Virus record (IMG/VR): IMGVR_UViG_3300045922_000167
Coordinates: 1-64,000 of that record
Origin: a virus
Length of the DNA stretch: 64,000 nucleotides
Direction: 5' to 3' (one strand)
Shown: positions 1-64,000 of the stretch, piece by piece
Layout of the letters: each line of letters begins with the position of its first letter
How positions within the stretch are numbered: the stretch's first letter is position 1
Translations under genes and position numbers: made by a program
The notes under the pieces: generated by a model
The model's database searches: none
What the model was told of the DNA's origin: nothing
Seen by the model: only the letters and a program-made list of their open reading frames with translations

Positions 1-3000
1 TTATTTCACCAAAAATAATTTTAAATATTTTAGATAATTGTGGGTTTTCAATTAAAATTTTATTGTATTTTTCTATCATTTTTATTTGATCTGTATAACT
101 AGGGGAATACCCATTAGTTAAAGAGAAAAACTTTCTAAAAGGACCTATATTGTCTCTCTCAAATCTTTCAATATCATCAAAAGTTTGTATTAATGCTTTT
201 GCTGTATTTTCTCCTATGGAATTACTATACTGAGCTATTAAATATTGTCTAAATTCTTCTTTAGATAAATTGTATTTAGCTATTTTATTAGGATCAATAC
301 CTGCAGCACTTTTATTAAGCCTACCTTTATTAGCTTTAACTAGCTTACCATGTTCTATAAATGTTACATAATCCACTATTAACGGATGCTTAAAGAATCT
401 AGCTGTATCTTCTAACGGAGTACCTAGCGACACCATAGTAAGCATTTTACCTACAGTTTCCTTACTTACATTTAATTTACCTGTAAGCTGAATTTTTAAG
501 TTATCTAAAATTGTTTGACATAAATCATCTATAAAAGATGGTACTTCTCCGATAGTAAAAAGAGTTTTACTTTCTTCAATTTTTCCTTTGTACTCAATTC
601 TTTTTAATTCCTTAGGTTCGGTACTAGAAGCAGGTACAAAAAAAGTTAATGGTTCTAGTTGAATAGGTAATTCGTCAGTATTTAATGACTGAAGTAACAT
701 GTAAACTTTGTTAAACGTTACCCCAAATCCTACTAAGTCTGTACCAGCTGAATTAGCGTTATGGTAATGGGCTATTTGATTTTTGTAACCGTAAAAGCCA
801 GAGCTACGCTTTGCTTCCACAATAGGATTGTTTAGCGGTGACTCTACGTTATTGGTTGTATTTGGAGAATCTATTAACGCTTCAACGCTTTGATAAGAAA
901 TAGGTTTAGCTGCTTGTGCTTGACTATACGGTAATCTCCATAAATTTATGTAGTTAAGTAATAAATCGTTTTTAAGTTTTTTTGCATTTATTTTTGATGT
1001 ATCTCCTGAGTATTCTTCTTCGGTCGGTACTTCAATAAAAGCTCTATCATTTATAGTTGTAACAGTGTAATTATATGTAGTAAGTTTATCTACGTCAAAG
1101 TCAGAACCCATGAATAAAACTACTTCCGCAGGTACTTGCATTATGTTTACATTAGTGTCAATTATTTCTTTTATTTTAACAATAATTGCACTGTTTTTTC
1201 CAGTACTCGGAATACGTATACCAAACATTTGTAATGTTTGTAAAAACGTTATTAAATCTTCAACTTCATTTAATTCAGCTTGAGTTAAACCTTCCGTGTT
1301 AGCAACGTTATTTTTTAATATTGCTATGTTACTACTATAAGTAATTCCATATCTAGAAATCCTTTCTTTAGCATTTTCTATCCAATTTTCTTTTGGAATT
1401 TCATTAAACAGGTACTCAAATTTTTTAGTAAACTTGTACGGTACTCTAACTTCTACTTCTCCAGATTCTAAAATTTTATTAAAAAATTCTTTTCTAAGAG
1501 CGCTTAACTTTGTTTTTACTGTAGATTTATCTGATTCATTTTGTATTTTTTTTGCTACTTCTATAAAGTGGTTCATTAAACCTTCATGTCCATCTATATC
1601 GAATATTTTCTTTTCTTCGTCAGTAAGTTTCTTTTGATCAAATCTATAATTGTACCATTTTAATCTATTTGGAGTTAAAGCTTTCATATCAGGTTGCAAT
1701 ACGTAATGCGTACCTGGCATTGTTTGTTTAGCTACTTCTTTAGTAAACCATCTAAAAGTAGCTTTAGTTAATTCACTTGCTACCACTGCTAAATTAGAGT
1801 TAATTGAGGAATTACTCAAAATAGAGTACATAGTTTCATCTAAGTTTGTAGGATCTTGCTGAGAATCTAATGCAGCTCTATCACGTATAGCTTGTATAGC
1901 TTTTACACCACTTTTAATTAACTCTTCTGCAATTTTAGTTCTACCCCTATTAAATAACGCTTTAGAAGCTCTTTGTAATTTATTTATTTGCGCTCTATAC
2001 TTACTTATCTCAGAATCTTCCATTGATTTAAGAGAGCTATCAATAAAAGAAGAAACTGCTATATAAAGCTGTTGGGTTGAAACAGAAATACTTTCATTTG
2101 GACTAATCGCCCCTACTGGGTCGTATATCTGAGATTGAGCGTACTCATGTACAGTTCTAAGAGAATCGTCACTTATTATAGGGATTTCATTACCTCCGTT
2201 TAAATAATCAGTTACTAATTGATCTGATGCTGAAATTGGACTAGAATCTTTTCTAGCACTAGGATCTATAAGCCTATCTATTGGAATTATATTATTTTCG
2301 TTTAGATAATTAATTAAATCAGAATATGCTAAAAATTCATCATATTTAGCTTTTTGTAACTTTCTATCATGTAATAATTTTTCTTCTACATTTTTAAAAG
2401 TAGAAGTATCTATTAGTTGCAGATCTACTCTTTTTTTAGATGTATCTATTAAAAATTTAGCTTTTTGTACAGCATTTTGATCACCTTTGTAAGCTAGATT
2501 TAAAAATCTGTCAAATATATCTTGATTTGTGTAATACGTAGTACCATCAATATACATCAATGAGTACTTTTCTAAGTTTACTAATTCTGTCTGCTCATCA
2601 AAGTCAGCATTTTTATCTTTAGTTACAGCACCTAAACTAGTATTATATGTACCCCCATACTTCAAACTTCTTTCATAAGCATAATGAGGAAGCATATAAG
2701 ATATACCATCAGAACCTTCTAAAGGTTCGGTACCGTTAACTAAAACAGCCAGCCCATCGTATGACTTTTTAAATACACTAGGTAAAATGTAAGTTTTTGA
2801 TTGTCCATTGTTTCGTCTAAAAGAACTGTAATTACCAGGATTACCCATGTTGTTTGGTAGGTTAATCCTTTTTTGTATATCTGCACTTCCAGATTGTAAA
2901 ACTACTTGTATATTACGATTTGAATCAAGTTTAGTAGTTTTATATCCATAAATATTACCTACAAGAACGTAAGTATGTGCAATAGAATTTAAATATTGGT

Positions 3001-6000
3001 TTAACGTAAAACATACAAAATGAGCTAGTGTATCTTCTGGTTTTAGATAACCTAAAACGTTTTTAAAAGCTACGTAGTCGTTATTAGCAATATTTAGTAA
3101 AGATGATACTATATGTTGAGCAGCTTCGTCAATATTTGTTATTGTTATTGATTGGTCTCGTAACAGAAAATGTGACAAAATAAAAGAATGTTTAACAGGT
3201 TCGTATAGTACATTTTTAAATTTATGATTAAACTGAATTTGCTCTTGTTCTAAAAATAATTTAACAATAGCAATTGCTTTATTTATTTCAGCATTATAAT
3301 TTTTTTCTAAATCTTCAACAGTAAAAAATTTAGCATTTTCTGCTAATAGTACTCTAGAACTATCTCCTATAGTAGGCATTCTTTGATAGTACTTTTTAGT
3401 TTTATTTTTTACTAACGATTGTCTAAATAAACTATAGTCAATACCAAATAACTCATCAGAAGTTAATTTCTTTTGTGTAGATCTATCATAAAATGTATAT
3501 TCTATTCCTAAAATATCTATTGATGTTTCTAAAGAAAAGGCAGAACTTGATATTTTTATACCATTTTCTTTAAACATATTTTGTAATTGATTTGCTCTAC
3601 GCTTCCAATGTTTATCATTTGGTGTTACAAATCCAGTACCTTGTACGTTTTTTCCTTCCGCATTTAACGTATGAGAGTTATGAAGTCTTGAACTATAATC
3701 TATTAATTGACTTGCTAAATCTAACGTAGCGTTTCTGTAATCTTTGTTATTAGTTGTAGATTTGGTGCTTTCAGTTCCTATGTGTTCTGGAATAATAGTA
3801 GTAAAGAAAGTATTTAAAGCATTTAAGTATTCATCTGCTGTTAATTTACTTACGTTTACTCTCAGTGAAGCATTGAATAAAGAAAAAGCAAACCTTGCAG
3901 CTTCTGTTTTAGCTGTTTCATTTGAAGAAGAAACAAAATTTTCGTTACCCGAAGCTATTAGTTTTTCATCTTTTATTTCTTTACCATTTACTACGTTTGT
4001 TTCATTTTTAAATAATCGCCAACCCCCATTAACAAAAAGTAATTTATACTCTTGTTGTTCCTTGTTAACAGTAATAATAAACTTTATTGATGCGTAGTCT
4101 TCTGTGCTAGTATATTTAAATTTATCTTTATTACCAATAAACTCTAATATATTATTTTCTAATAAATTTCTTGTATTTTCTAGACTATCGTTTACTGTAT
4201 CAAATCTTAGAACAAATTCACCATCTTCATCAATTTTTATTGTAGCATATTGATAATCACGTACAGATTCAGCATAATAAAATAAAGAATTAAATAAGTT
4301 TTGTGCTTGATTTAATTTAATTTTAATATTTTCTTGTTCTAGTAAGTTAGAGGCTATAATATTTTGTTCTTGTACTGTTAACAAGAAACCTGGAGAGTAA
4401 GAACCAGAATTATTTCCATATAATGCTACATATAAAGAAGATAATATAGATAATCTATGATTGTCTAAGTTAATTTTTTCTTCTTCATCTACAATTATTT
4501 CGTTTCCGTATTCATCATATATGTAGTTACCTGTTTTTAGTATAAAGTTTTCTAAATAAGTTTTAAAAGTCATTGGTGTAAGCGGTACACCAGGATTTAA
4601 TTTTTTAAATTCATTAACTTCTATATAAGCAGCTTTAAGTGCTTGCTCTGGGTATAAAAAAGAAGCACTACGATTTCTTACGTTTTGAGTTAAATCTACT
4701 AAAGTTTTAAATAATTCTTTTTGTTGTTCAATAGTTCTTTGTTCAATTGGTATTTGTTGTAATTCTACAACTTTGTTTAATTTATTAATAAAAACACCTA
4801 AACTTTTGCTACTTGCAAATTTAGGAACTACACTTAAAAGTAACTTAATTCCTTCAAAACCTGATAATTCTTGAGTATCTACGCTTGCATTTAAACCACC
4901 TAAATTTTTTAGTAGTTTTTTAGTCTCAGCATCAGTTTGCTCTTCTATACTATCTTCTTCTTGTTTAATTTCTACGTCAGCTTCTTCAGAACCATCATAT
5001 AAGTCATCATCATCTATAGGAACATTAGTATTTTTTTCTTTAGCAATTATTTCCAACTCTTCTTTCTTTAATTTGTCTTTTACATCTTCATCTAAAAATA
5101 TATTAGCTTTACTGTGAGTTATTAAAGACAATAATGTAGCTCCTATTTTGCGTATTTTTTTATCTTCATTTACCATCCAGTACGTATAATATATGTCTGT
5201 TATTAGCTGGTTATTAAACGTACCTCTAGTTGGATCAGGATTTAAACCTACCTCTGCTAACCAATTATCATAGTCATTTATTAAATCAAAATATTCATCA
5301 AACTCTGATCTTATATATCCATTTTCATCAAAAATTATTTCGTATAATTCTTGTAATGGATTAATTGAGCTGTATCCACTTTCTATATATTCCCTTAAAG
5401 ACAAATAAAATTTAGATGGATCATCTGTAAAAGTATTAAATATTTCATTTAATACATTTCTTACTTCATTAGCTTTTTTAAATCTTTCTTCTATACCAAA
5501 ACTTAAATTTGTAGGAGGAAGATTATTGTTTATAGCTAAAGCTGAAAAATTTAATATAGTATCTAAAACTAATTGACTTCTATACTGGTATATAAAATCA
5601 TAATAATGTTTATTATGAGTAAATGGAGCTAAAAGTTCATTTTTATTGCTATTTACTAAACTTTTTTTAGCTTCTATTCTACCAGATTTAGAATAATAAA
5701 TGTGATCGTTTGATAAATTAGGAAGTTTACCTTTATAATAACCTCTTTGTGCTCTGTTAAATAAAAATTTAGGATCGTAAGTTCTTCCAATAAGTATATA
5801 TACTAACTCTTTTAAATAAGAAAATAACTTATTTAATATAGTATCTTTGTAAGGACGTAACTCTTGAAACGTATCTGCCATCCATTCTTCTGCTTCTATA
5901 TCAGAAGACTTTGTATTTTTTAAATACTTTTTCTTTACATAATCAAGATATTTACGTTTTTCGCTATCTGTTACAAAACCATCAAATATTAAGTGAAAAG

Positions 6001-9000
6001 CTTCATGGTACACAGCTTTTCTACTAACTTTTCCTTTATATCTATTTAATCCTATAGTCGCCTTAACGTCTCCACTGAGTATAGATGCAGCCTCGTAGTA
6101 CCCATTTAAAGGTATACCTTTATGCTTTAAGTTATCCTCTATGTTTGTCTGACCATACTTTTCAAACGTTTTACCAAATAGCTCAGTTAGCACACCCTTA
6201 GCTTCTAATTCTGACATATTGTAGTCAGTGTAGTCATTGTCTTCAATACTACGTTTAGAAAAACTAAAATTATTTATATCTACCTTACTTTGTGATGATC
6301 CTTGTGAATTTTGTGAGTTTTGTTGTGGCGTTGACGGTGCTTGTGTAGTTTGTGTTGATGTTGTCGGTGTTTGCGTGGATTGCGGTACAAATCTTCTTAA
6401 TGTTTGTTGCGGTTGCTGTAATGGTATACGAGCTTGTATTTCTACCCCAGTAAACTTAATTATATTACTATATACTACATCATCTATTGAGTTTGCTACG
6501 TCATTTAAGTCAAAAATTTGACCTACTCCAGGTACTCCATTTATAGAGTAATTTTTAAATAAGTCTTTGTGATTTTTACCTTTTGGTAGTACTATGTACT
6601 TGTAATATGCAGTATATAATGGTGAACGTCCATTTTTTTGTTCATACTTTTGTCTGTAAGCGGCATCAAATTTTCTAATTTGTTCTTTAATTATATTTAA
6701 ATTATCTGTAATAGTTTTTGGGTCTGGTCCATGTTGAAAGAAAATTTTACGAGATAACGTAGTTCTTATTAACAACGGAGTTAATGCCATAGTTAAATCT
6801 CGGTTAGCATTTACAAATGAATGTATTTCATTTTCTAATCGTAGAAATTCATCATCTTTTTTAAGATCCTCTTCTGTTAAGTTTTCACGTTTAATTTTGT
6901 CTTGTAACTGTTTTACAGTTTCTTCCCAAGAATCTATTAATTTTTCAATTTCCTCTACGCTTTTAAAGTTTCTTCTGTCTAACGGTAATGGGTATACTAC
7001 ATCATTAGCATCTTTAAATAAAAGATAGGCTCTACCTTTTTCTAAATTAGGTAATTTAGATATATTTTTTGAGTTTGGACTACCAGGAATATATTCTATA
7101 CTAGGATTAATTACATCTGGATAAGTTTCATCATAAACTACAGTATTAGATACATTTACTACTATTTTCCCAATAGAAGTAAGTCCTTCTTTTCCCATAG
7201 CTTCAATTAATTGCGCTATGGTACCACCATTTGTATTAGCAGCAAAAGTAGCACTTCCTATACCAGCTGTTAAATCACTAGCTTGTAATGAAGATAAAAT
7301 ACTTTCAATACTGCCTTCTTCCTCAGGTTTAAAGTTTTGAATAAAGTCATTTGTTTTTTTAATGTATATATATAATGGTGCTTCTTCTGATGTAATATTA
7401 AAAAGTGCAGGAGGGTTTATTTTACTAAATGGTAATATTTCTGCTATAGGTTTTTGATTGTAAGTTATTATTAATTTATTTCTTACTTTATCTAATTGCT
7501 CAACAGAAACATTTAATTTATTTTTTTCCTCATCATTATAAATAGCTTTAAGTAGTATATTCTTATTTAATAAATTAGTTCCAGTTTCGTCTATTAATAC
7601 ATTTATTCTAAGAGGTAAAAAATTAGAAAAATATCTTTTATATATAGCTGTTAATCTACTAGCTATCTCTGCTTCTATTTTAGCCTCTTCGTTTATTTGA
7701 ATTCCGTCAGTTTCATAAACTTTAAGATTTGAATAAATTTTCTTTTTTTCTTCCTCATTAGCTTCTTCTAATATGTTTCTAACTCTTTTTTTAGCTCCTA
7801 TTATTTTATTTAAATTATTAGAAATCTGGTGTAAAACTTCTATCTTTACTGGTAAATTAATTCCTTGGTTATCATTATTTTTTTTACCACCAACATGAAT
7901 AATAGAGTCTTTACCATCAGGTTTAATTTCCGTTGTAATTATATAACAAGGTATAGAGTCTATATCCACATTAGGATCGTCTTTTTTGTGATCCAAAAGA
8001 GCCGAATTAAGTAATTTTACATATTTATTTCTGTAATAAGATGCTTTGTTAGCTTTCGGGTCTTTTGCATCATATAAAGCATTATATGATCTTGCGTAAC
8101 TACTTGTTGGTACTTCTGAAAATTTAGAGAAGTCATGCGTATAGTAAAAATTAAAATAAGTCCATAAACCACCTTTACCTATTACTCTCATAGGTATATT
8201 ATAAAGTATACCTTTATTTATAGAGTTATCAATTTCTCCAACATTTCCAGTTTCATAATTAAGTACATCTGTAATATCAATTTCCACATTAGTTATATCA
8301 CCACCTCCAGTCAACTCAATAATTTTTGATCTTATATTTTTAAGAGTATTTTCTATTAAAGTACTATTTATTGGTTGTAATATACTTGCACTTCCATCTA
8401 TTTTAACAGTTAGATTAGTATTATAATAATCAGTAATTTCTTTAATTTGATTTTCTATTTTACGAGTAAACTCTTCTTTATTAGTAAGTATATAGTTTTT
8501 TATTAAATTGTTAAGTAAATTTCTAAATTGTATAGGTGGATTTTGTAAAGCAGTATTATCCTCAAATTGCTCATCTGCGTCTTTTAAGTTTAAACCTCTT
8601 ACAATATCATAAAGAGTGTCATACTCAGTAGGGTCTATTTCACCAGAAAGAATTTTGTTATGTTCTGGTAGTTTACCATCTACAAAGTTTATCGGTGTGG
8701 TAGGTTCGTTATCTACGTCTACGTCACTTTGTTCTGTTATAGCGTCAGCTAAGTCTTCAGCTTCTGAATCTATTTGCTGTTCGTCTTCTACTTCTACTTC
8801 TTCTACGTCTTCTACGTCTTCTACTTCTTTTCCTTCTACTTCTGTATCAGGCGGTGTGAGCGGTGCAGTGGATGTACCTGTAACGTTTGTACCATCCGTA
8901 ATTGGTGCGGCGTTTTCACCATTAACTATTGGAGTTTTTTTACTTTTTTTTCCTAAACTGTTTATTGATTTTGCTATAACTTCTGAGGTTAAGGTTACTG

Positions 9001-12000
9001 CAAAATTTATATCTTTTTCTAAATCTTCGTATTTGTTTTTTAATTGTTCATGGTATTCTAATGAAATGCTATTAATAGAATGCGCATCATCAATTTCTTT
9101 ACCATTTTGTATATTTTTAACATAAATTTGAATGTCTCTGGGTTCACTTTCATTAATTAATTTTTTTGACTCATTTAATGATTTTCTTAAATCTTTACGA
9201 GTTTGAACAATTTTTTTTACATCTTGAACGGTTAAGTTTTTTATGTTTTTAATTTCATCAAATAGATTATTAAATGTATTTAATGTTTGCTGGGTATTAG
9301 CAACAGATAAAACTGCTTCATTTATTTTATTTACTGCATTTACAAACTCATTATGTTTATAATTTACAGAATGAAGTGTTTTGTAAATTTCAGCATAAGG
9401 AAGTGGAGTTTCACCTATATCATTACCAACTAATCCTAAAAACTTTTTAGTTCTTGTAGCAGCTACTAACATTTGCTTATTGTAAGCTTCAACATTTGAA
9501 GAAGTTATAGTAGCCTTTGGTGGATCCATATCTAAAAATACGTAGTTAGCTTCTTTGCCTTGTGACTCTAATGGAGTCATTATTACTACGTTTTTTACAT
9601 CATTAAATGTTTTTTTATAATTTACTTTTTTAGACTCTGAGTTTGTAATAACAAATATCTTTTCATCGGGATTAGTACTTATTTCTTTTGATTTTTGTTT
9701 AATTAACTCCACTAAATCTGTAGCAGATTCAAATATTTTTACTCCGTATTCTAAATTTTCATCATACGAACTAAAACCACTTGTAGATGCGTAATCATCT
9801 AAAGACGATTCAATGTTGGCAATAAAAGATTTAATAACTGGATCATTATTTCTATACCTAAACATTACAGGTCTAGCAAATAACGACTCATTAAAAGTAC
9901 TTAGTAAAGGAACTGCAGGGTTTTTTACGTCTTTTTGTATTTGTGATGGATCACCAAGTAATACAAAAAAGTTATTAGGATTTGTACGAACTAAATTTTT
10001 TAATTCTTCAACATAAGCAGTATCACCATAAGCTGCTTCATCTACAACAACAATATTGTTACTATTTGTACTTAAATGGTTTTTTAAGTTTGTTAATCCT
10101 GCATTTTTTTCATCTCCTTTATGGTCTATTACTGATGGATTTAACGCACTTAAGGCATTTGTTATAGGCGTTATAGAAGTTTCATTCGGACTTGTAGTTA
10201 CTACATTATTACCAGAAAGCTGGTTAATTATCTCCACAGATGTAGCTACAACAGCAGATGTTTTACCTGCACCTGCTTTACCAAGTAAAACTACGCTGGA
10301 ATCCTTACTTAAATAAGCTAAAACTATATCAGTAATAGATAGTACTTGCTCTAAAGAAAGATAAAGACCTTCTGCTTCAGCATTCGTAAGTTTTTCTTCA
10401 AGAATTTTTAAAAATTGATCGTATAAATTTTTAGATTTTTGACTTTGTTTAATTAAGTGTAATCTTTTTATTTTATTTTGAATTTCGTATAATATCGCTG
10501 TTGAGTTATATTCATTTAAAGTAGTAATTTTGTCAACATTAACTTCTATTTTTTGTTCTTTTAAATATGCAAAAAACGTTTTTAAGTCAGATGCAAACAT
10601 AACAGAATTTCTATGTTCTCCTCTGTACTTTCCAAATATGGTCATTAATAGTCTTGCTGCTTCAACATGTTTTGAATCAGTAATAACGCTTTTTGAATCC
10701 ATATTAAAAAGATAGCCAAGCAATTTCCCATAATTGTAAGTATTTTTAGCAATAACTTCTGGAGAACTCTTACTTTCACCTCCTAAAAAAATGTTACCAG
10801 TTATACCTAATTCTTGATACAACTTTGTGTTTTTTAGCTGAGGTATGTTGTCAATATTAGGAATATTAGAAGCTGCGTCTAACATTACTAAATAATCAGA
10901 TACCGAACCTTTTAAACTGCTTTCAGTAGATCCTTGTAGTCTATTTGAAATTTCAATTAAAACATCGTAAGTAGCGGCTGGTATGTTAGGTACTTTAAGT
11001 AATTCTTTAATTTCAGTAGCTAAAGTATTAAGCGTGTTTACGTTATGTAGGTTAATAGAAGCTAATTCTTTTTTAGCTACTTCTTCTCTTTTTGTTTCCC
11101 ATACATTTAAAAAAGAATCAATTTGATTTAAGACATAATCAAGTTCAGGTTCAAAATTATAAGCATCAAAAACTTTAGCTATTACTTTAAAAGCATCAAT
11201 TAAATCATCTAATTTAGGTGCTATATGTATTACTTTTTCTGGTTCTGTATCTGTAGCTTCAATCGTCTCTTTAGTTCCTTTAGCTACTTCAACAAAGTTT
11301 CTTATAGCCTTAGCTTTATTAATAATACTTTCTATACCAACAGAAGTTAATCCTCCGTTTTGTATTATGTTATTATCTTCAATTAATCCTTGTACTATAC
11401 CTTCTAAAGTATTTAACAACGTAAAAGATTCTAATTCAAGGTCTTTAGAAAGATTTGTAAGTAATTTTTTCTTATCTATTTCTAGTTTTAATATTTTCTT
11501 TAAGTCGTCAAGATATTTTTTAACTTCTTCGCTCGACGCAATTATAGCATTTTTAAGTTTTTCAATACTTTCAGGACTTTGCGTTGTATTTTCATATTTT
11601 GTAATAAAATCTGAAATTTTATTATATTGATCATCTGAAGTTGGATCAAATCCAATTACTGTAGCTTCGTTTTCAATTTGCTTTTTTCTTTCTTTTAACC
11701 TTTTTACAAATTTATCAAAAAACTCTTTTGCTTTTTCGTTAAAAATTCCTTCAAATTTTGTTTCAAAATCTTCTAGTTGTTTTAAGTTTAAACTTTTTAT
11801 TATATTTTTAAATACATTTAAACTATCTTTATTTTTAAAACTACTAAACAAATTAGAAGAAACACCTATATTAATATCGTTATATGTTTTAGGCTCAATC
11901 GGTATACCAATAAAATCAAAAGCCTCTATAGGATTTCCTTCTGCATCTTTAAGCGTTTCATTTATTACAAATGAATCAAAAGATATATTTTTTAGATAGT

Positions 12001-15000
12001 TGTTTAACTTCTCAGCATTTGGTATTTTCGGTCTAACAATTACATCCCCATTATTTGATAATGTTAAATCAAGTAGATTAAATGGAGAATTAGCAATAGA
12101 AACATCTAAAATAGATGTATTCTTTGCTTGAGTTTTTTCAAAATATTTAGAAACTTCTGGATCAAACCTGCTATTAAATATTTTAGCCTGATTGTGTAAA
12201 AAGTTAATTCTAGCTGCCTGTAAAGCTTTTTGTTTTTTATTTAAAAGAGATACATTATTTTTAGTTTCTTCTTCTGATAATACAAGGTTATTAGCTTCAT
12301 TACGTTCTTTAAAATATATTAAATTCGCTTTAGCTAGCTCTACAAAACCACCTGACTGCATTACCATTAAACGAGTACTTAAGTTATCATACTCTTTATA
12401 GGCATTTTTTATATCTTCTTTAATAAGTTCTTTTTCAGCTGGTGGTATATCAACATCTTTTAATTTAGCTTCTTGATCTACAATATATCTTTGTAAATAA
12501 TGTTGATGTGCTAAAGTATCAGTTACTTTTTTAGTATATTTATTATGGAAATTTTTTAAGAAAACTTTATCATTTTCATCTAGATCTAATCCATAATAAG
12601 ATGAATTATCTACATTAAACCAACTTAACGGTTTAAGTAAAGATTTTTTTGTACTTCCAAATAATTTATTTATTTCTATTTCAGTTTCTACTCTATCAAT
12701 TAAAAATTCTTTTAAGAATTCTTCAGCATTTAAACTTTCTGGTTTAATTCCTGTTTTACGTTCAAAAGTTTCGTAAAACATTTTTAATAAGTTATAATCT
12801 CCTTTACTTACTGCATCTATATCTTCTTCTGTAGCTAATCCTTTATTTTTTAGTACTTGTAATTCAAATAATAGTTGTGATTTTGTTTTATCTATTGTAG
12901 AAACACCTACGTGACTTGACTTTAATTTTGATGGTGATAATAGTTGTAAAGTATATTCCTGTGTATCAGGCGAAAAAGTACCTAAAGTATGTTTAGCTAC
13001 ATCGGATAAATCCATTGATCTAATAGCATCAATTATTGTGTTTTTATCCGTAAACTCTAACATACTAAGTACGTTATCAGATACACTTGCTAATTTTTCT
13101 ATTTTAGCATTTGTTTTAAACTGACGTATTCCTTGAAGGAAAGCAGTAGGAGCACCTGAACCAAAGCCTAATAGCGCACCTTTTAAAGAGTTATTAAATG
13201 CTCTTACGTAGTTAAAACTACCATCTTCATCTGCTGATACCATACCTCCACTGAGCATTCGTTCAGCCACTAGTATTTTGTCTGGGTGGTTCTTATACTT
13301 TTCATACAAATGAAATGAAGCTATTTCTTCATGTAAAGTTTCCTTAAATTCATCAAAAAACTCAGCAGAAAAAGGCGTTGCTGATGTTAATACTCTTTTC
13401 GCTATTGTAGGAATTACTATGTCTTTTTTAAATTCTTTCAAATAAGCTGAAACAGCTTGAGGTCCATACAAGCTATTTAATGCTATCTTTTGTATAGCTT
13501 GTTCATGTAATTTAGTTGCGTTAACAAAAAATGGTTTTAAGTTAGCTTCAGGTAAAAACGCACTAGTTAACATGTACAAAGAACCAAGTTCTTGTGCTGC
13601 TATGGCTGCATCTTCTGGGTCTATACCTATTCTAATCCAATCTTGGTAAATAGATTCTACGGCTATTTTAGTAAACGTATTATTGGCAAAATAATTTGCC
13701 ATAAATGCGTCTAAAATTTTAATATTACTTGCTGCTGGGTTAGCAATTATTTTACTTGCTCCAGCTACGAGCTTTTCGCCAGACCAAAATAAAGGTTTTA
13801 ACGGCGTACTTCTTGCTGCTTTGTAAGCTTCACCAACACCAGAAACTAAACTTTCTCCAGCTTTAACAGCTCCAGGCAAATACTTAGTAGTAGCCTTTGA
13901 GATTGGTCTATATATAGCAGAAAATTTTGCGTTTATTACGTCATCTGTAAAAGTTAAACCTTTACCAACAACTTTACCTGCAAGTCCTAAAGCACTTCCA
14001 GTAGTAGCTGTTTTTGCTAAAATACGAGAACCAATAGCACCGCCTAATTTAGCACCTCCTTGTACACCTTTAGATACTGCGCCACCAACAAATAAAGTAG
14101 GTATTGCTGGAACAACGCTACCTATCGTAAAAGGAATAGCAGTTTCGTAAAAATCTGGAGTAATTAAAGACATAAAAGCCTCTGGATACGTACTAGGTTT
14201 ATCTATACTAAAATTGCTAAATAACTCATCTACGTTTTTTGGTCTATCTGCAAATGGATGAGCTTCTTTATAACCACGTAATTTAGATAAATTAGCTGCG
14301 TAAGACTTAAATAACTCTGCACGATTTAGTAATCCTAAATCATTACCTTCTATACCTAAAGCAGAAAAAGCAGCTGAACTTGGATTTTTTACAGTACCAG
14401 CATTAAGTATAACTTCATCAAAAAAGCCATTTAAAGCATCTGTAATAACATTGACATTAGGCATAATATATTTAGCCCCAATGTTTACCCAAAGTTTTTC
14501 ATACCATTCGTTTGGCGTAAACTCATAGTTTTCTTGTTTTCTTTTATTTTCTACTAAAGAAAGAACTTGAAAATATCTAGCGTCTTTTTTTAAAATGTCT
14601 CTTAAAGCTGCTTGCTCAGGTGTATCGTTTTCCTCGTAAAAACTTAACGGAGTATATTTTACTTTTTGAGTTTTTGCTATATCTTTTAAGACATCTTGAA
14701 AAAGAGAAAAATGAGGAAACCTACTAGCTTCATATCTAGCATTTCTTATGTTTTCCCAATTATCTTTAACGAGTTTAACCGATTCTGTACCTACTCTGGT
14801 TAAAAATCCAGTTACACCTCTTTCTAATATTTCATCTGCTGATCCATACCCACCAGATGTATTTAACGCACGAGACAGTAAATAAGGATTTCCTTTTTCC
14901 TCGTCTGTTAACTCTCTATAAGTTGGTATAGGTATATTATTTTTATCTACTTTCCATTTATCTTGTGGCTCTAAAATTATTACTTTGCCTTTATAATCTC

Positions 15001-15376
15001 CTTTTTTTAATTTGTTTATATCTAATGTTTTCCAATTATTGTCGTTTGCTATATAAAGGTTTTTAGCAAGAGTTAAATTTTGTATATCAGGATGATCGTT
15101 AGGATTAATTTTAGGTATATTTTCTTTTTCGTATTCGTGATAGATTTTACGATTAATTAAGGACTCATTAAAAAGACTTCCAATAGAAGAATGATAACCG
15201 CTTATACCATAAGAGTTTTTATATAAAGCTTTAATATTAGCTTTAACTGAAGTTTGGTTAATATATTCTTCTAAGGATTTAGTATTTTTATATCCTTCGT
15301 GAATTCTTTCATTATCACTACCTACAGGTGGATCTTGTTTTGGTGGTTCTGGTTGTATTAATAAACTTTCAGGCAT
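1..15376 (-). CDS. Giant virion RNA polymerase polyprotein (>5,125 aa, runs off the window): hydrophobic N-terminal region + SF1 helicase + zincin + two-barrel RNAP
   Basis: ATG at 15376 (MPESLLIQPEPPKQDPP). In the same frame: GKAGAGKT (from 10282), VVVDEA, LLGDPSQ, SQGKE and VAATRTK; HEAFH (6007-5993) plus EEWMADTF; GIRIPSTGKNS; MGSDFDVDKL (DFDVD at 1102-1088). The ORF track lists no minus-strand ORF here, as expected if the frame has no stop before the window edge. Not every codon was checked by hand. Confidence 0.9.
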   Translation of the reverse strand, partial: MPESLLIQPEPPKQDPPVGSDNERIHEGYKNTKSLEEYINQTSVKANIKALYKNSYGISGYHSSIGSLFNESLINRKIYHEYEKENIPKINPNDHPDIQNLTLAKNLYIANDNNWKTLDINKLKKGDYKGKVIILEPQDKWKVDKNNIPIPTYRELTDEEKGNPYLLSRALNTSGGYGSADEILERGVTGFLTRVGTESVKLVKDNWENIRNARYEASRFPHFSLFQDVLKDIAKTQKVKYTPLSFYEENDTPEQAALRDILKKDARYFQVLSLVENKRKQENYEFTPNEWYEKLWVNIGAKYIMPNVNVITDALNGFFDEVILNAGTVKNPSSAAFSALGIEGNDLGLLNRAELFKSYAANLSKLRGYKEAHPFADRPKNVDELFSNFSIDKPSTYPEAFMSLITPDFYETAIPFTIGSVVPAIPTLFVGGAVSKGVQGGAKLGGAIGSRILAKTATTGSALGLAGKVVGKGLTFTDDVINAKFSAIYRPISKATTKYLPGAVKAGESLVSGVGEAYKAARSTPLKPLFWSGEKLVAGASKIIANPAASNIKILDAFMANYFANNTFTKIAVESIYQDWIRIGIDPEDAAIAAQELGSLYMLTSAFLPEANLKPFFVNATKLHEQAIQKIALNSLYGPQAVSAYLKEFKKDIVIPTIAKRVLTSATPFSAEFFDEFKETLHEEIASFHLYEKYKNHPDKILVAERMLSGGMVSADEDGSFNYVRAFNNSLKGALLGFGSGAPTAFLQGIRQFKTNAKIEKLASVSDNVLSMLEFTDKNTIIDAIRSMDLSDVAKHTLGTFSPDTQEYTLQLLSPSKLKSSHVGVSTIDKTKSQLLFELQVLKNKGLATEEDIDAVSKGDYNLLKMFYETFERKTGIKPESLNAEEFLKEFLIDRVETEIEINKLFGSTKKSLLKPLSWFNVDNSSYYGLDLDENDKVFLKNFHNKYTKKVTDTLAHQHYLQRYIVDQEAKLKDVDIPPAEKELIKEDIKNAYKEYDNLSTRLMVMQSGGFVELAKANLIYFKERNEANNLVLSEEETKNNVSLLNKKQKALQAARINFLHNQAKIFNSRFDPEVSKYFEKTQAKNTSILDVSIANSPFNLLDLTLSNNGDVIVRPKIPNAEKLNNYLKNISFDSFVINETLKDAEGNPIEAFDFIGIPIEPKTYNDINIGVSSNLFSSFKNKDSLNVFKNIIKSLNLKQLEDFETKFEGIFNEKAKEFFDKFVKRLKERKKQIENEATVIGFDPTSDDQYNKISDFITKYENTTQSPESIEKLKNAIIASSEEVKKYLDDLKKILKLEIDKKKLLTNLSKDLELESFTLLNTLEGIVQGLIEDNNIIQNGGLTSVGIESIINKAKAIRNFVEVAKGTKETIEATDTEPEKVIHIAPKLDDLIDAFKVIAKVFDAYNFEPELDYVLNQIDSFLNVWETKREEVAKKELASINLHNVNTLNTLATEIKELLKVPNIPAATYDVLIEISNRLQGSTESSLKGSVSDYLVMLDAASNIPNIDNIPQLKNTKLYQELGITGNIFLGGESKSSPEVIAKNTYNYGKLLGYLFNMDSKSVITDSKHVEAARLLMTIFGKYRGEHRNSVMFASDLKTFFAYLKEQKIEVNVDKITTLNEYNSTAILYEIQNKIKRLHLIKQSQKSKNLYDQFLKILEEKLTNAEAEGLYLSLEQVLSITDIVLAYLSKDSSVVLLGKAGAGKTSAVVATSVEIINQLSGNNVVTTSPNETSITPITNALSALNPSVIDHKGDEKNAGLTNLKNHLSTNSNNIVVVDEAAYGDTAYVEELKNLVRTNPNNFFVLLGDPSQIQKDVKNPAVPLLSTFNESLFARPVMFRYRNNDPVIKSFIANIESSLDDYASTSGFSSYDENLEYGVKIFESATDLVELIKQKSKEISTNPDEKIFVITNSESKKVNYKKTFNDVKNVVIMTPLESQGKEANYVFLDMDPPKATITSSNVEAYNKQMLVAATRTKKFLGLVGNDIGETPLPYAEIYKTLHSVNYKHNEFVNAVNKINEAVLSVANTQQTLNTFNNLFDEIKNIKNLTVQDVKKIVQTRKDLRKSLNESKKLINESEPRDIQIYVKNIQNGKEIDDAHSINSISLEYHEQLKNKYEDLEKDINFAVTLTSEVIAKSINSLGKKSKKTPIVNGENAAPITDGTNVTGTSTAPLTPPDTEVEGKEVEDVEDVEEVEVEDEQQIDSEAEDLADAITEQSDVDVDNEPTTPINFVDGKLPEHNKILSGEIDPTEYDTLYDIVRGLNLKDADEQFEDNTALQNPPIQFRNLLNNLIKNYILTNKEEFTRKIENQIKEITDYYNTNLTVKIDGSASILQPINSTLIENTLKNIRSKIIELTGGGDITNVEIDITDVLNYETGNVGEIDNSINKGILYNIPMRVIGKGGLWTYFNFYYTHDFSKFSEVPTSSYARSYNALYDAKDPKANKASYYRNKYVKLLNSALLDHKKDDPNVDIDSIPCYIITTEIKPDGKDSIIHVGGKKNNDNQGINLPVKIEVLHQISNNLNKIIGAKKRVRNILEEANEEEKKKIYSNLKVYETDGIQINEEAKIEAEIASRLTAIYKRYFSNFLPLRINVLIDETGTNLLNKNILLKAIYNDEEKNKLNVSVEQLDKVRNKLIITYNQKPIAEILPFSKINPPALFNITSEEAPLYIYIKKTNDFIQNFKPEEEGSIESILSSLQASDLTAGIGSATFAANTNGGTIAQLIEAMGKEGLTSIGKIVVNVSNTVVYDETYPDVINPSIEYIPGSPNSKNISKLPNLEKGRAYLLFKDANDVVYPLPLDRRNFKSVEEIEKLIDSWEETVKQLQDKIKRENLTEEDLKKDDEFLRLENEIHSFVNANRDLTMALTPLLIRTTLSRKIFFQHGPDPKTITDNLNIIKEQIRKFDAAYRQKYEQKNGRSPLYTAYYKYIVLPKGKNHKDLFKNYSINGVPGVGQIFDLNDVANSIDDVVYSNIIKFTGVEIQARIPLQQPQQTLRRFVPQSTQTPTTSTQTTQAPSTPQQNSQNSQGSSQSKVDINNFSFSKRSIEDNDYTDYNMSELEAKGVLTELFGKTFEKYGQTNIEDNLKHKGIPLNGYYEAASILSGDVKATIGLNRYKGKVSRKAVYHEAFHLIFDGFVTDSEKRKYLDYVKKKYLKNTKSSDIEAEEWMADTFQELRPYKDTILNKLFSYLKELVYILIGRTYDPKFLFNRAQRGYYKGKLPNLSNDHIYYSKSGRIEAKKSLVNSNKNELLAPFTHNKHYYDFIYQYRSQLVLDTILNFSALAINNNLPPTNLSFGIEERFKKANEVRNVLNEIFNTFTDDPSKFYLSLREYIESGYSSINPLQELYEIIFDENGYIRSEFDEYFDLINDYDNWLAEVGLNPDPTRGTFNNQLITDIYYTYWMVNEDKKIRKIGATLLSLITHSKANIFLDEDVKDKLKKEELEIIAKEKNTNVPIDDDDLYDGSEEADVEIKQEEDSIEEQTDAETKKLLKNLGGLNASVDTQELSGFEGIKLLLSVVPKFASSKSLGVFINKLNKVVELQQIPIEQRTIEQQKELFKTLVDLTQNVRNRSASFLYPEQALKAAYIEVNEFKKLNPGVPLTPMTFKTYLENFILKTGNYIYDEYGNEIIVDEEEKINLDNHRLSILSSLYVALYGNNSGSYSPGFLLTVQEQNIIASNLLEQENIKIKLNQAQNLFNSLFYYAESVRDYQYATIKIDEDGEFVLRFDTVNDSLENTRNLLENNILEFIGNKDKFKYTSTEDYASIKFIITVNKEQQEYKLLFVNGGWRLFKNETNVVNGKEIKDEKLIASGNENFVSSSNETAKTEAARFAFSLFNASLRVNVSKLTADEYLNALNTFFTTIIPEHIGTESTKSTTNNKDYRNATLDLASQLIDYSSRLHNSHTLNAEGKNVQGTGFVTPNDKHWKRRANQLQNMFKENGIKISSSAFSLETSIDILGIEYTFYDRSTQKKLTSDELFGIDYSLFRQSLVKNKTKKYYQRMPTIGDSSRVLLAENAKFFTVEDLEKNYNAEINKAIAIVKLFLEQEQIQFNHKFKNVLYEPVKHSFILSHFLLRDQSITITNIDEAAQHIVSSLLNIANNDYVAFKNVLGYLKPEDTLAHFVCFTLNQYLNSIAHTYVLVGNIYGYKTTKLDSNRNIQVVLQSGSADIQKRINLPNNMGNPGNYSSFRRNNGQSKTYILPSVFKKSYDGLAVLVNGTEPLEGSDGISYMLPHYAYERSLKYGGTYNTSLGAVTKDKNADFDEQTELVNLEKYSLMYIDGTTYYTNQDIFDRFLNLAYKGDQNAVQKAKFLIDTSKKRVDLQLIDTSTFKNVEEKLLHDRKLQKAKYDEFLAYSDLINYLNENNIIPIDRLIDPSARKDSSPISASDQLVTDYLNGGNEIPIISDDSLRTVHEYAQSQIYDPVGAISPNESISVSTQQLYIAVSSFIDSSLKSMEDSEISKYRAQINKLQRASKALFNRGRTKIAEELIKSGVKAIQAIRDRAALDSQQDPTNLDETMYSILSNSSINSNLAVVASELTKATFRWFTKEVAKQTMPGTHYVLQPDMKALTPNRLKWYNYRFDQKKLTDEEKKIFDIDGHEGLMNHFIEVAKKIQNESDKSTVKTKLSALRKEFFNKILESGEVEVRVPYKFTKKFEYLFNEIPKENWIENAKERISRYGITYSSNIAILKNNVANTEGLTQAELNEVEDLITFLQTLQMFGIRIPSTGKNSAIIVKIKEIIDTNVNIMQVPAEVVLFMGSDFDVDKLTTYNYTVTTINDRAFIEVPTEEEYSGDTSKINAKKLKNDLLLNYINLWRLPYSQAQAAKPISYQSVEALIDSPNTTNNVESPLNNPIVEAKRSSGFYGYKNQIAHYHNANSAGTDLVGFGVTFNKVYMLLQSLNTDELPIQLEPLTFFVPASSTEPKELKRIEYKGKIEESKTLFTIGEVPSFIDDLCQTILDNLKIQLTGKLNVSKETVGKMLTMVSLGTPLEDTARFFKHPLIVDYVTFIEHGKLVKANKGRLNKSAAGIDPNKIAKYNLSKEEFRQYLIAQYSNSIGENTAKALIQTFDDIERFERDNIGPFRKFFSLTNGYSPSYTDQIKMIEKYNKILIENPQLSKIFKIIFGEI

Positions 15377-15427
15377 AGCGTTTGTATAAAATAACTTTAT
15401 TTATTTTGTTGGTTTGTTTGTGATTTA

Positions 15428-17347
15428 TTATTGTTTTTCTTGGGCGTTCATTACTTCTTTTGTTTTGGCTATTACATCTTGCATAGATCGTGCAATATTA
15501 GGATTTGTAGATGTAGTTAAATCAACAAATCCATAGGGTATAATTACTTCAATAGTAGGACCTGTGTGAATAGCATAAACTGTAGCCTTATCATAAGAAG
15601 TAATTGGATGTTTACTATCTAAAGTTTTTGTTATTGTATTATAAGTTGCTTCATTTTGTTTTTGTAAACTAGATATTACTAGTTTACCTAATAAATCTAA
15701 AACTTTACTATCTATAAGGGTACTATCATAGTCATTTTCTGCAGTTTTAAAAGTTATTTTTAATGGTGCTTTTACCCCATATCCTTTAGTAGAAGAAGGA
15801 TTATGATCTTTATCAAGAGCTAACACAACTCCAGGAGGTGAACTAGAAAAAAGGTCGTAATCTACTTTTACCGCTATATTTTCTAAACTTAAAATATTGG
15901 ATATGTTTTTATCGTTATTATTGAAATTCTTTTTAATCTTGTCGTTTAGCTGATTATAATAAGCTTTAGCTCTATCTGTAACAAAATTACCTCTTGTAAG
16001 TCTTTCTCGTATAGTTCCTATAGTAGTTGTTGGTATTGTAACAGTTTCATCTCGAGTATCAAATATACCAAATCTTAAGGATTGATTACCAATATAATTA
16101 TCACCTATAAATCTTACTAAATTAGTAGCAAAAGCTTCTTTACCATCTTGAACTACTTTTATTGTTGATAACCCAGTAGAGTTACCTATAGTAATAGGCT
16201 TATTTAGTGTATGAGAAAAGAAAGATACATATTTATCTGGATTTTTTACATCTTTCCCTCCACCCTCTCCTCTTCCTCCACTACCAGTACCACTAGCTAT
16301 TTTTTCTATTCTTGAATGTCTATATCCAGATGGGTCAAAATATTCTAAATAAGATTTAAGTAAGTTTATATGTTTATTTTCAGGAGTTTCTACTACATTA
16401 CCTTTTTTGTTTTTTTGTAAAGACTTTTCATGGTTTGTTATAAATTCTAAAGCATTATTGTAAGTAAATAACTTATTATCTGAAATAAACTTTAAAAAGT
16501 CTTCACTTAAATTATCTAAATTGCGTTTAGATGAATTAACTAATTCACTTACACTGTTACTTTCATCTGGTTTAAAAATGTCATTAAATCTATGTTTAAC
16601 TATTAAAGATTTAATTAAAGGAAAATTACTTATATTTTCTCTATATAAATTATCTCTTATTGCAGTTAAATTTGTAATATTATCATTAGTTCCATAAGAT
16701 TCTTCTATTGTTTTTGCAGCTTCGTATTTTTTATGTACTTCTTTTTTTAATTCTTCTATATAATCAACTTGTGGGCTAGATAAATCTATATTACCAGAAG
16801 CTGGGTCAATTTCTTGTTCCTCTCTATACTTGCTATATATACGTGGATTTTCTACTAAAAATTTAGCTAATTTTGTATTAACATCATTTTCATTTTTAGT
16901 GCCATGAAGAAAAGTACTAAATTGATTATAATCATCAAATTCTTGTTTAAATTTTGCAGCTAAACCTGTTAGTTCTGTATTTTTTTCCTGAATAGCTTGT
17001 TTACTTCTTATGTAATTAGGATCAAAGTTTTTAAGACCGACACTAGCTTGAGCTTTGTAACCGTAGTGACTTTGTACTAATTTTTGTAAATTATTAAGAT
17101 GACTTTCAAATTCACTACGCCTATGGGGTAACATAGGACTTTTGTTATCAACAGTTAGTTTGTAATCTTCATGTCCCATGAACGCATTTTGATCATCAAA
17201 CCTTTTTTGTTGAAGTTCTGCTTCTTTCATAGCTAAAGCTTGTTCTTTAGCTTTTTTAGCCTCCTCCATCTCAATCATTTTCATGTAATATGGAGAATGG
17301 TCATCTAAAGACGGTCCTAAAGGTTTTATTGGCTCAAACTGACTCAT
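15428..17347 (-). CDS. Putative internal virion/ejection (cargo) protein
   Basis: 639-aa ORF directly upstream of the vRNAP gene, coiled-coil N-terminus and Gly-rich linker; call is positional, by analogy to crAss-like cargo genes. Confidence 0.5.
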   Translation of the reverse strand: MSQFEPIKPLGPSLDDHSPYYMKMIEMEEAKKAKEQALAMKEAELQQKRFDDQNAFMGHEDYKLTVDNKSPMLPHRRSEFESHLNNLQKLVQSHYGYKAQASVGLKNFDPNYIRSKQAIQEKNTELTGLAAKFKQEFDDYNQFSTFLHGTKNENDVNTKLAKFLVENPRIYSKYREEQEIDPASGNIDLSSPQVDYIEELKKEVHKKYEAAKTIEESYGTNDNITNLTAIRDNLYRENISNFPLIKSLIVKHRFNDIFKPDESNSVSELVNSSKRNLDNLSEDFLKFISDNKLFTYNNALEFITNHEKSLQKNKKGNVVETPENKHINLLKSYLEYFDPSGYRHSRIEKIASGTGSGGRGEGGGKDVKNPDKYVSFFSHTLNKPITIGNSTGLSTIKVVQDGKEAFATNLVRFIGDNYIGNQSLRFGIFDTRDETVTIPTTTIGTIRERLTRGNFVTDRAKAYYNQLNDKIKKNFNNNDKNISNILSLENIAVKVDYDLFSSSPPGVVLALDKDHNPSSTKGYGVKAPLKITFKTAENDYDSTLIDSKVLDLLGKLVISSLQKQNEATYNTITKTLDSKHPITSYDKATVYAIHTGPTIEVIIPYGFVDLTTSTNPNIARSMQDVIAKTKEVMNAQEKQ

Positions 17348-17368
17348 AGCTACAATATAATTACAATA

Positions 17369-18688
17369 TTAATTAAATTTTATTTTAGGTGCGTACCAAA
17401 GACTTGATTTTAATGGTTTACCTATCAAACGTTCTCCTAAACTTGAAGCGGAATTTAATGAATTAGTACTTTGTGGTAATGAATTTATTTGACTATTTGC
17501 TGTACCAAATGATTCAGGTTCTTCATTAGAACTGTATGAACTTAAATTATTAGAGTTAACAGAACCAAGAATAGGATTAGATATGCTAGGTCTTAAACTT
17601 GGGTTATTTTGACCTAATTGTTGTTTATATATATTAAAAAGGTTGTTATTCATACCGTGAGTATTCAAATCCTTAAACAAAGACTGACCAGTACCTATCA
17701 TTCCTTGCAACGTCTGCATTTTAGTATTATGTCTCATTATCTCATCTTGGTATTTAGCCATAGCATTTTGATTACGAGACTGGTTTTCTTGAGCTGCATA
17801 TTGGTTATCCAGCTGACCTAATTGCATTTCTAAGTTAGACCTTTGCATACCTAAGTCAGCTTGCTGTCGTGCAAGATCATTTTGGGCAGAAAGTGCCGTA
17901 CCTTGCGCTTGGTTAGTTAACGCAGCTGCAATAGCTGCAAAAGGCGTACTACGTTGTGCTTGGTTTGCAGCGTTCGTTAGTTGATTATTTATCCTTTGTG
18001 CTTGACCACTGAGAGCGTTCTGACTCGCCTGAGCAAAGTTATTACGCGCAGCTCCCATAAACGATCTATTTGCCTGAAAGTCTTGTAGCTTAGGCATTTT
18101 AATTTTGTTTTGCCTAGTTATACTATACGCACCTAAGCCTATGTTAGCAGCTGCTAAACCACCTGCTATGTATGGATTAGCAGTAGCTAAACCAGCTAAT
18201 GCTTTTTTATATGAGTCTAATTCCTTGCGTTGTTTCATAGCTTCTTGTTTAAATACTGAGTCGTCTGCTGAAGATAATAATTCTATTAAATATTTATGTT
18301 CTCTAATGAATTTTTTTCTTGGTAGTTCAATCTTACCTCCAGTATCTTTTTTCTTGTCTTTACCATCAGGTAGTTGATTATGTACATACTCTTTTTCTTC
18401 TGAAGTTAATCTAAGATAATCATCTTTTTTTATTCTTCCTACTCTACTTTGTGTAGGTATTATCATTCCACCAGCTTTAAATTCTCCTTTAATACCATTT
18501 TGTGAATGATATCTTCCTTGTAAATCCCATATATGATATTTACCATCATGCCCCATATACTTTGCTTTACCACCTGATATAATTTTAGGAGGTTCAGGAT
18601 CAGTATGTACGTACAGTTCATTATTTTCAGCTTCTATTTTAACATACGGTGTAGATTTTATATATTTACCGTTTTTAATATCTTTCAT
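17369..18688 (-). CDS. Putative ejection/cargo protein with hydrophobic segment
   Basis: GRYHSQNGI motif, Ala/Gly hydrophobic stretch ALAGLATANPYIAGGLAAANIGLGAY, and Q/A/N-rich coiled coil typical of ejected proteins. Confidence 0.55.
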   Translation of the reverse strand: MKDIKNGKYIKSTPYVKIEAENNELYVHTDPEPPKIISGGKAKYMGHDGKYHIWDLQGRYHSQNGIKGEFKAGGMIIPTQSRVGRIKKDDYLRLTSEEKEYVHNQLPDGKDKKKDTGGKIELPRKKFIREHKYLIELLSSADDSVFKQEAMKQRKELDSYKKALAGLATANPYIAGGLAAANIGLGAYSITRQNKIKMPKLQDFQANRSFMGAARNNFAQASQNALSGQAQRINNQLTNAANQAQRSTPFAAIAAALTNQAQGTALSAQNDLARQQADLGMQRSNLEMQLGQLDNQYAAQENQSRNQNAMAKYQDEIMRHNTKMQTLQGMIGTGQSLFKDLNTHGMNNNLFNIYKQQLGQNNPSLRPSISNPILGSVNSNNLSSYSSNEEPESFGTANSQINSLPQSTNSLNSASSLGERLIGKPLKSSLWYAPKIKFN

Positions 18689-18691
18689 AAT

Positions 18692-19081
18692 ATGTCGTAT
18701 AAAAAGTTATTCTTTGAGAAGTACAAAAGTACAAACGATTACTACTCTTTGAAGCAATTAGCTGCTAAACGTAGAAAAGAAAATTTGTTAAAATTATCCA
18801 AGCAACATAATCTGCCTTTTAACAAAATTAAGTTACTGGTAGATACTTACGAAACATACATAAAAGATTGTATGATGAATAATGAAACTGTTTGGATAGA
18901 AGGCATAGGTTGTTTATTAAATTACGAAAATCTCGTATGGGGATCTAAACGATGGAGTAAACATATTATGCGTAGACATATGTTCTTTTCTAACAAGAAG
19001 GCTCTTCAGGAGGGGAGACCATTACCGTATCCTGACTATATTGATGGAAAGTACAATAAAAGTCAGGAAACGTGTGAATAG
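18692..19081 (+). CDS. HU/IHF-like DNA-binding protein (antisense to the structural operon)
   Basis: Likely start MSYKKLF at 18692; LSKQHNLPFNKIKLLVDTYETYIKDCMMNNETVWIEGIG matches the HU/IHF helix-helix-strand pattern; IHF homologues are typical of crAss tail modules. Confidence 0.6.
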   Translation: MSYKKLFFEKYKSTNDYYSLKQLAAKRRKENLLKLSKQHNLPFNKIKLLVDTYETYIKDCMMNNETVWIEGIGCLLNYENLVWGSKRWSKHIMRRHMFFSNKKALQEGRPLPYPDYIDGKYNKSQETCE

Positions 19082-19268
19082 TCATTTTTATTCTCTCATT
19101 ACTCACTGAGTGTTCCCTTATAATTAAAGACTTAAACGCAGCTATTGTATCTACGTCTAAATTAGCTGTGAGTTTACTACATTGAGCTGTAAAAACACCT
19201 CCTTGCCAAAAAGCACAATTAGAACACTTAGGTTCAGGTAATTGGGGATTATTTTGTGTATTTGCCAT
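18990..19268 (-). CDS. Small Cys-motif protein (CxxCxxW...C...FYC)
   Basis: 92-aa ORF coupled (TAATG) to the tail stabilization gene. Confidence 0.5.
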   Translation of the reverse strand: MANTQNNPQLPEPKCSNCAFWQGGVFTAQCSKLTANLDVDTIAAFKSLIIREHSVSNERIKMTIHTFPDFYCTFHQYSQDTVMVSPPEEPSC

Positions 19269-22200
19269 TATCTATACGCAGGATTAAATGTTAATTCTAA
19301 AAAGTTTAAGAACGTTCGTATATTATTTGTATTGTAAGATTCTATTTCTATTTCTAAGTAAGTATCACGTAATCTGGAGTTATATCCATTAATAGCTTCT
19401 TTATTACTTTCTCTAGGTACGTACATATGCCATACGTTTTGTACGTTCCTTACTAAATGCGTAAAATTAAACCCTTCTTTGGTATAATCTGATTGACTTA
19501 AAAACTCAACAAGTCTTAATTTATCTGATTTTTGACTTGAAGTTCTAAACGTAATAAATAAATCATCTTTAGGTAAAGTATTTAACGTTTGTTGAGAATC
19601 TAAGTCAAAGAATTTAACATACATTTTTAATGTATTAAATACTTTAACTACGGTAGGTAAGCTATTGGATACTAATATTATTTTAGAAGGAACGCTAGCA
19701 AATCCCCAAAAATTACCTAAATCTCCAGAATTAAACTTCCAAATAGTTGTATTGTATAAGTTACTTGGATCAGCTGATCTATCTGCAAACAAACCTCCAT
19801 TTGAATTTACTGCGTAATGGTCGTTCATATAACTACAATACATAGTAGGCTGAAAAGCCTTTTCAGGTAAAAAATACTTACCAATAAATACATTAAAATT
19901 CTCGCTAAATACTAACGTATCTTGATTTGCGTTACCGTTAAATGTAAAATATACTTCATTATATAATGGATCAAATCCAGTAATGATTTCATAATCTTTA
20001 AATACGTTTTCATAACTCATTATATGTCTTGCAAAAGACTCTATTTTTTTAGTAAGAGACAGTATTTCAAATCCATTCGGTCCTACTCTCCAAATCTCTG
20101 TCATCTTTCTATCTACACCATATATCGCTTGGTCGCTTTGTACGATAGACCATTGATGTTGTGTACCAAACTTTTGATCTATATATTGAGGTCTAGACGA
20201 TATTACGTCAAATTCGCCAAGTTTGTAAGAAATACCAGCATCATTTGTAGCTGCATTAGGCATATCAATTGGTATTACAGATAATGCTTGACGTTGAGCT
20301 ACAAATAATTGATTCTTAAAATTCTGTATTTCTACTATCTCTCCATATTGTAAATCTGTATATGAAGTACTTAATGGATCAAATAATGTGTAGCTATCAG
20401 ATTTACTTCCTATTTGTTTTCGTCTGCTATATCGTATTTCTGAAGGAGAGTATAATTGCTCAGATGTTTCAAATTTGTTTACTGTAGGTAAGTTTAAAAC
20501 ATCTTTAGCCATAAAAGCTGAATTAGATAAATATTCTTCTGTTTTTCCTATAGGTATTGAAAAAGATAAATCTAAAGGAAAATATTTATCAGATGTTTCT
20601 AGCTCTTCAGAAAATCTTAAACAAGTATTATAGAAATTTTCTGTAACAATTCCTATGTTTATAGTAACTGGGCCAGTGTAATTTCTGTTAGTGCCACCTC
20701 CTATTGTTAAAAGCTTTCCACCACCTCCACCTTCTAGTATTCCTGGTTGTTTAGATTGTAATAATCTAATAAAAGTTTTATTAATGTAAGTATCCCCGCT
20801 AAAAAACAAATAATTCCAATTTTCAGTTTCGCTTAATTCTTCTATAGATACATATTCACAAAAATAGTAGCTATCTACATTAGATGTTAAATTTTGTGAT
20901 ATGTCTATTATTGAGATAAATTGAGGATTTCCTGTATTTTCAGGAAAAGATTTAATATCACTATTTAAGTTAAGTTCTATTATACTTTGATCATACGGTA
21001 TTAAATAATTATCGGTATATTCTAATATATAACCTATTTTACCCTCACCTGAACTAACTGACAATAAATATTTATAATAAGATTCCTTTCTATTTCTTTT
21101 AATTAATTTAGGTACTTGTAGCGTATTATTTAAATCGTAATTTAACGTATTAAAAGAAGCCATTAATGCTACTGAAGAACTGTCAATAGGAGCATTAATT
21201 CCTTTATATGACGTTTTAGCTTCATGTATTTGAGTAATTTTGTAATCAGGACTAAAGTTAGTATTTTTTAAAAATAATTCGTCTGGGCATACTATTATTA
21301 AATCTCTATAATTTAATCCAGCTAAAGCAGCATTTCGCCCAAATTTAAATATACAAGCTTGATTTGTTATTTCACCAATAATCTCACTCCTATAAAAAGC
21401 AAATCCTTGTATTTCGTTACTAAGTTCAAATAGATTTATTTGCAGTTCAGGGCTAATAACATAAAAATTTTGAGTATCTGCCCTAGACAACATAAAATCT
21501 TCTATAGATTCATTAGCTGCTTTAGATGTAGTCCTATTATGGGGGTTAAAATCTGCAACTAAATTTTTAGGAACTGTATAGCTATTATCGTTATTTAACC
21601 CATCTCCAGGTAATTCATATAAAGTAGACCTAGACCCATCTTTAAAAACAAATTCTATAGCAAACTTGTAACGTTTACCTCTTCTATAACCAACATAGTT
21701 ATATATATTATATTCATTTTGATAAGGTTGTAGATATTCTTTATTAGATAAAGCTATTCCTTTTAACCCAGATAATGGGAACTCTTCATTACTTAAAGAA
21801 TTAAATCCTTCTTTGTAAGAGAATTTAGTTGTTTTCCAAGTTATTACACTTTTTTTTATAACATCTTTAGCTTTTTGTATTAAATTATATTTATATTTTA
21901 AATTAGATAAAAATAATCTATTATTTATTATAGCTAAAGATTTACATGATTCTATTGCTATAAATGGAAGAGATAACGTTTCTCTATCTGTTGGTGATAA
22001 TTCATCTCCTGTAATAGTTACATTTTGAGTAAACCCAGTAATTTTAATAAAATCAGTTAAAAAATATTCAATACTTACATTAGTTTTATAATAAATGACA
22101 CCTAGCTGTATGTAAGTATAATTCTGATCTAATTCGGATAATTTTACTGTAAATGATTTATTTGTTTGGCTATCTGGACGACCACCATCATACTCCCACC

Positions 22201-22879
22201 AATTTTCTGGATTAGTTTTAGTCGTTATTATTATATTTTGACTTGGATAGCTAAAATTAGTTGGTTCAAAATTATCATTAGCATATCTAACTATTACTCT
22301 ATAAGTACCAGATCTCAATTTACCATTCGTTTGTATAAAATCTTTATTTATAGAAATTTTAGGTAGTTTAAATGACTTTAGTAAATTTATCTGTGTTATG
22401 TTATCATACGTAGTATTTGTATTTATTCTTCTAGGAGGATTTGATCCATCTGTAAAATACAAATTAATTGAATAATCAAATTGTACTTCAGCTTCAATTT
22501 TATTTATGTATTTTTGAAAATTAAGTTCCGAATTTTCGTACAGTCCTTTTAAGTTAGTATAACCAGTTAATGTTTTATTTTCTTTAACTATATATTGATC
22601 TGGTATATCTTCATTTTTATAATAAGCTATACCTTGACGTTCTCCAGTATAAAATACAAATAAATAATTATCAAATGACTTTAATCCTATGATTTTACAT
22701 TTGTCAGGTACAGCAAACGATTTCGTTGTTCCCTGAATTTGATGCCATTGTAAAGATGAACCTTCTTTGGATTGGAAACGTGCGTTGGTACTTTCTCGCA
22801 TGTACCCTTGATCAAACCTCTTAAGGTCTGTATCATAGTCAATACCTTTCTCAAAACTTAATATATCTTTATTTTCCAT
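19268..22879 (-). CDS. Tail stabilization/muzzle protein (P22 gp10-like)
   Basis: 1203 aa, beta-rich; N-terminal FEKGIDYDTD...NAR, LYFTDGSNPPRRIN, FGTQHQWS and C-terminal RLRDTYL, consistent with crAss-like stabilization proteins; synteny. Confidence 0.8.
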   Translation of the reverse strand: MENKDILSFEKGIDYDTDLKRFDQGYMRESTNARFQSKEGSSLQWHQIQGTTKSFAVPDKCKIIGLKSFDNYLFVFYTGERQGIAYYKNEDIPDQYIVKENKTLTGYTNLKGLYENSELNFQKYINKIEAEVQFDYSINLYFTDGSNPPRRINTNTTYDNITQINLLKSFKLPKISINKDFIQTNGKLRSGTYRVIVRYANDNFEPTNFSYPSQNIIITTKTNPENWWEYDGGRPDSQTNKSFTVKLSELDQNYTYIQLGVIYYKTNVSIEYFLTDFIKITGFTQNVTITGDELSPTDRETLSLPFIAIESCKSLAIINNRLFLSNLKYKYNLIQKAKDVIKKSVITWKTTKFSYKEGFNSLSNEEFPLSGLKGIALSNKEYLQPYQNEYNIYNYVGYRRGKRYKFAIEFVFKDGSRSTLYELPGDGLNNDNSYTVPKNLVADFNPHNRTTSKAANESIEDFMLSRADTQNFYVISPELQINLFELSNEIQGFAFYRSEIIGEITNQACIFKFGRNAALAGLNYRDLIIVCPDELFLKNTNFSPDYKITQIHEAKTSYKGINAPIDSSSVALMASFNTLNYDLNNTLQVPKLIKRNRKESYYKYLLSVSSGEGKIGYILEYTDNYLIPYDQSIIELNLNSDIKSFPENTGNPQFISIIDISQNLTSNVDSYYFCEYVSIEELSETENWNYLFFSGDTYINKTFIRLLQSKQPGILEGGGGGKLLTIGGGTNRNYTGPVTINIGIVTENFYNTCLRFSEELETSDKYFPLDLSFSIPIGKTEEYLSNSAFMAKDVLNLPTVNKFETSEQLYSPSEIRYSRRKQIGSKSDSYTLFDPLSTSYTDLQYGEIVEIQNFKNQLFVAQRQALSVIPIDMPNAATNDAGISYKLGEFDVISSRPQYIDQKFGTQHQWSIVQSDQAIYGVDRKMTEIWRVGPNGFEILSLTKKIESFARHIMSYENVFKDYEIITGFDPLYNEVYFTFNGNANQDTLVFSENFNVFIGKYFLPEKAFQPTMYCSYMNDHYAVNSNGGLFADRSADPSNLYNTTIWKFNSGDLGNFWGFASVPSKIILVSNSLPTVVKVFNTLKMYVKFFDLDSQQTLNTLPKDDLFITFRTSSQKSDKLRLVEFLSQSDYTKEGFNFTHLVRNVQNVWHMYVPRESNKEAINGYNSRLRDTYLEIEIESYNTNNIRTFLNFLELTFNPAYR

Positions 22880-22917
22880 TAACGTGTTACTCAGTGAGTG
22901 GTGTGAAGACTTAAAAA

Positions 22918-23775
22918 CTAATTAAGCGTCCATCTGTCGTTAGATGTCGTATCAGAGTAACCATTTTCCCAATCGTTTCCTAATTGCACCATACGATTCC
23001 AAACACGTTTGAAATGTTCACGTTGATCAAACGTCATCATCTTATCGTCAGTTCTAGCTTTCTGTAATGCGCTGTACCAATCTTGCCTTAGAAAAGCTAA
23101 CACATCTGGTTTAATCTCACCTCGTATGAATTTAGCAAAGTTCATTTTGTAGATGACGTATTTAACGCATGCTTCTCTGTGCCATACGGTATTTGATATG
23201 AGTGGGTAACCTCTTTTATCTGTGGGTATTGCGTCATATATGAGCACCACACATCCTTCAGATACGTTTGTGTTGATAACGTTGTTGTGTATTGTGTAAA
23301 CATACTTTGAATATTGTGATTGTGATTGTACAAAAGCATTATTAAAATAAACAAAGTGACTTCCATTATAGTGCATCCTAGCCCAGCCTCCTAATACTTT
23401 CTGTTCTATCTTACCTATATCCCAAGATTCCATAGTATTACTGTACGGAGCACTAGTAAAAGGTTTTGTCATACGTAACGCTTGTTCCTCGTTGATTAGT
23501 TGATCCATTGTACTATTGAACGTTTCGCATAGACCATCTTGAACTGCATACCATAAACCTATAATATGATAAAAATCACAAGGTAGTAATACTTGGTAAT
23601 TAATAACAGGTAATTTTACTATCATTCTTCTTAGCCAAGATAAGCCACCTATTAGCTCTTCTGCTTCGCCTATCCATTCTATTATATGAGCCTCATCAAA
23701 CTTATCGCTAGATACGTGCTGTACGTCTCTTAAGTACTTTGCTATTAACTCTTCAACCGATATATATTGTGACAT
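22918..23775 (-). CDS. Tail tubular/ring protein (P22 gp4-like)
   Basis: IIEWIGEA...LPCDF...YDAIPTDKRGYPLI pattern; position directly upstream of the stabilization gene. Confidence 0.7.
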   Translation of the reverse strand: MSQYISVEELIAKYLRDVQHVSSDKFDEAHIIEWIGEAEELIGGLSWLRRMIVKLPVINYQVLLPCDFYHIIGLWYAVQDGLCETFNSTMDQLINEEQALRMTKPFTSAPYSNTMESWDIGKIEQKVLGGWARMHYNGSHFVYFNNAFVQSQSQYSKYVYTIHNNVINTNVSEGCVVLIYDAIPTDKRGYPLISNTVWHREACVKYVIYKMNFAKFIRGEIKPDVLAFLRQDWYSALQKARTDDKMMTFDQREHFKRVWNRMVQLGNDWENGYSDTTSNDRWTLN

Positions 23776-23836
23776 AGTACGTATGATTTTGATGTATTTA
23801 CGTATTGTTTTGTTTTGATTTTGTTTTACTTACGTA

Positions 23837-24367
23837 TTATTGTTTTGATTCTTCATTATTTTGTTCTTTCTGTTGCTTTCTAGCTAATCGTTCTGCTTTT
23901 CTTGCTTTTCTTTCTGCTATAATTTCTCTAATATCTGTTAACGTTTGTTTACAAGGCTTGCAGTCAAACGTACTATTTTCTTTTTGAGCATTCTTATATA
24001 TAGCTTTTAATAATCTATTACTTGGTACAAAAGAATGTAAATACGGTTGCAACAGTCCTTGTTTAAATATTCTTATTTTATAATACGTATTGTATGTTGG
24101 TATTAAAGCATTTTTATCTTTTACTATTACTTTACATACGTAAATCCTACCAACTCTGTATACGTTAATATGATCACCAGATAATAGTATTTCTCTTAAA
24201 TTAGCGTAGTAATCAGTTAAGATTATTGATGCTTGTTTAGGTGTTAAATCAAGACTATGTAGAAACTTTTTGTGGCTTTTAATAAACTTCTTTGTAGTAA
24301 CATTTCCTTTAATAATATGATCTGTACTACCTTTAGGTATGCTATATGCTGGCTTTTTACTACTCAT
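23837..24367 (-). CDS. HU/IHF-like basic DNA-binding protein
   Basis: Highly basic; ILTDYYANLREILLSGDHINVYRVGRIYV is HU-like; crAss-type synteny next to the tubular gene. Confidence 0.55.
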   Translation of the reverse strand: MSSKKPAYSIPKGSTDHIIKGNVTTKKFIKSHKKFLHSLDLTPKQASIILTDYYANLREILLSGDHINVYRVGRIYVCKVIVKDKNALIPTYNTYYKIRIFKQGLLQPYLHSFVPSNRLLKAIYKNAQKENSTFDCKPCKQTLTDIREIIAERKARKAERLARKQQKEQNNEESKQ

Positions 24368-24407
24368 ACTAACTCTTTATATTATTAGGTAACATTTATA
24401 TTACTAT

Positions 24408-25118
24408 TTAGCTTTTTACATTACTAGACTGTTGTCGTGTAGCATGTGCGTCATTAGATTCATCAGATAATCCACTTGTATTTATCGCTATCTGTAGTTC
24501 AGTCTTAAGTATCATTTCTGTAAGAACTTGTACTAAATCTGGAGGAATAGGATAATCTTGTTCATCGCTATAACATACAGTATTAGATACACAATTTGTA
24601 TAATCTTTAGCTGAATCTGGGGAAGCTAATAATCCTTGAATATTTACATATTCAAACGTATCTCCAGGTTCTAATACAAAATACAATTGATTACCTATTT
24701 GGTATGCGTATCTATTAAACTTAGCGTACTTATGATATTTTCTATATTTAGACGATAGCGCAGATACAATAGGAATAGCTGTTATTTTATCCGTAAGTCC
24801 TAAAAAAGTAATACCGTTACTTGAGCGTAAATCAATAAATAACGGTAAAGGTTTTTTTAATTTTTTTATTGTATATCCTGAATACGGTACTTCGCAACAT
24901 TCCGCATGATCCGCACAAACTATCGGTACGCAACCTAAGTCTTGTATGTAATAGTCATTTACTTGATTATATTTTTGAAAGTATTCTTTAATCAACCTAG
25001 CACGATAGTAGTCAATCCAGAAATTTATTTGATTAATAGATAACATCATATCATCAGAAGTCATTCCACCCCCAACAGCGATATTTCTAATATTATATGC
25101 AATTTCTGATTTAGTCAT
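24408..25118 (-). CDS. Tail ring/head-tail connector protein
   Basis: INFWIDYYRARLIK...DYPIPPDL pattern seen in crAss-like ring proteins; synteny. Confidence 0.6.
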   Translation of the reverse strand: MTKSEIAYNIRNIAVGGGMTSDDMMLSINQINFWIDYYRARLIKEYFQKYNQVNDYYIQDLGCVPIVCADHAECCEVPYSGYTIKKLKKPLPLFIDLRSSNGITFLGLTDKITAIPIVSALSSKYRKYHKYAKFNRYAYQIGNQLYFVLEPGDTFEYVNIQGLLASPDSAKDYTNCVSNTVCYSDEQDYPIPPDLVQVLTEMILKTELQIAINTSGLSDESNDAHATRQQSSNVKS

Positions 25119-25122
25119 ATCT

Positions 25123-25130
25123 CAAATATA
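25123..25130 (-). promoter_or_regulatory. Bacteroidota sigma70-type -7 box TATATTTG, 4 nt before ATG
   Basis: Matches TAnnTTTG; lies downstream of a terminator; same spacing as the box at 37245-37252. Confidence 0.4.
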
Positions 25131-25145
25131 CAAAGAAAATAATAT

Positions 25146-25176
25146 ACAAATAAAATGGGGAGTATTAAACTCCCCA
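25146..25176 (-). terminator. Intrinsic terminator
   Basis: TGGGGAGT/ACTCCCCA stem followed by a T-rich tract on the minus strand, after the 613-aa gene. Confidence 0.75.
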
Positions 25177-25212
25177 CCAATTAATCAAACACAACAAAAC
25201 AAAGATATTTTG

Positions 25213-27054
25213 TTACCAAGGCATTGTATCAGCAGCTGCACTTGGTTTTACTTGATTTACTAAACGGTAGAAAGCTGTTAATACAGGTTCGTCATTAACA
25301 ACTGCTGGTAAATTCGCAGGATCGTAAATTGAACCACTTGTGTTAACACTTATTTCGGGACGAAGGCTATTACCTGCAACATAGCTACCTGTATTGTACC
25401 AATCAGGACTAATAGGATTTACCATTGCTGCGTAGGTAGGTGTATTATTAACTAACACATTACCAGCACCGTTAGCTGGATAAGTCATACCAGAATACAA
25501 CGTACCACTTAAAGTAGGAGCTAACGCATTTGTATCGTAAGCTGCGTCTACAACGTCAACAATACTTGGGTTACCGTAAGGACCACCATACACATTACCA
25601 GTAGGTGTAGGATTTAATAAAGTAGGGTCAGTTCCATTAAGTTGTTCTTGAGTCTCAACTGCAATACATGCTAATTGACTCTTAATTTGAGTACGTTGGT
25701 CTGTACCCATCCATCCATCTACATCATATTCAATATAGTGTAAACGATATGCCGTTGGGTAAACACAATCTACAAATGAATTACGAGTACCTAAAAATAC
25801 TTCAGATGGAGAAGGATTAGCAAACTTAGTATAATGACGCCATACAGGATCACCTACTTGCCATGGGCCATTCTTGTACAAATCACGACCTATATTTTGA
25901 TATTCTTGCTCAAGTTTAGCTACTTCAATAGCTTCACCCTCTGGGCCTATCGCAGCAGGAATATTAACTACCGTAGGTTGATGACCACCAGCAATAAATC
26001 CTTTATCTAAGTAAACACTTACGTTATATAACGGGCTACGTCCAACAATTTGTAATTGATTGTTAATAGGAATAGGATTATCAGTTGTTGCAGTTGCACG
26101 ATCTGGAATAACCACAGGATCCATAATGAATTGCATTACATCCTTGTTATTCTTAATCATTGCAGCTAACTGTACTAAAATGTCGTAAGTGGAGTAACCA
26201 GCTGGAATAACTGCTGGAGTTTTTACTGTAAACGGTACACCATTATGATGATGGTGAGTAAATTGACCATCATGTGAACTCCAAGACGGAATATTAATAA
26301 AGATGGTGTACTCTGTGTTCGCTGGTATAGTAGCACCTATTGGATTTAAAGGAATACCACGAGTTTGTGCTGTACCAGGTGCGTTATTAAGCGGAATTAC
26401 ACCATTAACTCCATTTAATGGGTTAATGGCATTCGGTGCTGTACCTACAATACAAACTGCTGGGTAACGTGGGTTTACGTTAGTACCGTAGCTAATACCA
26501 GTAGTACCGTAAAATTGATGAGCTAAAGCTAATTCTAATCTTGGGTCAATCCAACCTCTACGTGTAGGTGTAGTAAATAAAGGTGGGGGGATAGGTATTA
26601 CACGTAAAGGATTAGAAACGTTAGGAGCTGTGTTAGCACCAGTAGTTGAAATAGTACCTGAATTAGGCCAAAATAAAGGCGTATGGTGTACGGAATAAAT
26701 ACGCTTTATTCTTTGAATAGGAATTGGTCGTAAAGCTTTCTTAAACCCAACTCCATGTAATCCACTTCCGTTTGTATTGTTATTTACATAGGCACCACGA
26801 CCTATGATTACGGACTGTGGAATTCTACCACCTAACAAGTGCGTACCCTGCTGGAAAACACCAGGTAAAGTCCCTGGAGACGCACTAAGATCTAATGGGG
26901 CAGGAGCAGCAATAGTACCAGCACCATCTTCAATGATAGTGTTATTTAATTTATCTGGAGATAGTGCAGCAAGTGCAGCTACACCTGGTTTGCTAAGTTG
27001 ATCTTCAACGTTTACTACAAGAAGATCTAAATACCGTTCTGGTTTGTAAGACAT
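25213..27054 (-). CDS. Putative auxiliary capsid/decoration protein
   Basis: 613 aa, Pro/Gly/Asn/Thr-rich, in the capsid operon and followed by a terminator. Confidence 0.45.
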   Translation of the reverse strand: MSYKPERYLDLLVVNVEDQLSKPGVAALAALSPDKLNNTIIEDGAGTIAAPAPLDLSASPGTLPGVFQQGTHLLGGRIPQSVIIGRGAYVNNNTNGSGLHGVGFKKALRPIPIQRIKRIYSVHHTPLFWPNSGTISTTGANTAPNVSNPLRVIPIPPPLFTTPTRRGWIDPRLELALAHQFYGTTGISYGTNVNPRYPAVCIVGTAPNAINPLNGVNGVIPLNNAPGTAQTRGIPLNPIGATIPANTEYTIFINIPSWSSHDGQFTHHHHNGVPFTVKTPAVIPAGYSTYDILVQLAAMIKNNKDVMQFIMDPVVIPDRATATTDNPIPINNQLQIVGRSPLYNVSVYLDKGFIAGGHQPTVVNIPAAIGPEGEAIEVAKLEQEYQNIGRDLYKNGPWQVGDPVWRHYTKFANPSPSEVFLGTRNSFVDCVYPTAYRLHYIEYDVDGWMGTDQRTQIKSQLACIAVETQEQLNGTDPTLLNPTPTGNVYGGPYGNPSIVDVVDAAYDTNALAPTLSGTLYSGMTYPANGAGNVLVNNTPTYAAMVNPISPDWYNTGSYVAGNSLRPEISVNTSGSIYDPANLPAVVNDEPVLTAFYRLVNQVKPSAAADTMPW

Positions 27055-27141
27055 AATGTTATAAGTTATTTATTGTTTAGACGTTATTTATTGTTTAGTT
27101 ACTAAAAGTTTTTCTGTACTCTTACACTTCACTGAGAGATA

Positions 27142-27864
27142 CTACTCATTCAAAGCGTAATCTAATTGAGCAAAAGATTGAGTTCTTGGGTTTTGTATGT
27201 ATTCTAATAATTTCAACGTAGCTGTATTAACAATTTCTTGATGTAGATGATCTGGTAATTCACAGTCTTTACTTTCTATTAAACTAATACGATTAGGATA
27301 TCTTAAATAAGTAAAATAGTAAGTTAAAGAATTAAAAACACTTAAAGGATCTTTACCAAAATACATTTCTACAAATTCTTCAGAAAATAACAACTTTGGT
27401 TCTTTAGGAGTAGGCTTCCAAAAAGGATCACTCATTAAAGTAGCAAAGTCATCATGTTGCGTTTGTCTAGGCCAAATACTATAAAACTTTCCTATACAAT
27501 TTTTATCTTCTACAACAAAATAACTTTTTAAGTAAAACATATATCGTTCAGATAATCTTGAATTATCTGATTTTAACACGTATTTACCTAAAGCTACGTT
27601 AGATTCATCTTTAATAAACTTATCAAATGGTATTACATCAGTTACAACTAATGTACGTAGGTCATCAGTTCTTTTCTGATTTTGTTCAAATCCTTTTTTA
27701 TTAGTATTTGGATTACCATTATAATAAGTTTTAACTACAGTTAATTGAGAATCTGTAAGTATATCGTCTAATTCTTTTGTTTGAAAAGACGGCACTTGAA
27801 AACTAGATACGTTATCAAGTTTTAATCGTAATAAATTGTGCATTTCAAGTGCCGTCATTTTCAA
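27142..27864 (-). CDS. Head-tail ring/adaptor protein
   Basis: GFEQNQKRTDDLRTLV and YLRYP...CELPDHLHQEIV motifs typical of crAss-like neck ring proteins. Confidence 0.7.
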   Translation of the reverse strand: MKMTALEMHNLLRLKLDNVSSFQVPSFQTKELDDILTDSQLTVVKTYYNGNPNTNKKGFEQNQKRTDDLRTLVVTDVIPFDKFIKDESNVALGKYVLKSDNSRLSERYMFYLKSYFVVEDKNCIGKFYSIWPRQTQHDDFATLMSDPFWKPTPKEPKLLFSEEFVEMYFGKDPLSVFNSLTYYFTYLRYPNRISLIESKDCELPDHLHQEIVNTATLKLLEYIQNPRTQSFAQLDYALNE

Positions 27865-28833
27865 TTAAAAATTAGATAGTTTATTGGCTTCTAACTCTTT
27901 TTTCCAATTATCTACATAAGTAGCATTATTCGGATTACGAATAAACTTAATTAATTCCTCTTCGTTTACGAATCTACGTTCCGAATTAGAATGTTTAATT
28001 TCTCCATCTATTCGTATAAATACGTTATAAAAGAACAATTCAGCTAACAATATTTTATTATCTAAATTTGGATCATTTAGTAACTTTTCTATTTGGAGCA
28101 TGTTGGTATCAACTTGCGTATAGAAAAATTGACGTAATTGATCTGGTTCTAATTCTAATACATTCATTTCCATTACAATACCCAGTCGTTTAATTTCTGA
28201 GTCTGTAAAGTTTTTAATTCTGTACTTCAATTCAATCTTAGTTTCTTCTCGATAAAGTTGTTTAGTTACTACAGCTTTTTCATCTACGACTTTAAATCGT
28301 ACATTTTGAGAAAGCATGTCAGCATCAACTTCATCTTCAATAAAAGCAACTAAAGGACTATATTTAAGCAACAAATATTTAATTACACTTTCTGGATCAC
28401 TTTCAGTTACGTACAAATCAACTCCGTTATTCTCTATATTCCAATAGTATGGTGTTTTATCTAAATCTTTAGATTTGTACTTAGTAAAAAATACATAAGG
28501 TTCAGATTCATTATATCTTTCTTTTATGTAGTTTTTAACTATAGGATACAATGGATCTCGTTCCATAGCTAAGTACATACCATTATTACCAGGCGCTAAC
28601 GAAGCCGTAATAGTACAGTATCCTATGAACTTATTAGATACTGGACGTACTTTCAACAATTTATTAAAAGGGTTATTTATTATAGAAGTGATTCGTTCGC
28701 TTGCGGGTCGTAATCCTTGTTCAGCGATACTATCTCTTAATGTAATTGTAGCTTCATTAAACGGTGCATGTTGTACGTCTTCAGACGAAACAGTTTGGGT
28801 GTAAGCTGGTGCTGTAAACGTTGATTTAGCCAT
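27865..28833 (-). CDS. Conserved protein downstream of the MCP (unknown function)
   Basis: 322-aa ORF; synteny. Confidence 0.55.
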   Translation of the reverse strand: MAKSTFTAPAYTQTVSSEDVQHAPFNEATITLRDSIAEQGLRPASERITSIINNPFNKLLKVRPVSNKFIGYCTITASLAPGNNGMYLAMERDPLYPIVKNYIKERYNESEPYVFFTKYKSKDLDKTPYYWNIENNGVDLYVTESDPESVIKYLLLKYSPLVAFIEDEVDADMLSQNVRFKVVDEKAVVTKQLYREETKIELKYRIKNFTDSEIKRLGIVMEMNVLELEPDQLRQFFYTQVDTNMLQIEKLLNDPNLDNKILLAELFFYNVFIRIDGEIKHSNSERRFVNEEELIKFIRNPNNATYVDNWKKELEANKLSNF

Positions 28834-28865
28834 ATGCGTGTTTAATTAATTAGTTCTTTGTTTTG

Positions 28866-30368
28866 TTAATAGTAAATAGATGGTAAAATCATACCAGATG
28901 TGTATGGTTGACGCAACACTAACATAGATTCAGTCAAGTGGTGTATTTCCCAACCGTCAACTGAATGTGCAGCGTATGGTAATGCACTCTTACCACGTGG
29001 TTGGTCCATACCTGGAATATAACGTACTATATGTGCTGCATTCTTTTCGTTATCACCACGAGTATACACTTGAAGGTTAGATAAACCATTACTTAATGGA
29101 GAAGTATCTAAGATAATACCACGATAAGATTCTAATGTTTTACCTGTACGTGGGTGACGTGAATGACCAAACTTAAGTACATTACTCCACATCCAGTTTA
29201 CTTGGAGTTTTAGTTTACAGCCAAATAAACCATGAAATTCCATGTACTCAGCGTAGTCATAAGAATACTTGTTATCTCCTTTATCTTTAGAGAACTGGTT
29301 AAAGTTCAATTTATTTGCAATGACATACCCACGTATAGCATTTACAATTTCTTTGTATAATTCTACACCGCAAATTAAAGTCATTTCACGACCATCGTTA
29401 GTTTCTGAGTTAGCTAACATAGCGTAAACCATGTCTTGTAACCACTCTACGCTAACCATATTTGAACCAGGTACATAATTGATAATCGTAGAATATTTTA
29501 ACTGTTCGATAAGACCAGAACCCATACGTACTGGACGTCCGTCTACGTCATATAAGTGAGTAGAGCCAGTAGCGTCCATTGAAGACTGACCGTACAAATA
29601 AGCTAATTCAAGCATTTCACGCCATTGGATATCAAACTGGCGCATAGCTTCATATTCCCAAAAACGTTTACTACCACTTTGACCTTTGAATTCAAGTACG
29701 GTTACTTGCATGTCAGCACTACGAGACATACCACGTGCCATACGCATGATAGTAAAGTAGTTCTCAAACGCAGTTGGGTATTGTACGTAGCTGTAACCTT
29801 TGTCAGATAATTCTGGATTAGAGTTGTAGAGTAGCGAAAACTCCGCACCAGGCTGCATATCAAATACTGGGTGAAGACCTTCATTCTTCTTCAGCATTTG
29901 AGCTTTGTAAATGTATTTATTACCACTGCGTTCAGGTTCGCCATAGATGCGGAATTGTCTCTGCATAGGCGACTGAACAATCTGATTTGGCTTAAAGTAA
30001 TTGTCTTCAAAAGCAATTTCAAATATCTGACCACCAAATCCGTTAGAGCTAGCGTTAAGTACGCTATTACCATTTGTAGCACGTACGGGTAAAGAAGTAC
30101 TACGTACCAAACGACCTAATGGACCTTGAATGAACCATTGTACGCGGTCGTTATTGATTAACGTACCTTTACCTAATGAAGCAGCTCCAGATACTTTGTT
30201 TTTACCAATTGTTAACCCAGTAAGTGGGAATTTGTTTTGGTACATGTACGCCAAAACAGTGTTGATTTCAGGCGCTTTCATCAAATGCGCCGATAAGTGT
30301 TTGTCTTCAGTAAAGTTATCGGTCCATTGAGCGGTACCTACAATCTTACTTTCCATTACATTACTCAT
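28866..30368 (-). CDS. Major capsid protein
   Basis: 500 aa, order portal-scaffold-MCP; FTEDKHL, ENYFTIMR, GSGLIEQL and SVDGWEIHHL resemble crAss-like MCP. Confidence 0.85.
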   Translation of the reverse strand: MSNVMESKIVGTAQWTDNFTEDKHLSAHLMKAPEINTVLAYMYQNKFPLTGLTIGKNKVSGAASLGKGTLINNDRVQWFIQGPLGRLVRSTSLPVRATNGNSVLNASSNGFGGQIFEIAFEDNYFKPNQIVQSPMQRQFRIYGEPERSGNKYIYKAQMLKKNEGLHPVFDMQPGAEFSLLYNSNPELSDKGYSYVQYPTAFENYFTIMRMARGMSRSADMQVTVLEFKGQSGSKRFWEYEAMRQFDIQWREMLELAYLYGQSSMDATGSTHLYDVDGRPVRMGSGLIEQLKYSTIINYVPGSNMVSVEWLQDMVYAMLANSETNDGREMTLICGVELYKEIVNAIRGYVIANKLNFNQFSKDKGDNKYSYDYAEYMEFHGLFGCKLKLQVNWMWSNVLKFGHSRHPRTGKTLESYRGIILDTSPLSNGLSNLQVYTRGDNEKNAAHIVRYIPGMDQPRGKSALPYAAHSVDGWEIHHLTESMLVLRQPYTSGMILPSIYY

Positions 30369-30384
30369 AGTTATTGTAGTTTAT

Positions 30385-31551
30385 TTAAAGTGTTATATCG
30401 TTTTTATTACTTAGTTTAAGAGGTGCAAAAAACATATCAACTTCATCTACTTCCATACTTTTTAGATTAGTAGGACGATTGGATGATTTATCTGCGTATT
30501 TACCTAAATTAGATATTGATCTAAACATTTCTTTTTTAGTATTTGTCGTTGCAGACTTAGTTAAATCTTTTTTAAGTTTTTCTATATCCCAATTGTATTT
30601 AGCGCCAATCATACTAATAAAAGCTACTTTTGTAGGATCAGACATATCTATATCTATCATACTCTCACCTTCTTCATTAACTGGTTCAAATACGTATCTG
30701 TAGATATTTTCAGCATCTACTTTTGATACGCTTAATCCGTTAATAGCTTTTACTGCATTTAAAGAATTCCAAAAGTTTGTTTGAAAATTTTTAGTTCTTT
30801 CTTCAAACTCACGTAATTGAGTCTGACGTTGTCTTTCAATTTCATTTATTCTTTCAGCTTCCGCAGCAGCATACTGTTGACGTATTCTTTCTGCTTGTCG
30901 TTCAAGTAATCCCTGTTCGTCTTGAACAGCTATCATAGTTTCAATTTCTTCAGGTGTAATTCCAGGTTGAGTTTGCGCTAACCACATACCATAAACTTCT
31001 GCATCACTATAATTCTGAAGCGTATTAGTAGCATTTTGCAAACTCATTATAAACTCTTCTTCACTACCACCATTACGTACAAATTGTTCCATTCGTTGCG
31101 CTAAAGAAGAAGCATATCTAGGTGTAGCACTTGTTTCTATAATAGAATCTAAAACTTTGAATATACCTTCTTCATCTCTAATCATGCTTTCATAGTTATC
31201 ATCGTCTATTTGAAGACCATAACGTTCCATGATTGCAGGTATAAAAGTTTTATTAGCTATTACATAATCTTCTTCTTCTACTTCGTTATTATTATTTTTA
31301 GATGAATATGAGTACTCAGTGGTTGATGAAGAGCTTAAAAAATTTTTAGATTTTTCTACTTCTCGTTCTTTCTTTTCATTTTCATCCTCATCTTCATCAT
31401 CTAAACGAATATTATCTAATTTAGGAATTGGTTTACTAGGCGTAAATTCATCATCGTCTACTTCTAATAAATCTGCGCCTTGTTTTTGCGTTAAAGGGGC
31501 AAAGAAATCATCATCTTGCTCTTCAACATTATTTTGTACTAATCTTGCCAT
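30385..31551 (-). CDS. Putative scaffolding/assembly protein
   Basis: Acidic disordered N-terminus, coiled coil, located between portal and MCP. Confidence 0.6.
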   Translation of the reverse strand: MARLVQNNVEEQDDDFFAPLTQKQGADLLEVDDDEFTPSKPIPKLDNIRLDDEDEDENEKKEREVEKSKNFLSSSSTTEYSYSSKNNNNEVEEEDYVIANKTFIPAIMERYGLQIDDDNYESMIRDEEGIFKVLDSIIETSATPRYASSLAQRMEQFVRNGGSEEEFIMSLQNATNTLQNYSDAEVYGMWLAQTQPGITPEEIETMIAVQDEQGLLERQAERIRQQYAAAEAERINEIERQRQTQLREFEERTKNFQTNFWNSLNAVKAINGLSVSKVDAENIYRYVFEPVNEEGESMIDIDMSDPTKVAFISMIGAKYNWDIEKLKKDLTKSATTNTKKEMFRSISNLGKYADKSSNRPTNLKSMEVDEVDMFFAPLKLSNKNDITL

Positions 31552-31576
31552 GTTTGTGTTTGTTAATTGTTGTTAA

Positions 31577-31804
31577 TTAAAATCGTAATCCACGCTTAGC
31601 TTTTAATCTAGCATTAAACGTTCTTGATAACTCAGAACGAATATAACCACCTGTACGCATTTGAGGTGGAGCTTGTTCGATAGGAGCACCTTGTTGCATT
31701 CCACCTTGTTGGTGCATTTGTAATACTTGGCTAGCTGCTTGTATTAACATTTGTAATTCTTCAGGCGACATTTGTTGTAACGCCTGCATCATTTGTTCTT
31801 CCAT
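31577..31804 (-). CDS. Small Gln/Met-rich protein with basic tail
   Basis: 75-aa ORF with A-rich leader, in operon; MRTGGYI motif. Confidence 0.55.
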   Translation of the reverse strand: MEEQMMQALQQMSPEELQMLIQAASQVLQMHQQGGMQQGAPIEQAPPQMRTGGYIRSELSRTFNARLKAKRGLRF

Positions 31805-31840
31805 TTTACGAGTTAATTATGGTAATTTAATTCTGCTAAA

Positions 31841-34237
31841 TTAATCTTCTAATTCTTCATTTTCGTTATCTTCTTCAATTTTTTCTTTTAATTTTTTCGT
31901 ATTCTTTTCTAATTTTTTGTTTACTTGTTTATTAATACTATCTTCTTCAGATTGCTTTTCTTTTATTTGTTTAATTGTCTCAGTATAATATTGTTGGCGT
32001 TCGTTAATTTCCGCAACTATTATTTTCGTTTTGTTATCCTCATTTGTTTTCCAAGTATTAAATTGTATTTCTTTTTCTTTCATTTCTTTTTCCCAATTAA
32101 GTTGTTCTTGCTGTATTTTAGCTTCCATTTCTTGTTGTTTTTGTAACATTTCTTCTTTTCTCTTGAAAATAGCATTCATCTTTTCTTTCATTCCTGTAAT
32201 GCTAGTTTCTTGTAAAACTTGTAATATATCAGCTAACGTTACTTGACCTGATTGAACCGACATAGCTATGTATTCGTCAAGTTTTCTTTGTATTTGAGCT
32301 AATCTACTATCATCATCTACATGTACTCCAAAGTCATAAAATGTCATATCACCAGGAAGTATACGTATCATTTTAACATTACCATCTCCTATCGCATATT
32401 GACTTTTATAACCGTACTCATCATAAACTTCTTTAGCTGTATTTAATAATCCAGTTATTACAGATTTTTTAGCTTGTTGATGATGAGCAAATAAGTACTG
32501 AGTAATATAATTAGATTGTTCTCTATTAGATACTGTAGCAGTAGCAGTTTGACCTGGATCATTAGCAGCACCTTGCCGTTCCTTATTAACTCCACATAAT
32601 CTTTCCCATTCTGATAATACATACTGCATTAAAGCTATGTAAACTTCAGCAGATTGACTTAAAGTTAAGTCTACTGTAGTCCATTGGTTGTACGTACTTG
32701 GCATACCAGATTCGCTTATTTGTGTAGTATCTACAAACAAAGCTCCATCTGTGTGAGCATGGTAAAGAATATCCGCAGGAGTCATTCCCTTAGATGTAGG
32801 TATTTGAGCTAAGTCAAGTACTACAAATTTACCTTTAGCTTGAGCTATTGTCATCTCAAGTCTGTACATAAGTATATTGTACAGTATTTGGTATACTTTT
32901 CCGTTATTTACGAAACTAGAAAGAAAGTTATTCTTATTACCTCGCCATATTCCTCTAAATCCTAACTCTACGTCATTAGGATTCATATACTTTCTATTTT
33001 GTACTTTTTTAGGACGTATGTATGGATATATACTAGGTCCAATACGAACTCCCTCCCATACTTCATTTAACCATCTTTTCTTCTTTTTATCTCCAGGTTT
33101 TTCTTCATATTTAGATATATGTTCAAAAGAAGGTACATCTTCTTTAACTTCTTTACCATCGTAATAATATTCACAACTTCCATCTTCACGTTCTACTTCA
33201 ACAACTAATCTTTGTGATACCCATTCTGTACAATGTACTAATACGCTTAATTCGTTATTTTCAATACGGAACATTCCGTTCCAAATTCCCATAAAATTTG
33301 TACTTGCTATTGATCCTCCAGCTGGATACGCATTATTTGGAGAAGTAGCAAAATTCGCTAATTCTTCAACAGCTTCATCATCTAAATCATCTCCATATGC
33401 TTCCAGTATATCAGACATTGTCATCCATCTATCTTCACATGCCATTAAAGCATCATGGATATATATACTATGTTGAGGTTTAGAACACCAGAAATTCGCT
33501 GGATTAATTACTCTTAGTACAATATTTTTATCATATACGTCTATTTTATATATTTCTCTAGACGTAATTAAATAATCTAAGAATCCTTCTGCTGCTTTAT
33601 ATCTAAATTCAGTCTTGTAGTACAAATCGTCTAATAAGTCAGTAGCTAATTTTTCTATAGAAAGTTTACCATTTCCTTTCATGTAGGCATTATATTCTTC
33701 TATAACACCTTCGTAATTATTTTGTATTTCAATTCCAAACTGTTGTTTAAGTTGTTCAACAGTATTTTTCATATATGCTGCTACTTGACCTTGAATTTCA
33801 ATATTCAATTTCTCATCAGCAACTTCAGGATTAACACCATACGCATAATACGAAAAAGGACGTAATTGTTCTTCACCTACTAGTACATCAACTACTGGTT
33901 TAATTATATTATAATTACGTAGTTTAGCTGGAAATTGAAATTTCTCTCCTAAAGGTTGCGTTACGTACTTATATTCATCTTGATCAAAATCTCCATTGTA
34001 CAATGAGTACATATATCTAGCAAATAACTTTTCATTTAGATTTAAGTTATTTGACCAAACAGTTGCACTATTTGCAAAACCTATAATAGCATTTACGCAA
34101 GCCTTTTCCCAATCTTCTACACTTCCATATTTATCTATCTTTTGCTTTGTTGTTAACGTCTGAATAGGAAATGATGTAATCGTATAACTACTGTCAGTGT
34201 TAAACGGATTACCAGATGTACCATATTTAGTAGCCAT
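31841..34237 (-). CDS. Portal protein
   Basis: 798 aa after TerL; FPAKLRNYNIIKPVVDVLVGE, WLNEVWEGVRIG and GVNKERQG motifs; coiled-coil C-terminus. Confidence 0.85.
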   Translation of the reverse strand: MATKYGTSGNPFNTDSSYTITSFPIQTLTTKQKIDKYGSVEDWEKACVNAIIGFANSATVWSNNLNLNEKLFARYMYSLYNGDFDQDEYKYVTQPLGEKFQFPAKLRNYNIIKPVVDVLVGEEQLRPFSYYAYGVNPEVADEKLNIEIQGQVAAYMKNTVEQLKQQFGIEIQNNYEGVIEEYNAYMKGNGKLSIEKLATDLLDDLYYKTEFRYKAAEGFLDYLITSREIYKIDVYDKNIVLRVINPANFWCSKPQHSIYIHDALMACEDRWMTMSDILEAYGDDLDDEAVEELANFATSPNNAYPAGGSIASTNFMGIWNGMFRIENNELSVLVHCTEWVSQRLVVEVEREDGSCEYYYDGKEVKEDVPSFEHISKYEEKPGDKKKKRWLNEVWEGVRIGPSIYPYIRPKKVQNRKYMNPNDVELGFRGIWRGNKNNFLSSFVNNGKVYQILYNILMYRLEMTIAQAKGKFVVLDLAQIPTSKGMTPADILYHAHTDGALFVDTTQISESGMPSTYNQWTTVDLTLSQSAEVYIALMQYVLSEWERLCGVNKERQGAANDPGQTATATVSNREQSNYITQYLFAHHQQAKKSVITGLLNTAKEVYDEYGYKSQYAIGDGNVKMIRILPGDMTFYDFGVHVDDDSRLAQIQRKLDEYIAMSVQSGQVTLADILQVLQETSITGMKEKMNAIFKRKEEMLQKQQEMEAKIQQEQLNWEKEMKEKEIQFNTWKTNEDNKTKIIVAEINERQQYYTETIKQIKEKQSEEDSINKQVNKKLEKNTKKLKEKIEEDNENEELED

Positions 34238-36518
34238 ACTTAGTCGTATTTTTAATAAATTCCAAATTTAATCTATTAACTAATTCTTGCCTTGTTTCTG
34301 CATCATTTTTTTCTAAAATTTCTGTAACGTAAGGTACTCTTTGCAGTACTCCGTTTACAAATTCAAACCTAGAAAATTCTCTTTGAGATGGAGCTATTTG
34401 TTGGTATTTCTTTATTTGCTCTAAATGCCATTTGTATAGTAGCGTAATACCAGCTGCCATTACAGCATCAAAGTTCTTTGCAGGATCTGGATCATATTTC
34501 GCTAATTCCGATAATAACTCCACAGAATAAATTTTATCACAATGATCTTCTACGTATGCTTGTAATGTAAGTAGTAACTTTTCCTTAATTGGTGTAGTCA
34601 TCGGAAGACCATAACGTTTAGATCTAATAGCTTTTGAATCAGGTACTATTGATTTAATCAATTGTACGGGTTGTACTATTAGTTTATGTAGCCAACCATG
34701 AAATTGAAATCTTTCGTACATATTATTACCTGAATCTTCATGTAATACTCTGGTATTATAGTAGTTTAATAACTTATAGACGTTGTAATAAAATTCATCT
34801 TGAGTAGGTGGTCTATCTATATATTCTGCTACGATTGCATTTGAAAACTTATCGTCATCAATTCCAGTAGAGTTTTTAAAAATAAACAAAGCACCTTTCG
34901 AATCAGACGTAGACTGATCATAGTTATACGGATCACATCCAGCTGAATACGTAGTTAGCTCTACATTCTTTACAGGATGTTCGTACACTTTGAACTTACC
35001 TGTACGACTAGGCACCCAGACGTATTGACCGTTTTCCTCTTTTATATCTCCACGCTGTTCCACTGAGTAATACTCCTTCAACGTCTTTAGCTTAGATAAC
35101 TGTTCGTTAATCAAAGCTAAGTTGAACATATTTCCTCTCGTAATTAAGAATGCGTCTTTAGGTACGATAGGACGATACTGAAGTTCCGAGTACAATACTT
35201 TCCTATCAGGTTGCTTAGCTTTCTTTTGTCTTGTTTTTACTAAGTAGTCTAAAGCATCCTTGTAGTTTGTTACTTGAATGATAGTATTCGTTAATAGTTT
35301 ATTTAACGCTTCAGTGACTATTAAACTCTTTGGGGTTAAGGCCCCAAGACTCATCCTACTATCATCATTCCTACTACTATCATTCGTACTACTAGTACTA
35401 CCATCATTCGTACTCCTATCATTCGTACTATTATCATTTGTAGTACTTAACTCATTTACGTCATTTTCGTTAGCTAACGATTCCAAATTTTGTGCTACGT
35501 TAGGAACGTAATTTTCATCCTTAGCGTCTTTGAACTTATACTTCGTTATACATAATGAATTTACGTTATTTGACCTCTTGTTCGTTAGGAACTCCTTTAA
35601 CGTTTTAGGACTTTTCTTCTGGTTTATACAATATTGTGCGGGAATGAACACACTAAATCTACCACGTTCTTCTACGTCATTCTCATCTACAAACCTACTA
35701 TCAAACGAAATCAAGTTATAATTGTCTGGATTGTAAAACATCGTACAAAAATCAGCTGTACCTTTCTCCATATCACCACCCGTACCTATGATAATCGGTA
35801 TACCTATCTGGGTATCGCCTGACATCCAACATTCCGTAGACGCATTGTAACATTCAATTAGATTTTTGTGCTTACCAGCTTCCTCAAATATGTGAATTCT
35901 AGGACGTGTACCGTTAGCTGCCATTACGTTATTAGCGTAATTTCGTATCCAGATGATAGATTGATTACCTCTGATGGATTCTACGCCACGTTCGTCCTTT
36001 ACTTTATATCCAGATACTACCTGTTTGTTCCAATCTTCCTTTATATACTGTTGTTTTAACTCAGGCGGTAAGTCAGATAAGCCTATACGTAACTTAGTTA
36101 CAAAATTCACTAAGTCATTTTCTTCTCCAGCTGATATTAAATTCTGCTGATTCGCAAAAAACGTAAAGATATGAGCTATTTTAGCTGTCATAGAGTACGT
36201 TTTACCTGCACCACGTCCAGTAACTAAGCACATTCCTTTACGTTCTCTAGCTGCTTTAGCTACACATTCAAAAATATACCAATCTAAATCACGTAAAGTA
36301 GGTAATCCTTTTGTCTTACCAGTCATTTTAGCGTTATCTACTTCCATCATCCAGAAGTTTGTGTAGAAAAATAAGTCTCCTGGGTAGTGGAAGCCATCTA
36401 TCGTAATACCGTTCCTACAGTAATCTATTACTTCCTTCCAAAAAGGAAGATATTCAATAGATTCCTTAGGAATCTTAGGCAATCCTTTATCCTTAAATTC
36501 TGTAAATGAATTAATCAT
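34227..36518 (-). CDS. terL: Terminase large subunit
   Basis: Walker A GRGAGKT, Walker B IFEEAG, GTGG motif, RNase H-like nuclease AGCDPY...FDAVMA; likely start MINSF at 36518; contains a low-complexity insertion. Confidence 0.9.
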   Translation of the reverse strand: MINSFTEFKDKGLPKIPKESIEYLPFWKEVIDYCRNGITIDGFHYPGDLFFYTNFWMMEVDNAKMTGKTKGLPTLRDLDWYIFECVAKAARERKGMCLVTGRGAGKTYSMTAKIAHIFTFFANQQNLISAGEENDLVNFVTKLRIGLSDLPPELKQQYIKEDWNKQVVSGYKVKDERGVESIRGNQSIIWIRNYANNVMAANGTRPRIHIFEEAGKHKNLIECYNASTECWMSGDTQIGIPIIIGTGGDMEKGTADFCTMFYNPDNYNLISFDSRFVDENDVEERGRFSVFIPAQYCINQKKSPKTLKEFLTNKRSNNVNSLCITKYKFKDAKDENYVPNVAQNLESLANENDVNELSTTNDNSTNDRSTNDGSTSSTNDSSRNDDSRMSLGALTPKSLIVTEALNKLLTNTIIQVTNYKDALDYLVKTRQKKAKQPDRKVLYSELQYRPIVPKDAFLITRGNMFNLALINEQLSKLKTLKEYYSVEQRGDIKEENGQYVWVPSRTGKFKVYEHPVKNVELTTYSAGCDPYNYDQSTSDSKGALFIFKNSTGIDDDKFSNAIVAEYIDRPPTQDEFYYNVYKLLNYYNTRVLHEDSGNNMYERFQFHGWLHKLIVQPVQLIKSIVPDSKAIRSKRYGLPMTTPIKEKLLLTLQAYVEDHCDKIYSVELLSELAKYDPDPAKNFDAVMAAGITLLYKWHLEQIKKYQQIAPSQREFSRFEFVNGVLQRVPYVTEILEKNDAETRQELVNRLNLEFIKNTTKYGY
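35360..35447. repeat. Degenerate 15-bp tandem repeat inside terL (unit ~ATCATTCGTACTACT)
   Basis: About 5 units; encodes STTNDNSTNDRSTNDGSTSSTNDSSRNDDS. Confidence 0.85.
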
Positions 36519-36640
36519 AGACGTGTTATTATTACTCAGTGGTGTATGAGAGAGGATTAAAAAAAGCAACAGCGTTCGGTTCGTTCCTTTCGTAGCTTTT
36601 TTTTCTTTTTTCCCCCCTCTAATCTACCACTGAGTACTAG

Positions 36641-37240
36641 TTACTCATTATTTTGCTTTTCTAACATTCCTAATATACCAGATTCTATTAACGATAATTC
36701 CGCATTACCTCTAGATTTACCTGTTTTCTTATTTTCTACTTCAGCTTTAAGTTTCTTACCTAATTCTATTACTTTATCTAACTTAGTCATTACGGTAACT
36801 ACTGCATCTATGTTTTCCATAGTACATACATTATTATCTAATACCATCTGAATTTCCTCTATTTTCCTAAAGTAGGAATCTACCATTCGTTGTTCAGGTG
36901 TTACAAGTAAAGGTTTAACTATTTCACAAAAAGATTTGTACGTAGGATTCGTCAAGTACTCTTCTAATTTCTGATTATTTTGAAATAGTATCTTCTTTAC
37001 TTCGTTACATCTACTTTCGTACGGGTATTTATAATACGGAGAATCTGGATCTTCAGTTAACGCAAAGTACTGAAGTAACTTATATCCAATTTCTTTTTGA
37101 TTCCAAGTAATTGGTTTAGTTATATTAACTTCGTTATCCTTTAATTCTTTAGGTAACGCCAATAACTTGTGAGTTATAGGTAGCAATCTAAGTTGATACG
37201 TTAACTCCGCTTCTTGTGTGTGATTAAATTCAAATATCAT
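36641..37240 (-). CDS. Hypothetical protein, candidate terminase small subunit
   Basis: First gene of the left arm, upstream of terL, helical; likely start MIFEF at 37240. Confidence 0.45.
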   Translation of the reverse strand: MIFEFNHTQEAELTYQLRLLPITHKLLALPKELKDNEVNITKPITWNQKEIGYKLLQYFALTEDPDSPYYKYPYESRCNEVKKILFQNNQKLEEYLTNPTYKSFCEIVKPLLVTPEQRMVDSYFRKIEEIQMVLDNNVCTMENIDAVVTVMTKLDKVIELGKKLKAEVENKKTGKSRGNAELSLIESGILGMLEKQNNE

Positions 37241-37244
37241 ATTA

Positions 37245-37252
37245 CAAATATA
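37245..37252 (-). promoter_or_regulatory. Bacteroidota sigma70-type -7 box TATATTTG, 4 nt before ATG
   Basis: Matches TAnnTTTG at the head of the structural arm. Confidence 0.45.
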
Positions 37253-37269
37253 CATAAGTAAATGAATTT

Positions 37270-37500
37270 ATGTATACGTCTCCCCGTACAGTACCGTCTT
37301 TGTATTTACACCCCCGTACTTAAATACTATTATTTACGTCCCCGTAGGGGTAGTACAAAAATTTATTTCTACGTAGGATTACGTTAGCTTACGTTCCTAA
37401 CGTAGGATTTCGTAGGATTTCGTAAAAAATGTAATGTACGCAGAAAATGTAATGTACGCAGACGGAGGTTGACCCCTTAACAACCTCCCCCCCGAGCTTT
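37270..37500. repeat. Repeat-rich divergence region (candidate origin or genome terminus/packaging site)
   Basis: CCCGTA x3, CGTAGGATT x3, AAAATGTAATGTACGCAG x2 in tandem, hairpin GGAGGTTG/CAACCTCC (37464-37488); coding strand switches here. Confidence 0.7.
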
Positions 37501-37521
37501 AGCGGTAATTAAAATTAAGGT

Positions 37522-37818
37522 ATGAACCAAGAACCACAACCAAAAGTTGTGTTCAACGTGGAAACCTTGAATAAACTTCTCGCTGTAAGCGAGAGGTATA
37601 CTCAAGGCGTTCCCGTGAACGCAGAAGTGGTAATTCGTGGTAGCAGGGGGTTCAAGATGCTGTCTGCGGACGGCATTTTGGCGCTCCCAGCGCCCACAAT
37701 GCCACAGGAGATGTTGATCGCAGGGGAGACCCTACCCTGCGTATTTAAGGAAATTGGGGGCACGATTCGTGCCTCCCTTGATGTAGAGGCAGCACGGGCT
37801 GCTACATCAAGCAAGTAG
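37522..37818 (+). CDS. Early hypothetical protein (GC-rich)
   Basis: First gene of the right arm, followed by a terminator. Confidence 0.7.
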   Translation: MNQEPQPKVVFNVETLNKLLAVSERYTQGVPVNAEVVIRGSRGFKMLSADGILALPAPTMPQEMLIAGETLPCVFKEIGGTIRASLDVEAARAATSSK

Positions 37819-37831
37819 CCCGTGCATTGTC

Positions 37832-37865
37832 AACCCCCCGAGCTTCGGCAAGGGGGGTTTTTATT
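37832..37865 (+). terminator. Intrinsic terminator
   Basis: AACCCCCC...GGGGGGTT stem followed by TTTTATT. Confidence 0.75.
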
Positions 37866-38046
37866 GTTAACATCATAACATGTGTTCACCACATTCGTTA
37901 TGATGTTCGTTTTCGTAGCAATTAAAATACATATCATAACATGTATTTTAATTGGCCACCAAACACACGGGATGTGTGTCGTTACTCTTACGTAAAAGAG
38001 AGTTTATGCCAAGTTCACTTAAAACTGGCAATAAAATCTACCATTA

Positions 38047-38376
38047 ATGGCTAGATATTTATTAATCATCGCTGCCATGTTGCTGATAGTTGCATGCGAG
38101 TCGGAGCACGAACTCCGCTTGCGTGAGCTGTCGGCAGTAGCTGACAAGCTGTCAAGTCTCGACAGCGCTGAGTTTCAGACTGAGATTACAAATCTCAAGT
38201 CCGAAATGTGGCGCTACGAGGCAAAGGCGGAAAGGCTCGACTCTTTGTTCGAGCACACGCCTAATGACAGAGCCAGAGTCGAGCTTAGAGAAGAAGCTGA
38301 AAGGCTTCGTCTCGAAGCCAGCTATTCAAGGTATCTCCTTGATTTAGCTGAGACTCGCTGGGCTATTCGTCAGTAG
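38047..38376 (+). CDS. Early lipoprotein (coiled coil)
   Basis: MARYLLIIAAMLLIVA-C signal peptide with lipobox-like Cys. Confidence 0.65.
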   Translation: MARYLLIIAAMLLIVACESEHELRLRELSAVADKLSSLDSAEFQTEITNLKSEMWRYEAKAERLDSLFEHTPNDRARVELREEAERLRLEASYSRYLLDLAETRWAIRQ

Positions 38377-38550
38377 CGTAGCAGCGGAGTCCTAACTAAG
38401 CCTGAGGGATTCGGGTGAGGGTTAGGTGCAGTGAGCGACCACTGTATAAATCAGAGTCGCAACGGAGCAATGACTCCATCCAACAGCCCACCACACGTAA
38501 GTGTGGTGGTGCGATGTTGGTAGCTCTCAGTGGTAGATGAGAGAGCATAA
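38377..38550 (+). ncRNA. Putative structured RNA (hairpins + H-type pseudoknot)
   Basis: Consecutive stems with G.U pairs: CCTAAC/GTTAGG, pseudoknot 38427-38460, GGAG/CTCC, CCAACA...TGTTGG enclosing CACCACAC/GTGTGGTG, GCTCTC/GAGAGC. Confidence 0.45.
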
Positions 38551-38607
38551 AAAATTCGTCTCCCAGCGCTGGACTGATTTCCAGTAATTATTTTTAATTA
38601 AAAAAAA

Positions 38608-38802
38608 ATGAAATATATCTTCAAGTCAAACTTTGGGTGCGATGACACGCACCTAACATACGAGAAAGCCCTTGAATACTTAAAAGAATGCGGAATAGAA
38701 AAGCCGCAAATGGAATTAAAAAATTTGAGGCAAAGAAAAATAAGGTTTATAGCACTAAGCATAAGTGACTTTTTTGGTCACCTTCGCAATATAGACGATT
38801 AG
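38608..38802 (+). CDS. Early hypothetical protein
   Basis: A-rich leader TTAATTAAAAAAAAATG; hairpin overlapping the stop codon. Confidence 0.65.
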   Translation: MKYIFKSNFGCDDTHLTYEKALEYLKECGIEKPQMELKNLRQRKIRFIALSISDFFGHLRNIDD

Positions 38803-39028
38803 TAACCGTCTATGTTGCAGGGAGTATTTTAATAGTTTTCACTCTCTAAATCAAGAAAACTATTCAAGGTTGGTGAATGCCCCGCAAGGGGCTAACCTTG
38901 TAAATATCTCACCATCTTGACGTAACGTGCAAGCGTCAAGATTATAAAGCACAACCCTGTATCAGGTTTAGGGGTGTTTACTGGTACAGGGTTCATCAAA
39001 ACACCCATTATTTTAATTTTAAAAAAAA

Positions 39029-39307
39029 ATGGAAAAGACAATAAAACTTACTTCAGATGATTTGGTGGAGCTAATCCACCAAACCCAAATGGACCTGCAC
39101 AAACTCCATCTGGGAAAAGTCCTGAAATTGGAAATTATTCCGTTCAAACAGGCTTGCGAAGGCGAAAGGATAGCCTTCGAACCGTACAAAAGATACGGAA
39201 ATTCGCTTATTTTATTGACAGAAGTAAACCAAGAAGAGGTCCACCTCACAATAAAAAAGCGAACCAAACTAATTCGCTTGGTGTACGAGCGAATTATTAT
39301 AGACTAA
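39029..39307 (+). CDS. Early hypothetical protein
   Basis: A-rich leader; long hairpin after the stop. Confidence 0.7.
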   Translation: MEKTIKLTSDDLVELIHQTQMDLHKLHLGKVLKLEIIPFKQACEGERIAFEPYKRYGNSLILLTEVNQEEVHLTIKKRTKLIRLVYERIIID

Positions 39308-39387
39308 AATAAAATCAAGTACGTTAATCAGCTCTCGGTACTACCGCAGAATTGATTAACGTGCTTGACGTTTATTTAATTTAACAT

Positions 39388-39591
39388 ATGCAAACCTTTA
39401 GTATAGATTTAACCAAATTCTTGAAGGAATTTGGGATTATTGAAAAAAAAGAAATTGCTGAATTCGAGAATTTCAGCAATTTCTTTTTTAACTCTATGGC
39501 TGGGGATGGTTTTTCCATCTCAAGCCAAAATGAGTTGGAGTCCCAAGTCAAAGCCCTCGTGGCGGCTTGGGCTTATCTGAAGCAACAGTAA
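39388..39591 (+). CDS. Early hypothetical protein
   Basis: AT-rich leader; terminator-like hairpin at 39596-39637. Confidence 0.65.
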   Translation: MQTFSIDLTKFLKEFGIIEKKEIAEFENFSNFFFNSMAGDGFSISSQNELESQVKALVAAWAYLKQQ

Positions 39592-39643
39592 AAAACTACG
39601 CTAACAGTGACAGGGTTAGCGTAGTTATATTTTTTTTACAGCT

Positions 39644-39955
39644 ATGAAAAAACTGATAAACCTTACTGGACATGACGTAGTCATTAACGGTGAGATAATT
39701 GAACCTCGATTGAGATTAAGAGTAGAATTTGAAAAAACCTACGTTGACGGCTTATATGTCTTTCAAATTAAAGACAATACGCCTAAACAACGTGAGGGTG
39801 TGTTATACATAGTTAGCGAAAAATACGCTAGTGTATTTAGGAGAAAAGATATAGTATTTCCAGTCAACCAATTACGTGACATTAACAATAAAGTCATAGC
39901 GTGTGGGGGATTAGGATACTATAAAAGAATGAGACCAGAAAAAACATCTGGTTGA
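39644..39955 (+). CDS. NLTPH-family protein, paralogue 1 (possible Crn4-like ring nuclease)
   Basis: LINLTGH...GVLYIVS...RKDIVFP...RD...VIACGGL. Confidence 0.5.
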   Translation: MKKLINLTGHDVVINGEIIEPRLRLRVEFEKTYVDGLYVFQIKDNTPKQREGVLYIVSEKYASVFRRKDIVFPVNQLRDINNKVIACGGLGYYKRMRPEKTSG

Positions 39956-40116
39956 TTATGTTTGATAAATCTCTATCATGCAGAGATGATAAATGTATGA
40001 CGTGTCGGAACAACGAAAGAGTTCTATGTGTTATCTTAACCCCTCAACGTAGTGCACGGCGTTGGGGGATTTTTAATCCTCTCTGTGCAACCACTGAGTG
40101 TTAATATCTTATTTCT

Positions 40117-40629
40117 ATGTGTGTAAAGATAAATAACAGATTAAGTTCCTACGAAGCCTACGTTAGGAACGTAAGGAACTTACTAATAGCTATACTCATC
40201 CTGTGTTCTTGTCGCCCATGCGAAAGGAACGTCAGGAACGATGTTATTCCTGTTAGTACTCAGTGTGAGATAAGAGAGATTAAAAATTTTATAGAATTAA
40301 AACATATCCTACAACGTTATGATATACCTTGTCAGGATATGTTCGTGAAAATAGCTATGTACGAAAGTGCATGGTTAAGTAGTAGTTTACATGTTACGTA
40401 CAATAATTCATTCGGTTGGTGTTATACTGAACATGAAGATATTTGTGCTAACGTGTATGGTAGCGCTCATTTTGCTTCTTACGAAAAGCAATTTGAGTTC
40501 ATGGTTAAATGGGTTAACTTAAATCCTAAACGTCCCACCGAATCGTGTGAGGACTACTTTAGGAGAAGACATTACAATGTCGTTAACCCTAATTATTACA
40601 ACATTTTAAGTAAAATCATAATCAATTAA
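40117..40629 (+). CDS. Glucosaminidase/lysozyme-like (GH73-type) protein with hydrophobic/lipobox-like N-terminus
   Basis: IAMYESAWLSS...YNNSFG resembles GH73 LESGWG.S...NNLFG; C-terminal YNVVNPNY; LLIAILILCSC segment. Confidence 0.55.
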   Translation: MCVKINNRLSSYEAYVRNVRNLLIAILILCSCRPCERNVRNDVIPVSTQCEIREIKNFIELKHILQRYDIPCQDMFVKIAMYESAWLSSSLHVTYNNSFGWCYTEHEDICANVYGSAHFASYEKQFEFMVKWVNLNPKRPTESCEDYFRRRHYNVVNPNYYNILSKIIIN

Positions 40630-40634
40630 ATAAA

Positions 40635-40973
40635 ATGGAAAATATTCACAAAATAATCAATTTAACTCCCCACGTTATAAACGTGGTGGAGGATGACAAA
40701 ATTATATTAACGTTACCACCTAGCGGCACTGTCGCTAGGGTTAAAACCGAAGAGTACGTCATAGGCGTACTCAATAAAACGGTATGTATTTATGAGATAG
40801 AATTAGAGGAAGTCTACGGACTTCCTGAACCAGAAAAGGACACATTTTACATTGTGTCCTTAATAACGGCACAAAGCTTGAAAGGCGTCAGAAATGACAT
40901 TTTAGTCACGCACGGAGCAATCCGTGATAGTAACGGCAATGTAATTGGCTGCAAGGGCTTTGCTCGTGTGTAG
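40635..40973 (+). CDS. NLTPH-family protein, paralogue 2 (possible Crn4-like ring nuclease)
   Basis: IINLTPH...PSGTVARV...GLPEPEKDTFYIVS...RNDILV...RDSNGNVIGCKGF. Confidence 0.6.
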   Translation: MENIHKIINLTPHVINVVEDDKIILTLPPSGTVARVKTEEYVIGVLNKTVCIYEIELEEVYGLPEPEKDTFYIVSLITAQSLKGVRNDILVTHGAIRDSNGNVIGCKGFARV

Positions 40974-40992
40974 CCTATATATATGATGTATA

Positions 40993-41035
40993 AAATAAGC
41001 CAAAGGACTTTACGTTCTTTGGCTTATTTGTTTTT
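40993..41035 (+). terminator. Intrinsic terminator
   Basis: AAATAAGCCAAAGGAC/GTTCTTTGGCTTATTT stem plus T tract. Confidence 0.8.
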
Positions 41036-41046
41036 AAAGTGTTAAG

Positions 41047-41199
41047 ATGAAAGAAAACAAAAATAGTAAGTTTTTCAACTTACTTGTGAAAAAATACCCT
41101 AACGTACCCAGGAGTGTACTTAGGTGTATTTACGATTACTCCTATAACATAAAAGAACAATTAATCTTAATTTACAATATTTACAATGACAGTCATTAA
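41047..41199 (+). CDS. Small hypothetical protein (50 aa, below the ORF-track cutoff)
   Basis: MKENKNSKFFNLLVKKYPNVP... fills the gap before the 41186 ORF. Confidence 0.35.
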   Translation: MKENKNSKFFNLLVKKYPNVPRSVLRCIYDYSYNIKEQLILIYNIYNDSH

Positions 41200-41425
41200 A
41201 AAAATTAATTTCAAAAAACAACAAATTGTAGCTTCAAACGTAAGCTACACGTTGTTTGAATACCACAACGAGGTGTGCAACATAATGGGCGCTGCTGGCT
41301 GCCCCAAAGCAGAATTACCAGCGCTTGGTGATGTTGTGTCCTACTTCGATCTATACGAACTATATGGATCGTATGACCCACAAAAATGTGCAGTAATTTT
41401 GTTAAAAAAGAAACTTTACATATAA
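41186..41425 (+). CDS. Hypothetical protein
   Basis: 79-aa ORF, TAATG-coupled to the next ORF. Confidence 0.55.
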   Translation: MTVIKKINFKKQQIVASNVSYTLFEYHNEVCNIMGAAGCPKAELPALGDVVSYFDLYELYGSYDPQKCAVILLKKKLYI

Positions 41426-41637
41426 TGGGTCTGTATCTGTGGAATGTAAAAAAAGAAAACAATACTTACGAAACCAAGTATTGTGATCTGCGACACATAG
41501 TATCCTTAGTAAAAAAGGAACTAATCTTAAAAGCTCAAACCGTTTTAGACGGTGTGATAGTTACAGTAAAACATGAAAATGATGAAAACGATGAAAATGA
41601 TAAATCTACTCCAGCACAACATCAAAATGCTGGATGA
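41425..41637 (+). CDS. Hypothetical protein
   Basis: Start MGLYLW overlaps the upstream stop (TAATG). Confidence 0.45.
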   Translation: MGLYLWNVKKENNTYETKYCDLRHIVSLVKKELILKAQTVLDGVIVTVKHENDENDENDKSTPAQHQNAG

Positions 41638-41926
41638 AAATCTGCAAATAAGACAAGAAATCCCATCTGAGGGATTAGCATGGGTAGAGCAACGTTATCT
41701 GATTAAAGATAACGTTGCTGGTGTTCCCGTACTTGATGTTGAGTACGGTAATATTAGCGGCCTTCCAGAGCCGCAAGATGGCGTTGTGTATATCGTTAAC
41801 GGATTAGTAGCAGCTGTTGCTGCTGCTAGAGGTCGGAATGACGTGTATTCTGTACACGTTCAGAAAAATAATAAGAAGATTATCGGGGTTAAAAGCCTCG
41901 TACTACCGCAAAAACTAATATTTTAA
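41573..41926 (+). CDS. NLTPH-family protein, paralogue 3 (divergent NLLQH)
   Basis: MINLLQH...PSEGLAWV...GLPEPQDGVVYIVN...GRNDVY...IIGVKSL; start uncertain because of several ATGs. Confidence 0.55.
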   Translation: MKMMKTMKMINLLQHNIKMLDENLQIRQEIPSEGLAWVEQRYLIKDNVAGVPVLDVEYGNISGLPEPQDGVVYIVNGLVAAVAAARGRNDVYSVHVQKNNKKIIGVKSLVLPQKLIF

Positions 41927-41934
41927 TTAATAAC

Positions 41935-44400
41935 ATGTTAAAGTTTAAGAGTAAAAAAGAGGCGTACGAATGGAGACGCCAATACCAGTCGATCTATTAC
42001 GAGCATACTGGTAATAAATTTTATACAAAAAACCCCTTACATTCAAGGGGATACGTAGGTATAGAGGTGAGATTTTATGCTCACCATAGTCACGGATTAA
42101 ATGTAAGAGGGTTATTCAAAAGTAAAATAGAGGAATGCCCTCTATTGTTTAATAACATTCCCAAAATTGAATTAGATTATAAAGATTTAGAAATATCTAA
42201 ATCTTGGAACTTGGAAAGAAACCAATTAAGTATTGGTTTCAATCCAAGACAAATTATTGAATTATTAGAAAACCATCAAATAACTCGAGATGATCTCGAG
42301 TTTTTAATATTCGAGGTAGAAGTAGGAGCTGCGTTCTCTCGAGAATATAGTTTCTATTACAAGGACAAAAGTGAACAAGAATTTGAAGATCAAGCAATCA
42401 AAGATTTTCAAAACCAATTACCAAAAGCATGTTACAACATGAAACCCATGTTGCTTGCTTTACGTGATACTGACCGTGTAGCTTTATTTAAAACCCCAGA
42501 CAGAAATAAGAATGGGGAAAAGAAGAGTTATACTTATATGGAGATATGGCATAACCATTGCCATTTACTCCCTAAAGCTAGCAAAGGGGAGCTGAGACAA
42601 TGTAATTATGACCAAATGAATTCTGATGAAAAAGAATTCGTAAATCATGTAAGTAATATTGTAAGTAAAACTTACAACATAGACGAAACAAAATCGTCTA
42701 TAGTAAGGTATGGTAATCGTATATTTAGTATTGCCTTCAAGGTAAATGTTGAAAGCAATCCTAACATACTAGTTCTTGCGGATGATTCTGCTATGTATAA
42801 TCATCATAGCTACGATGTATCATTTAACGGTATAACTAAAGCTATGTACAGTCAACATGCTGTACTTAAAGCTGAGTTAGGTAGTCTGAAAGAACATAAC
42901 AAAATTTCAGATAGTTTTATTTATGAAGCCTTAATAGGGCAAATTAAAACTAGCTGTTTTAACACACTTAGTAGAATATCTGAGTGTAAATATCAAGGAA
43001 GAGAAAATATCCTAAACTTAAAAGGATATCGTTCCATTGATTACAACCTAGCCAATCATGGAATTGCTATCCCTATGAGAGAAGACATAAAAGACGACTT
43101 CATAGAAGAAGTCATCAAAAAAGTGTGCTTCTTTTCTTTGAGTAATAAAGCTGCTAGTACGATGTATTTAGCTCCTTACCAAAGAGAAGGTTATCAGAAT
43201 TATAAAGTTATTGAAATAGAGGGCAGTAATGCTGTCTTAGGGTTTAAACATCAACCTACGCTTAACAAGAAATTGTTAGCGACAGACAATTACAATCCTC
43301 TGGTAGACTTAAAAAACAGCGGTATGCTGTTTGACCTGGAGTATAATATAAGTTATTTACCAGATCTATGGTCAATAACTCATTATATTATAAACTACTT
43401 GGTGAAACCGATATCTTTAAAACATTTTAAGAAAATGTTAAAAAAGGTATCCAACCAATTCAACATAACTAATGTTGATATAATTAAAGAATTCAACATT
43501 GGTAATGTTAATGCAGGTTTAATGTACAAAGCAATGTATTGGCTTTGTATGTTAGAAATACTAAAAGATCAAGACATTAAACCCATAAGTGTAAGCAGGC
43601 TAATAAATGACGTTGAATATTTTGAAGACGTCATAAATTTACCTCGTAATTCAAGCAATTTAGAAATTTATGCTCTAAGTGAAACAAGTTCAGAAAAACG
43701 CAAACAGTTTATTAAAGCTGCGTTTGAAAAAGAACAAGAATCACTTAAAGCAGAGTATGAAAAGTATATTGTACATGCTAGAATCAAAATCTTCAACGAA
43801 GTTGTAAGACTTCAAGCAAAGAATGATTATAATAGCAGGTATAATGATCCAGTCCTAATTCTTTCCAACGGTAAGAATTTAGAAAAGTCAAACAATAAGT
43901 ACAAAATAACCGAAGAAATACAAAAAGCCTATCAGGTGTATTTAGATAAATTTGGTTATTTATTGGAAGGAGAGTACGATATAGAAACTTTAATTAATAC
44001 CCACTACACAAACACTCACAATCCGCTATTAGACCATAACGAGTCTTATACGGATTTAAGTGAAGGTATAAGGTTTCATATTGACTATGAGAACAAACGT
44101 GCGGTAACATCTAAAGGCATTATCGTAACGTTTGACAAGTTAAGGGAATACATCAAAAGTTTTTCTCAAAACCAGCCTATCGTAACAACGTATGGCGTAG
44201 GTAAGATTGAGAACAACTATATTGCTATTGGATGCCATTTAATTCATTCCAGCCAAATAAAACATCTGTACGACAACATTCCTGACGTACAAAACGTAGA
44301 GATCGACTGGAGTTTGTATGAAACGAAGTTCCCTATTCCTACTCTAATGTCTCTTGAAGAGTACATAGAGAGGAATAGTAAATACGCTAAATTGTTATAG
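41935..44400 (+). CDS. Large hypothetical protein (821 aa)
   Basis: Long ORF; no motif recognised. Confidence 0.8.
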   Translation: MLKFKSKKEAYEWRRQYQSIYYEHTGNKFYTKNPLHSRGYVGIEVRFYAHHSHGLNVRGLFKSKIEECPLLFNNIPKIELDYKDLEISKSWNLERNQLSIGFNPRQIIELLENHQITRDDLEFLIFEVEVGAAFSREYSFYYKDKSEQEFEDQAIKDFQNQLPKACYNMKPMLLALRDTDRVALFKTPDRNKNGEKKSYTYMEIWHNHCHLLPKASKGELRQCNYDQMNSDEKEFVNHVSNIVSKTYNIDETKSSIVRYGNRIFSIAFKVNVESNPNILVLADDSAMYNHHSYDVSFNGITKAMYSQHAVLKAELGSLKEHNKISDSFIYEALIGQIKTSCFNTLSRISECKYQGRENILNLKGYRSIDYNLANHGIAIPMREDIKDDFIEEVIKKVCFFSLSNKAASTMYLAPYQREGYQNYKVIEIEGSNAVLGFKHQPTLNKKLLATDNYNPLVDLKNSGMLFDLEYNISYLPDLWSITHYIINYLVKPISLKHFKKMLKKVSNQFNITNVDIIKEFNIGNVNAGLMYKAMYWLCMLEILKDQDIKPISVSRLINDVEYFEDVINLPRNSSNLEIYALSETSSEKRKQFIKAAFEKEQESLKAEYEKYIVHARIKIFNEVVRLQAKNDYNSRYNDPVLILSNGKNLEKSNNKYKITEEIQKAYQVYLDKFGYLLEGEYDIETLINTHYTNTHNPLLDHNESYTDLSEGIRFHIDYENKRAVTSKGIIVTFDKLREYIKSFSQNQPIVTTYGVGKIENNYIAIGCHLIHSSQIKHLYDNIPDVQNVEIDWSLYETKFPIPTLMSLEEYIERNSKYAKLL

Positions 44401-44452
44401 GGTTGTAGTCCTGAGCATGACTTTAAAAGGCTCATTTTTTTATTTTAACAAC

Positions 44453-44998
44453 ATGAAGCATTTAATTTTCCTCCTCTTACTCATCTCACTGAGTTCTTGC
44501 GGAGTATTAGAAAAACGTTACTATAAAAGCTTAGTAACGTACGACAATTGCCTAAAGGTAGTTAATCCAGTTGTACTGGATATACCTTGTAAGGATACGA
44601 TTATTACGCTGCCTACGTACAGTACGTTAATTAACGTACCTTTAAGAGATACGTTTATTGATAATACAATATGGTATCAATTACTAGATTCTATTTTTAC
44701 TTACAAAGATAGCTTAACTGAAGCTAAGTTATTGTATGATAAAACTACTAATAAGTTTAATCTATATGTACGACAACAGGAAAAAGCATTTAAGGTAAAA
44801 GTAGCTGATGAATTAGCGTTATTAGACCAATACAACAGATTAAAACGTAACTATCAAATTTTATTAAACGATAGGAACGATTTAATCGCTCAACAAGCAA
44901 AAAAAGATGAAAAAAAGCTAACTAATTTAATTTATATAGCTGCTTTCATCTTGTCTTTGCTGATTATAGCTTTTATAACGTTTTACTTAAAACAATGA
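44453..44998 (+). CDS. Lipoprotein with C-terminal TM helix (u-spanin-like architecture)
   Basis: MKHLIFLLLLISLSS-C lipobox; coiled coil; C-terminal LIYIAAFILSLLIIAFITFYL. Confidence 0.6.
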   Translation: MKHLIFLLLLISLSSCGVLEKRYYKSLVTYDNCLKVVNPVVLDIPCKDTIITLPTYSTLINVPLRDTFIDNTIWYQLLDSIFTYKDSLTEAKLLYDKTTNKFNLYVRQQEKAFKVKVADELALLDQYNRLKRNYQILLNDRNDLIAQQAKKDEKKLTNLIYIAAFILSLLIIAFITFYLKQ

Positions 44999-47049
44999 AT
45001 TATTTGATTACAAACACAAAAACGTTATTTGATGAAAATAACGGTTGGAAAATACTAAACGTAATTTCTCAAACAGAAACTACGATTAGTAGATTAGTAA
45101 ATGTGTTACAATCTAGTAATATATATTATTTAGATACTGAAACTACTGGATTAGATCCACACCTTAATAGATTACTTTTAGTAACTATTAGATCAGGTTA
45201 CGATACCATAGTAATTGATTTTTCTAATTTAGGAGATAAACAAGAAGCTATTAAAGTCTTGTTAAATTCATATCTAACTAAAGAAGAAAAAACAATTGTA
45301 TGGTTTAATGGTAAGTTTGATTACAAGTTTATGTTAAAGAACTTTGGTATTCATTTAACTAATCATTATGATTTGTTTTTAGCTCATAAAGCTATAACAA
45401 ATGGGTTAGATGAACCAAATAGTCTTAAGGATGTAGTTAACAAATACTTAGGATTTTATATGGCTAAAGAAGAACGTACTGAATTCCTAAAGTATGATAA
45501 ATCAACTTATTTACCTAAGTTATCTCATATACAGTACGCTGCAAAAGATGTAGACGTTCTTGAAGATTTGTACGAAATATTACGTAAGGAAGTAAGAGAC
45601 AAAGAATTAACTCAAGTAGTTGATTTAGAAAATTCTGTTATGCCAGCATATGCTTTTATGGAATATACTGGAGTTCCTTTGGATATTACGTATTGGCAAG
45701 AAAATATTATATCTAAATACCAAGCGTTAGCTGATATATGTTTAGATAATTTAACTAAGATAGCTCTCAGTGACCCTGCACTCTCCAAATATAAAATAAA
45801 AAATCCTATCGTAAATTTATTTGGAGAACCAGATTACGCTATTTCTAGAAACGGTAAACCTTTAATAAGTAAGGAAGCCATATATCATAGCATTAACTGG
45901 AATTCTAACCAGCAAGTGTTAGAAATAATGAAAAATGACTATGGTATTGAATGTAGTTACAAAATACAAGGTCAAGTAAAACAAGGCGTTAATGCCGATG
46001 TTTTACTTGCACATTGTAGCGAAGAATTTAAACACTCAGTGAGTGATGGAGACTTAAAAAAAGGTACAGAGACTGCGAGTAGTATATTTGAATGGTTGTA
46101 CCTTTTGAAGAAAACTGAGAAGCTCTTGAGAACGTATGGACAAAATCTAATAGACATAATTAACCCAGTTACTAAACGTCTCCATTGTGAATTTAACCAA
46201 ATGGGTACAGACACAGGAAGGGTATCTTCAAACAACCCTAACCTTCAAAACTTACCACGTTTGCAAGAATTTCGTTCAGGTATTAGAGTACATGGAGATG
46301 ATAAATGGTTGATAACATTAGATTACGATGGTGCTGAATTACGAATCATAGCTGATGGAGCTGAAGAGCCTACTATGATTAGAGCTTTTAATGACGGTGA
46401 GGATGTTCACGCTTTCTTAGCTACTAAAGCCTATGGCGTTACAGTAACTAAGAAAGAAAACAAACATCTAAGAAATAATATGAAGACAGTGAACTTTGGA
46501 TTAGCTTATGGGGCTGGTCCGTCTAAGTTTGCTGATATATTTGGTTCAGTAGAAAAAGCTAAAGACTTCTTGGATAACGTTTACTACAAGAACTTTCCTA
46601 AACTTAAAACGTTTTTTAATTCCTTAGCTGAATTCGGTCAAACTAACGGCTACATAACTACTTTTCCTCCAATAAGTAGAAAACGATTTTTTCCTAATCA
46701 CGAAGAAATCGTAGAAAAAGCTAAAACGGACAAAGAATATCAAGCTAAGTTAGCTGCGATAGGTAGAGAATCTAAAAATACTCCTATTCAAGGTACTTCA
46801 GCTGATATAATCAAATTAGCTACTGCTACGTTATTTAACGAAATACTACGTAATAATATGTTAAATAACGTTAAAATAATTAACCAAGTACATGATGAAT
46901 TAACTATTGAATTAAATGGATATTCATTAGAAGAAGCTAGATCTTTTGCTACTTGGATTAAAGGGGTTATGGTATATGCTGGCTCTTTACAAATAAAACA
47001 TGTCGTTATGGAAGTATCATACGACATAGACAAAATATGGGTTAAATAA
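44995..47049 (+). CDS. polA: DNA polymerase family A with 3'-5' exonuclease
   Basis: ExoI DTETTGL, ExoII FNGKFD, ExoIII YAAKD; TGRVSSNNPNLQN, DYDGAELR, KTVNFGLAYG, NTPIQGT, VHDE. Confidence 0.95.
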   Translation: MNYLITNTKTLFDENNGWKILNVISQTETTISRLVNVLQSSNIYYLDTETTGLDPHLNRLLLVTIRSGYDTIVIDFSNLGDKQEAIKVLLNSYLTKEEKTIVWFNGKFDYKFMLKNFGIHLTNHYDLFLAHKAITNGLDEPNSLKDVVNKYLGFYMAKEERTEFLKYDKSTYLPKLSHIQYAAKDVDVLEDLYEILRKEVRDKELTQVVDLENSVMPAYAFMEYTGVPLDITYWQENIISKYQALADICLDNLTKIALSDPALSKYKIKNPIVNLFGEPDYAISRNGKPLISKEAIYHSINWNSNQQVLEIMKNDYGIECSYKIQGQVKQGVNADVLLAHCSEEFKHSVSDGDLKKGTETASSIFEWLYLLKKTEKLLRTYGQNLIDIINPVTKRLHCEFNQMGTDTGRVSSNNPNLQNLPRLQEFRSGIRVHGDDKWLITLDYDGAELRIIADGAEEPTMIRAFNDGEDVHAFLATKAYGVTVTKKENKHLRNNMKTVNFGLAYGAGPSKFADIFGSVEKAKDFLDNVYYKNFPKLKTFFNSLAEFGQTNGYITTFPPISRKRFFPNHEEIVEKAKTDKEYQAKLAAIGRESKNTPIQGTSADIIKLATATLFNEILRNNMLNNVKIINQVHDELTIELNGYSLEEARSFATWIKGVMVYAGSLQIKHVVMEVSYDIDKIWVK

Positions 47050-47082
47050 TCAAATTTTTTCAAACATCTAATTTATACAATC

Positions 47083-47601
47083 ATGCAAGAAACTAGTAAA
47101 AACATTATGGACGAAATCTTGAATAGTATTTACAGTCCAAAACCTAAAAATGAACAACAAGATCCTACTACTATTAAAGAGTTACTGGATACTTGTTATA
47201 AAATGGTGTATAATGAATTAATTCAACATTATACTCCAGATGAATTAAGTAATCTATTTATGTACTTTGTTGTCAGCATTTACAATTACAGAGTAAGTGT
47301 TAGACATATTTTTAAAAGCGAAGAAGGAGATAAATTAGCTAACGAACTTAGGTTCATTAGCGTAGGATCAGCTTTTACTAAAGTTAATGATTATATTAAT
47401 AAGCTGTCTAATATTAAGCCTTTATTAATAGACTTAGCTACGAACTATGAAGACTTGTACGATTTAGATTCGTATTTCTATGGTACGTATCATGTAGTGC
47501 ATTGTTACAGTATTCAAGATACATTTATTAAAATAATATCTAAATACATTTTTAACGCAATACAAGATAAATTAACTTTTGATAATGAAAATGACAGGTA
47601 A
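47083..47601 (+). CDS. Hypothetical protein
   Basis: 172-aa ORF in operon. Confidence 0.65.
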   Translation: MQETSKNIMDEILNSIYSPKPKNEQQDPTTIKELLDTCYKMVYNELIQHYTPDELSNLFMYFVVSIYNYRVSVRHIFKSEEGDKLANELRFISVGSAFTKVNDYINKLSNIKPLLIDLATNYEDLYDLDSYFYGTYHVVHCYSIQDTFIKIISKYIFNAIQDKLTFDNENDR

Positions 47602-48244
47602 ATTAAAATTCAATCAGTACGTTCCTCTAATGCAGGAACTACTTGCTTCTCCTGTATTTCTTAAGTTTAAACGTTTCAAAGAAACGTTTGTACGAAGTGT
47701 AGAAAATAACGTAGTTTATCTTAACAACGAAGATAACTTAGTAGGTATAGTAACAATAGACTGTAATAACTGTGAACATCCTTTAAGAGATTATGATATT
47801 ATAGGTAAGTTTCTTAGCGATGAGATAGATAATCCAACAAAACTATCTGATTTTAAGAAAAGAATAGAAGATGATGAATTTTGTCTTTTATTACCTGTAT
47901 ATATGTATAATCATGGGGACGTAATGGTGTCAACTTCTCCTTTTGAATGTCAGTTTGACTCAGGTGTATTAGGCTATTGGGTGTTTACGCAACAAGAGCT
48001 AGATGAACATTTTAAAGGAAATAGGGAAGAAGCTAATAAATACGTAAAACATCGTATTGAAGAATATTCTGAGTATTTACAAGGTAACGTCTATACGTTA
48101 CATACATTTGATCAGGAAACTTTTCAATACGAAGATAGCGTATCAGGCATCTACAATATCAAAAAAGACTTTAGTACAAGTTTTTCCGAACAATTCGGTG
48201 GAAACTGGGAAAAAGAAACCATTAATATTATTTGGGTAATTTAA
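47579..48244 (+). CDS. Hypothetical phage protein (PVYMYNHG...FDSG type)
   Basis: Acidic 221-aa ORF; exact start uncertain. Confidence 0.65.
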   Translation: MIMKMTGKLKFNQYVPLMQELLASPVFLKFKRFKETFVRSVENNVVYLNNEDNLVGIVTIDCNNCEHPLRDYDIIGKFLSDEIDNPTKLSDFKKRIEDDEFCLLLPVYMYNHGDVMVSTSPFECQFDSGVLGYWVFTQQELDEHFKGNREEANKYVKHRIEEYSEYLQGNVYTLHTFDQETFQYEDSVSGIYNIKKDFSTSFSEQFGGNWEKETINIIWVI

Positions 48245-48253
48245 TGACAAGTA

Positions 48254-49474
48254 ATGACAAGAGATGAACTGCAAATGGAAGCACTTCAGTCCTGGATAAA
48301 TTCAGGATGTGTAGGGAACATAATATTACCTACTGGTACAGGTAAAAGTAAATTAGCTCTAATGGCTGCTGGTTCGGTCATAGAGCATTTTTATTCTCTC
48401 AATATGCTCACTGAGAGTTCGCAAGTATTAATTGTAACAAGTCGTATTAACCTTAAAATAAACGAATTTCCAAATACTATTAAGAAGTTTGGTTACGAAG
48501 CTTGGGCTAAGTACATTAAAATACATTGTCTACAATCAGCTTACAAGTTTTCAGGTAACCATTACTTGTGTATAATAGTAGATGAAGTACATAACATGTA
48601 TGGAACTAATTATACTGCTCTTATTAATAATAATAGCTATTATTATTACCTCGGATTAACAGCTACGTTATCCAAAGAAAAAGAAATTCATTCTTTGTCA
48701 CACAACATTCCTATTGTTTACAAAAAGACATTTAATGATGTTGTACGACATAAAATAGTAAATCCAGTTACAGTAATTAACGTAGCAATTACGTTAAACG
48801 AAACTGAATTAAACGCTTACCAAGAAATTAACTTGGATATAGAAAATCTTGTTGATGCTTTAGTACCTAACGGTACTGCATTTGATGCGTTAAAATTAGC
48901 TACGAAATATTCTAAAGACACAACTAATGAGTTTATGCAAAAGTTAAGTCTTAGATATTTTAAACTAATTAAAGAAAGACTAAGAATACTACAATGGGCT
49001 GAAAGTAGATACTCGTGTTTACTTTCTATATTATCTAAACATCAAGATGAAAAAATAATAGTATTTACTGGTTCTATTGGTCAGTTAGAAACATATTACG
49101 TTAACGTTACAAACTTAAAAACATTTAAGACTTTTAGGTATCATAGTCAAATGACTAAAAAAGAAAGATTACAAGAATTAGATAAGTTTGCTAAAGAACC
49201 TAAATCTGCTATTATTTTCTCAGCTGAAGCGTTAAATGAGGGTGTCGATATACCTGATTGTAGTGTAGCTATTGTATTATTTGGTACTACAAGTCAACTT
49301 GTAGATACACAAAGAAAAGGAAGAATTGCACGTTTCGCTGATAACAAAAATGCTATCATGTATAACGTGTATGTAAGTTCTAGCATAGAACACAAATACG
49401 TACTAAATCGCACAAAAGAAAACAAAGAATATTCATCATGGATAACAATGGATCAATTACAAAAATCAACGTAA
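48254..49474 (+). CDS. SF2 (DExH) helicase
   Basis: PTGTGKS, DEVH, LTAT, EGVDIPD, QRKGRIAR. Confidence 0.92.
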   Translation: MTRDELQMEALQSWINSGCVGNIILPTGTGKSKLALMAAGSVIEHFYSLNMLTESSQVLIVTSRINLKINEFPNTIKKFGYEAWAKYIKIHCLQSAYKFSGNHYLCIIVDEVHNMYGTNYTALINNNSYYYYLGLTATLSKEKEIHSLSHNIPIVYKKTFNDVVRHKIVNPVTVINVAITLNETELNAYQEINLDIENLVDALVPNGTAFDALKLATKYSKDTTNEFMQKLSLRYFKLIKERLRILQWAESRYSCLLSILSKHQDEKIIVFTGSIGQLETYYVNVTNLKTFKTFRYHSQMTKKERLQELDKFAKEPKSAIIFSAEALNEGVDIPDCSVAIVLFGTTSQLVDTQRKGRIARFADNKNAIMYNVYVSSSIEHKYVLNRTKENKEYSSWITMDQLQKST

Positions 49475-49959
49475 GTCATCTGCATTATTGCTTGACTATA
49501 TTAGCAAGCGGATTACAAACTGACATTCATAATGCTTTAGACCTAATATTAAACTTAAAAAAAGAGTTTGATACTAAAGAAGTAATGTTAGGATTAAATA
49601 ATTATGAAAAAGTTAAAGAATATGCTGATAACTATTTTATATTTCAAGATATAGATATATCAGCATATGCTATGTATCACATGTTAGTAAGAATATATCC
49701 TCAGACTACAAGTCAAGGTAGATTACTAATTACAGACTATGAGAAGTGTATAGCATTATTAAATAATATCATTAATAGCGGAACTATATTGCCTTTAGAA
49801 CTTGAAGAAAAATGTAAAAAGTACATAAGATACATGCTAAACACTCCAGGTCAAGAAGTTTACATAAAATCATTATACGAATGGCTTAAAGGTAAACATT
49901 ATAATGATGTAATACCTGAAGTAAAACGTTCAGTTTCTGGTTTTGACAATGCCTTGTAA
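49438..49959 (+). CDS. Hypothetical protein upstream of DnaB (possible loader/initiator)
   Basis: Overlaps both neighbours; functional call is positional only. Confidence 0.55.
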   Translation: MDNNGSITKINVSHLHYCLTILASGLQTDIHNALDLILNLKKEFDTKEVMLGLNNYEKVKEYADNYFIFQDIDISAYAMYHMLVRIYPQTTSQGRLLITDYEKCIALLNNIINSGTILPLELEEKCKKYIRYMLNTPGQEVYIKSLYEWLKGKHYNDVIPEVKRSVSGFDNAL

Positions 49960-50899
49960 ATCTTTACACGAAATATTAACTGATACGTACAATTCGTTAA
50001 CTTACTACCGTTCAGGTAATCCTTATTGCTTTGTAACGAAATTTAACTCACTTAATGATGCTTTAGGTGGAGGTATTGAATTTGGTACTACAATGGTGAT
50101 AGGAGCAAGACCTGGTATGGGCAAGTCAACGATTGTAATGCAGTTAATCTTAGACATTCAAGAAGTAAATCACTTTCCTTTAGAGATTCATTTCTTGAAT
50201 TGGGAGATGACTACTAATCAATTGGGTATTAGAGTATTAGCCAATCAAACTAATATGAATATATCCAAGATAAGAAGTTTAGATACGATGAGTCTTTATG
50301 AAAACGTTAGTACTATTCAAAATAAAATACCAAATAAAATTTACGTAAATGATAATGCAATGACTTTACAAGATTTAGATTCGTATATTAGTACTCAGTG
50401 TGACCATAGAGAAGAAATAAAAAAACTATTCGTTATAGACCATACACGTTTATTACTTCCATCCGATGAAAGAACAGAAGAAGAAAGGCTATTCAATCTA
50501 TGCAGGTATATTAATCATTCGAATAAGTTACATGGAGCATCCTATATTTTGCTTTCTCAATTGAGTAGAGAAAGTGAAAGGGAAAATTCATCACTTAAGA
50601 CTGAAGGATACCGAGAGCCTATAATGGCTGATTTGTTCGGAGCATCTGCATTAGAACAATTCGCTCATAGTGTTATTTTGCTTTACGCTCCTAAGCTAAA
50701 TGAGCGTGAAACATATCCTATGCACTACAATAACGTTACGTATCAAATACCGACTGATAACTTAATAATCGGTAAGCTCGTAAAAAATCGTAATGGTCCA
50801 ATAGGTAAATTATATTTTGTAACAGAAAGCTCTACTTTTGTAATAAAAGAGTTTGATAAATCAACACTACAAAACCCATTTGAGTTATATGGAAAATAA
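49943..50899 (+). CDS. dnaB: DnaB-like replicative helicase (C-terminal ATPase domain)
   Basis: GARPGMGKS, WEM, VIDH, LSQLSRE, KNRNGP. Confidence 0.92.
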   Translation: MTMPCKSLHEILTDTYNSLTYYRSGNPYCFVTKFNSLNDALGGGIEFGTTMVIGARPGMGKSTIVMQLILDIQEVNHFPLEIHFLNWEMTTNQLGIRVLANQTNMNISKIRSLDTMSLYENVSTIQNKIPNKIYVNDNAMTLQDLDSYISTQCDHREEIKKLFVIDHTRLLLPSDERTEEERLFNLCRYINHSNKLHGASYILLSQLSRESERENSSLKTEGYREPIMADLFGASALEQFAHSVILLYAPKLNERETYPMHYNNVTYQIPTDNLIIGKLVKNRNGPIGKLYFVTESSTFVIKEFDKSTLQNPFELYGK

Positions 50900-51497
50900 T
50901 TTAGAGATTATAAGCACCGAACCAAAAGACGTAACTATTTCGTCTAATAGAAAAGAAAGATCTGTAGAATACTACCAATCAGAGTCTGAGATTCTTCAAG
51001 CTCTTATTGATAGTAAAGCATTACCAGCTTGGTGTGATACCAAAGAAAAAGCGTTTGTAATCGCTCAGAAAGCCAAAGAATTAAACATTGGTATTATGGC
51101 TGCCTTTGACTATCTAATCATGGTACAAGGCAAAATAACGCTAAATGCGAATGGTATTAACTCCTTAATACAAAAAGCTGGTTACGAAATTGAGATGGTG
51201 TACGACTACGAACCTCAGTTTGATAGCAACGGTGAAGTAATAGATTATATTACTACTATTAATTTGTATATGCCAAGTAAATTAAGACCTGGTGTAATCA
51301 ACAAATACACAGATACTTTTAGATATTCTGATGCCATAAGAGCTGGTATTACTGGTAATCCTACTTGGCAAAAATATCCAAAACAAATGATGTTTGCTCG
51401 CTGTCTTACAAATTTATGTCGTAGATTTGCACCTAACATACTTGGTGGTTTATATACAAACGAAGAAATCCAATCAATCAATGCCGAAGAAAAGTAA
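50889..51497 (+). CDS. RecT/Bet-like ssDNA annealing protein
   Basis: WQKYPKQMMFARCL...RRFAPNILGGLYTNEE. Confidence 0.75.
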   Translation: MENNLEIISTEPKDVTISSNRKERSVEYYQSESEILQALIDSKALPAWCDTKEKAFVIAQKAKELNIGIMAAFDYLIMVQGKITLNANGINSLIQKAGYEIEMVYDYEPQFDSNGEVIDYITTINLYMPSKLRPGVINKYTDTFRYSDAIRAGITGNPTWQKYPKQMMFARCLTNLCRRFAPNILGGLYTNEEIQSINAEEK

Positions 51498-51684
51498 TAA
51501 ACATAGAGTTCCTGTAGCTGTTGTTCGTTTTTCTTTTGAAAAAGAAAATGAAGCAAATTTCGATATAACTTTACAAATTATCGAAGAAATAATGTACATG
51601 GAATCTATGAAATACGAACCAGATGTATTTGATGATTGGGTCAATCAGGAATTAGAAAAACAAACAACTTCCCACCCTGAGTAG
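51481..51684 (+). CDS. Small hypothetical protein
   Basis: Likely start MPKKSNK at 51481. Confidence 0.5.
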   Translation: MPKKSNKHRVPVAVVRFSFEKENEANFDITLQIIEEIMYMESMKYEPDVFDDWVNQELEKQTTSHPE

Positions 51685-51733
51685 TTTTGCTCATTTACTA
51701 CGCTTACAATCATAAATGAGCATATTCTTCAAT

Positions 51734-51764
51734 TACCCTTGCGTGTTAATGCAAGGGTTTTTTA
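51734..51764 (+). terminator. Intrinsic terminator
   Basis: ACCCTTGC/GCAAGGGT stem plus T tract. Confidence 0.8.
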
Positions 51765-51791
51765 TCTTACAAACCTTAAAGTTTAATTAAT

Positions 51792-52397
51792 ATGTCAGTA
51801 TTAAGTAGAAACAGAATTTTAGAAGAGTTAAAAAAAGGTTCTATTGTCATAGAACCTTTTGATATTGAATTGTTAAGTGAAAATAGTTATGATGTAACGT
51901 TAGGTAATAAACTTAAATTACAAGTATGTAACGATAATTACAAACTTAATATGGAAATAGATTTAGATGATGATAAGTCTATTCCTGATATGTACAAACA
52001 TCAAGATGGTGGACTTTTAATGACGCCTGATATGACAATATTAGGCGTTACGCAGCAATATACCGAAACATACTTATTCTATCCTAAAATGGAAGGGAAA
52101 AGTAGTTTAGGTAGACAGTTTTTAGGTTCTGTTGATTTAGCTGGTAGCGGAGATATAGGCTTCAAAGGATATTGGACTCTTGAATTAACTACCAGACGAA
52201 ATGTTAGATTATTCACAGGTATGAAAATAGCTCAACTGCTTTATTATACCGTTGATTGTACTGAAAGTGAATTGAAAAGATTTACTGAAGCTATGAAAAG
52301 TAAAAGTAACACAGGTTACTCTAAAAAAGGAATTGATTCTAGATATAACAATAATGAACAAATTCCTATCGAAGCAAGAAAAAACTACGATAAGTAG
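51792..52397 (+). CDS. dcd: dCTP deaminase (Dcd/dUTPase superfamily)
   Basis: SYDVTLG, EGKSSLGR, GDIGFKGYWTLE, GMKIAQL. Confidence 0.85.
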   Translation: MSVLSRNRILEELKKGSIVIEPFDIELLSENSYDVTLGNKLKLQVCNDNYKLNMEIDLDDDKSIPDMYKHQDGGLLMTPDMTILGVTQQYTETYLFYPKMEGKSSLGRQFLGSVDLAGSGDIGFKGYWTLELTTRRNVRLFTGMKIAQLLYYTVDCTESELKRFTEAMKSKSNTGYSKKGIDSRYNNNEQIPIEARKNYDK

Positions 52398-52458
52398 TTT
52401 GTTATGAAACTAAAATTTTTTTAATTTAGCACTTTATTAACCATTTTATTTAAATATT

Positions 52459-53154
52459 ATGTTTAAACCTATCATCACTCCAAAACTAAGAAAAAGTACA
52501 AAAAAGACTATTTTACCTAATGGTCATTTTGTACTAGGCCTAAAAAACATGAAGTTTAATAAGGCCTTTTTAAGAAACGTTATTCAAACTGATGAGAACG
52601 TAAAAAATGACCCAGTAGCGTATTTTACTATAGCTAATGGTACACAAGGTACGGTTCTTGTTTGTAATCCTATTATTAATAACCCTGTTAATTATGTATC
52701 TCCAACAGTAGTACGAGATGTTTCTCAGAACTACGAACTAGAAGATACAGACTTAGTGTTATTAATGTCTAAGCAACCATTTGCATTAACTACTATGAAG
52801 TGTTTTAACATTTCAAGTATTGGTGTATCAAATGGTACTGCTGAAGTTATTGACCAACTTATTGGTAAGTATGGTCGTGAAATTCCTACAAGCTCTACTG
52901 AAGTAGCACTTCGGGATAGCAATGGGAAACTTCAATTAACGCCAAATAACGAACCTATATTTGTTAAGAAAGCAACGTACAACAAGGCTGTATTTGAATG
53001 CTATGCCGTAGCTGTTGTAACTAGTCAAGTAGACGCTAACGCTAAAAGTCCTATTTACGCTTTGTTATTTAAGTTAGTTGATGCAAGTCAACCTCAAGAC
53101 AAAGAAAGAATTAATTTAACTAAAACTTTAAGTGCGTTATCTATTCGTAAATAA
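52459..53154 (+). CDS. Hypothetical protein
   Basis: 231-aa ORF followed by a terminator. Confidence 0.7.
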   Translation: MFKPIITPKLRKSTKKTILPNGHFVLGLKNMKFNKAFLRNVIQTDENVKNDPVAYFTIANGTQGTVLVCNPIINNPVNYVSPTVVRDVSQNYELEDTDLVLLMSKQPFALTTMKCFNISSIGVSNGTAEVIDQLIGKYGREIPTSSTEVALRDSNGKLQLTPNNEPIFVKKATYNKAVFECYAVAVVTSQVDANAKSPIYALLFKLVDASQPQDKERINLTKTLSALSIRK

Positions 53155-53182
53155 ATTAATCTTAAATTAGTCATTCACAACT

Positions 53183-53209
53183 TAGGGCAGCATTACACTG
53201 CCCTTTTTT
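53183..53209 (+). terminator. Intrinsic terminator
   Basis: AGGGCAG/CTGCCCT stem plus T tract. Confidence 0.8.
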
Positions 53210-53252
53210 ATACTCTAATCTTTTAATCTTTAACCTTTATATACAAAATTTT

Positions 53253-53945
53253 ATGTCTAATCAAAACTTTTTCGCAGGCTTTGACGCCAACAAAATTGAG
53301 GAACAATCTGTTTCTATGGTTCCAGGTTTGTACAACAATATTATCGTAGATAATATTCGTTTGTACCCAGCTAAGGATGGTACGTTGAATAACGGTGCTA
53401 GCATCAAGCTAGTATTTTACCGTTACAATGCAGATGGTATTAAGGAGAAAGCGTATGGTACGTTATGGTTGTTTGCTAAGAACCGTAAGACACAGCAACC
53501 TGAACCTAACAGTTCGCAAGTGTTATCTGTAATAGGTAACTTACTATTACTTATAGGCTTTGACGCTAACAAGGTAACTGAAGAGGTACGTAAGTGTACG
53601 AATTGGGAAGAGTACGTTAAGTTAATTAATGGATTTATTGATTCGTTACCTGAAGACAGACGTTTAATTCAGCTGTTAGTAATGAACGCTTATTCTGATA
53701 ATGAAAAGCGTTATGTAAGACCTGAGGTTAACGTTAACAAGCCTTTCTGTGCGAAGAATAACTCTCAAGAGACTTTACATTTTGATGAGAGTAAGTTAGT
53801 TGCGCCAATTACTACATCTACGGTAGTATTACCACAAGCTGGTAAAGGTATATTACCTACAATGCCTGGTATTCCTAAGCCTGCTGCAATACCATCTATG
53901 CCAATAATGCCAAAACCTCTTGGAAATACTGGTGAAAGTAAGTAA
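53253..53945 (+). CDS. Putative ssDNA-binding protein (DUF669-like)
   Basis: FDANKIEE...VPGLY N-terminus, beta-rich core, Pro-rich tail; replication context. Confidence 0.4.
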   Translation: MSNQNFFAGFDANKIEEQSVSMVPGLYNNIIVDNIRLYPAKDGTLNNGASIKLVFYRYNADGIKEKAYGTLWLFAKNRKTQQPEPNSSQVLSVIGNLLLLIGFDANKVTEEVRKCTNWEEYVKLINGFIDSLPEDRRLIQLLVMNAYSDNEKRYVRPEVNVNKPFCAKNNSQETLHFDESKLVAPITTSTVVLPQAGKGILPTMPGIPKPAAIPSMPIMPKPLGNTGESK

Positions 53946-54027
53946 ATTTGCTACTCGTTTTACCATAATAGTTTTTGTCCATAATTTTAGAATGAAAGCA
54001 TAAAGTCGTGATGATTTTAAGGCTTAG

Positions 54028-54063
54028 CCTCCCCTTGATTAACTTCAAGGGGAGTTATTTTTT
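54028..54063 (+). terminator. Intrinsic terminator
   Basis: CTCCCCTTGA/TCAAGGGGAG stem plus T-rich tract. Confidence 0.7.
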
Positions 54064-54124
54064 AATGTTATTATTTACTAAGATACACTACGCCGTAGTG
54101 CAGCGAGTCGCTACCGCTGAGGAC

Positions 54125-54160
54125 AGGGCAGGATTAATTTCCTGCCCTTTTATTTATTTT
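54125..54160 (+). terminator. Intrinsic terminator
   Basis: AGGGCAGGA/TCCTGCCCT stem plus T tract. Confidence 0.75.
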
Positions 54161-54185
54161 CTTTTAACCTTAAACTATTTTAGTT

Positions 54186-54494
54186 ATGTACATATTAAAA
54201 GACATTACACCTGGAAGTTCGTTTAATAACTTTCCTAAATCAGGTAAGCAATTTCGTAGCTTACGTGATATTAAAAAGTACTTTGATGATTCTGAATGTG
54301 TTTACGTAGTTGAAGAAATGACTAGTGATTTTGAACCTTCAGACTACTTGATTACAGTATCGTCTGGTGATTGTAAATATAGCGGTATGTCATTCAAGGC
54401 TATATATAACGTAGATGACTTTGATGATGACTTTGGAGAAGAAGACTATTTAGATTTTGACTATGATAATTACGATGCTGAACATCCTTATTAA
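54186..54494 (+). CDS. Small acidic protein
   Basis: C-terminus DDFDDDFGEEDYLDFDYDNYDAE. Confidence 0.7.
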   Translation: MYILKDITPGSSFNNFPKSGKQFRSLRDIKKYFDDSECVYVVEEMTSDFEPSDYLITVSSGDCKYSGMSFKAIYNVDDFDDDFGEEDYLDFDYDNYDAEHPY

Positions 54495-54505
54495 TTATAT
54501 CCAAA

Positions 54506-54805
54506 ATGAGACATTTAACTAACGAAGAGTTAACTAGTATTGTAACGAATTTATTCGAGAATTCAGAAATAGAATCTTATTACTTGTATTATGATTTTTC
54601 TCCTTATGATGATGATGACTTAGTTTTACCAGAAGGGTTACCAATAAGTATTATAGGCTGTACTAAGTACATTAACGAATCTATTATTTTACTTGCCTCT
54701 CCTACTGAGGAGTACGTTTACACCAACAAATGGGGAGTAGAAGTAACCTTAGATGAAGTATTGGAACTTACTACAGACTATATTGGTGTTAAAGATGACA
54801 ATTAG
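54506..54805 (+). CDS. Small acidic protein
   Basis: D/E- and Y-rich 99-aa ORF. Confidence 0.7.
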   Translation: MRHLTNEELTSIVTNLFENSEIESYYLYYDFSPYDDDDLVLPEGLPISIIGCTKYINESIILLASPTEEYVYTNKWGVEVTLDEVLELTTDYIGVKDDN

Positions 54806-54807
54806 TT

Positions 54808-55899
54808 ATGACCGATGAATCTCTAACAGAACAAAAGTTATTTGACGCTGTTACTGAGCTAGAGATATTTAGTTTCGTAATGGGTGTTGATGTTGTTGTA
54901 GGAAAGGCTTATTCATCTCCTTTACGTATAGACATACACCCATCATTTTATATATTTAATTCTGTACGTGGTAGTAATAAACTTATGTGGAAAGACCACA
55001 GTACAGGTGAGTCTGGTAATGTATTTAAGCTCATTGCGTTACTGCATGGGCTTAAATACCCAGATTCGCTTAGATGGGTTAATAGGGAGATGGGTATAGG
55101 TTTACCTGATGACTACATAGATATTTCCGAAAAAGGGTACGCACGTAACGTTCCTAAACGTATTTTTTCTCCTTCTTCATTACCCACTGAGTACTCACAG
55201 AAAGTTAATTCCGTTAAGGAATTTAAATTCGTATATAGATTCTGGGAAATGTACGACTTTGATTATTGGAGTCAATATTGCATCACACCAGAAACTCTTA
55301 CGTTTTATCACGTCAATGCAGTAGATCAAGTTTGGATGAATGACAAGTTCCTATTTAGAAGTACTAAATACGAACCTGTTTATAATTATGTATTCGTAAA
55401 CGAAGTAGACAATACTTTAAGGTATAAAATCTATAAACCTTTAAGTCATAGATCTAGAAAATGGTTAAGTAATTGTAATGTAGATGTTTTACCTGGATAC
55501 ATACAATTATTATATTTGCAACAGAATGGATACGTATTCGATTCTAATTCATTTCTAGTTATTACAAAGTCTTTGAAAGATACTATGGTATTACATGAAT
55601 TAGGTATACTATCTATATCAGTTAATAGTGAAACTTCTGGTATTCCTAAATATCATTTAGAAAATATTATGAAGCTTGGTATTAATAAATTTCTAATATT
55701 GTACGATAATGACGAAGCTGGAAGATCAAACGCATTAAAATTATCTCAGCAATATTCTATACCAGCCATAGAAATACCTGAAGAATATCAAGTAAAAGAC
55801 ATTTCAGATTTAATTAAATATTATGGAAAGAACACGACAAAAGAATTTACGCAATACTTCAAAGAATACGCAGGTTACCCTAGATTACAATTACGATAA
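54808..55899 (+). CDS. DNA primase (Toprim, crAss-type)
   Basis: SPLRIDIHPSF, WKDHSTGESG, ITKSLKD, LYDNDEAG, KDISD. Confidence 0.88.
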   Translation: MTDESLTEQKLFDAVTELEIFSFVMGVDVVVGKAYSSPLRIDIHPSFYIFNSVRGSNKLMWKDHSTGESGNVFKLIALLHGLKYPDSLRWVNREMGIGLPDDYIDISEKGYARNVPKRIFSPSSLPTEYSQKVNSVKEFKFVYRFWEMYDFDYWSQYCITPETLTFYHVNAVDQVWMNDKFLFRSTKYEPVYNYVFVNEVDNTLRYKIYKPLSHRSRKWLSNCNVDVLPGYIQLLYLQQNGYVFDSNSFLVITKSLKDTMVLHELGILSISVNSETSGIPKYHLENIMKLGINKFLILYDNDEAGRSNALKLSQQYSIPAIEIPEEYQVKDISDLIKYYGKNTTKEFTQYFKEYAGYPRLQLR

Positions 55900-56524
55900 A
55901 AGTTTATTTCAAATTAGCTATGTATGTAGAAAAATAGACGATAAAAAAACAAGTATATTTTTTATTATTAATAACTTTCCTATGTGGTTTGTATTAAGTA
56001 AAAAACAAAAAGCTAAGTACAAACCAATTGTAGAAGTATTAGAAGACGGTAGTACAAAACTAGAATACAAACTAGCTAATGCTAACAAAGTAAATAAACC
56101 TAAGTATTGTAAGTTTAATATGCAGCAATTGTATTCAGGTAATTTACATTATAGTGTTAGAGCTAAAATAGTAAAAGAACTTCACGATTTGCTAATGCCT
56201 ACACTAAGACAAGCTGCCAAAGAATTTCCTAAGTTTAATTCAGGAAGGTTTCATATTGAATACACTATGAATCAAATTCCTAACGCAGCTTCCGTAAGAT
56301 TAAATAACGAAACTTATACGTACAATACACAGGAAAATAAATCTCGTTGGGATTTGTTTAATACAATAACGCCTTGGATTAAAGTATTTGAAGATTGTTT
56401 GGTGGAATCAAATATACTACCAGACGATTCAGTAAAATTCTTAGTTCAAACAACATATAATTATAATTCAATTAACAGATTAGACAAACGCTTTTTATCA
56501 GTAACTTTAACACATATATCATAA
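55823..56524 (+). CDS. RusA-like Holliday junction resolvase
   Basis: DLFN...WIKVFEDCLVESNILPDDSV matches the RusA D..N..K...D.L.....DD pattern; start uncertain. Confidence 0.6.
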   Translation: MERTRQKNLRNTSKNTQVTLDYNYDKSLFQISYVCRKIDDKKTSIFFIINNFPMWFVLSKKQKAKYKPIVEVLEDGSTKLEYKLANANKVNKPKYCKFNMQQLYSGNLHYSVRAKIVKELHDLLMPTLRQAAKEFPKFNSGRFHIEYTMNQIPNAASVRLNNETYTYNTQENKSRWDLFNTITPWIKVFEDCLVESNILPDDSVKFLVQTTYNYNSINRLDKRFLSVTLTHIS

Positions 56525-56525
56525 C

Positions 56526-57581
56526 ATGGAACAAAACATAGAAATCTCATTTGATGTTGATGATTTGTACGATGAGCAGTATTTCGCACATCCTAACATT
56601 TCGTCATCAGATTTAACTATCTTCAGAGAAGGTGGTTTAACTAACTTCATTTACAAGAAGTATTATAAGAAAACTAATTTAGATACCGAGTCATTAACTT
56701 TAGGTTCGTTAGTACATTGTTTAATACTAGAACCTCAAAAGTTTAATGACAGGTATTACATAATTAGTGGACAAAAGCCGATATCGTTTAATCAAGAAAA
56801 GTTCGCAAGTTTAGTAGCAGGCGGTATGGACGTAATTGAAGCCTATACTAACAGCTATTCTGTTAAAGGAAAGTCTGAAACTAAGATTAAAGAAGAAGCT
56901 GATAAGCTGGCTATGGATTTATTAGCTTATATACAATCTTTATCTCAAGCGCAAGGTAAAATAGTAATAAGCCAAGAGCTATCTTCATTAGCTATATCTA
57001 TGTATAACGAAGGGTATTTAAGACATCCTTGGATACAACAAAATGTAATAAATGCTTGTGGTTGTAGAGGAGATGTAGTACATGTAGAACGAGCTGTGTT
57101 TTGGGATTGTCCTGTTACGTTAGTACCGCTTAAAGCTAAAATTGATAAGTTAATTATTAACGATAGGTCAAGAACAATTACTGTGTTAGATTTTAAGACT
57201 ACTAAAAACGCTGGATTTGGATTCTTAGAATCAATTGAGAAATATCATTATGTGCAACAAGCTGCGTTTTATACGAAAGCATTAAAAGAATCTAACTTAT
57301 TGAATGAAGATGAAAAAACGTATAGTATGAGTTATTATCTTATTCCAATTCAATCATCAGAACCAATTCATGCTAATGTTGTACAAATACATAATGATAG
57401 TATTCAATATGAAATTGCAAAAATAAACAACACATTAACTCAGTTACAGTCAAAAGGAAATATTCGTATATTTATTAACGAAATATTAAATAATCCAGAA
57501 GATAAACCTGAGTTTAGTACTCTACCTCTTATAGGTTCTGATAATGATGTAAAGGTTTATAATTATGGAGAATATATTTAA
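56526..57581 (+). CDS. PD-(D/E)XK exonuclease (RecE/ExoVIII-like)
   Basis: ISSSDL, GSLVHCLILEP, KAKID, DFKTT, YVQQAAFY. Confidence 0.88.
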   Translation: MEQNIEISFDVDDLYDEQYFAHPNISSSDLTIFREGGLTNFIYKKYYKKTNLDTESLTLGSLVHCLILEPQKFNDRYYIISGQKPISFNQEKFASLVAGGMDVIEAYTNSYSVKGKSETKIKEEADKLAMDLLAYIQSLSQAQGKIVISQELSSLAISMYNEGYLRHPWIQQNVINACGCRGDVVHVERAVFWDCPVTLVPLKAKIDKLIINDRSRTITVLDFKTTKNAGFGFLESIEKYHYVQQAAFYTKALKESNLLNEDEKTYSMSYYLIPIQSSEPIHANVVQIHNDSIQYEIAKINNTLTQLQSKGNIRIFINEILNNPEDKPEFSTLPLIGSDNDVKVYNYGEYI

Positions 57582-57996
57582 GCTTTATGATGAGTTCTTT
57601 GCACAGTTCAAACCTTATTTAAATGGCGATGTTTGTTTACTTTTTCCTTACAGATTTATATTAGTTACGTACGAAAAAGAAAATATTACGCATAAAGCAT
57701 CTGTATTATTAGGTTATTTTGATGCCAAAGCTGATAATATTTGCAGACTTCAAGTAATATCTCAAGTAGAGTATACAGATGATAGGGAATTAGATATACA
57801 AGCAGTTGCTTACATCTTATTAACCCTTCTACGTAAAACTGTTTTCGTAGAAGGGTTTAAATTTTTCGCTAAAATGAACTTGCAATTCGGTGGAGACGAA
57901 GATGACTACCTATATAATCTTTGTTTCTCTATACCAGCCACTGAGTTAGAGCGTTATACGCTATTTTACAGTTACACATTTCAACCTGAAGGTTAA
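57565..57996 (+). CDS. Hypothetical protein
   Basis: 143-aa ORF in operon. Confidence 0.6.
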   Translation: MENIFKLYDEFFAQFKPYLNGDVCLLFPYRFILVTYEKENITHKASVLLGYFDAKADNICRLQVISQVEYTDDRELDIQAVAYILLTLLRKTVFVEGFKFFAKMNLQFGGDEDDYLYNLCFSIPATELERYTLFYSYTFQPEG

Positions 57997-58290
57997 ATGG
58001 AAAATTACATTATACTAATTACAAGTAATACAACTGGAAAAGATAATGAATGGAATACACAATACCATAAACTACCATTCAGTTGTATTGAGGAAGCATA
58101 TAAAGAAGCTGAACGTTTGTGCAAAGAATTAAACAATACGTCAAATTACGAAAGACTTATTGTAGATTGTTTTGTGACAAGCGAAAAGGCTTTAGAACAT
58201 ACTTTTAAGTGTAACAAGTTTGGTGAGTACTACTATACAGTAATCTTACCAGCAACCCTTAGACATATGAACCGATTAAAACCTATTTAA
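57997..58290 (+). CDS. Hypothetical protein
   Basis: 97-aa ORF in operon. Confidence 0.6.
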   Translation: MENYIILITSNTTGKDNEWNTQYHKLPFSCIEEAYKEAERLCKELNNTSNYERLIVDCFVTSEKALEHTFKCNKFGEYYYTVILPATLRHMNRLKPI

Positions 58291-58294
58291 AACT

Positions 58295-58882
58295 ATGTAT
58301 ATAATGCAAAGAACTTTAAAAGACTTCAAGAAGCCAACGGCTTCTGATGATCATCCAAATTACGTAGAAGACTACGATTGGACAGCATTTGCTACTTCTC
58401 CGTTAGTGGAATGGACGCCTGAATTAGTAGAGAGCTATGTAGATATAGCTCCATACTGGTTTTATGGATTATTAGAACTGTTCTTTTATACAAAATCTAA
58501 TAATAAAGATTTAATAGCAGCTGCAAAAAAATGTAAAATAATTAAAAATAAAAGAGTTAATTACTTAAGTTATTTAATTAACGAAGTAATAAAAGAAGTT
58601 AAAGAAAACTATAAACCTAATCAAGAAGATGAAGAAACTTATCTTAATGATTTAATACATGACGTAGTAGACAGAAACATGCCTATATACTTTGAAACTA
58701 CTTTAAGTTGTGTACAAAACTTAGACATACAGTATTTACGAGATACTGAATTACATGGTAATGGTAAGTCTCTTATTGATATGATAAACGCATGTATTTC
58801 AGAGCAGATAGTTAATGAAACTCAAGACGCAATTGAGTCGTGGAAGAAAAATTCAAAATTTAATATAAGCAATCTTTCATAA
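58295..58882 (+). CDS. Protein with C-terminal T7 Ocr (gp0.3)-like domain
   Basis: aa ~93-183 align by eye to recalled T7 Ocr: KEN, L.D.IH...D...P.Y, D..L....K..I....A.I.EQ. Confidence 0.65.
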   Translation: MYIMQRTLKDFKKPTASDDHPNYVEDYDWTAFATSPLVEWTPELVESYVDIAPYWFYGLLELFFYTKSNNKDLIAAAKKCKIIKNKRVNYLSYLINEVIKEVKENYKPNQEDEETYLNDLIHDVVDRNMPIYFETTLSCVQNLDIQYLRDTELHGNGKSLIDMINACISEQIVNETQDAIESWKKNSKFNISNLS

Positions 58883-58892
58883 TTTAAAAGCT

Positions 58893-59657
58893 ATGGGTAC
58901 TTCAAATAAATTTACAGAAGTTCAAGTTAATGAGCTTAAAAAAAGACACGAATATTTTAAAAAAAAATATTCGATGAAAGGTGATAAAATAGAACGTCTT
59001 AGATTATTCGCAGAAGATGAAGAAGTATGTTTTGTATATTTTATTGATGATTTTTGTACAAAATATGTAGTAAAAAAAGCTAAAATTAGTAAGGTAGAAG
59101 AAGCTACATATGGAATATCTAGCACTTATTATAGTTACACCGTAGATTTAGGTTCAAATTTTCATTTTACTTTTGTTGATTATAATTCTGATATTTATTA
59201 CTTAGTAGGTAAAAATGAAGATATTATTGCAAGATATCTTACTAAGTATTTAAAACCTTATAACTTAGCTGTTTATTATGAATCTGATAACGAAGAAAAC
59301 AAAGTTTTCGTTATATCAGAAATTGTTGAAGAAAAATTAATAAAACAAAATAATAAAAAACTAATAGGAGTAAAAGATGATGAAAGCAAGCTAAAGTACA
59401 CACTAATTCCACACGAAGTAGTTACAGCTTTAGCTAAAGTATTTCATTACGGAGCTACTAAATATCAACCAGATAACTGGAAGCACATAGAAGATAAACA
59501 TAGAATATTAGATGCTCTTTGGAGACATTTAATAGCCTATCTATCAGGTGAGGAAATTGATCAAGAGTCTGGCTTACCACACATAGATCATTTACTTACA
59601 AATGCTGCGATGTTATCGTATTTTCACACTAATAACAAGAAAGAACAACATGATTGA
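58893..59657 (+). CDS. dATP/dGTP diphosphohydrolase (DUF5664) domain with N-terminal extension
   Basis: GVKDDESKLKYTLIP...YGATKY..DNW...RHL...GEEIDQESGLPHIDH...NA. Confidence 0.85.
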   Translation: MGTSNKFTEVQVNELKKRHEYFKKKYSMKGDKIERLRLFAEDEEVCFVYFIDDFCTKYVVKKAKISKVEEATYGISSTYYSYTVDLGSNFHFTFVDYNSDIYYLVGKNEDIIARYLTKYLKPYNLAVYYESDNEENKVFVISEIVEEKLIKQNNKKLIGVKDDESKLKYTLIPHEVVTALAKVFHYGATKYQPDNWKHIEDKHRILDALWRHLIAYLSGEEIDQESGLPHIDHLLTNAAMLSYFHTNNKKEQHD

Positions 59658-61152
59658 TTACTCAGAATATCACGAAGAAGACGTATTTGATTACGTTGAA
59701 GAAGAAAACGTAGAGTCAGCTAATAAAGCTGAATACGCAAAAGATCCTTACTACATATTAGAATGTAGAAGAGAAGATATTATCTATACAGATGATCAAC
59801 AAAATACATTAATAGACATAGCTAAACATATTAAAAAGTTTAGCGAAGAATATGAAGAAATTGATGATTTACCAAATAAGTATTTACTTGTAGAAGGTTT
59901 CGCTGGTACAGGTAAAACTACAATAATTGAGAACATCATCAATTATATTAATTATTTGATGGATTTTAGTCCAGTGGTACTAACACCTACCAACAAGGCT
60001 GGAGTCGTTTTACAAGAGAAATTAAGAGGAATTGAGGGTACTTATGAACTAAGTACCCTTCATTCCAAAATCTATGGGGGTCCTACGGTAGATAATAAAT
60101 GGATACCTAAACAAGAGATAATTAAGAACGAGGTTATCTTAATTGACGAATGTTCGATGGTAGATACTCAAGTACTTAACGACCTTTTAAGTTTGGCTAC
60201 AAGTAATTGCTTGATTATTATGTTCGGTGATAGCTTCCAGCTAGAACCAGTAGGCGAGAATCCTAATTTATTTACACGTCAAGACTTTTGGGCTGCTCAT
60301 TACAAACTAACTCAAGTACGTAGGCAATCGGTAAGTGAGCTACTTAACGTATGTACAGATGTTAGATTAAATAATTCAATGACTGTAAAGTCTGAATTTT
60401 TAGATAATACAATAAGCTATATAGAAAGAATTGATACTTTTACTGAAGCCTACATACAAGCATTGCAGCTAAACGCTGATGCTATGTATTTACTATTCAA
60501 TAATCAAAGTAGGGTAATGTTAAATAACTACGTTAGAGAAAGATTAGGATATACCTCATATGTAGAAGATGGAGAAAAGCTCATATCCATAGCAAACAGT
60601 TCTTCCTACGGAGACTTTATAGCGAACGGTGAGATAGTAAGAACTTCATATGTAGAAGTAGAAAATATGGAAGTGTTGTCTAAAGCCTTAGCTGAGATTA
60701 AAGTATTTACTCTCAGTGGTCTAGAAGAAAACAAAAAAACTACTGCGGTATTTAGGTTCTTAGCAATTAAAGGTACTGTACATTTATGTCTAATATTTCC
60801 TGATTTAGAGTTATCTTCGTTGCCTCATCAAGTACTTAATAGATGGATTAAAGATAATCCAGACGATGAATTCACTAAGTATTTAATTAGTATTCGTGCA
60901 GTAGCTAACAGTAAGTATGGATTATTTTTAATAAAGGAAGTAGTTATATTAACGTATACTTACGCTATTACTGTACATAAAGCACAAGGTAGTCAATTTG
61001 AATTTGTATGGATTAATACGAATGAAGTACCTAAATCTCCTTATCGTTGGTTTTATACTGCTCTTACAAGAGCTACTAAGAAAGTTTACTTACATGGAAA
61101 TAATATTAAAGTAATTAGAGATAACTTATTTACAAATGAATTACAACGTTGA
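59650..61152 (+). CDS. RecD/Dda-like SF1B helicase
   Basis: GFAGTGKT, TPTNKA, TLHS, IDECSM, GDSFQL, YAITVHKAQGSQF, YTALTRA; likely start MIDY at 59650. Confidence 0.92.
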   Translation: MIDYSEYHEEDVFDYVEEENVESANKAEYAKDPYYILECRREDIIYTDDQQNTLIDIAKHIKKFSEEYEEIDDLPNKYLLVEGFAGTGKTTIIENIINYINYLMDFSPVVLTPTNKAGVVLQEKLRGIEGTYELSTLHSKIYGGPTVDNKWIPKQEIIKNEVILIDECSMVDTQVLNDLLSLATSNCLIIMFGDSFQLEPVGENPNLFTRQDFWAAHYKLTQVRRQSVSELLNVCTDVRLNNSMTVKSEFLDNTISYIERIDTFTEAYIQALQLNADAMYLLFNNQSRVMLNNYVRERLGYTSYVEDGEKLISIANSSSYGDFIANGEIVRTSYVEVENMEVLSKALAEIKVFTLSGLEENKKTTAVFRFLAIKGTVHLCLIFPDLELSSLPHQVLNRWIKDNPDDEFTKYLISIRAVANSKYGLFLIKEVVILTYTYAITVHKAQGSQFEFVWINTNEVPKSPYRWFYTALTRATKKVYLHGNNIKVIRDNLFTNELQR

Positions 61153-61990
61153 ATTACTTAAAGCTACGTTACCTGCTTCGCAAGAAGCAGGTAACGCTTA
61201 TAATATTCTAATTTCAATGAAGCTAACGTATCCGTTATGTATTCATTCAGAGTTTATGACGTATCGTAGGTTTGCACGTAATAGCGCTAGCTTACGTGCT
61301 ATACCTACAAAAAAATTAATAGATATGGTACGTCAATATCCTTTTATACCTAAGTTTACTAAGAATCAAAAAGGAATGGAATCTAACGCATTACTCAGTG
61401 AGCAATTGGAAGCAGAAAATATTTGGCTAAAAGGACGTGACGAAGCTATTAAAACAGCTGAGAAATTAGATGCGTTAGGTGTAGCTAAACAAGATGTAAA
61501 TAGAGTATTAGCTCCTTACTTGTGGAATACTATAATAGCTACTGCTCCGTTCTTTGATTGGCTTCATTTACTTAACCAACGTCTAAAACCTGATGCAGAT
61601 CCTAAGTTCCAAGAATTGGCGTTACATATTAAAGATGCCTTAAGGTCATTTACGTTAGAACGAAGTAACTTTCATTATCCTTTTGGTAGGTTTGGTAATA
61701 AAGTACACGATACTATCGTACGTAACGTAGCTGCTTGCGCTAGGATTAGTTATCTAAGTAGAGGTGAGTTTACGTTAGAACAAGACCAAGAACTTTATGA
61801 TCGTTTGTTATCTAATGGTCATTGGTCTCCGTTTGATCACATAGCGGAATTTAACGAATCAGAATCTAACGATAGTATTTGGAAATACTGGATACCATAT
61901 CGTAATAGACTACCTCAATGGGAATCATATAAAACAATTGGTATATACATAGAATCAATCGATCACAATATAAACATATCCATGCTATGA
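61136..61990 (+). CDS. thyX: Flavin-dependent thymidylate synthase (ThyX-like)
   Basis: HSEFMTYRRFARNSASLRAIP, KQDVNRVLAP, CARISY, GHWSPFDH. Confidence 0.8.
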   Translation: MNYNVELLKATLPASQEAGNAYNILISMKLTYPLCIHSEFMTYRRFARNSASLRAIPTKKLIDMVRQYPFIPKFTKNQKGMESNALLSEQLEAENIWLKGRDEAIKTAEKLDALGVAKQDVNRVLAPYLWNTIIATAPFFDWLHLLNQRLKPDADPKFQELALHIKDALRSFTLERSNFHYPFGRFGNKVHDTIVRNVAACARISYLSRGEFTLEQDQELYDRLLSNGHWSPFDHIAEFNESESNDSIWKYWIPYRNRLPQWESYKTIGIYIESIDHNINISML

Positions 61991-62424
61991 TAGAATACAT
62001 AAACAACGTACAAACCGATAACTCACAAGAAGATGAGTTACGTGTACAAAAAATGCTAAAAGCTAAAAAACCTAAAAAAATACCTAAAAAATACGATCCT
62101 ATCTATATTAAGTACATCATTCAGTATTTCGGTGGATGGCAAAGACGTACAACAGGTAGATATAATACTATTATTAGAAGTTTTTTAAGTTTATATTACA
62201 AACATTGTGGGTACAATAATACGGATATAGCGTATGAATTAATGTGTGATGTTACTACTGTACGTGATAGATTAAAAACAATACATACGGATTATCATGT
62301 TAACAAAATAAAAGATATTGTTAACTTTTTAGATTTACACCCAGAACTAAAAGAGACGTTAGATTGTTATGTAGATGAATTAAAAAGAAAACAAGAAAAA
62401 AGATTAAAAAAGAACGAAAGTTAA
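61987..62424 (+). CDS. HTH DNA-binding protein (DnaA domain IV-like)
   Basis: NNTDIAYELMCDVTTVRDRL resembles the DnaA C-terminal S..EIG....DHTTV helix-turn-helix. Confidence 0.5.
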   Translation: MIEYINNVQTDNSQEDELRVQKMLKAKKPKKIPKKYDPIYIKYIIQYFGGWQRRTTGRYNTIIRSFLSLYYKHCGYNNTDIAYELMCDVTTVRDRLKTIHTDYHVNKIKDIVNFLDLHPELKETLDCYVDELKRKQEKRLKKNES

Positions 62425-62434
62425 GGTTAAAAGT

Positions 62435-62470
62435 AAAGGCTATTAGGGTAACACCTAATAGCCTTTTTTT
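62435..62470. terminator. Terminator at the convergence of the two modules
   Basis: AAAGGCTATTAGG/CCTAATAGCCTTT stem plus T tract. Confidence 0.8.
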
Positions 62471-62509
62471 AGTTAACACACTCTCACTGAGTGTTAATAT
62501 TAACATAGG

Positions 62510-63007
62510 TTAGTTTGCTTCTACTTTGTAAAAAAATTTATGATATAAAATATCTTTAGGGTTTACTTTCCACCAGTTAGGAATATTGTACAATAAAGCT
62601 ACGTATTCAGAACAAAATAGTTTACGTTGATCATTTCTACTTCTTGTAGGTTCTATCCATTTACCAGTTAGTAAGTAAATAGGATAATATACAAATAAGC
62701 TAAGAAAATCGTATTTACTTCCTAAATAAAAGTTAGCTTTAATAGCAAAGTCTCTTTCAATAATTGGATGTATACAGCGTAACACTACGTATTCTTTGTT
62801 TTTTAATCTTTCTTCAACAGGTACAGCTATTATTCCTTTTTCATCAGCCTCATTTAAAAATAGTCTACCCCAGTTACTTACTATCACACCTACGTGATTA
62901 TATCTTGTGTTTAAAAATAGTCTAATAAATACTGGTATCCAAGTAAGTGGTTTCGTAATCTTAAATTTGGTATGAAACAAGATTACATCACCTGTTTTAA
63001 GTTCCAT
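62510..63007 (-). CDS. Permuted papain-like NlpC/P60 amidase (YiiX/YebB-like)
   Basis: LKTGDVILF, YNHVGVI, YDF, LFCSEYV (His before Cys, i.e. permuted). Confidence 0.85.
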   Translation of the reverse strand: MELKTGDVILFHTKFKITKPLTWIPVFIRLFLNTRYNHVGVIVSNWGRLFLNEADEKGIIAVPVEERLKNKEYVVLRCIHPIIERDFAIKANFYLGSKYDFLSLFVYYPIYLLTGKWIEPTRSRNDQRKLFCSEYVALLYNIPNWWKVNPKDILYHKFFYKVEAN

Positions 63008-63008
63008 A

Positions 63009-64000
63009 TTATCTATATCTAGTTGCGTCAGGTTGGCTAATATATCTTTGTTGCATCATCTTGTCTTTTAAGAATCGCTGTGCTTGTGAAGAGTTTGCTG
63101 CTGTTGGTGGTAACGCACCCATTTGTCTCATTCTGTATCTATCCATAGCAGCTTTTTCAGCTTGCATTTTATTCCATTGTGCTTGTCTTGCTTTAGCACC
63201 AGTAACCGTAGCATCACCCGCAGTAATAGGACTAGTTGCCATTAACACACCTCCAGTAACTGGATTAAATCTAGTAGCTGTTCGTAAACCAGCTGATACG
63301 CCTCCTTTAAGTGTAGAACCTACGGTTCTTGCCGTTCTTAACGCATTACTTGTAGCTCCAGGAAATCTACTAGATACATCACCATACATATCTATTATAT
63401 CTACAAAATCAGCAATAGCTTGACTTATTCTATCATAGTTAATTGATCCAGGCGATTCACTCTCTTCGTTATTATTACTTCCAGCTGCATACGCACCAGC
63501 TGCGCCACCAAGTAACATTAGTCCAGCTAATCCACCTATTTTTATTGACTTATTGTTAATAAGGTTTTCATGTTTTTTTATAACTTCTTTATATTTTGAA
63601 AAATCAGTTTCGTTGGCTCTTGGGGCTGCGTCTGCTAATTCGTCTATTATTTTATCTGCTATGCTTTGGTTTTTACTATTTTTAATTATTTCATTGCGAA
63701 GTTTTATTTTAAAGTCTTTTAAATCGTAATCATTTAAACTTTCTATAGGATTTGAATTATAAAGTACTTTAACTGACTTAGGATTATTAGTTTGAGTATT
63801 TATATTAGCATTAAGAGTAGGTGTAGGCGTTGATGTAGGTGTAGGCTTAGTTACATTAGTATTAGGGGTAGTAGCAGACGTAGTAGTAGGAGTAACATTA
63901 GGAGTAGCTGCAGAAGCAACATTATTAGGTAAGTTAGTAGCATTAGGTGTATTAGCAACTGGTGTAGGCGTAGGTGTCGGTGTAGTAGAAGTAGTTACAG
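63009..64000 (-). CDS. Partial ORF (start beyond the window) with Pro/Thr-rich linker and hydrophobic segments
   Basis: Frame of the listed 169-aa ORF stays open to 64000: TTSTTPTPTPTPVANTPNAT...IGGLAGLMLLGGAAGAYAAG. Confidence 0.75.
   Translation of the reverse strand, partial: VTTSTTPTPTPTPVANTPNATNLPNNVASAATPNVTPTTTSATTPNTNVTKPTPTSTPTPTLNANINTQTNNPKSVKVLYNSNPIESLNDYDLKDFKIKLRNEIIKNSKNQSIADKIIDELADAAPRANETDFSKYKEVIKKHENLINNKSIKIGGLAGLMLLGGAAGAYAAGSNNNEESESPGSINYDRISQAIADFVDIIDMYGDVSSRFPGATSNALRTARTVGSTLKGGVSAGLRTATRFNPVTGGVLMATSPITAGDATVTGAKARQAQWNKMQAEKAAMDRYRMRQMGALPPTAANSSQAQRFLKDKMMQQRYISQPDATRYR

Follow-up and report, generated by a model that had tools for sequence, protein, structure and literature searches.

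In a hot-spring crAss-like phage, the heptamer CTCAGTG occurs 34 times across a 90,888-base genome, with non-random flanks in about 28 copies, the other six or so resembling chance heptamers. Our preferred but tentative reading is that these roughly 28 copies are lineage-private recognition sites in duplex DNA for one sequence-specific, most likely phage-encoded protein that acts genome-wide. The binding of a protein, its phage origin and what this binding achieves are what we infer. The copies located one by one below lie in a window of 64,000 nt of this genome, whose assembly carries a 127-bp terminal overlap.

The window contains 24 copies against 3.23 +/- 1.60 in dinucleotide-preserving shuffles (shuffle maximum 7). 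This agrees with an earlier sequence-only reading of the window, which had claimed an enrichment of about 8-fold over some three expected copies; each of the 24 coordinates and strands that it listed is exact, and our re-scan found no further copy. The Markov correction that it had proposed was run on the full genome and gave expectations of 4.5, 4.8, 3.1, 2.1, 3.5 and 11.0 copies for orders 0 to 5 (hence 2-5 for orders 0-4), making CTCAGTG by far the most over-represented 7-mer (order-3 z of 21.8, versus 8.5 for the runner-up). Within coding sequences, 25 copies are observed versus 2.3 +/- 1.6 after shuffling synonymous codons while keeping the proteins (maximum 10 in 500 shuffles), and 1.9 after shuffling codon order. 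Since synonymous-codon shuffling removes most in-gene copies, the signal lies at the DNA level, as had been supposed, rather than being a codon effect. The supposed lack of strand bias is likewise borne out, with 18 copies on the plus and 16 on the minus strand of the genome.

Over about 36 bp, the full site is built of (G)TA, the core CTCAGTG, a purine, a spacer that is 73% purine with AGAG near +15, and a run of five A. The base at -1 is A or T in 32/34 copies, with TA directly before the core in 15, and +7 is a purine in 31/34; purines make up 73% of positions +7 to +27 compared with 51% outside. The conserved flanks described before (A/T ahead of the core, a purine-rich tail) are therefore real. 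The A5 run begins at +22 to +24 in 25/34 copies, and +25 is A in 32 of the 34. The flanks carry information from -7 to +28 and are random beyond; when flanks were scored in bits and judged against percentiles of random flanks, 17 of the 25 copies in coding sequences exceeded the 99th percentile. The core is all-or-none, copies with one mismatch being at chance level. The pseudo-palindromic extension CTCA-N8-TRAG, proposed earlier as the mark of a dimeric protein, fared less well: in its exact register it is present in six of the 34 copies versus 0.25 expected, and so is above expectation, but it is missing in most copies. We therefore regard the site as asymmetric and not pseudo-palindromic; with TRAG at +12 in only those six, a dimeric protein is not supported. 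Folding of single copies as RNA or single-stranded DNA gave neither a consistent fold nor a general downstream hairpin.

The sites appear to be placed with little regard for what surrounds them. Three quarters (25/34) lie inside genes, and the scarce spacers contain about 5-fold more sites than their share, which is what would be expected if any position suffices and spacers are the cheapest. The in-gene copies use all three sense frames and, in antisense, both frames that are free of stops, as the earlier claim of different frames and orientations would have it, and they are not concentrated near the 3' ends of genes. Relative to gene direction, the well-flanked copies divide into 13 sense and 13 antisense, and the intergenic ones into 4 and 4. 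In the window, six copies are clearly intergenic and two others fall in small ORFs of doubtful status, in agreement with the seven intergenic copies counted previously. The term lattice, in contrast, was too strong, because copies are not spaced with significant regularity (CV 0.76, P = 0.07).

Several of the intergenic copies sit between a terminator hairpin and the following start codon. At 40071..40100 (minus strand, score 14.4 bits), the A-run of a full site forms the T-run of the plus-strand terminator hairpin 40041-40068, and CACTGAG stands 18 nt ahead of the ATG at 40117. The best-scoring site (38524..38553, plus, 21.0), in the early region, is intergenic and is followed by a terminator-like hairpin at 38568-38585. 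Upstream of terL lies one of two convergent pairs of copies in the genome, only 93 nt apart from core to core: its left member (36533..36562, plus, 14.4) places CACTGAG 16 nt ahead of the terL ATG, and its right member is at 36607..36636 (minus, 18.6). Another full site (22888..22917, plus, 7.8) fills the 38-nt spacer between two minus-strand genes, with CACTGAG 10 nt ahead of the ATG of a 1,203-aa gene. The one at 27109..27138 (minus, 8.7) lies 5 nt past a stop codon, co-directional with the genes and about 55 nt upstream of a 613-aa gene. At a convergent gene junction, the A-run of 62464..62493 (minus, 13.8) adjoins a strong bidirectional terminator hairpin (z = -6.0). The full site at 19083..19112 (minus, core 19104-19110, 14.5), in a doubtful 92-aa ORF, comes just beyond the stop of the plus-strand HU-like ORF 18692-19081.

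Within genes, full sites lie in sense in a glucosaminidase/FlgJ-like gene (40257..40286, plus, 14.0, encoding STQCEIREIKN), a DnaB-like helicase gene (50392..50421, plus, 9.9) and a Dda/RecD-like helicase gene (60710..60739, plus, 9.9), and antisense in a 388-aa gene (31313..31342, plus, 12.6), the helicase gene 48254-49474 (48388..48417, minus, 11.9) and a DnaG-like primase gene (55164..55193, minus, 16.5). The copy in the terminase large-subunit gene (35040..35069, minus, 9.7) codes for YSVE where a 4-residue indel separates it from the closest homologues. Lower-scoring sites occur in sense in a ThyX-like thymidylate-synthase gene (61392..61421, plus, 8.0) and in a 439-aa gene (17986..18015, minus, core 18007-18013, 3.1), and antisense in the signal-peptide region of a 181/193-aa gene (44466..44495, minus, 5.6); a weak one is antisense in a 143-aa gene (57918..57947, minus, 0.6). 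A site in PolA (46033..46062, plus, 5.8) lies just N-terminal of the part that can be aligned with Taq and Klenow. An ORF of more than 5,124 aa spans three copies, of which 3859..3888 (plus, core 3861-3867) is antisense and scores 3.0 bits, exceeding the 95th percentile for random flanks. The other two are bare cores in sense with random-like flanks (6052..6081, minus, core 6073-6079, score -1.6; 13228..13257, minus, core 13249-13255, -2.7); together with a bare core in PolA (45764..45793, plus, -4.9), whose flanks are also random-like, they may be chance heptamers.

Because the sites are indifferent to orientation, frame and gene context, their role would be genome-wide and not gene-specific. 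The putative protein would read the invariant 7-bp core base by base and would read, or bend around, the A5 tract centred 22 bp away across the purine-rich spacer. This distance is about two helical turns and would bring both elements to the same face of the DNA; the constant register of the A-tract would fit a rigid complex of protein and DNA. The protein might plausibly occupy, organise or mark the phage chromosome while this is replicated, packaged or ejected. The earlier idea of a genome-wide set of protein-binding sites thus stands in so far as the signal resides in the DNA, depends on neither frame nor orientation and has a flank consensus, but its dimeric part is not supported, and the binders that it named, two HU/IHF-like proteins and a DnaA-IV-like HTH protein, are weak candidates. 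Pfam and PHROGs gave nothing useful for 18692-19081, 23837-24367 or 61987-62424, the HU family (PF00216) matching the first of these below threshold (E 0.02, 11.7 bits), and DnaA_C had no match in any frame. The two HU/IHF-like proteins are lead-level candidates, their ESM-Atlas look-alikes reaching no more than that level (0.88-0.91), and the reader could be one of the many ORFan proteins of the phage. Some observations speak against a protein site of this kind. No phage protein is recognised as the binder, no recognisable DNA-binding family in the phage passing its cut-off; and an all-or-none core is more typical of nickases, methylases, restriction-like proteins, Chi or single-subunit RNA polymerases, whereas ordinary architectural or regulatory binders tolerate degenerate sites.

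Known site sets resemble this one in part. The stoperators of mycobacteriophages L5 and Bxb1 and the C1 operators of P1 are dozens of asymmetric 13-17-bp sites for one phage protein, scattered like ours over a whole phage genome, but in these temperate phages they serve a repressor. Those of L5 follow the direction of transcription and are mostly found in short spacers, unlike the CTCAGTG copies, which are mostly in genes and randomly oriented, in a phage where no integrase (tyrosine recombinase) or ParB domain was detected. DnaA boxes, matS and the sites of Noc and SlmA share with our set the tens of strict sites, genes included, in any frame and orientation. They organise cellular chromosomes, are mostly palindromic (DnaA boxes excepted) and are read genome-wide by a dedicated DNA-binding protein, while neither DnaA_C nor ParB was found here; to our knowledge, no such set has been described in a phage. 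IHF sites, too, are asymmetric, measure about 30-35 bp and pair a specific element at one flank with an A-tract at the opposite one. Their sequence is unrelated and their consensus degenerate, as opposed to an invariant 7-bp core, and distant crAss-like phages have IHF-like proteins too, yet show no enrichment of the motif. In the Crassvirales, IHF counts among the hallmark genes of the structural block (PMC10136315).

The strictness of the core could instead be that of an enzyme substrate, the heptamer being the recognition sequence for programmed single-strand nicks or site-specific base modification and the A-tract an element for positioning or bending. We consider this unlikely. Phage tf is reported to show a similar pattern: its 14 exact TACTRTGMC sites are nicked, and none of the three existing single-substitution variants is (PMC3517423). 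Like the nick sites of T5, phiKMV-like phages and tf, where the phiKMV consensus is itself bipartite (PMC3517423), ours have an extended or bipartite strict consensus, a dozen or more copies in the genome of a lytic phage, genes included, and over-represented exact copies with near-misses at chance. Also, the dCTP deaminase, ThyX-like and MazG-like proteins of the phage make up a nucleotide-metabolism set compatible with non-canonical DNA chemistry. However, all sites of the described nick systems are on one strand (PMC3517423), whereas both are used equally here, and opposite-strand nicks would be risky in a hot-spring phage given two convergent pairs only 93 nt apart. The CTCAGTG site is also longer and has a phased A-tract. 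No nickase-type domain was found, searches for HNH, GIY-YIG, N6/N4, C5 and D12 methylase and TGT/DpdA domains being negative in every frame, and modification alone would leave the enrichment unexplained.

Promoter-like elements for a phage-directed RNA polymerase are distinctly unlikely, although the geometry is that of a sigma-70 promoter. CTCAGTG would be a -35-like or T7-like specificity element, and TAAAAA a -10-like element past a 16-nt spacer (22 bp centre to centre), or the purine-rich stretch would be initially transcribed, yielding mRNAs, antisense RNAs or replication primers from both strands. Phage-specific promoters are strictly conserved, the copies between terminators and start codons are suitably placed, and the regions upstream of the genes yielded no canonical Bacteroidota -33/-7 promoters. 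Described crAss-like middle and late promoters, in contrast, resemble host -35/-10 elements and are nearly all intergenic and sense-oriented, whereas our copies are randomly oriented, mostly in genes away from 3' ends, and face one another in the convergent pairs. No sigma r2 or r4 domain was detected in the phage. The early virion-RNAP promoters of phi14:2, for their part, have no detectable common upstream motif (10.1101/2020.03.07.982082), which leaves room for an element such as this one.

It is very unlikely that the heptamer acts on unwound DNA as a Chi-like or uptake-sequence-like signal that protects phage DNA or stimulates recombination, read by host RecBCD/AddAB or by the phage RecD-like helicase with a PD-(D/E)XK nuclease. 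Chi sites and DNA uptake sequences are host-genome-wide signals with which ours share a short, invariant and over-represented core that tolerates no mismatch and occurs within genes whatever the frame or orientation, as a circularly permuted genome would lead one to expect; Haemophilus uptake sequences also have AT-rich flanks and inverted pairs at terminators. The phage also encodes a Dda/RecD-like helicase, a Cas4/RecE-like exonuclease, a RecT-like annealase and a RusA-like resolvase. Against this, Chi has as features neither an A-tract at a fixed register 16 nt downstream nor flank information over 36 bp, and neither sampled Bacteroidota genomes nor metagenome contigs hold the bipartite site at elevated density. 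CTCAGTG was not enriched in any of 301 Bacteroidota genomes, a sample that may not include the true host; the densest had one copy per 6.3 kb and 0-2 bipartite copies, and in one of the genomes the flanks of the copies were random. A metagenome-wide scan with a 17-base bipartite pattern returned singleton, chance-level matches and no host-like cluster. Nor was the heptamer enriched in 80 distant crAss-like loci (17 observed vs 57 expected), none of which has an equally extreme 7-mer. Compared with these loci and the sampled hosts, the site looks private to this phage lineage.

A mobile or recombination system could also have left the copies behind as remnants, or use them as binding ends. They would then be the solo terminal repeats of a transposon that targets TA, signals of the RSS type (heptamer, spacer, A-rich stretch) or a REP/MITE-like repeat spread by copy-and-paste. 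We take this to be highly improbable. Copies in genes keep the frames open in each of five registers and are no clear insertions; that in TerL falls within a stretch that can be aligned, with an indel of at most four residues. Beyond the site, the members of pairs are not homologous, and outside -7 to +28 the flanks are random. The spacer measures 16 nt, neither 12 nor 23, and no tyrosine recombinase was found. The layout has a formal likeness to the V(D)J recombination signal, CACAGTG-spacer-ACAAAAACC, and to the TA-CAGTG ends of Tc1, and TA precedes 15 of the cores. Some pairs, such as 19104/48409 and 36535/40092, have extended flanks in common, and in variant strains a rearrangement breakpoint falls at 36590, between the paired copies upstream of terL.

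The set of CTCAGTG sites (complement CACTGAG) in this phage is genuine, with overwhelming statistical support and a clean definition. All 24 copies that the sequence-only reading had listed in the window lie where it placed them, none had been overlooked, and its estimate of an approximately 8-fold enrichment holds, with 24 copies against 3.2 ± 1.6 in dinucleotide-preserving shuffles. The whole genome contains 34, where Markov models of orders 0 to 4 expect 4.5, 4.8, 3.1, 2.1 and 3.5, respectively; the order-5 expectation (11.0) is inflated because the 6-mers of that model include those raised by the copies themselves. CTCAGTG ranks first among 7-mers with a z-score of 21.8 (8.5 for the second), and word scans at k = 8-10 returned its extensions on top and no second motif. 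For the 25 copies that lie inside genes, the signal survives a codon-aware null in which synonymous codons were shuffled per gene while keeping the proteins: 500 shuffles gave 2.3 ± 1.6 copies, with a maximum of 10. Moreover, in-gene copies occur in each of the three sense frames and in the two antisense frames that are free of stops. It follows from the codon-aware null and from this use of frames that the signal resides in the DNA itself and is written by codon choice.

Numbering the first C of the core as position 0, the core itself (0 to +6) is present in 34/34 copies, preceded by (G)TA at -3 to -1, with A or T at -1 in 32 of the 34. It is followed by a purine at +7 (31/34) and by a purine-rich spacer from +7 to +27 (73% purine vs 51% outside), in which AGAG starts at +14 or +16 in 14/34 copies, a run of five As starts at +22 to +24 in 25/34, and +25 is an A in 32/34. 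The core is of an all-or-none kind: there are 68 one-mismatch variants where about 75 are expected, and those with good flanks are not above chance. A gap of 16 nt separates core and A-tract, whose centres are 22 bp apart; this distance is about two helical turns and puts both on one face of the helix. When flanks are scored with a leave-one-out matrix and compared with random flanks, 28 of the 34 copies exceed the 95th percentile and, of the 25 coding copies, 17 exceed the 99th. The remaining six (6073, 13249, 45766, and 71646, 80728 and 82847 further along the genome) look random and are about as many as the chance heptamers expected; this makes the true element an asymmetric site of ~36 bp present in about 28 copies. 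The pseudo-palindrome CTCA-N8-TRAG, from which a dimeric binder had been proposed, is found in exact register in six copies of 34 only, which gives a symmetric dimer site no support. An RNA structure is ruled out too, given that single copies fold no better than shuffles, with no significant fold, and that no general hairpin is found downstream of the copies.

The absence of strand bias described earlier is borne out by the whole genome (18 copies on +, 16 on -), and well-flanked copies are evenly split with respect to local genes (13 sense, 13 antisense). Nine copies fall in spacers or doubtful small ORFs, a share about five times that expected from the non-coding fraction. Intergenic copies have no preferred orientation (4 vs 4). 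In four of them (22890, 36535, 40092 and genome position 85357) CACTGAG stands 1-18 nt ahead of a start codon, three or four are co-directional with genes (19104, 27130, 36628, 38526) and one is at a convergent junction (62.4 kb). Three copies share their A-run with a terminator hairpin, as its A- or T-tract; these hairpins lie at 40041-40068, at 62437-62462 and after 38526. 'Lattice' is too strong a term, as the spacing barely departs from random towards evenness (CV 0.76, P = 0.07). There are two convergent pairs, 36535/36628 and 82847/82940 in the rest of the genome, both 93 nt from core to core and with unrelated sequences between the cores; the pair 36535/36628 forms a long hairpin (z = -5.5). 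Also, TAACACGT is found directly before the ATG of a 1,203-aa minus-strand gene (22880-22889) and of the terminase large subunit gene, terL (36519-36534), which are the two late genes with CACTGAG ahead.

The genome is a single contig of 90,888 bases with 31.5% G+C, and the window covers its first 64 kb. The first and last 127 bp of the contig (window 1-127, genome 90762-90888) overlap, which looks as if it came from assembling a circular or terminally redundant genome; the assembly is thus circular, with a true length of ~90,761 bp. A giant virion ORF (>5,124 aa), as is typical for the crAss-like group, spans the contig-end junction, and PHROG profiles recognise genes for a major head protein, a portal, a large terminase, a PolA-type DNA polymerase and helicases. 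This gene set, together with a terminase at most 30% identical to the TerL of known Crassvirales and one Leptolyngbya phage, indicates a deeply divergent crAss-like phage. TerL (34227-36518, minus strand) exceeds its closest homologues by 60-130 aa, and contains at residues about 356-386 a low-complexity S/T/N-rich stretch in which nearly all residues are changed in a 94%-identical strain variant, the remainder being almost identical. The replication module encodes a DnaB-like helicase, a DnaG-like primase and a Dda/RecD-like helicase; a RecT-like annealase, a RusA-like resolvase and a PD-(D/E)XK exonuclease; and a dCTP deaminase, ThyX-like and MazG-like proteins. It opens with an 821-aa protein (41935-44400, plus strand) without Pfam or PHROG family and without DxDxD or Walker A motifs, whose sole homologue in 5.8 billion proteins is a 96%-identical strain variant. 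Public runs containing the phage are hot-spring or microbial-mat metagenomes. For the dCTP deaminase, the nearest cellular homologues come from Sphingobacterium and Saprospiraceae MAGs, which is consistent with a putative host among the Bacteroidota.

As far as can be seen from sequence collections, the site set appears private to one lineage. Across 80 crAss-like loci of IMG/VR (TerL identity 29-37%, 1.05 Mb) there are 17 CTCAGTG against 57 expected from base composition, and no private 7-mer of the same strength. The motif pattern has three matches in IMG/VR, a chance level, and the 17-base bipartite pattern (core plus spaced A-run) gives 105 singleton matches in a metagenome collection, at chance level and without any cluster. 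Nor is the heptamer enriched among 301 Bacteroidota genomes, the densest of which has a copy every 6.3 kb (every 2.7 kb in the phage); the five densest contain 0-2 bipartite copies vs 17/34 in the phage, and in one of these the flanks are random. An apparent strand bias of CTCAGTG in some Bacteroidota genomes is an artefact of listing order: 400 kb of genome G037 contain 6 forward and 13 reverse copies. The same stretch (G037:C1:1-400000) does have a strongly strand-skewed word, AGGGTAG/CTACCCT, whose skew (5 vs 61 copies) recalls a KOPS-type polar word and which is unrelated to the phage motif. In the papers on Crassvirales that we searched, no such signal is described.

The best fit to these data, which we favor tentatively, is that the copies are lineage-private sites recognised by a single sequence-specific protein, which would act on duplex DNA genome-wide; we place it first because promoter, nick, Chi and mobile-end readings all fit less well. 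Next, and doubtful, comes its enzymatic version, in which the sites are nicked or modified. The all-or-none core and extended consensus suit it well: the nick sites of T5, phiKMV and tf, whose purpose is still unexplained after decades, likewise have a strict, extended and enriched consensus with near-misses not enriched. However, described phage nick systems have all their sites on one strand (PMC3517423), whereas here both are used (18 and 16 copies). No nuclease candidate was found for this role, and a six-frame profile search of the whole genome returned no HNH or GIY-YIG nuclease and no N6/N4, C5 or D12 methylase.

That the copies are promoter or primer elements is unlikely. They do share with sigma-70 promoters two elements 16-18 nt apart, the 16-nt spacer being as between -35 and -10, but most copies lie inside genes rather than co-oriented upstream of them, so that neither location nor orientation fits. 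Middle/late promoter motifs described for phi14:2 and other crAss-like phages related to it lie nearly always between genes and in sense orientation (10.1101/2020.03.07.982082). The phage encodes a virion RNAP polyprotein, and no sigma-70 region 2 or 4 (r2, r4_2) was found by six-frame profile search of the whole genome. The canonical Bacteroidota promoter pattern was discarded, with three matches, a chance level, all antisense. Stoperators and dispersed repressor operators, which lie mainly in spacers, oriented with transcription, in temperate phages that have a repressor, are ruled out by copies mostly in genes and in random orientation, and by the lack of an integrase or ParB (both searched in six frames over the whole genome).

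A Chi-like or uptake-type signal would explain the invariance of the core and its presence in both orientations, and yet we consider it quite unlikely. Such signals are over-represented in the host genome and their short core alone carries the activity, while here information extends over 36 bp of flank, with an A-tract in fixed register, and no enrichment is seen in the sampled Bacteroidota genomes or metagenome contigs, among which the host may be missing. More speculative still, and very improbable, is that heptamer and phased A-tract form a phage-private 'self' code, read either by an injected protein or by the phage's own end-processing machinery, which would be the RecD-like helicase and the PD-(D/E)XK nuclease. 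If so, DNA lacking the code would be degraded or remodelled while the phage's own chromosome would be spared or organised, and a crAss-like phage would have evolved a Chi-like system independently of its host.

Mobile-element or recombination ends are the least credible reading: the sites bear a striking formal resemblance to heptamer-spacer-A-rich recombination signals and TA-CAGTG transposon ends, but the spacer has the wrong length, reading frames stay open, and no tyrosine recombinase (six-frame search, whole genome) or transposase matched among the proteins scanned (about 40 vs PHROGs and eight vs Pfam). Indeed, the V(D)J RSS/Transib signal consists of a CACAGTG heptamer, a 12- or 23-bp spacer and the nonamer ACAAAAACC, and is served by a RAG/Transib-type transposase; our heptamer is 6/7 identical, and the likeness is formal only, the 16-nt spacer and the lack of a transposase among the scanned proteins ruling this signal out. 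REP/MITE-like repeats are extragenic, palindromic and inserted relative to homologues; they are excluded by mostly intragenic copies, open frames and the lack of a stable fold, and the copy in terL, which is not a motif-sized insertion relative to homologues, also counts against them. A resemblance of the core to the tRNA D-arm (CTCAGTGG) was likewise dropped: ARAGORN finds zero tRNA, and no TGT/DpdA gene is found in six frames over the whole genome.

If a protein recognises this lineage-private site, its reader should be among the few lineage-specific ORFans. IHF/HU sites have a degenerate WATCAANNNNTTR-like core and a flanking A-tract; the A-tract architecture of our site is similar, but its core is unrelated and invariant. 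Among the binders suggested earlier, the product of 18692-19081 (plus strand) does match the HU profile PF00216, albeit at 11.7 bits, below the cut-off. In the ESM Atlas, this protein and the product of 23837-24367 adjoin viral clusters, some with an HU domain, with scores (0.88-0.91) that amount to a lead only. The ORF 18692-19081 lies inside a minus-strand gene block (18605-19268) and runs over the 3'-terminal ~90 nt of a 92-aa minus-strand ORF that is start-coupled to its upstream gene, so that only one of the two is likely real. The third candidate, a 145-aa protein (61987-62424) thought to be DnaA-IV-like, contains an HTH-looking segment, and the whole genome has zero matches to the DnaA C-terminal domain in six frames. 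Both it and the 821-aa protein are ORFans and consequently have no alignment. Single-sequence AlphaFold models reached a pLDDT of 41 for the 145-aa protein and 53 for the 129-aa HU-like one, too poor for a fold search. IHF is a hallmark of the structural block of Crassvirales (PMC10136315), and distant IHF-encoding members do not have the motif.

To our knowledge, genome-wide strictly conserved site sets are rare in lytic phages. Dispersed sets of this sort are a known kind, and the present variant is not known: new are the use of both strands, the asymmetric 36-bp site, the phased A-tract, the location in essential genes and the crAss-like phage. At about 26 bits of information, with an all-or-none core and synonymous-codon encoding inside essential genes, the signal is unusually clean. 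Little is known of the organisation of transcription, replication and packaging in Crassvirales. Although the phage is uncultured, the question can be tested directly with recombinant proteins and synthetic DNA. Also, the motif provides a sequence tag to follow the lineage in hot-spring mats.

Several variant strains exist, one with a 90,791-nt genome; those co-occurring in the same mat are 1.7-9% diverged and show cassette swaps in the early region. Nearer relatives, with TerL identities of 42-50%, are found on Logan contigs (P0003, 74 kb; P0005, 59 kb). Variant-strain contigs differ from the genome at 681 places in all, and they vary in A-run length at 36558. A rearrangement breakpoint in variant strains falls at 36590, between cores 36535 and 36628; a joint 37472/38535 adjoining core 38526 was set aside as unreliable, one side having only 27 letters. 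Variant proteins retain the motif-encoded residues, in a comparison that is without power because long flanks are equally retained. The early region (37256-41572) is hypervariable, with small genes replaced or deleted whole among same-mat contigs: 40609-40980 is exchanged for 706 other letters and 41178-41403 for 218, while 37506-37807 and 39637-39970 are skipped. This region contains 18 terminator-like hairpins, where 4.4 are expected.

Follow-up and report, generated by a model that had tools for sequence, protein, structure and literature searches.

The window analysed here is a 64,000-nt stretch of a 90,888-bp phage genome. The phage, a divergent member of the crAss-like group, comes from a microbial mat in a hot spring. 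The genome has direct terminal repeats and encodes TerL, a portal protein, a DNA polymerase and a DnaB-like helicase, and the matches of TerL are to crAss-like phages; together these features place the region on a phage. An accessory region heading the rightward early and replication genes carries three small open reading frames, all on the plus strand: ORF1 (39,644–39,955; 103 amino acids), ORF2 (40,635–40,973; 112 amino acids) and ORF3 (41,573–41,926; 117 amino acids). Their positions agree with those in the original prediction. This region, referred to below as the Crn4 island, also contains a 170-residue glucosaminidase-like gene on the plus strand (40,117–40,629; PF01832, E-value of 2.9e-7 and 31.6 bits against a cut-off of 30.2) that has no kinship to Crn4. 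No tRNA genes were found in the window.

Two terminator-like hairpins followed by T-runs are present on the plus strand. The one approximately 90 bp 3' of ORF1 (40,041–40,068) has a 10-bp stem with six G–C pairs and is a consensus match only, and the one directly 3' of ORF2 (40,993–41,029) has a 16-bp stem. The latter would make ORF2 the end of a transcription unit and place ORF3 in the next unit, with the replication genes; the stop codon of ORF3 lies 9 bp ahead of a gene for an 821-residue protein. The hairpins suggest that the three genes are probably not co-transcribed, and thus lend no support to an obligate pairing of their products. Searches of IMG/VR with the 821-residue protein and the DNA polymerase detected no close phage relatives, and a protein atlas search with the former gave no result.

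The island has a higher GC content (0.35, 0.41 and 0.40 for ORF1, ORF2 and ORF3) than the genome (0.316) and varies among co-occurring strains, both of which are expected for accessory anti-defence genes. In one such strain the ORF2 slot is occupied by 706 other letters; no metagenome contig exactly matched a 29-mer of the ORF2 terminator that was used to look for this strain. A weak strain joint skips ORF1; one of its sides has just 30 letters, and it is not counted as evidence.

The three proteins resemble one another far beyond chance in pairwise BLASTP comparisons (E-values of 6e-10 for ORF2–ORF3, 3e-6 for ORF1–ORF2 and 0.007 for ORF1–ORF3). The motifs that the original prediction listed as common to them are present in ORF1, ORF2 and ORF3, respectively, as INLTGH, INLTPH and INLLQH, YIVS, YIVS and YIVN, RKD, RND and RND, and VIAC, VIGC and IIGV; the exception is LPEP, which is found in ORF2 and ORF3 only, with NTPKQ at the matching place of ORF1. 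The common RxD corresponds to R86-x-D88 in ORF2 numbering and is distinct from the catalytic arginine, which comes later in the sequence, within the RD of an IRD or LRD motif, where ORF3 has QK.

The prediction had matched this signature to the Crn4 ring nucleases, and the assignment is borne out by sequence, profile and structure comparisons. In a phmmer search against PDB sequences, the best match of every ORF is Crn4b (PDB entry 9r7b; E-values of 1.8e-9 for ORF2, which aligns over its full length with 29% identity, 8e-8 for ORF1 and 0.009 for ORF3). Crn4a (PDB entries 9sma and 9qs9) comes second for ORF1 and ORF2 (E-values of 0.0009–0.011); for ORF3, 9r7b is the sole match, with none to Crn4a up to an E-value of 10. 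Against a canonical profile of 15 family members from which ORF1 and ORF3 were left out, hhalign assigns a probability of 97.9% to ORF1 (E-value of 3.9e-13, covering residues 1–94) and 99.1% to ORF3 (E-value of 5.6e-19). The AlphaFold models of ORF2 and ORF3 (pLDDT of 95.3 and 94.9) adopt the Crn4 fold, which is built of paired β-strands, a single short helix and an extended β-hairpin arm, and Foldseek matches both to 9r7b (TM-score of 0.81 and E-value of 5e-11 for ORF2; TM-score of 0.70 and E-value of 2e-7 for ORF3) and to Crn4 entries alone in the PDB, the following matches having E-values near 1. On these grounds, structural for ORF2 and ORF3 as well as sequence-based for all three, the ORFs are assigned as Crn4 homologues closest to Crn4b. 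Their location on a phage also agrees with that of known Crn4 genes, which occur at type III CRISPR loci and on mobile elements such as phages and plasmids. A Pfam search found no family for any of the three, and the only PHROGs detected, phrog_30542 and phrog_21731, are families lacking a functional annotation that carry the domain behind an N-terminal extension. A search of the complete genome for PF08960 (AcrIII-1/Crn2, DUF1874) gave nothing at an E-value of 1 or less.

The family-defining residues of Crn4a are T13, H15 and R112; the substitutions H15A and R112A abolish activity, whereas T13A leaves some, making the threonine less critical, and the histidine and arginine of one active site come from different monomers (PMC12830947). 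The catalytic histidine (H15 in Crn4a, H17 in Crn4b) is present in all three ORFs as H10, H13 and H15. The catalytic arginine (R112 in Crn4a, R103 in Crn4b) is R78 in ORF1 and R97 in ORF2, and is replaced in ORF3 by Q97, followed by K98. Likewise, the threonine two residues ahead of the histidine is T8 in ORF1 and T11 in ORF2, and L13 in ORF3.

ORF2 has every key residue (T11, H13, R35, S75, R86-x-D88 and R97-D98), reaches 50% identity with canonical relatives, and has a 98% identical strain variant in which all of these residues are kept. By analogy with its characterized relatives, it is probably a standard Crn4b-type ring nuclease with the corresponding enzyme activity.

ORF1 also keeps the key residues (T8, H10, R26, S58, R67-x-D69 and R78-D79), as does its strain variant P0173, which is 95% identical. 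Its β-hairpin arm is truncated to 19 residues, whereas the arms of the family have a median length of 26 and do not fall below 22–25; it is the shortest among approximately 235 sampled domains. Because the arm is so much shorter while the catalytic pair is intact, the ligand cavity or the ligand range of ORF1 probably differs from that of the standard enzyme. A word-index search of a 5.8-billion-protein database with ORF1 returned only itself and strain variants.

The active-site drift proposed in the original prediction is real but is mainly confined to ORF3, which carries the substitutions T13L, P14Q, R37W (R35 in ORF2), S76N, R97Q at the catalytic arginine, and D98K, and has thus lost two other near-invariant residues in addition to the threonine and the arginine. 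It retains H15, the LPEP loop, R88-x-D90 and a basic loop (QKNNKK). In two strain variants, the KKII loop at codons 101–104 is changed to RRLV or RKVV; both versions keep two basic and two hydrophobic residues, and one arose through a compensated pair of frameshifts. Together with the confident model, these conservative variants indicate that ORF3 is maintained rather than decaying. From its sequence and model, ORF3 would be classed as a homologue with the Crn4 fold, and not as a canonical active member. With the fold and histidine present and the arginine missing, an ORF3 homodimer should be poor or inactive as a nuclease. Some residual activity is possible, as the loop is still basic, with K98 beside Q97, and two family members have lysine at the arginine position. 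The word-index search of the same database with ORF3 found no relative beyond itself and strain variants, and an orthologue search of IMG/VR and JGI metagenomes found only distant canonical members. The true start of ORF3 is possibly one of its later ATG codons.

A family profile run over the whole 90,888-bp genome detects these three genes and no others (E-values of 1.8e-45, 7.5e-38 and 1.5e-26). Among 55 other Crn4 loci, 37 of them viral and 18 cellular, no second full copy was found nearby; this set was chosen by the KIINLTPH pattern only and is thus biased toward canonical N-termini. The copies had been described as a triplication, of which the three homologous genes stand; triplication as an event is not shown. 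The copies, which may stem from duplication or have been acquired separately, are no closer to one another (28–29% identity) than to unrelated family members, their best outside matches being 38–50% identical. In a poorly resolved family tree, in which ORF1 and ORF3 occupy long branches, an AU test neither rejects nor backs a single clade of the three (p of 0.51). Among 184 domains from the best 150 of 12,015 cluster representatives, a list biased toward canonical sequences, ORF3 is the only stand-alone protein that does not retain both H13 and R97. In the 55 comparison loci above, picked by the N-terminal motif only, the position of R97 is arginine in 53 and lysine in 2.

To our knowledge, no tandem, heterodimeric or paralogous Crn4 form has been characterised, and none is mentioned in the paper describing the family (PMC12830947). 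Ten tandem Crn4–Crn4 proteins with a lost histidine or arginine were identified here, among them P0028, P0029, P0030, P0031, P0032, P0035, P0043, P0076 and P0122. Exactly one composite site is intact in nine of the ten; in P0030, P0032, P0035 and P0076, for instance, domain 1 keeps the histidine and has lost the arginine, and domain 2 is the reverse. Such complementary losses independently support the across-dimer active site seen in the crystal structure, and suggest the existence of as yet undescribed Crn4 enzymes with a single site. The state of ORF3 is that of P0028 domain 1, with the histidine kept and the arginine lost. However, the fusions have both domains on one polypeptide, whereas ORF3 is encoded by a gene of its own, approximately 600 bp from ORF2, and has no special kinship to the fusion domains in the tree.

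Crn4b itself is a protein of Hyphomicrobiales bacterium (MBK8772583; PDB entry 9r7b) that cuts cA3 and cA4, and its homologues in 11 phage genomes were proposed as likely anti-CRISPRs (Chi et al. 2025, PMC12830947). It shares with the ORFs the size class, the fold, the short-arm ('b') architecture and the NLTPH, ARV, LP, YIVS, RxD and RD...IGC motifs. It differs in being present in one copy rather than three, in that the 19-residue arm of ORF1 falls below every sampled member, and in that ORF3 lacks the threonine and arginine said to be common to all members (PMC12830947). Crn4a (Actinomyces procaprae WP_136192672; PDB entries 9sma and 9qs9), the sole member for which a structure with bound ligand and in vivo results are available, has the same fold and the same catalytic histidine and arginine across the dimer interface, but its hairpin is approximately 10 residues longer, it cuts cA6, and its gene belongs to type III-D CRISPR loci rather than to phages. 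AcrIII-1/Crn2 is alike in action, being a small viral homodimer with a catalytic histidine that disarms type III CRISPR by converting cA4 to A2>P through cuts on both sides, and has a fold unrelated to Crn4.

We consider it likely that the three genes encode Crn4b-type members of the ring-nuclease family serving in counter-defence, with ORF2 as the standard enzyme, ORF1 having an altered range and ORF3 acting by pairing or binding. By homology, the two β-hairpin arms of a Crn4 dimer, each wrapped around the partner subunit, would close over a single cyclic oligoadenylate, and the histidine of one subunit and the arginine of the other would cut the ring without metal to linear An>P. The phage proteins would thereby clear cA3- or cA4-type messengers, produced by the Cas10 of a host type III CRISPR system or by CBASS cyclases, in time to prevent activation of CARF or SAVED effectors. 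In this scheme, ORF3 would most likely pair with ORF1 or ORF2 to form one composite site, or bind the signal without cutting it. For all three proteins, the enzymatic function, the ligands, the state of assembly and the part in counter-defence are predictions.

Of the options in the original prediction (differing specificities, heterodimers or a sponge), the present results give the second and third a concrete candidate in ORF3, and give an altered ligand cavity one in ORF1. The survival of one composite site in nine of ten fusions makes a one-site heterodimer plausible for ORF3, and a non-cutting binder is equally possible. In its strictest form, the former would tie ORF3 obligately to ORF2 or ORF1 as the arginine-less partner in an asymmetric heterodimer, in effect a 'split' tandem fusion with a single composite site, which we put forward only tentatively and regard as improbable in that form. 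Such an assembly would make one opening in the ring rather than two cuts, or handle an asymmetric ligand; it would be the first heteromeric ring nuclease, and the phage would have three distinct kinds of Crn4 assembly to set against different host signals. A further, though doubtful, possibility is that ORF3 is a stand-alone, non-catalytic homodimeric sponge, the first built on the Crn4 fold, while ORF1 and ORF2 are independent homodimers with different ring-size preferences and no heterodimers form. Its apparent placement in another transcription unit than ORF2 fits a sponge, as does retention of the fold, the LPEP loop, R88-x-D90 and the basic loop, and Crn4a H15A still binds cA6 in the crystal (PMC12830947), so that binding outlives the loss of catalysis. 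However, S76N and R97Q alter two of the few ligand-contacting side chains (S91 and R112 in Crn4a), and the affinity of ORF3 may also be lowered; moreover, a sponge would be needed in amounts matching the signal.

That the copies are instead redundant or successive acquisitions in a fast-turnover slot, with ORF3 and perhaps ORF1 drifting to loss, would account for their low mutual identity relative to outside matches, for GC contents that differ among them and from the genome, for the long branches of ORF1 and ORF3, and for the replaced ORF2 slot (and the weak joint skipping ORF1, if its 30-letter side is credited). We hold this to be unlikely, given that all three reading frames are intact, the strain variants of ORF1 and ORF2 keep every key residue, the loop variants of ORF3 are conservative, one by way of a compensated double frameshift, and the model of ORF3 is as confident as that of ORF2. 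A role outside defence, with linear RNA, poly(A) ends or a phage-made nucleotide as the substrate and phage gene expression or nucleotide metabolism as the target, appears very improbable. Crn4a does cut a poly(A) 12-mer at high concentration, but the cutting is slow and its physiological relevance is doubted by the authors (PMC12830947). The family greatly outnumbers the type III CRISPR loci in which Crn4 was defined, yet what the fold has been demonstrated to do, also as part of the fused TSR1 effector, is limited to binding and cleaving cyclic oligoadenylates, and a location among variable accessory genes fits anti-defence.

Crn4 was reportedly first described in 2025, and we know of no phage copy that has been assayed to date. 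Crn4 in phages is already published; new here are the three divergent copies, the mini-arm form and the arginine-less form, which make one genome a natural three-protein panel of canonical, mini-arm and arginine-less variants. ORF1 could show whether arm length sets ring-size specificity, given that the longer-armed Crn4a cuts cA6 and Crn4b does not, and with ORF3 it can be asked whether the fold serves in binding or as one partner of an asymmetric dimer. The reach of Crn4 into divergent crAss-like phages of thermal mats suggests that signalling by cyclic oligoadenylates is an important barrier to them. The family, for which Pfam has no model, comprises 12,015 clusters at 50% identity and is far larger than published.

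Three genes on the plus strand, ORF1 (39644-39955, 103 aa), ORF2 (40635-40973, 112 aa) and ORF3 (41573-41926, 117 aa), lie where the original prediction had placed a set of paralogues. An N-terminal INL(T/L)xH motif, YIV(S/N), R-x-D and a C-terminal (V/I)I(G/A)(C/V) motif are found in all three products as predicted; the LPEP motif, also ascribed to the whole set, is restricted to ORF2 and ORF3. Pairwise BLASTP E-values are 6e-10 (ORF2-ORF3), 3e-6 (ORF1-ORF2) and 0.007 (ORF1-ORF3), at 26-31% identity. When aligned with hhalign to a profile of 15 canonical relatives, from which ORF1 and ORF3 had been left out, ORF1 scores 97.9% (E 3.9e-13) and ORF3 99.1% (E 5.6e-19). The Crn4 family profile matches the whole genome at these three places and nowhere else.

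The closest sequence in the PDB is, for all three proteins, the ring nuclease Crn4b (9r7b), with E-values of 1.8e-9 for ORF2 (end to end), 8e-8 for ORF1 and 0.009 for ORF3. Crn4a (9sma, 9qs9) follows for ORF1 and ORF2, and ORF3 has no other match among PDB sequences. The AlphaFold models of ORF2 (pLDDT 95.3) and ORF3 (pLDDT 94.9) match only Crn4 entries in the PDB, all others having E near 1; against 9r7b, the ORF2 model gives a TM-score of 0.81 (E 5e-11) and the ORF3 model 0.70 (E 2e-7). These sequence and model matches bear out the original assignment to Crn4, and the three ORFs are genuine Crn4-family genes on a phage. Searches of ORF1-3 against Pfam found no model for the family, and in PHROGs they match two families of unknown function and nothing else. 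Searching 1.84 billion cluster representatives with a profile detects 12,015 members (50%-identity representatives, E <= 1e-3), yet the family lacks a Pfam model; homologues occur in genomes of Bacillota, Patescibacteria, Betaproteobacteria, Methanosarcinaceae and Aenigmatarchaeota.

Crn4 is a small homodimer of a new fold, in which the extended beta-hairpin of each subunit encircles the other and the dimer interface binds one cyclic oligoadenylate (Chi et al. 2025, PMC12830947). Two residues contributed by different monomers, the general acid H15 and R112, are essential, and T13 is conserved but less critical (PMC12830947). Crn4a cleaves cA3, cA4, cA5 and cA6; Crn4b, whose hairpin has approximately 10 fewer residues, cleaves cA3 and cA4 and leaves cA6 uncut (PMC12830947). 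Homologues of Crn4b were reported in 11 of 28,137 phage genomes and proposed to be anti-CRISPRs, an anti-defence role that has thus already been suggested in print for phage Crn4b (PMC12830947). Counter-defence against cyclic-oligoadenylate signalling is likewise the most likely predicted role of the trio described here; the whole genome contains no AcrIII-1 (PF08960).

The three copies differ in their conserved residues and architecture, as compared across 184 domains from the best 150 of the 12,015 representatives, aligned to the profile. ORF2 keeps every conserved residue (N9, T11, H13, R35, P64, S75, R86, D88 and R97), and its identity to canonical relatives reaches 50%. ORF1 retains T8, H10, R26, S58, R67, D69 and R78. 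At 19 residues, its hairpin-arm stretch is shorter than any other across 179 + 55 domains (median 26, minima 25 and 22), and the stretch preceding the arm is also at the family minimum, making ORF1 a new, mini-arm form of Crn4. ORF3 has normal architecture and carries the changes T13L, P14Q, R37W, S76N, R97Q and D98K. It therefore lacks two of the three residues described as common to all members (PMC12830947), together with the Ser whose hydroxyl touches cA6 in Crn4a, and represents a new Arg-less, Thr-less form. Of 55 loci picked on the N-terminal motif only, 53 have R and two have K at the Arg position, and R35 is invariant across them. The ORF3 loop that has lost the Arg remains basic (QKNNKK).

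Apart from ORF3, losses of the His or Arg within the best-150 sample, which is skewed to canonical sequences, are complementary and confined to ten tandem Crn4-Crn4 proteins (cluster representatives P0028, P0029, P0030, P0031, P0032, P0035, P0043, P0076, P0083 and P0122). In P0030, P0032, P0035 and P0076, domain 1 has the His without the Arg and domain 2 the Arg without the His; the sole loss is the domain 1 Arg in P0028 and one His in P0029, P0031, P0043 and P0122. Because a site combines the His of one subunit with the Arg of the other, exactly one composite site is left in nine of the ten, the exception being P0083, whose first domain is poorly aligned. ORF3 has the residue state of domain 1 of P0028, a new parallel with single-site fusions, and shows no special kinship to fusion domains in the tree. 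Judged from its residues, ORF3 paired with itself would form two His + Gln sites, and ORF3 paired with ORF2 or ORF1 would form one intact site. Tandem, heterodimeric or paralogous forms are mentioned neither in PMC12830947 nor in the later TSR1 preprint, which describes a canonical dimer formed by a fused Crn4 domain. Four of the tandem fusions (468-521 aa), probably of one lineage, have an extra N-terminal region of approximately 220-260 aa without a Pfam match.

A three-member Crn4 set within one crAss-like genome is new. The 20 INPHARED records with an ORF2 homologue each have it at a single place, and no second full Crn4 domain lies within 6-8 kb at any of 37 IMG/VR or 18 cellular-genome loci, which were found by the pattern KIINLTPH and are thus skewed to canonical N-termini; one locus has a short fragment. 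At a viral locus (L043:5535-6471), an insertion divides the profile match of a Crn4 gene in two, and a 63-aa N-terminal Crn4 fragment lies just upstream. Separate acquisition of the copies is possible: the best outside identities (38% for ORF1, 50% for ORF2 and 44% for ORF3) exceed those among the paralogues (28-29%), and ORF2's paralogues rank 171 and 172 of 181 by identity. Ancient duplication with fast divergence is possible too; the tree does not resolve the copies, and a single clade is not rejected by the AU test (p 0.51).

ORF3 is probably not decaying. Its model confidence is on a par with that of ORF2. Co-occurring strains show a loose end at position 41873 as well as indels at positions 41874 and 41882. 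By our translation of these differences, codons 101-104 change from KKII to RRLV and RKVV, retaining two basic and two hydrophobic residues, in one case via a compensated frameshift pair. The strain variants of ORF1 and ORF2 are 95% and 98% identical, respectively, and have lost none of the key residues. One strain contig from the same hot-spring sample series has 40609-40980, containing ORF2, swapped for 706 other letters; in three runs 41178-41403 is swapped for 218 letters, affecting the small ORF 41186-41425; a joint skipping ORF1 is weak. The Crn4 island is in flux between strains.

The window belongs to a 90,888-bp IMG/VR virus record with direct terminal repeats. The genome encodes helicases, DNA polymerase A and a portal of the crAss type, along with a TerL that shares approximately 28-30% identity with TerL proteins of crAss-like Bacteroidota phages; sequencing runs containing this DNA carry the labels hot springs and microbial mat metagenome. 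The three Crn4 genes are located immediately to the right of the divergence point between leftward structural and rightward replication genes, among small orphan genes of raised GC (ORF1 0.35, ORF2 0.41 and ORF3 0.40, versus 0.316 for the window). Terminator-like hairpins follow ORF1 and ORF2, and 37000-45000 is enriched in them (24, versus 5.0 +/- 2.5 expected from shuffles). An orphan gene (41935-44400) starts 9 bp past the end of ORF3 and lies ahead of the polymerase; its 821-aa product lacks relatives in IMG/VR and matches nothing in Pfam, PHROG or the atlas. The first two genes of the rightward region, 37522-37818 and 38047-38376 (GC 0.52 and 0.50, no family match), are probably recently acquired accessory genes. 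Between two of the Crn4 genes in this early region lies a glucosaminidase-like gene (40117-40629; PF01832 just above cut-off), whose product has a repeated VRNVRN-type stretch at its N-terminus. On the minus strand, a giant open frame (2-15376) runs off the window end and encodes more than 5,125 aa, very large even among crAss-like phages.
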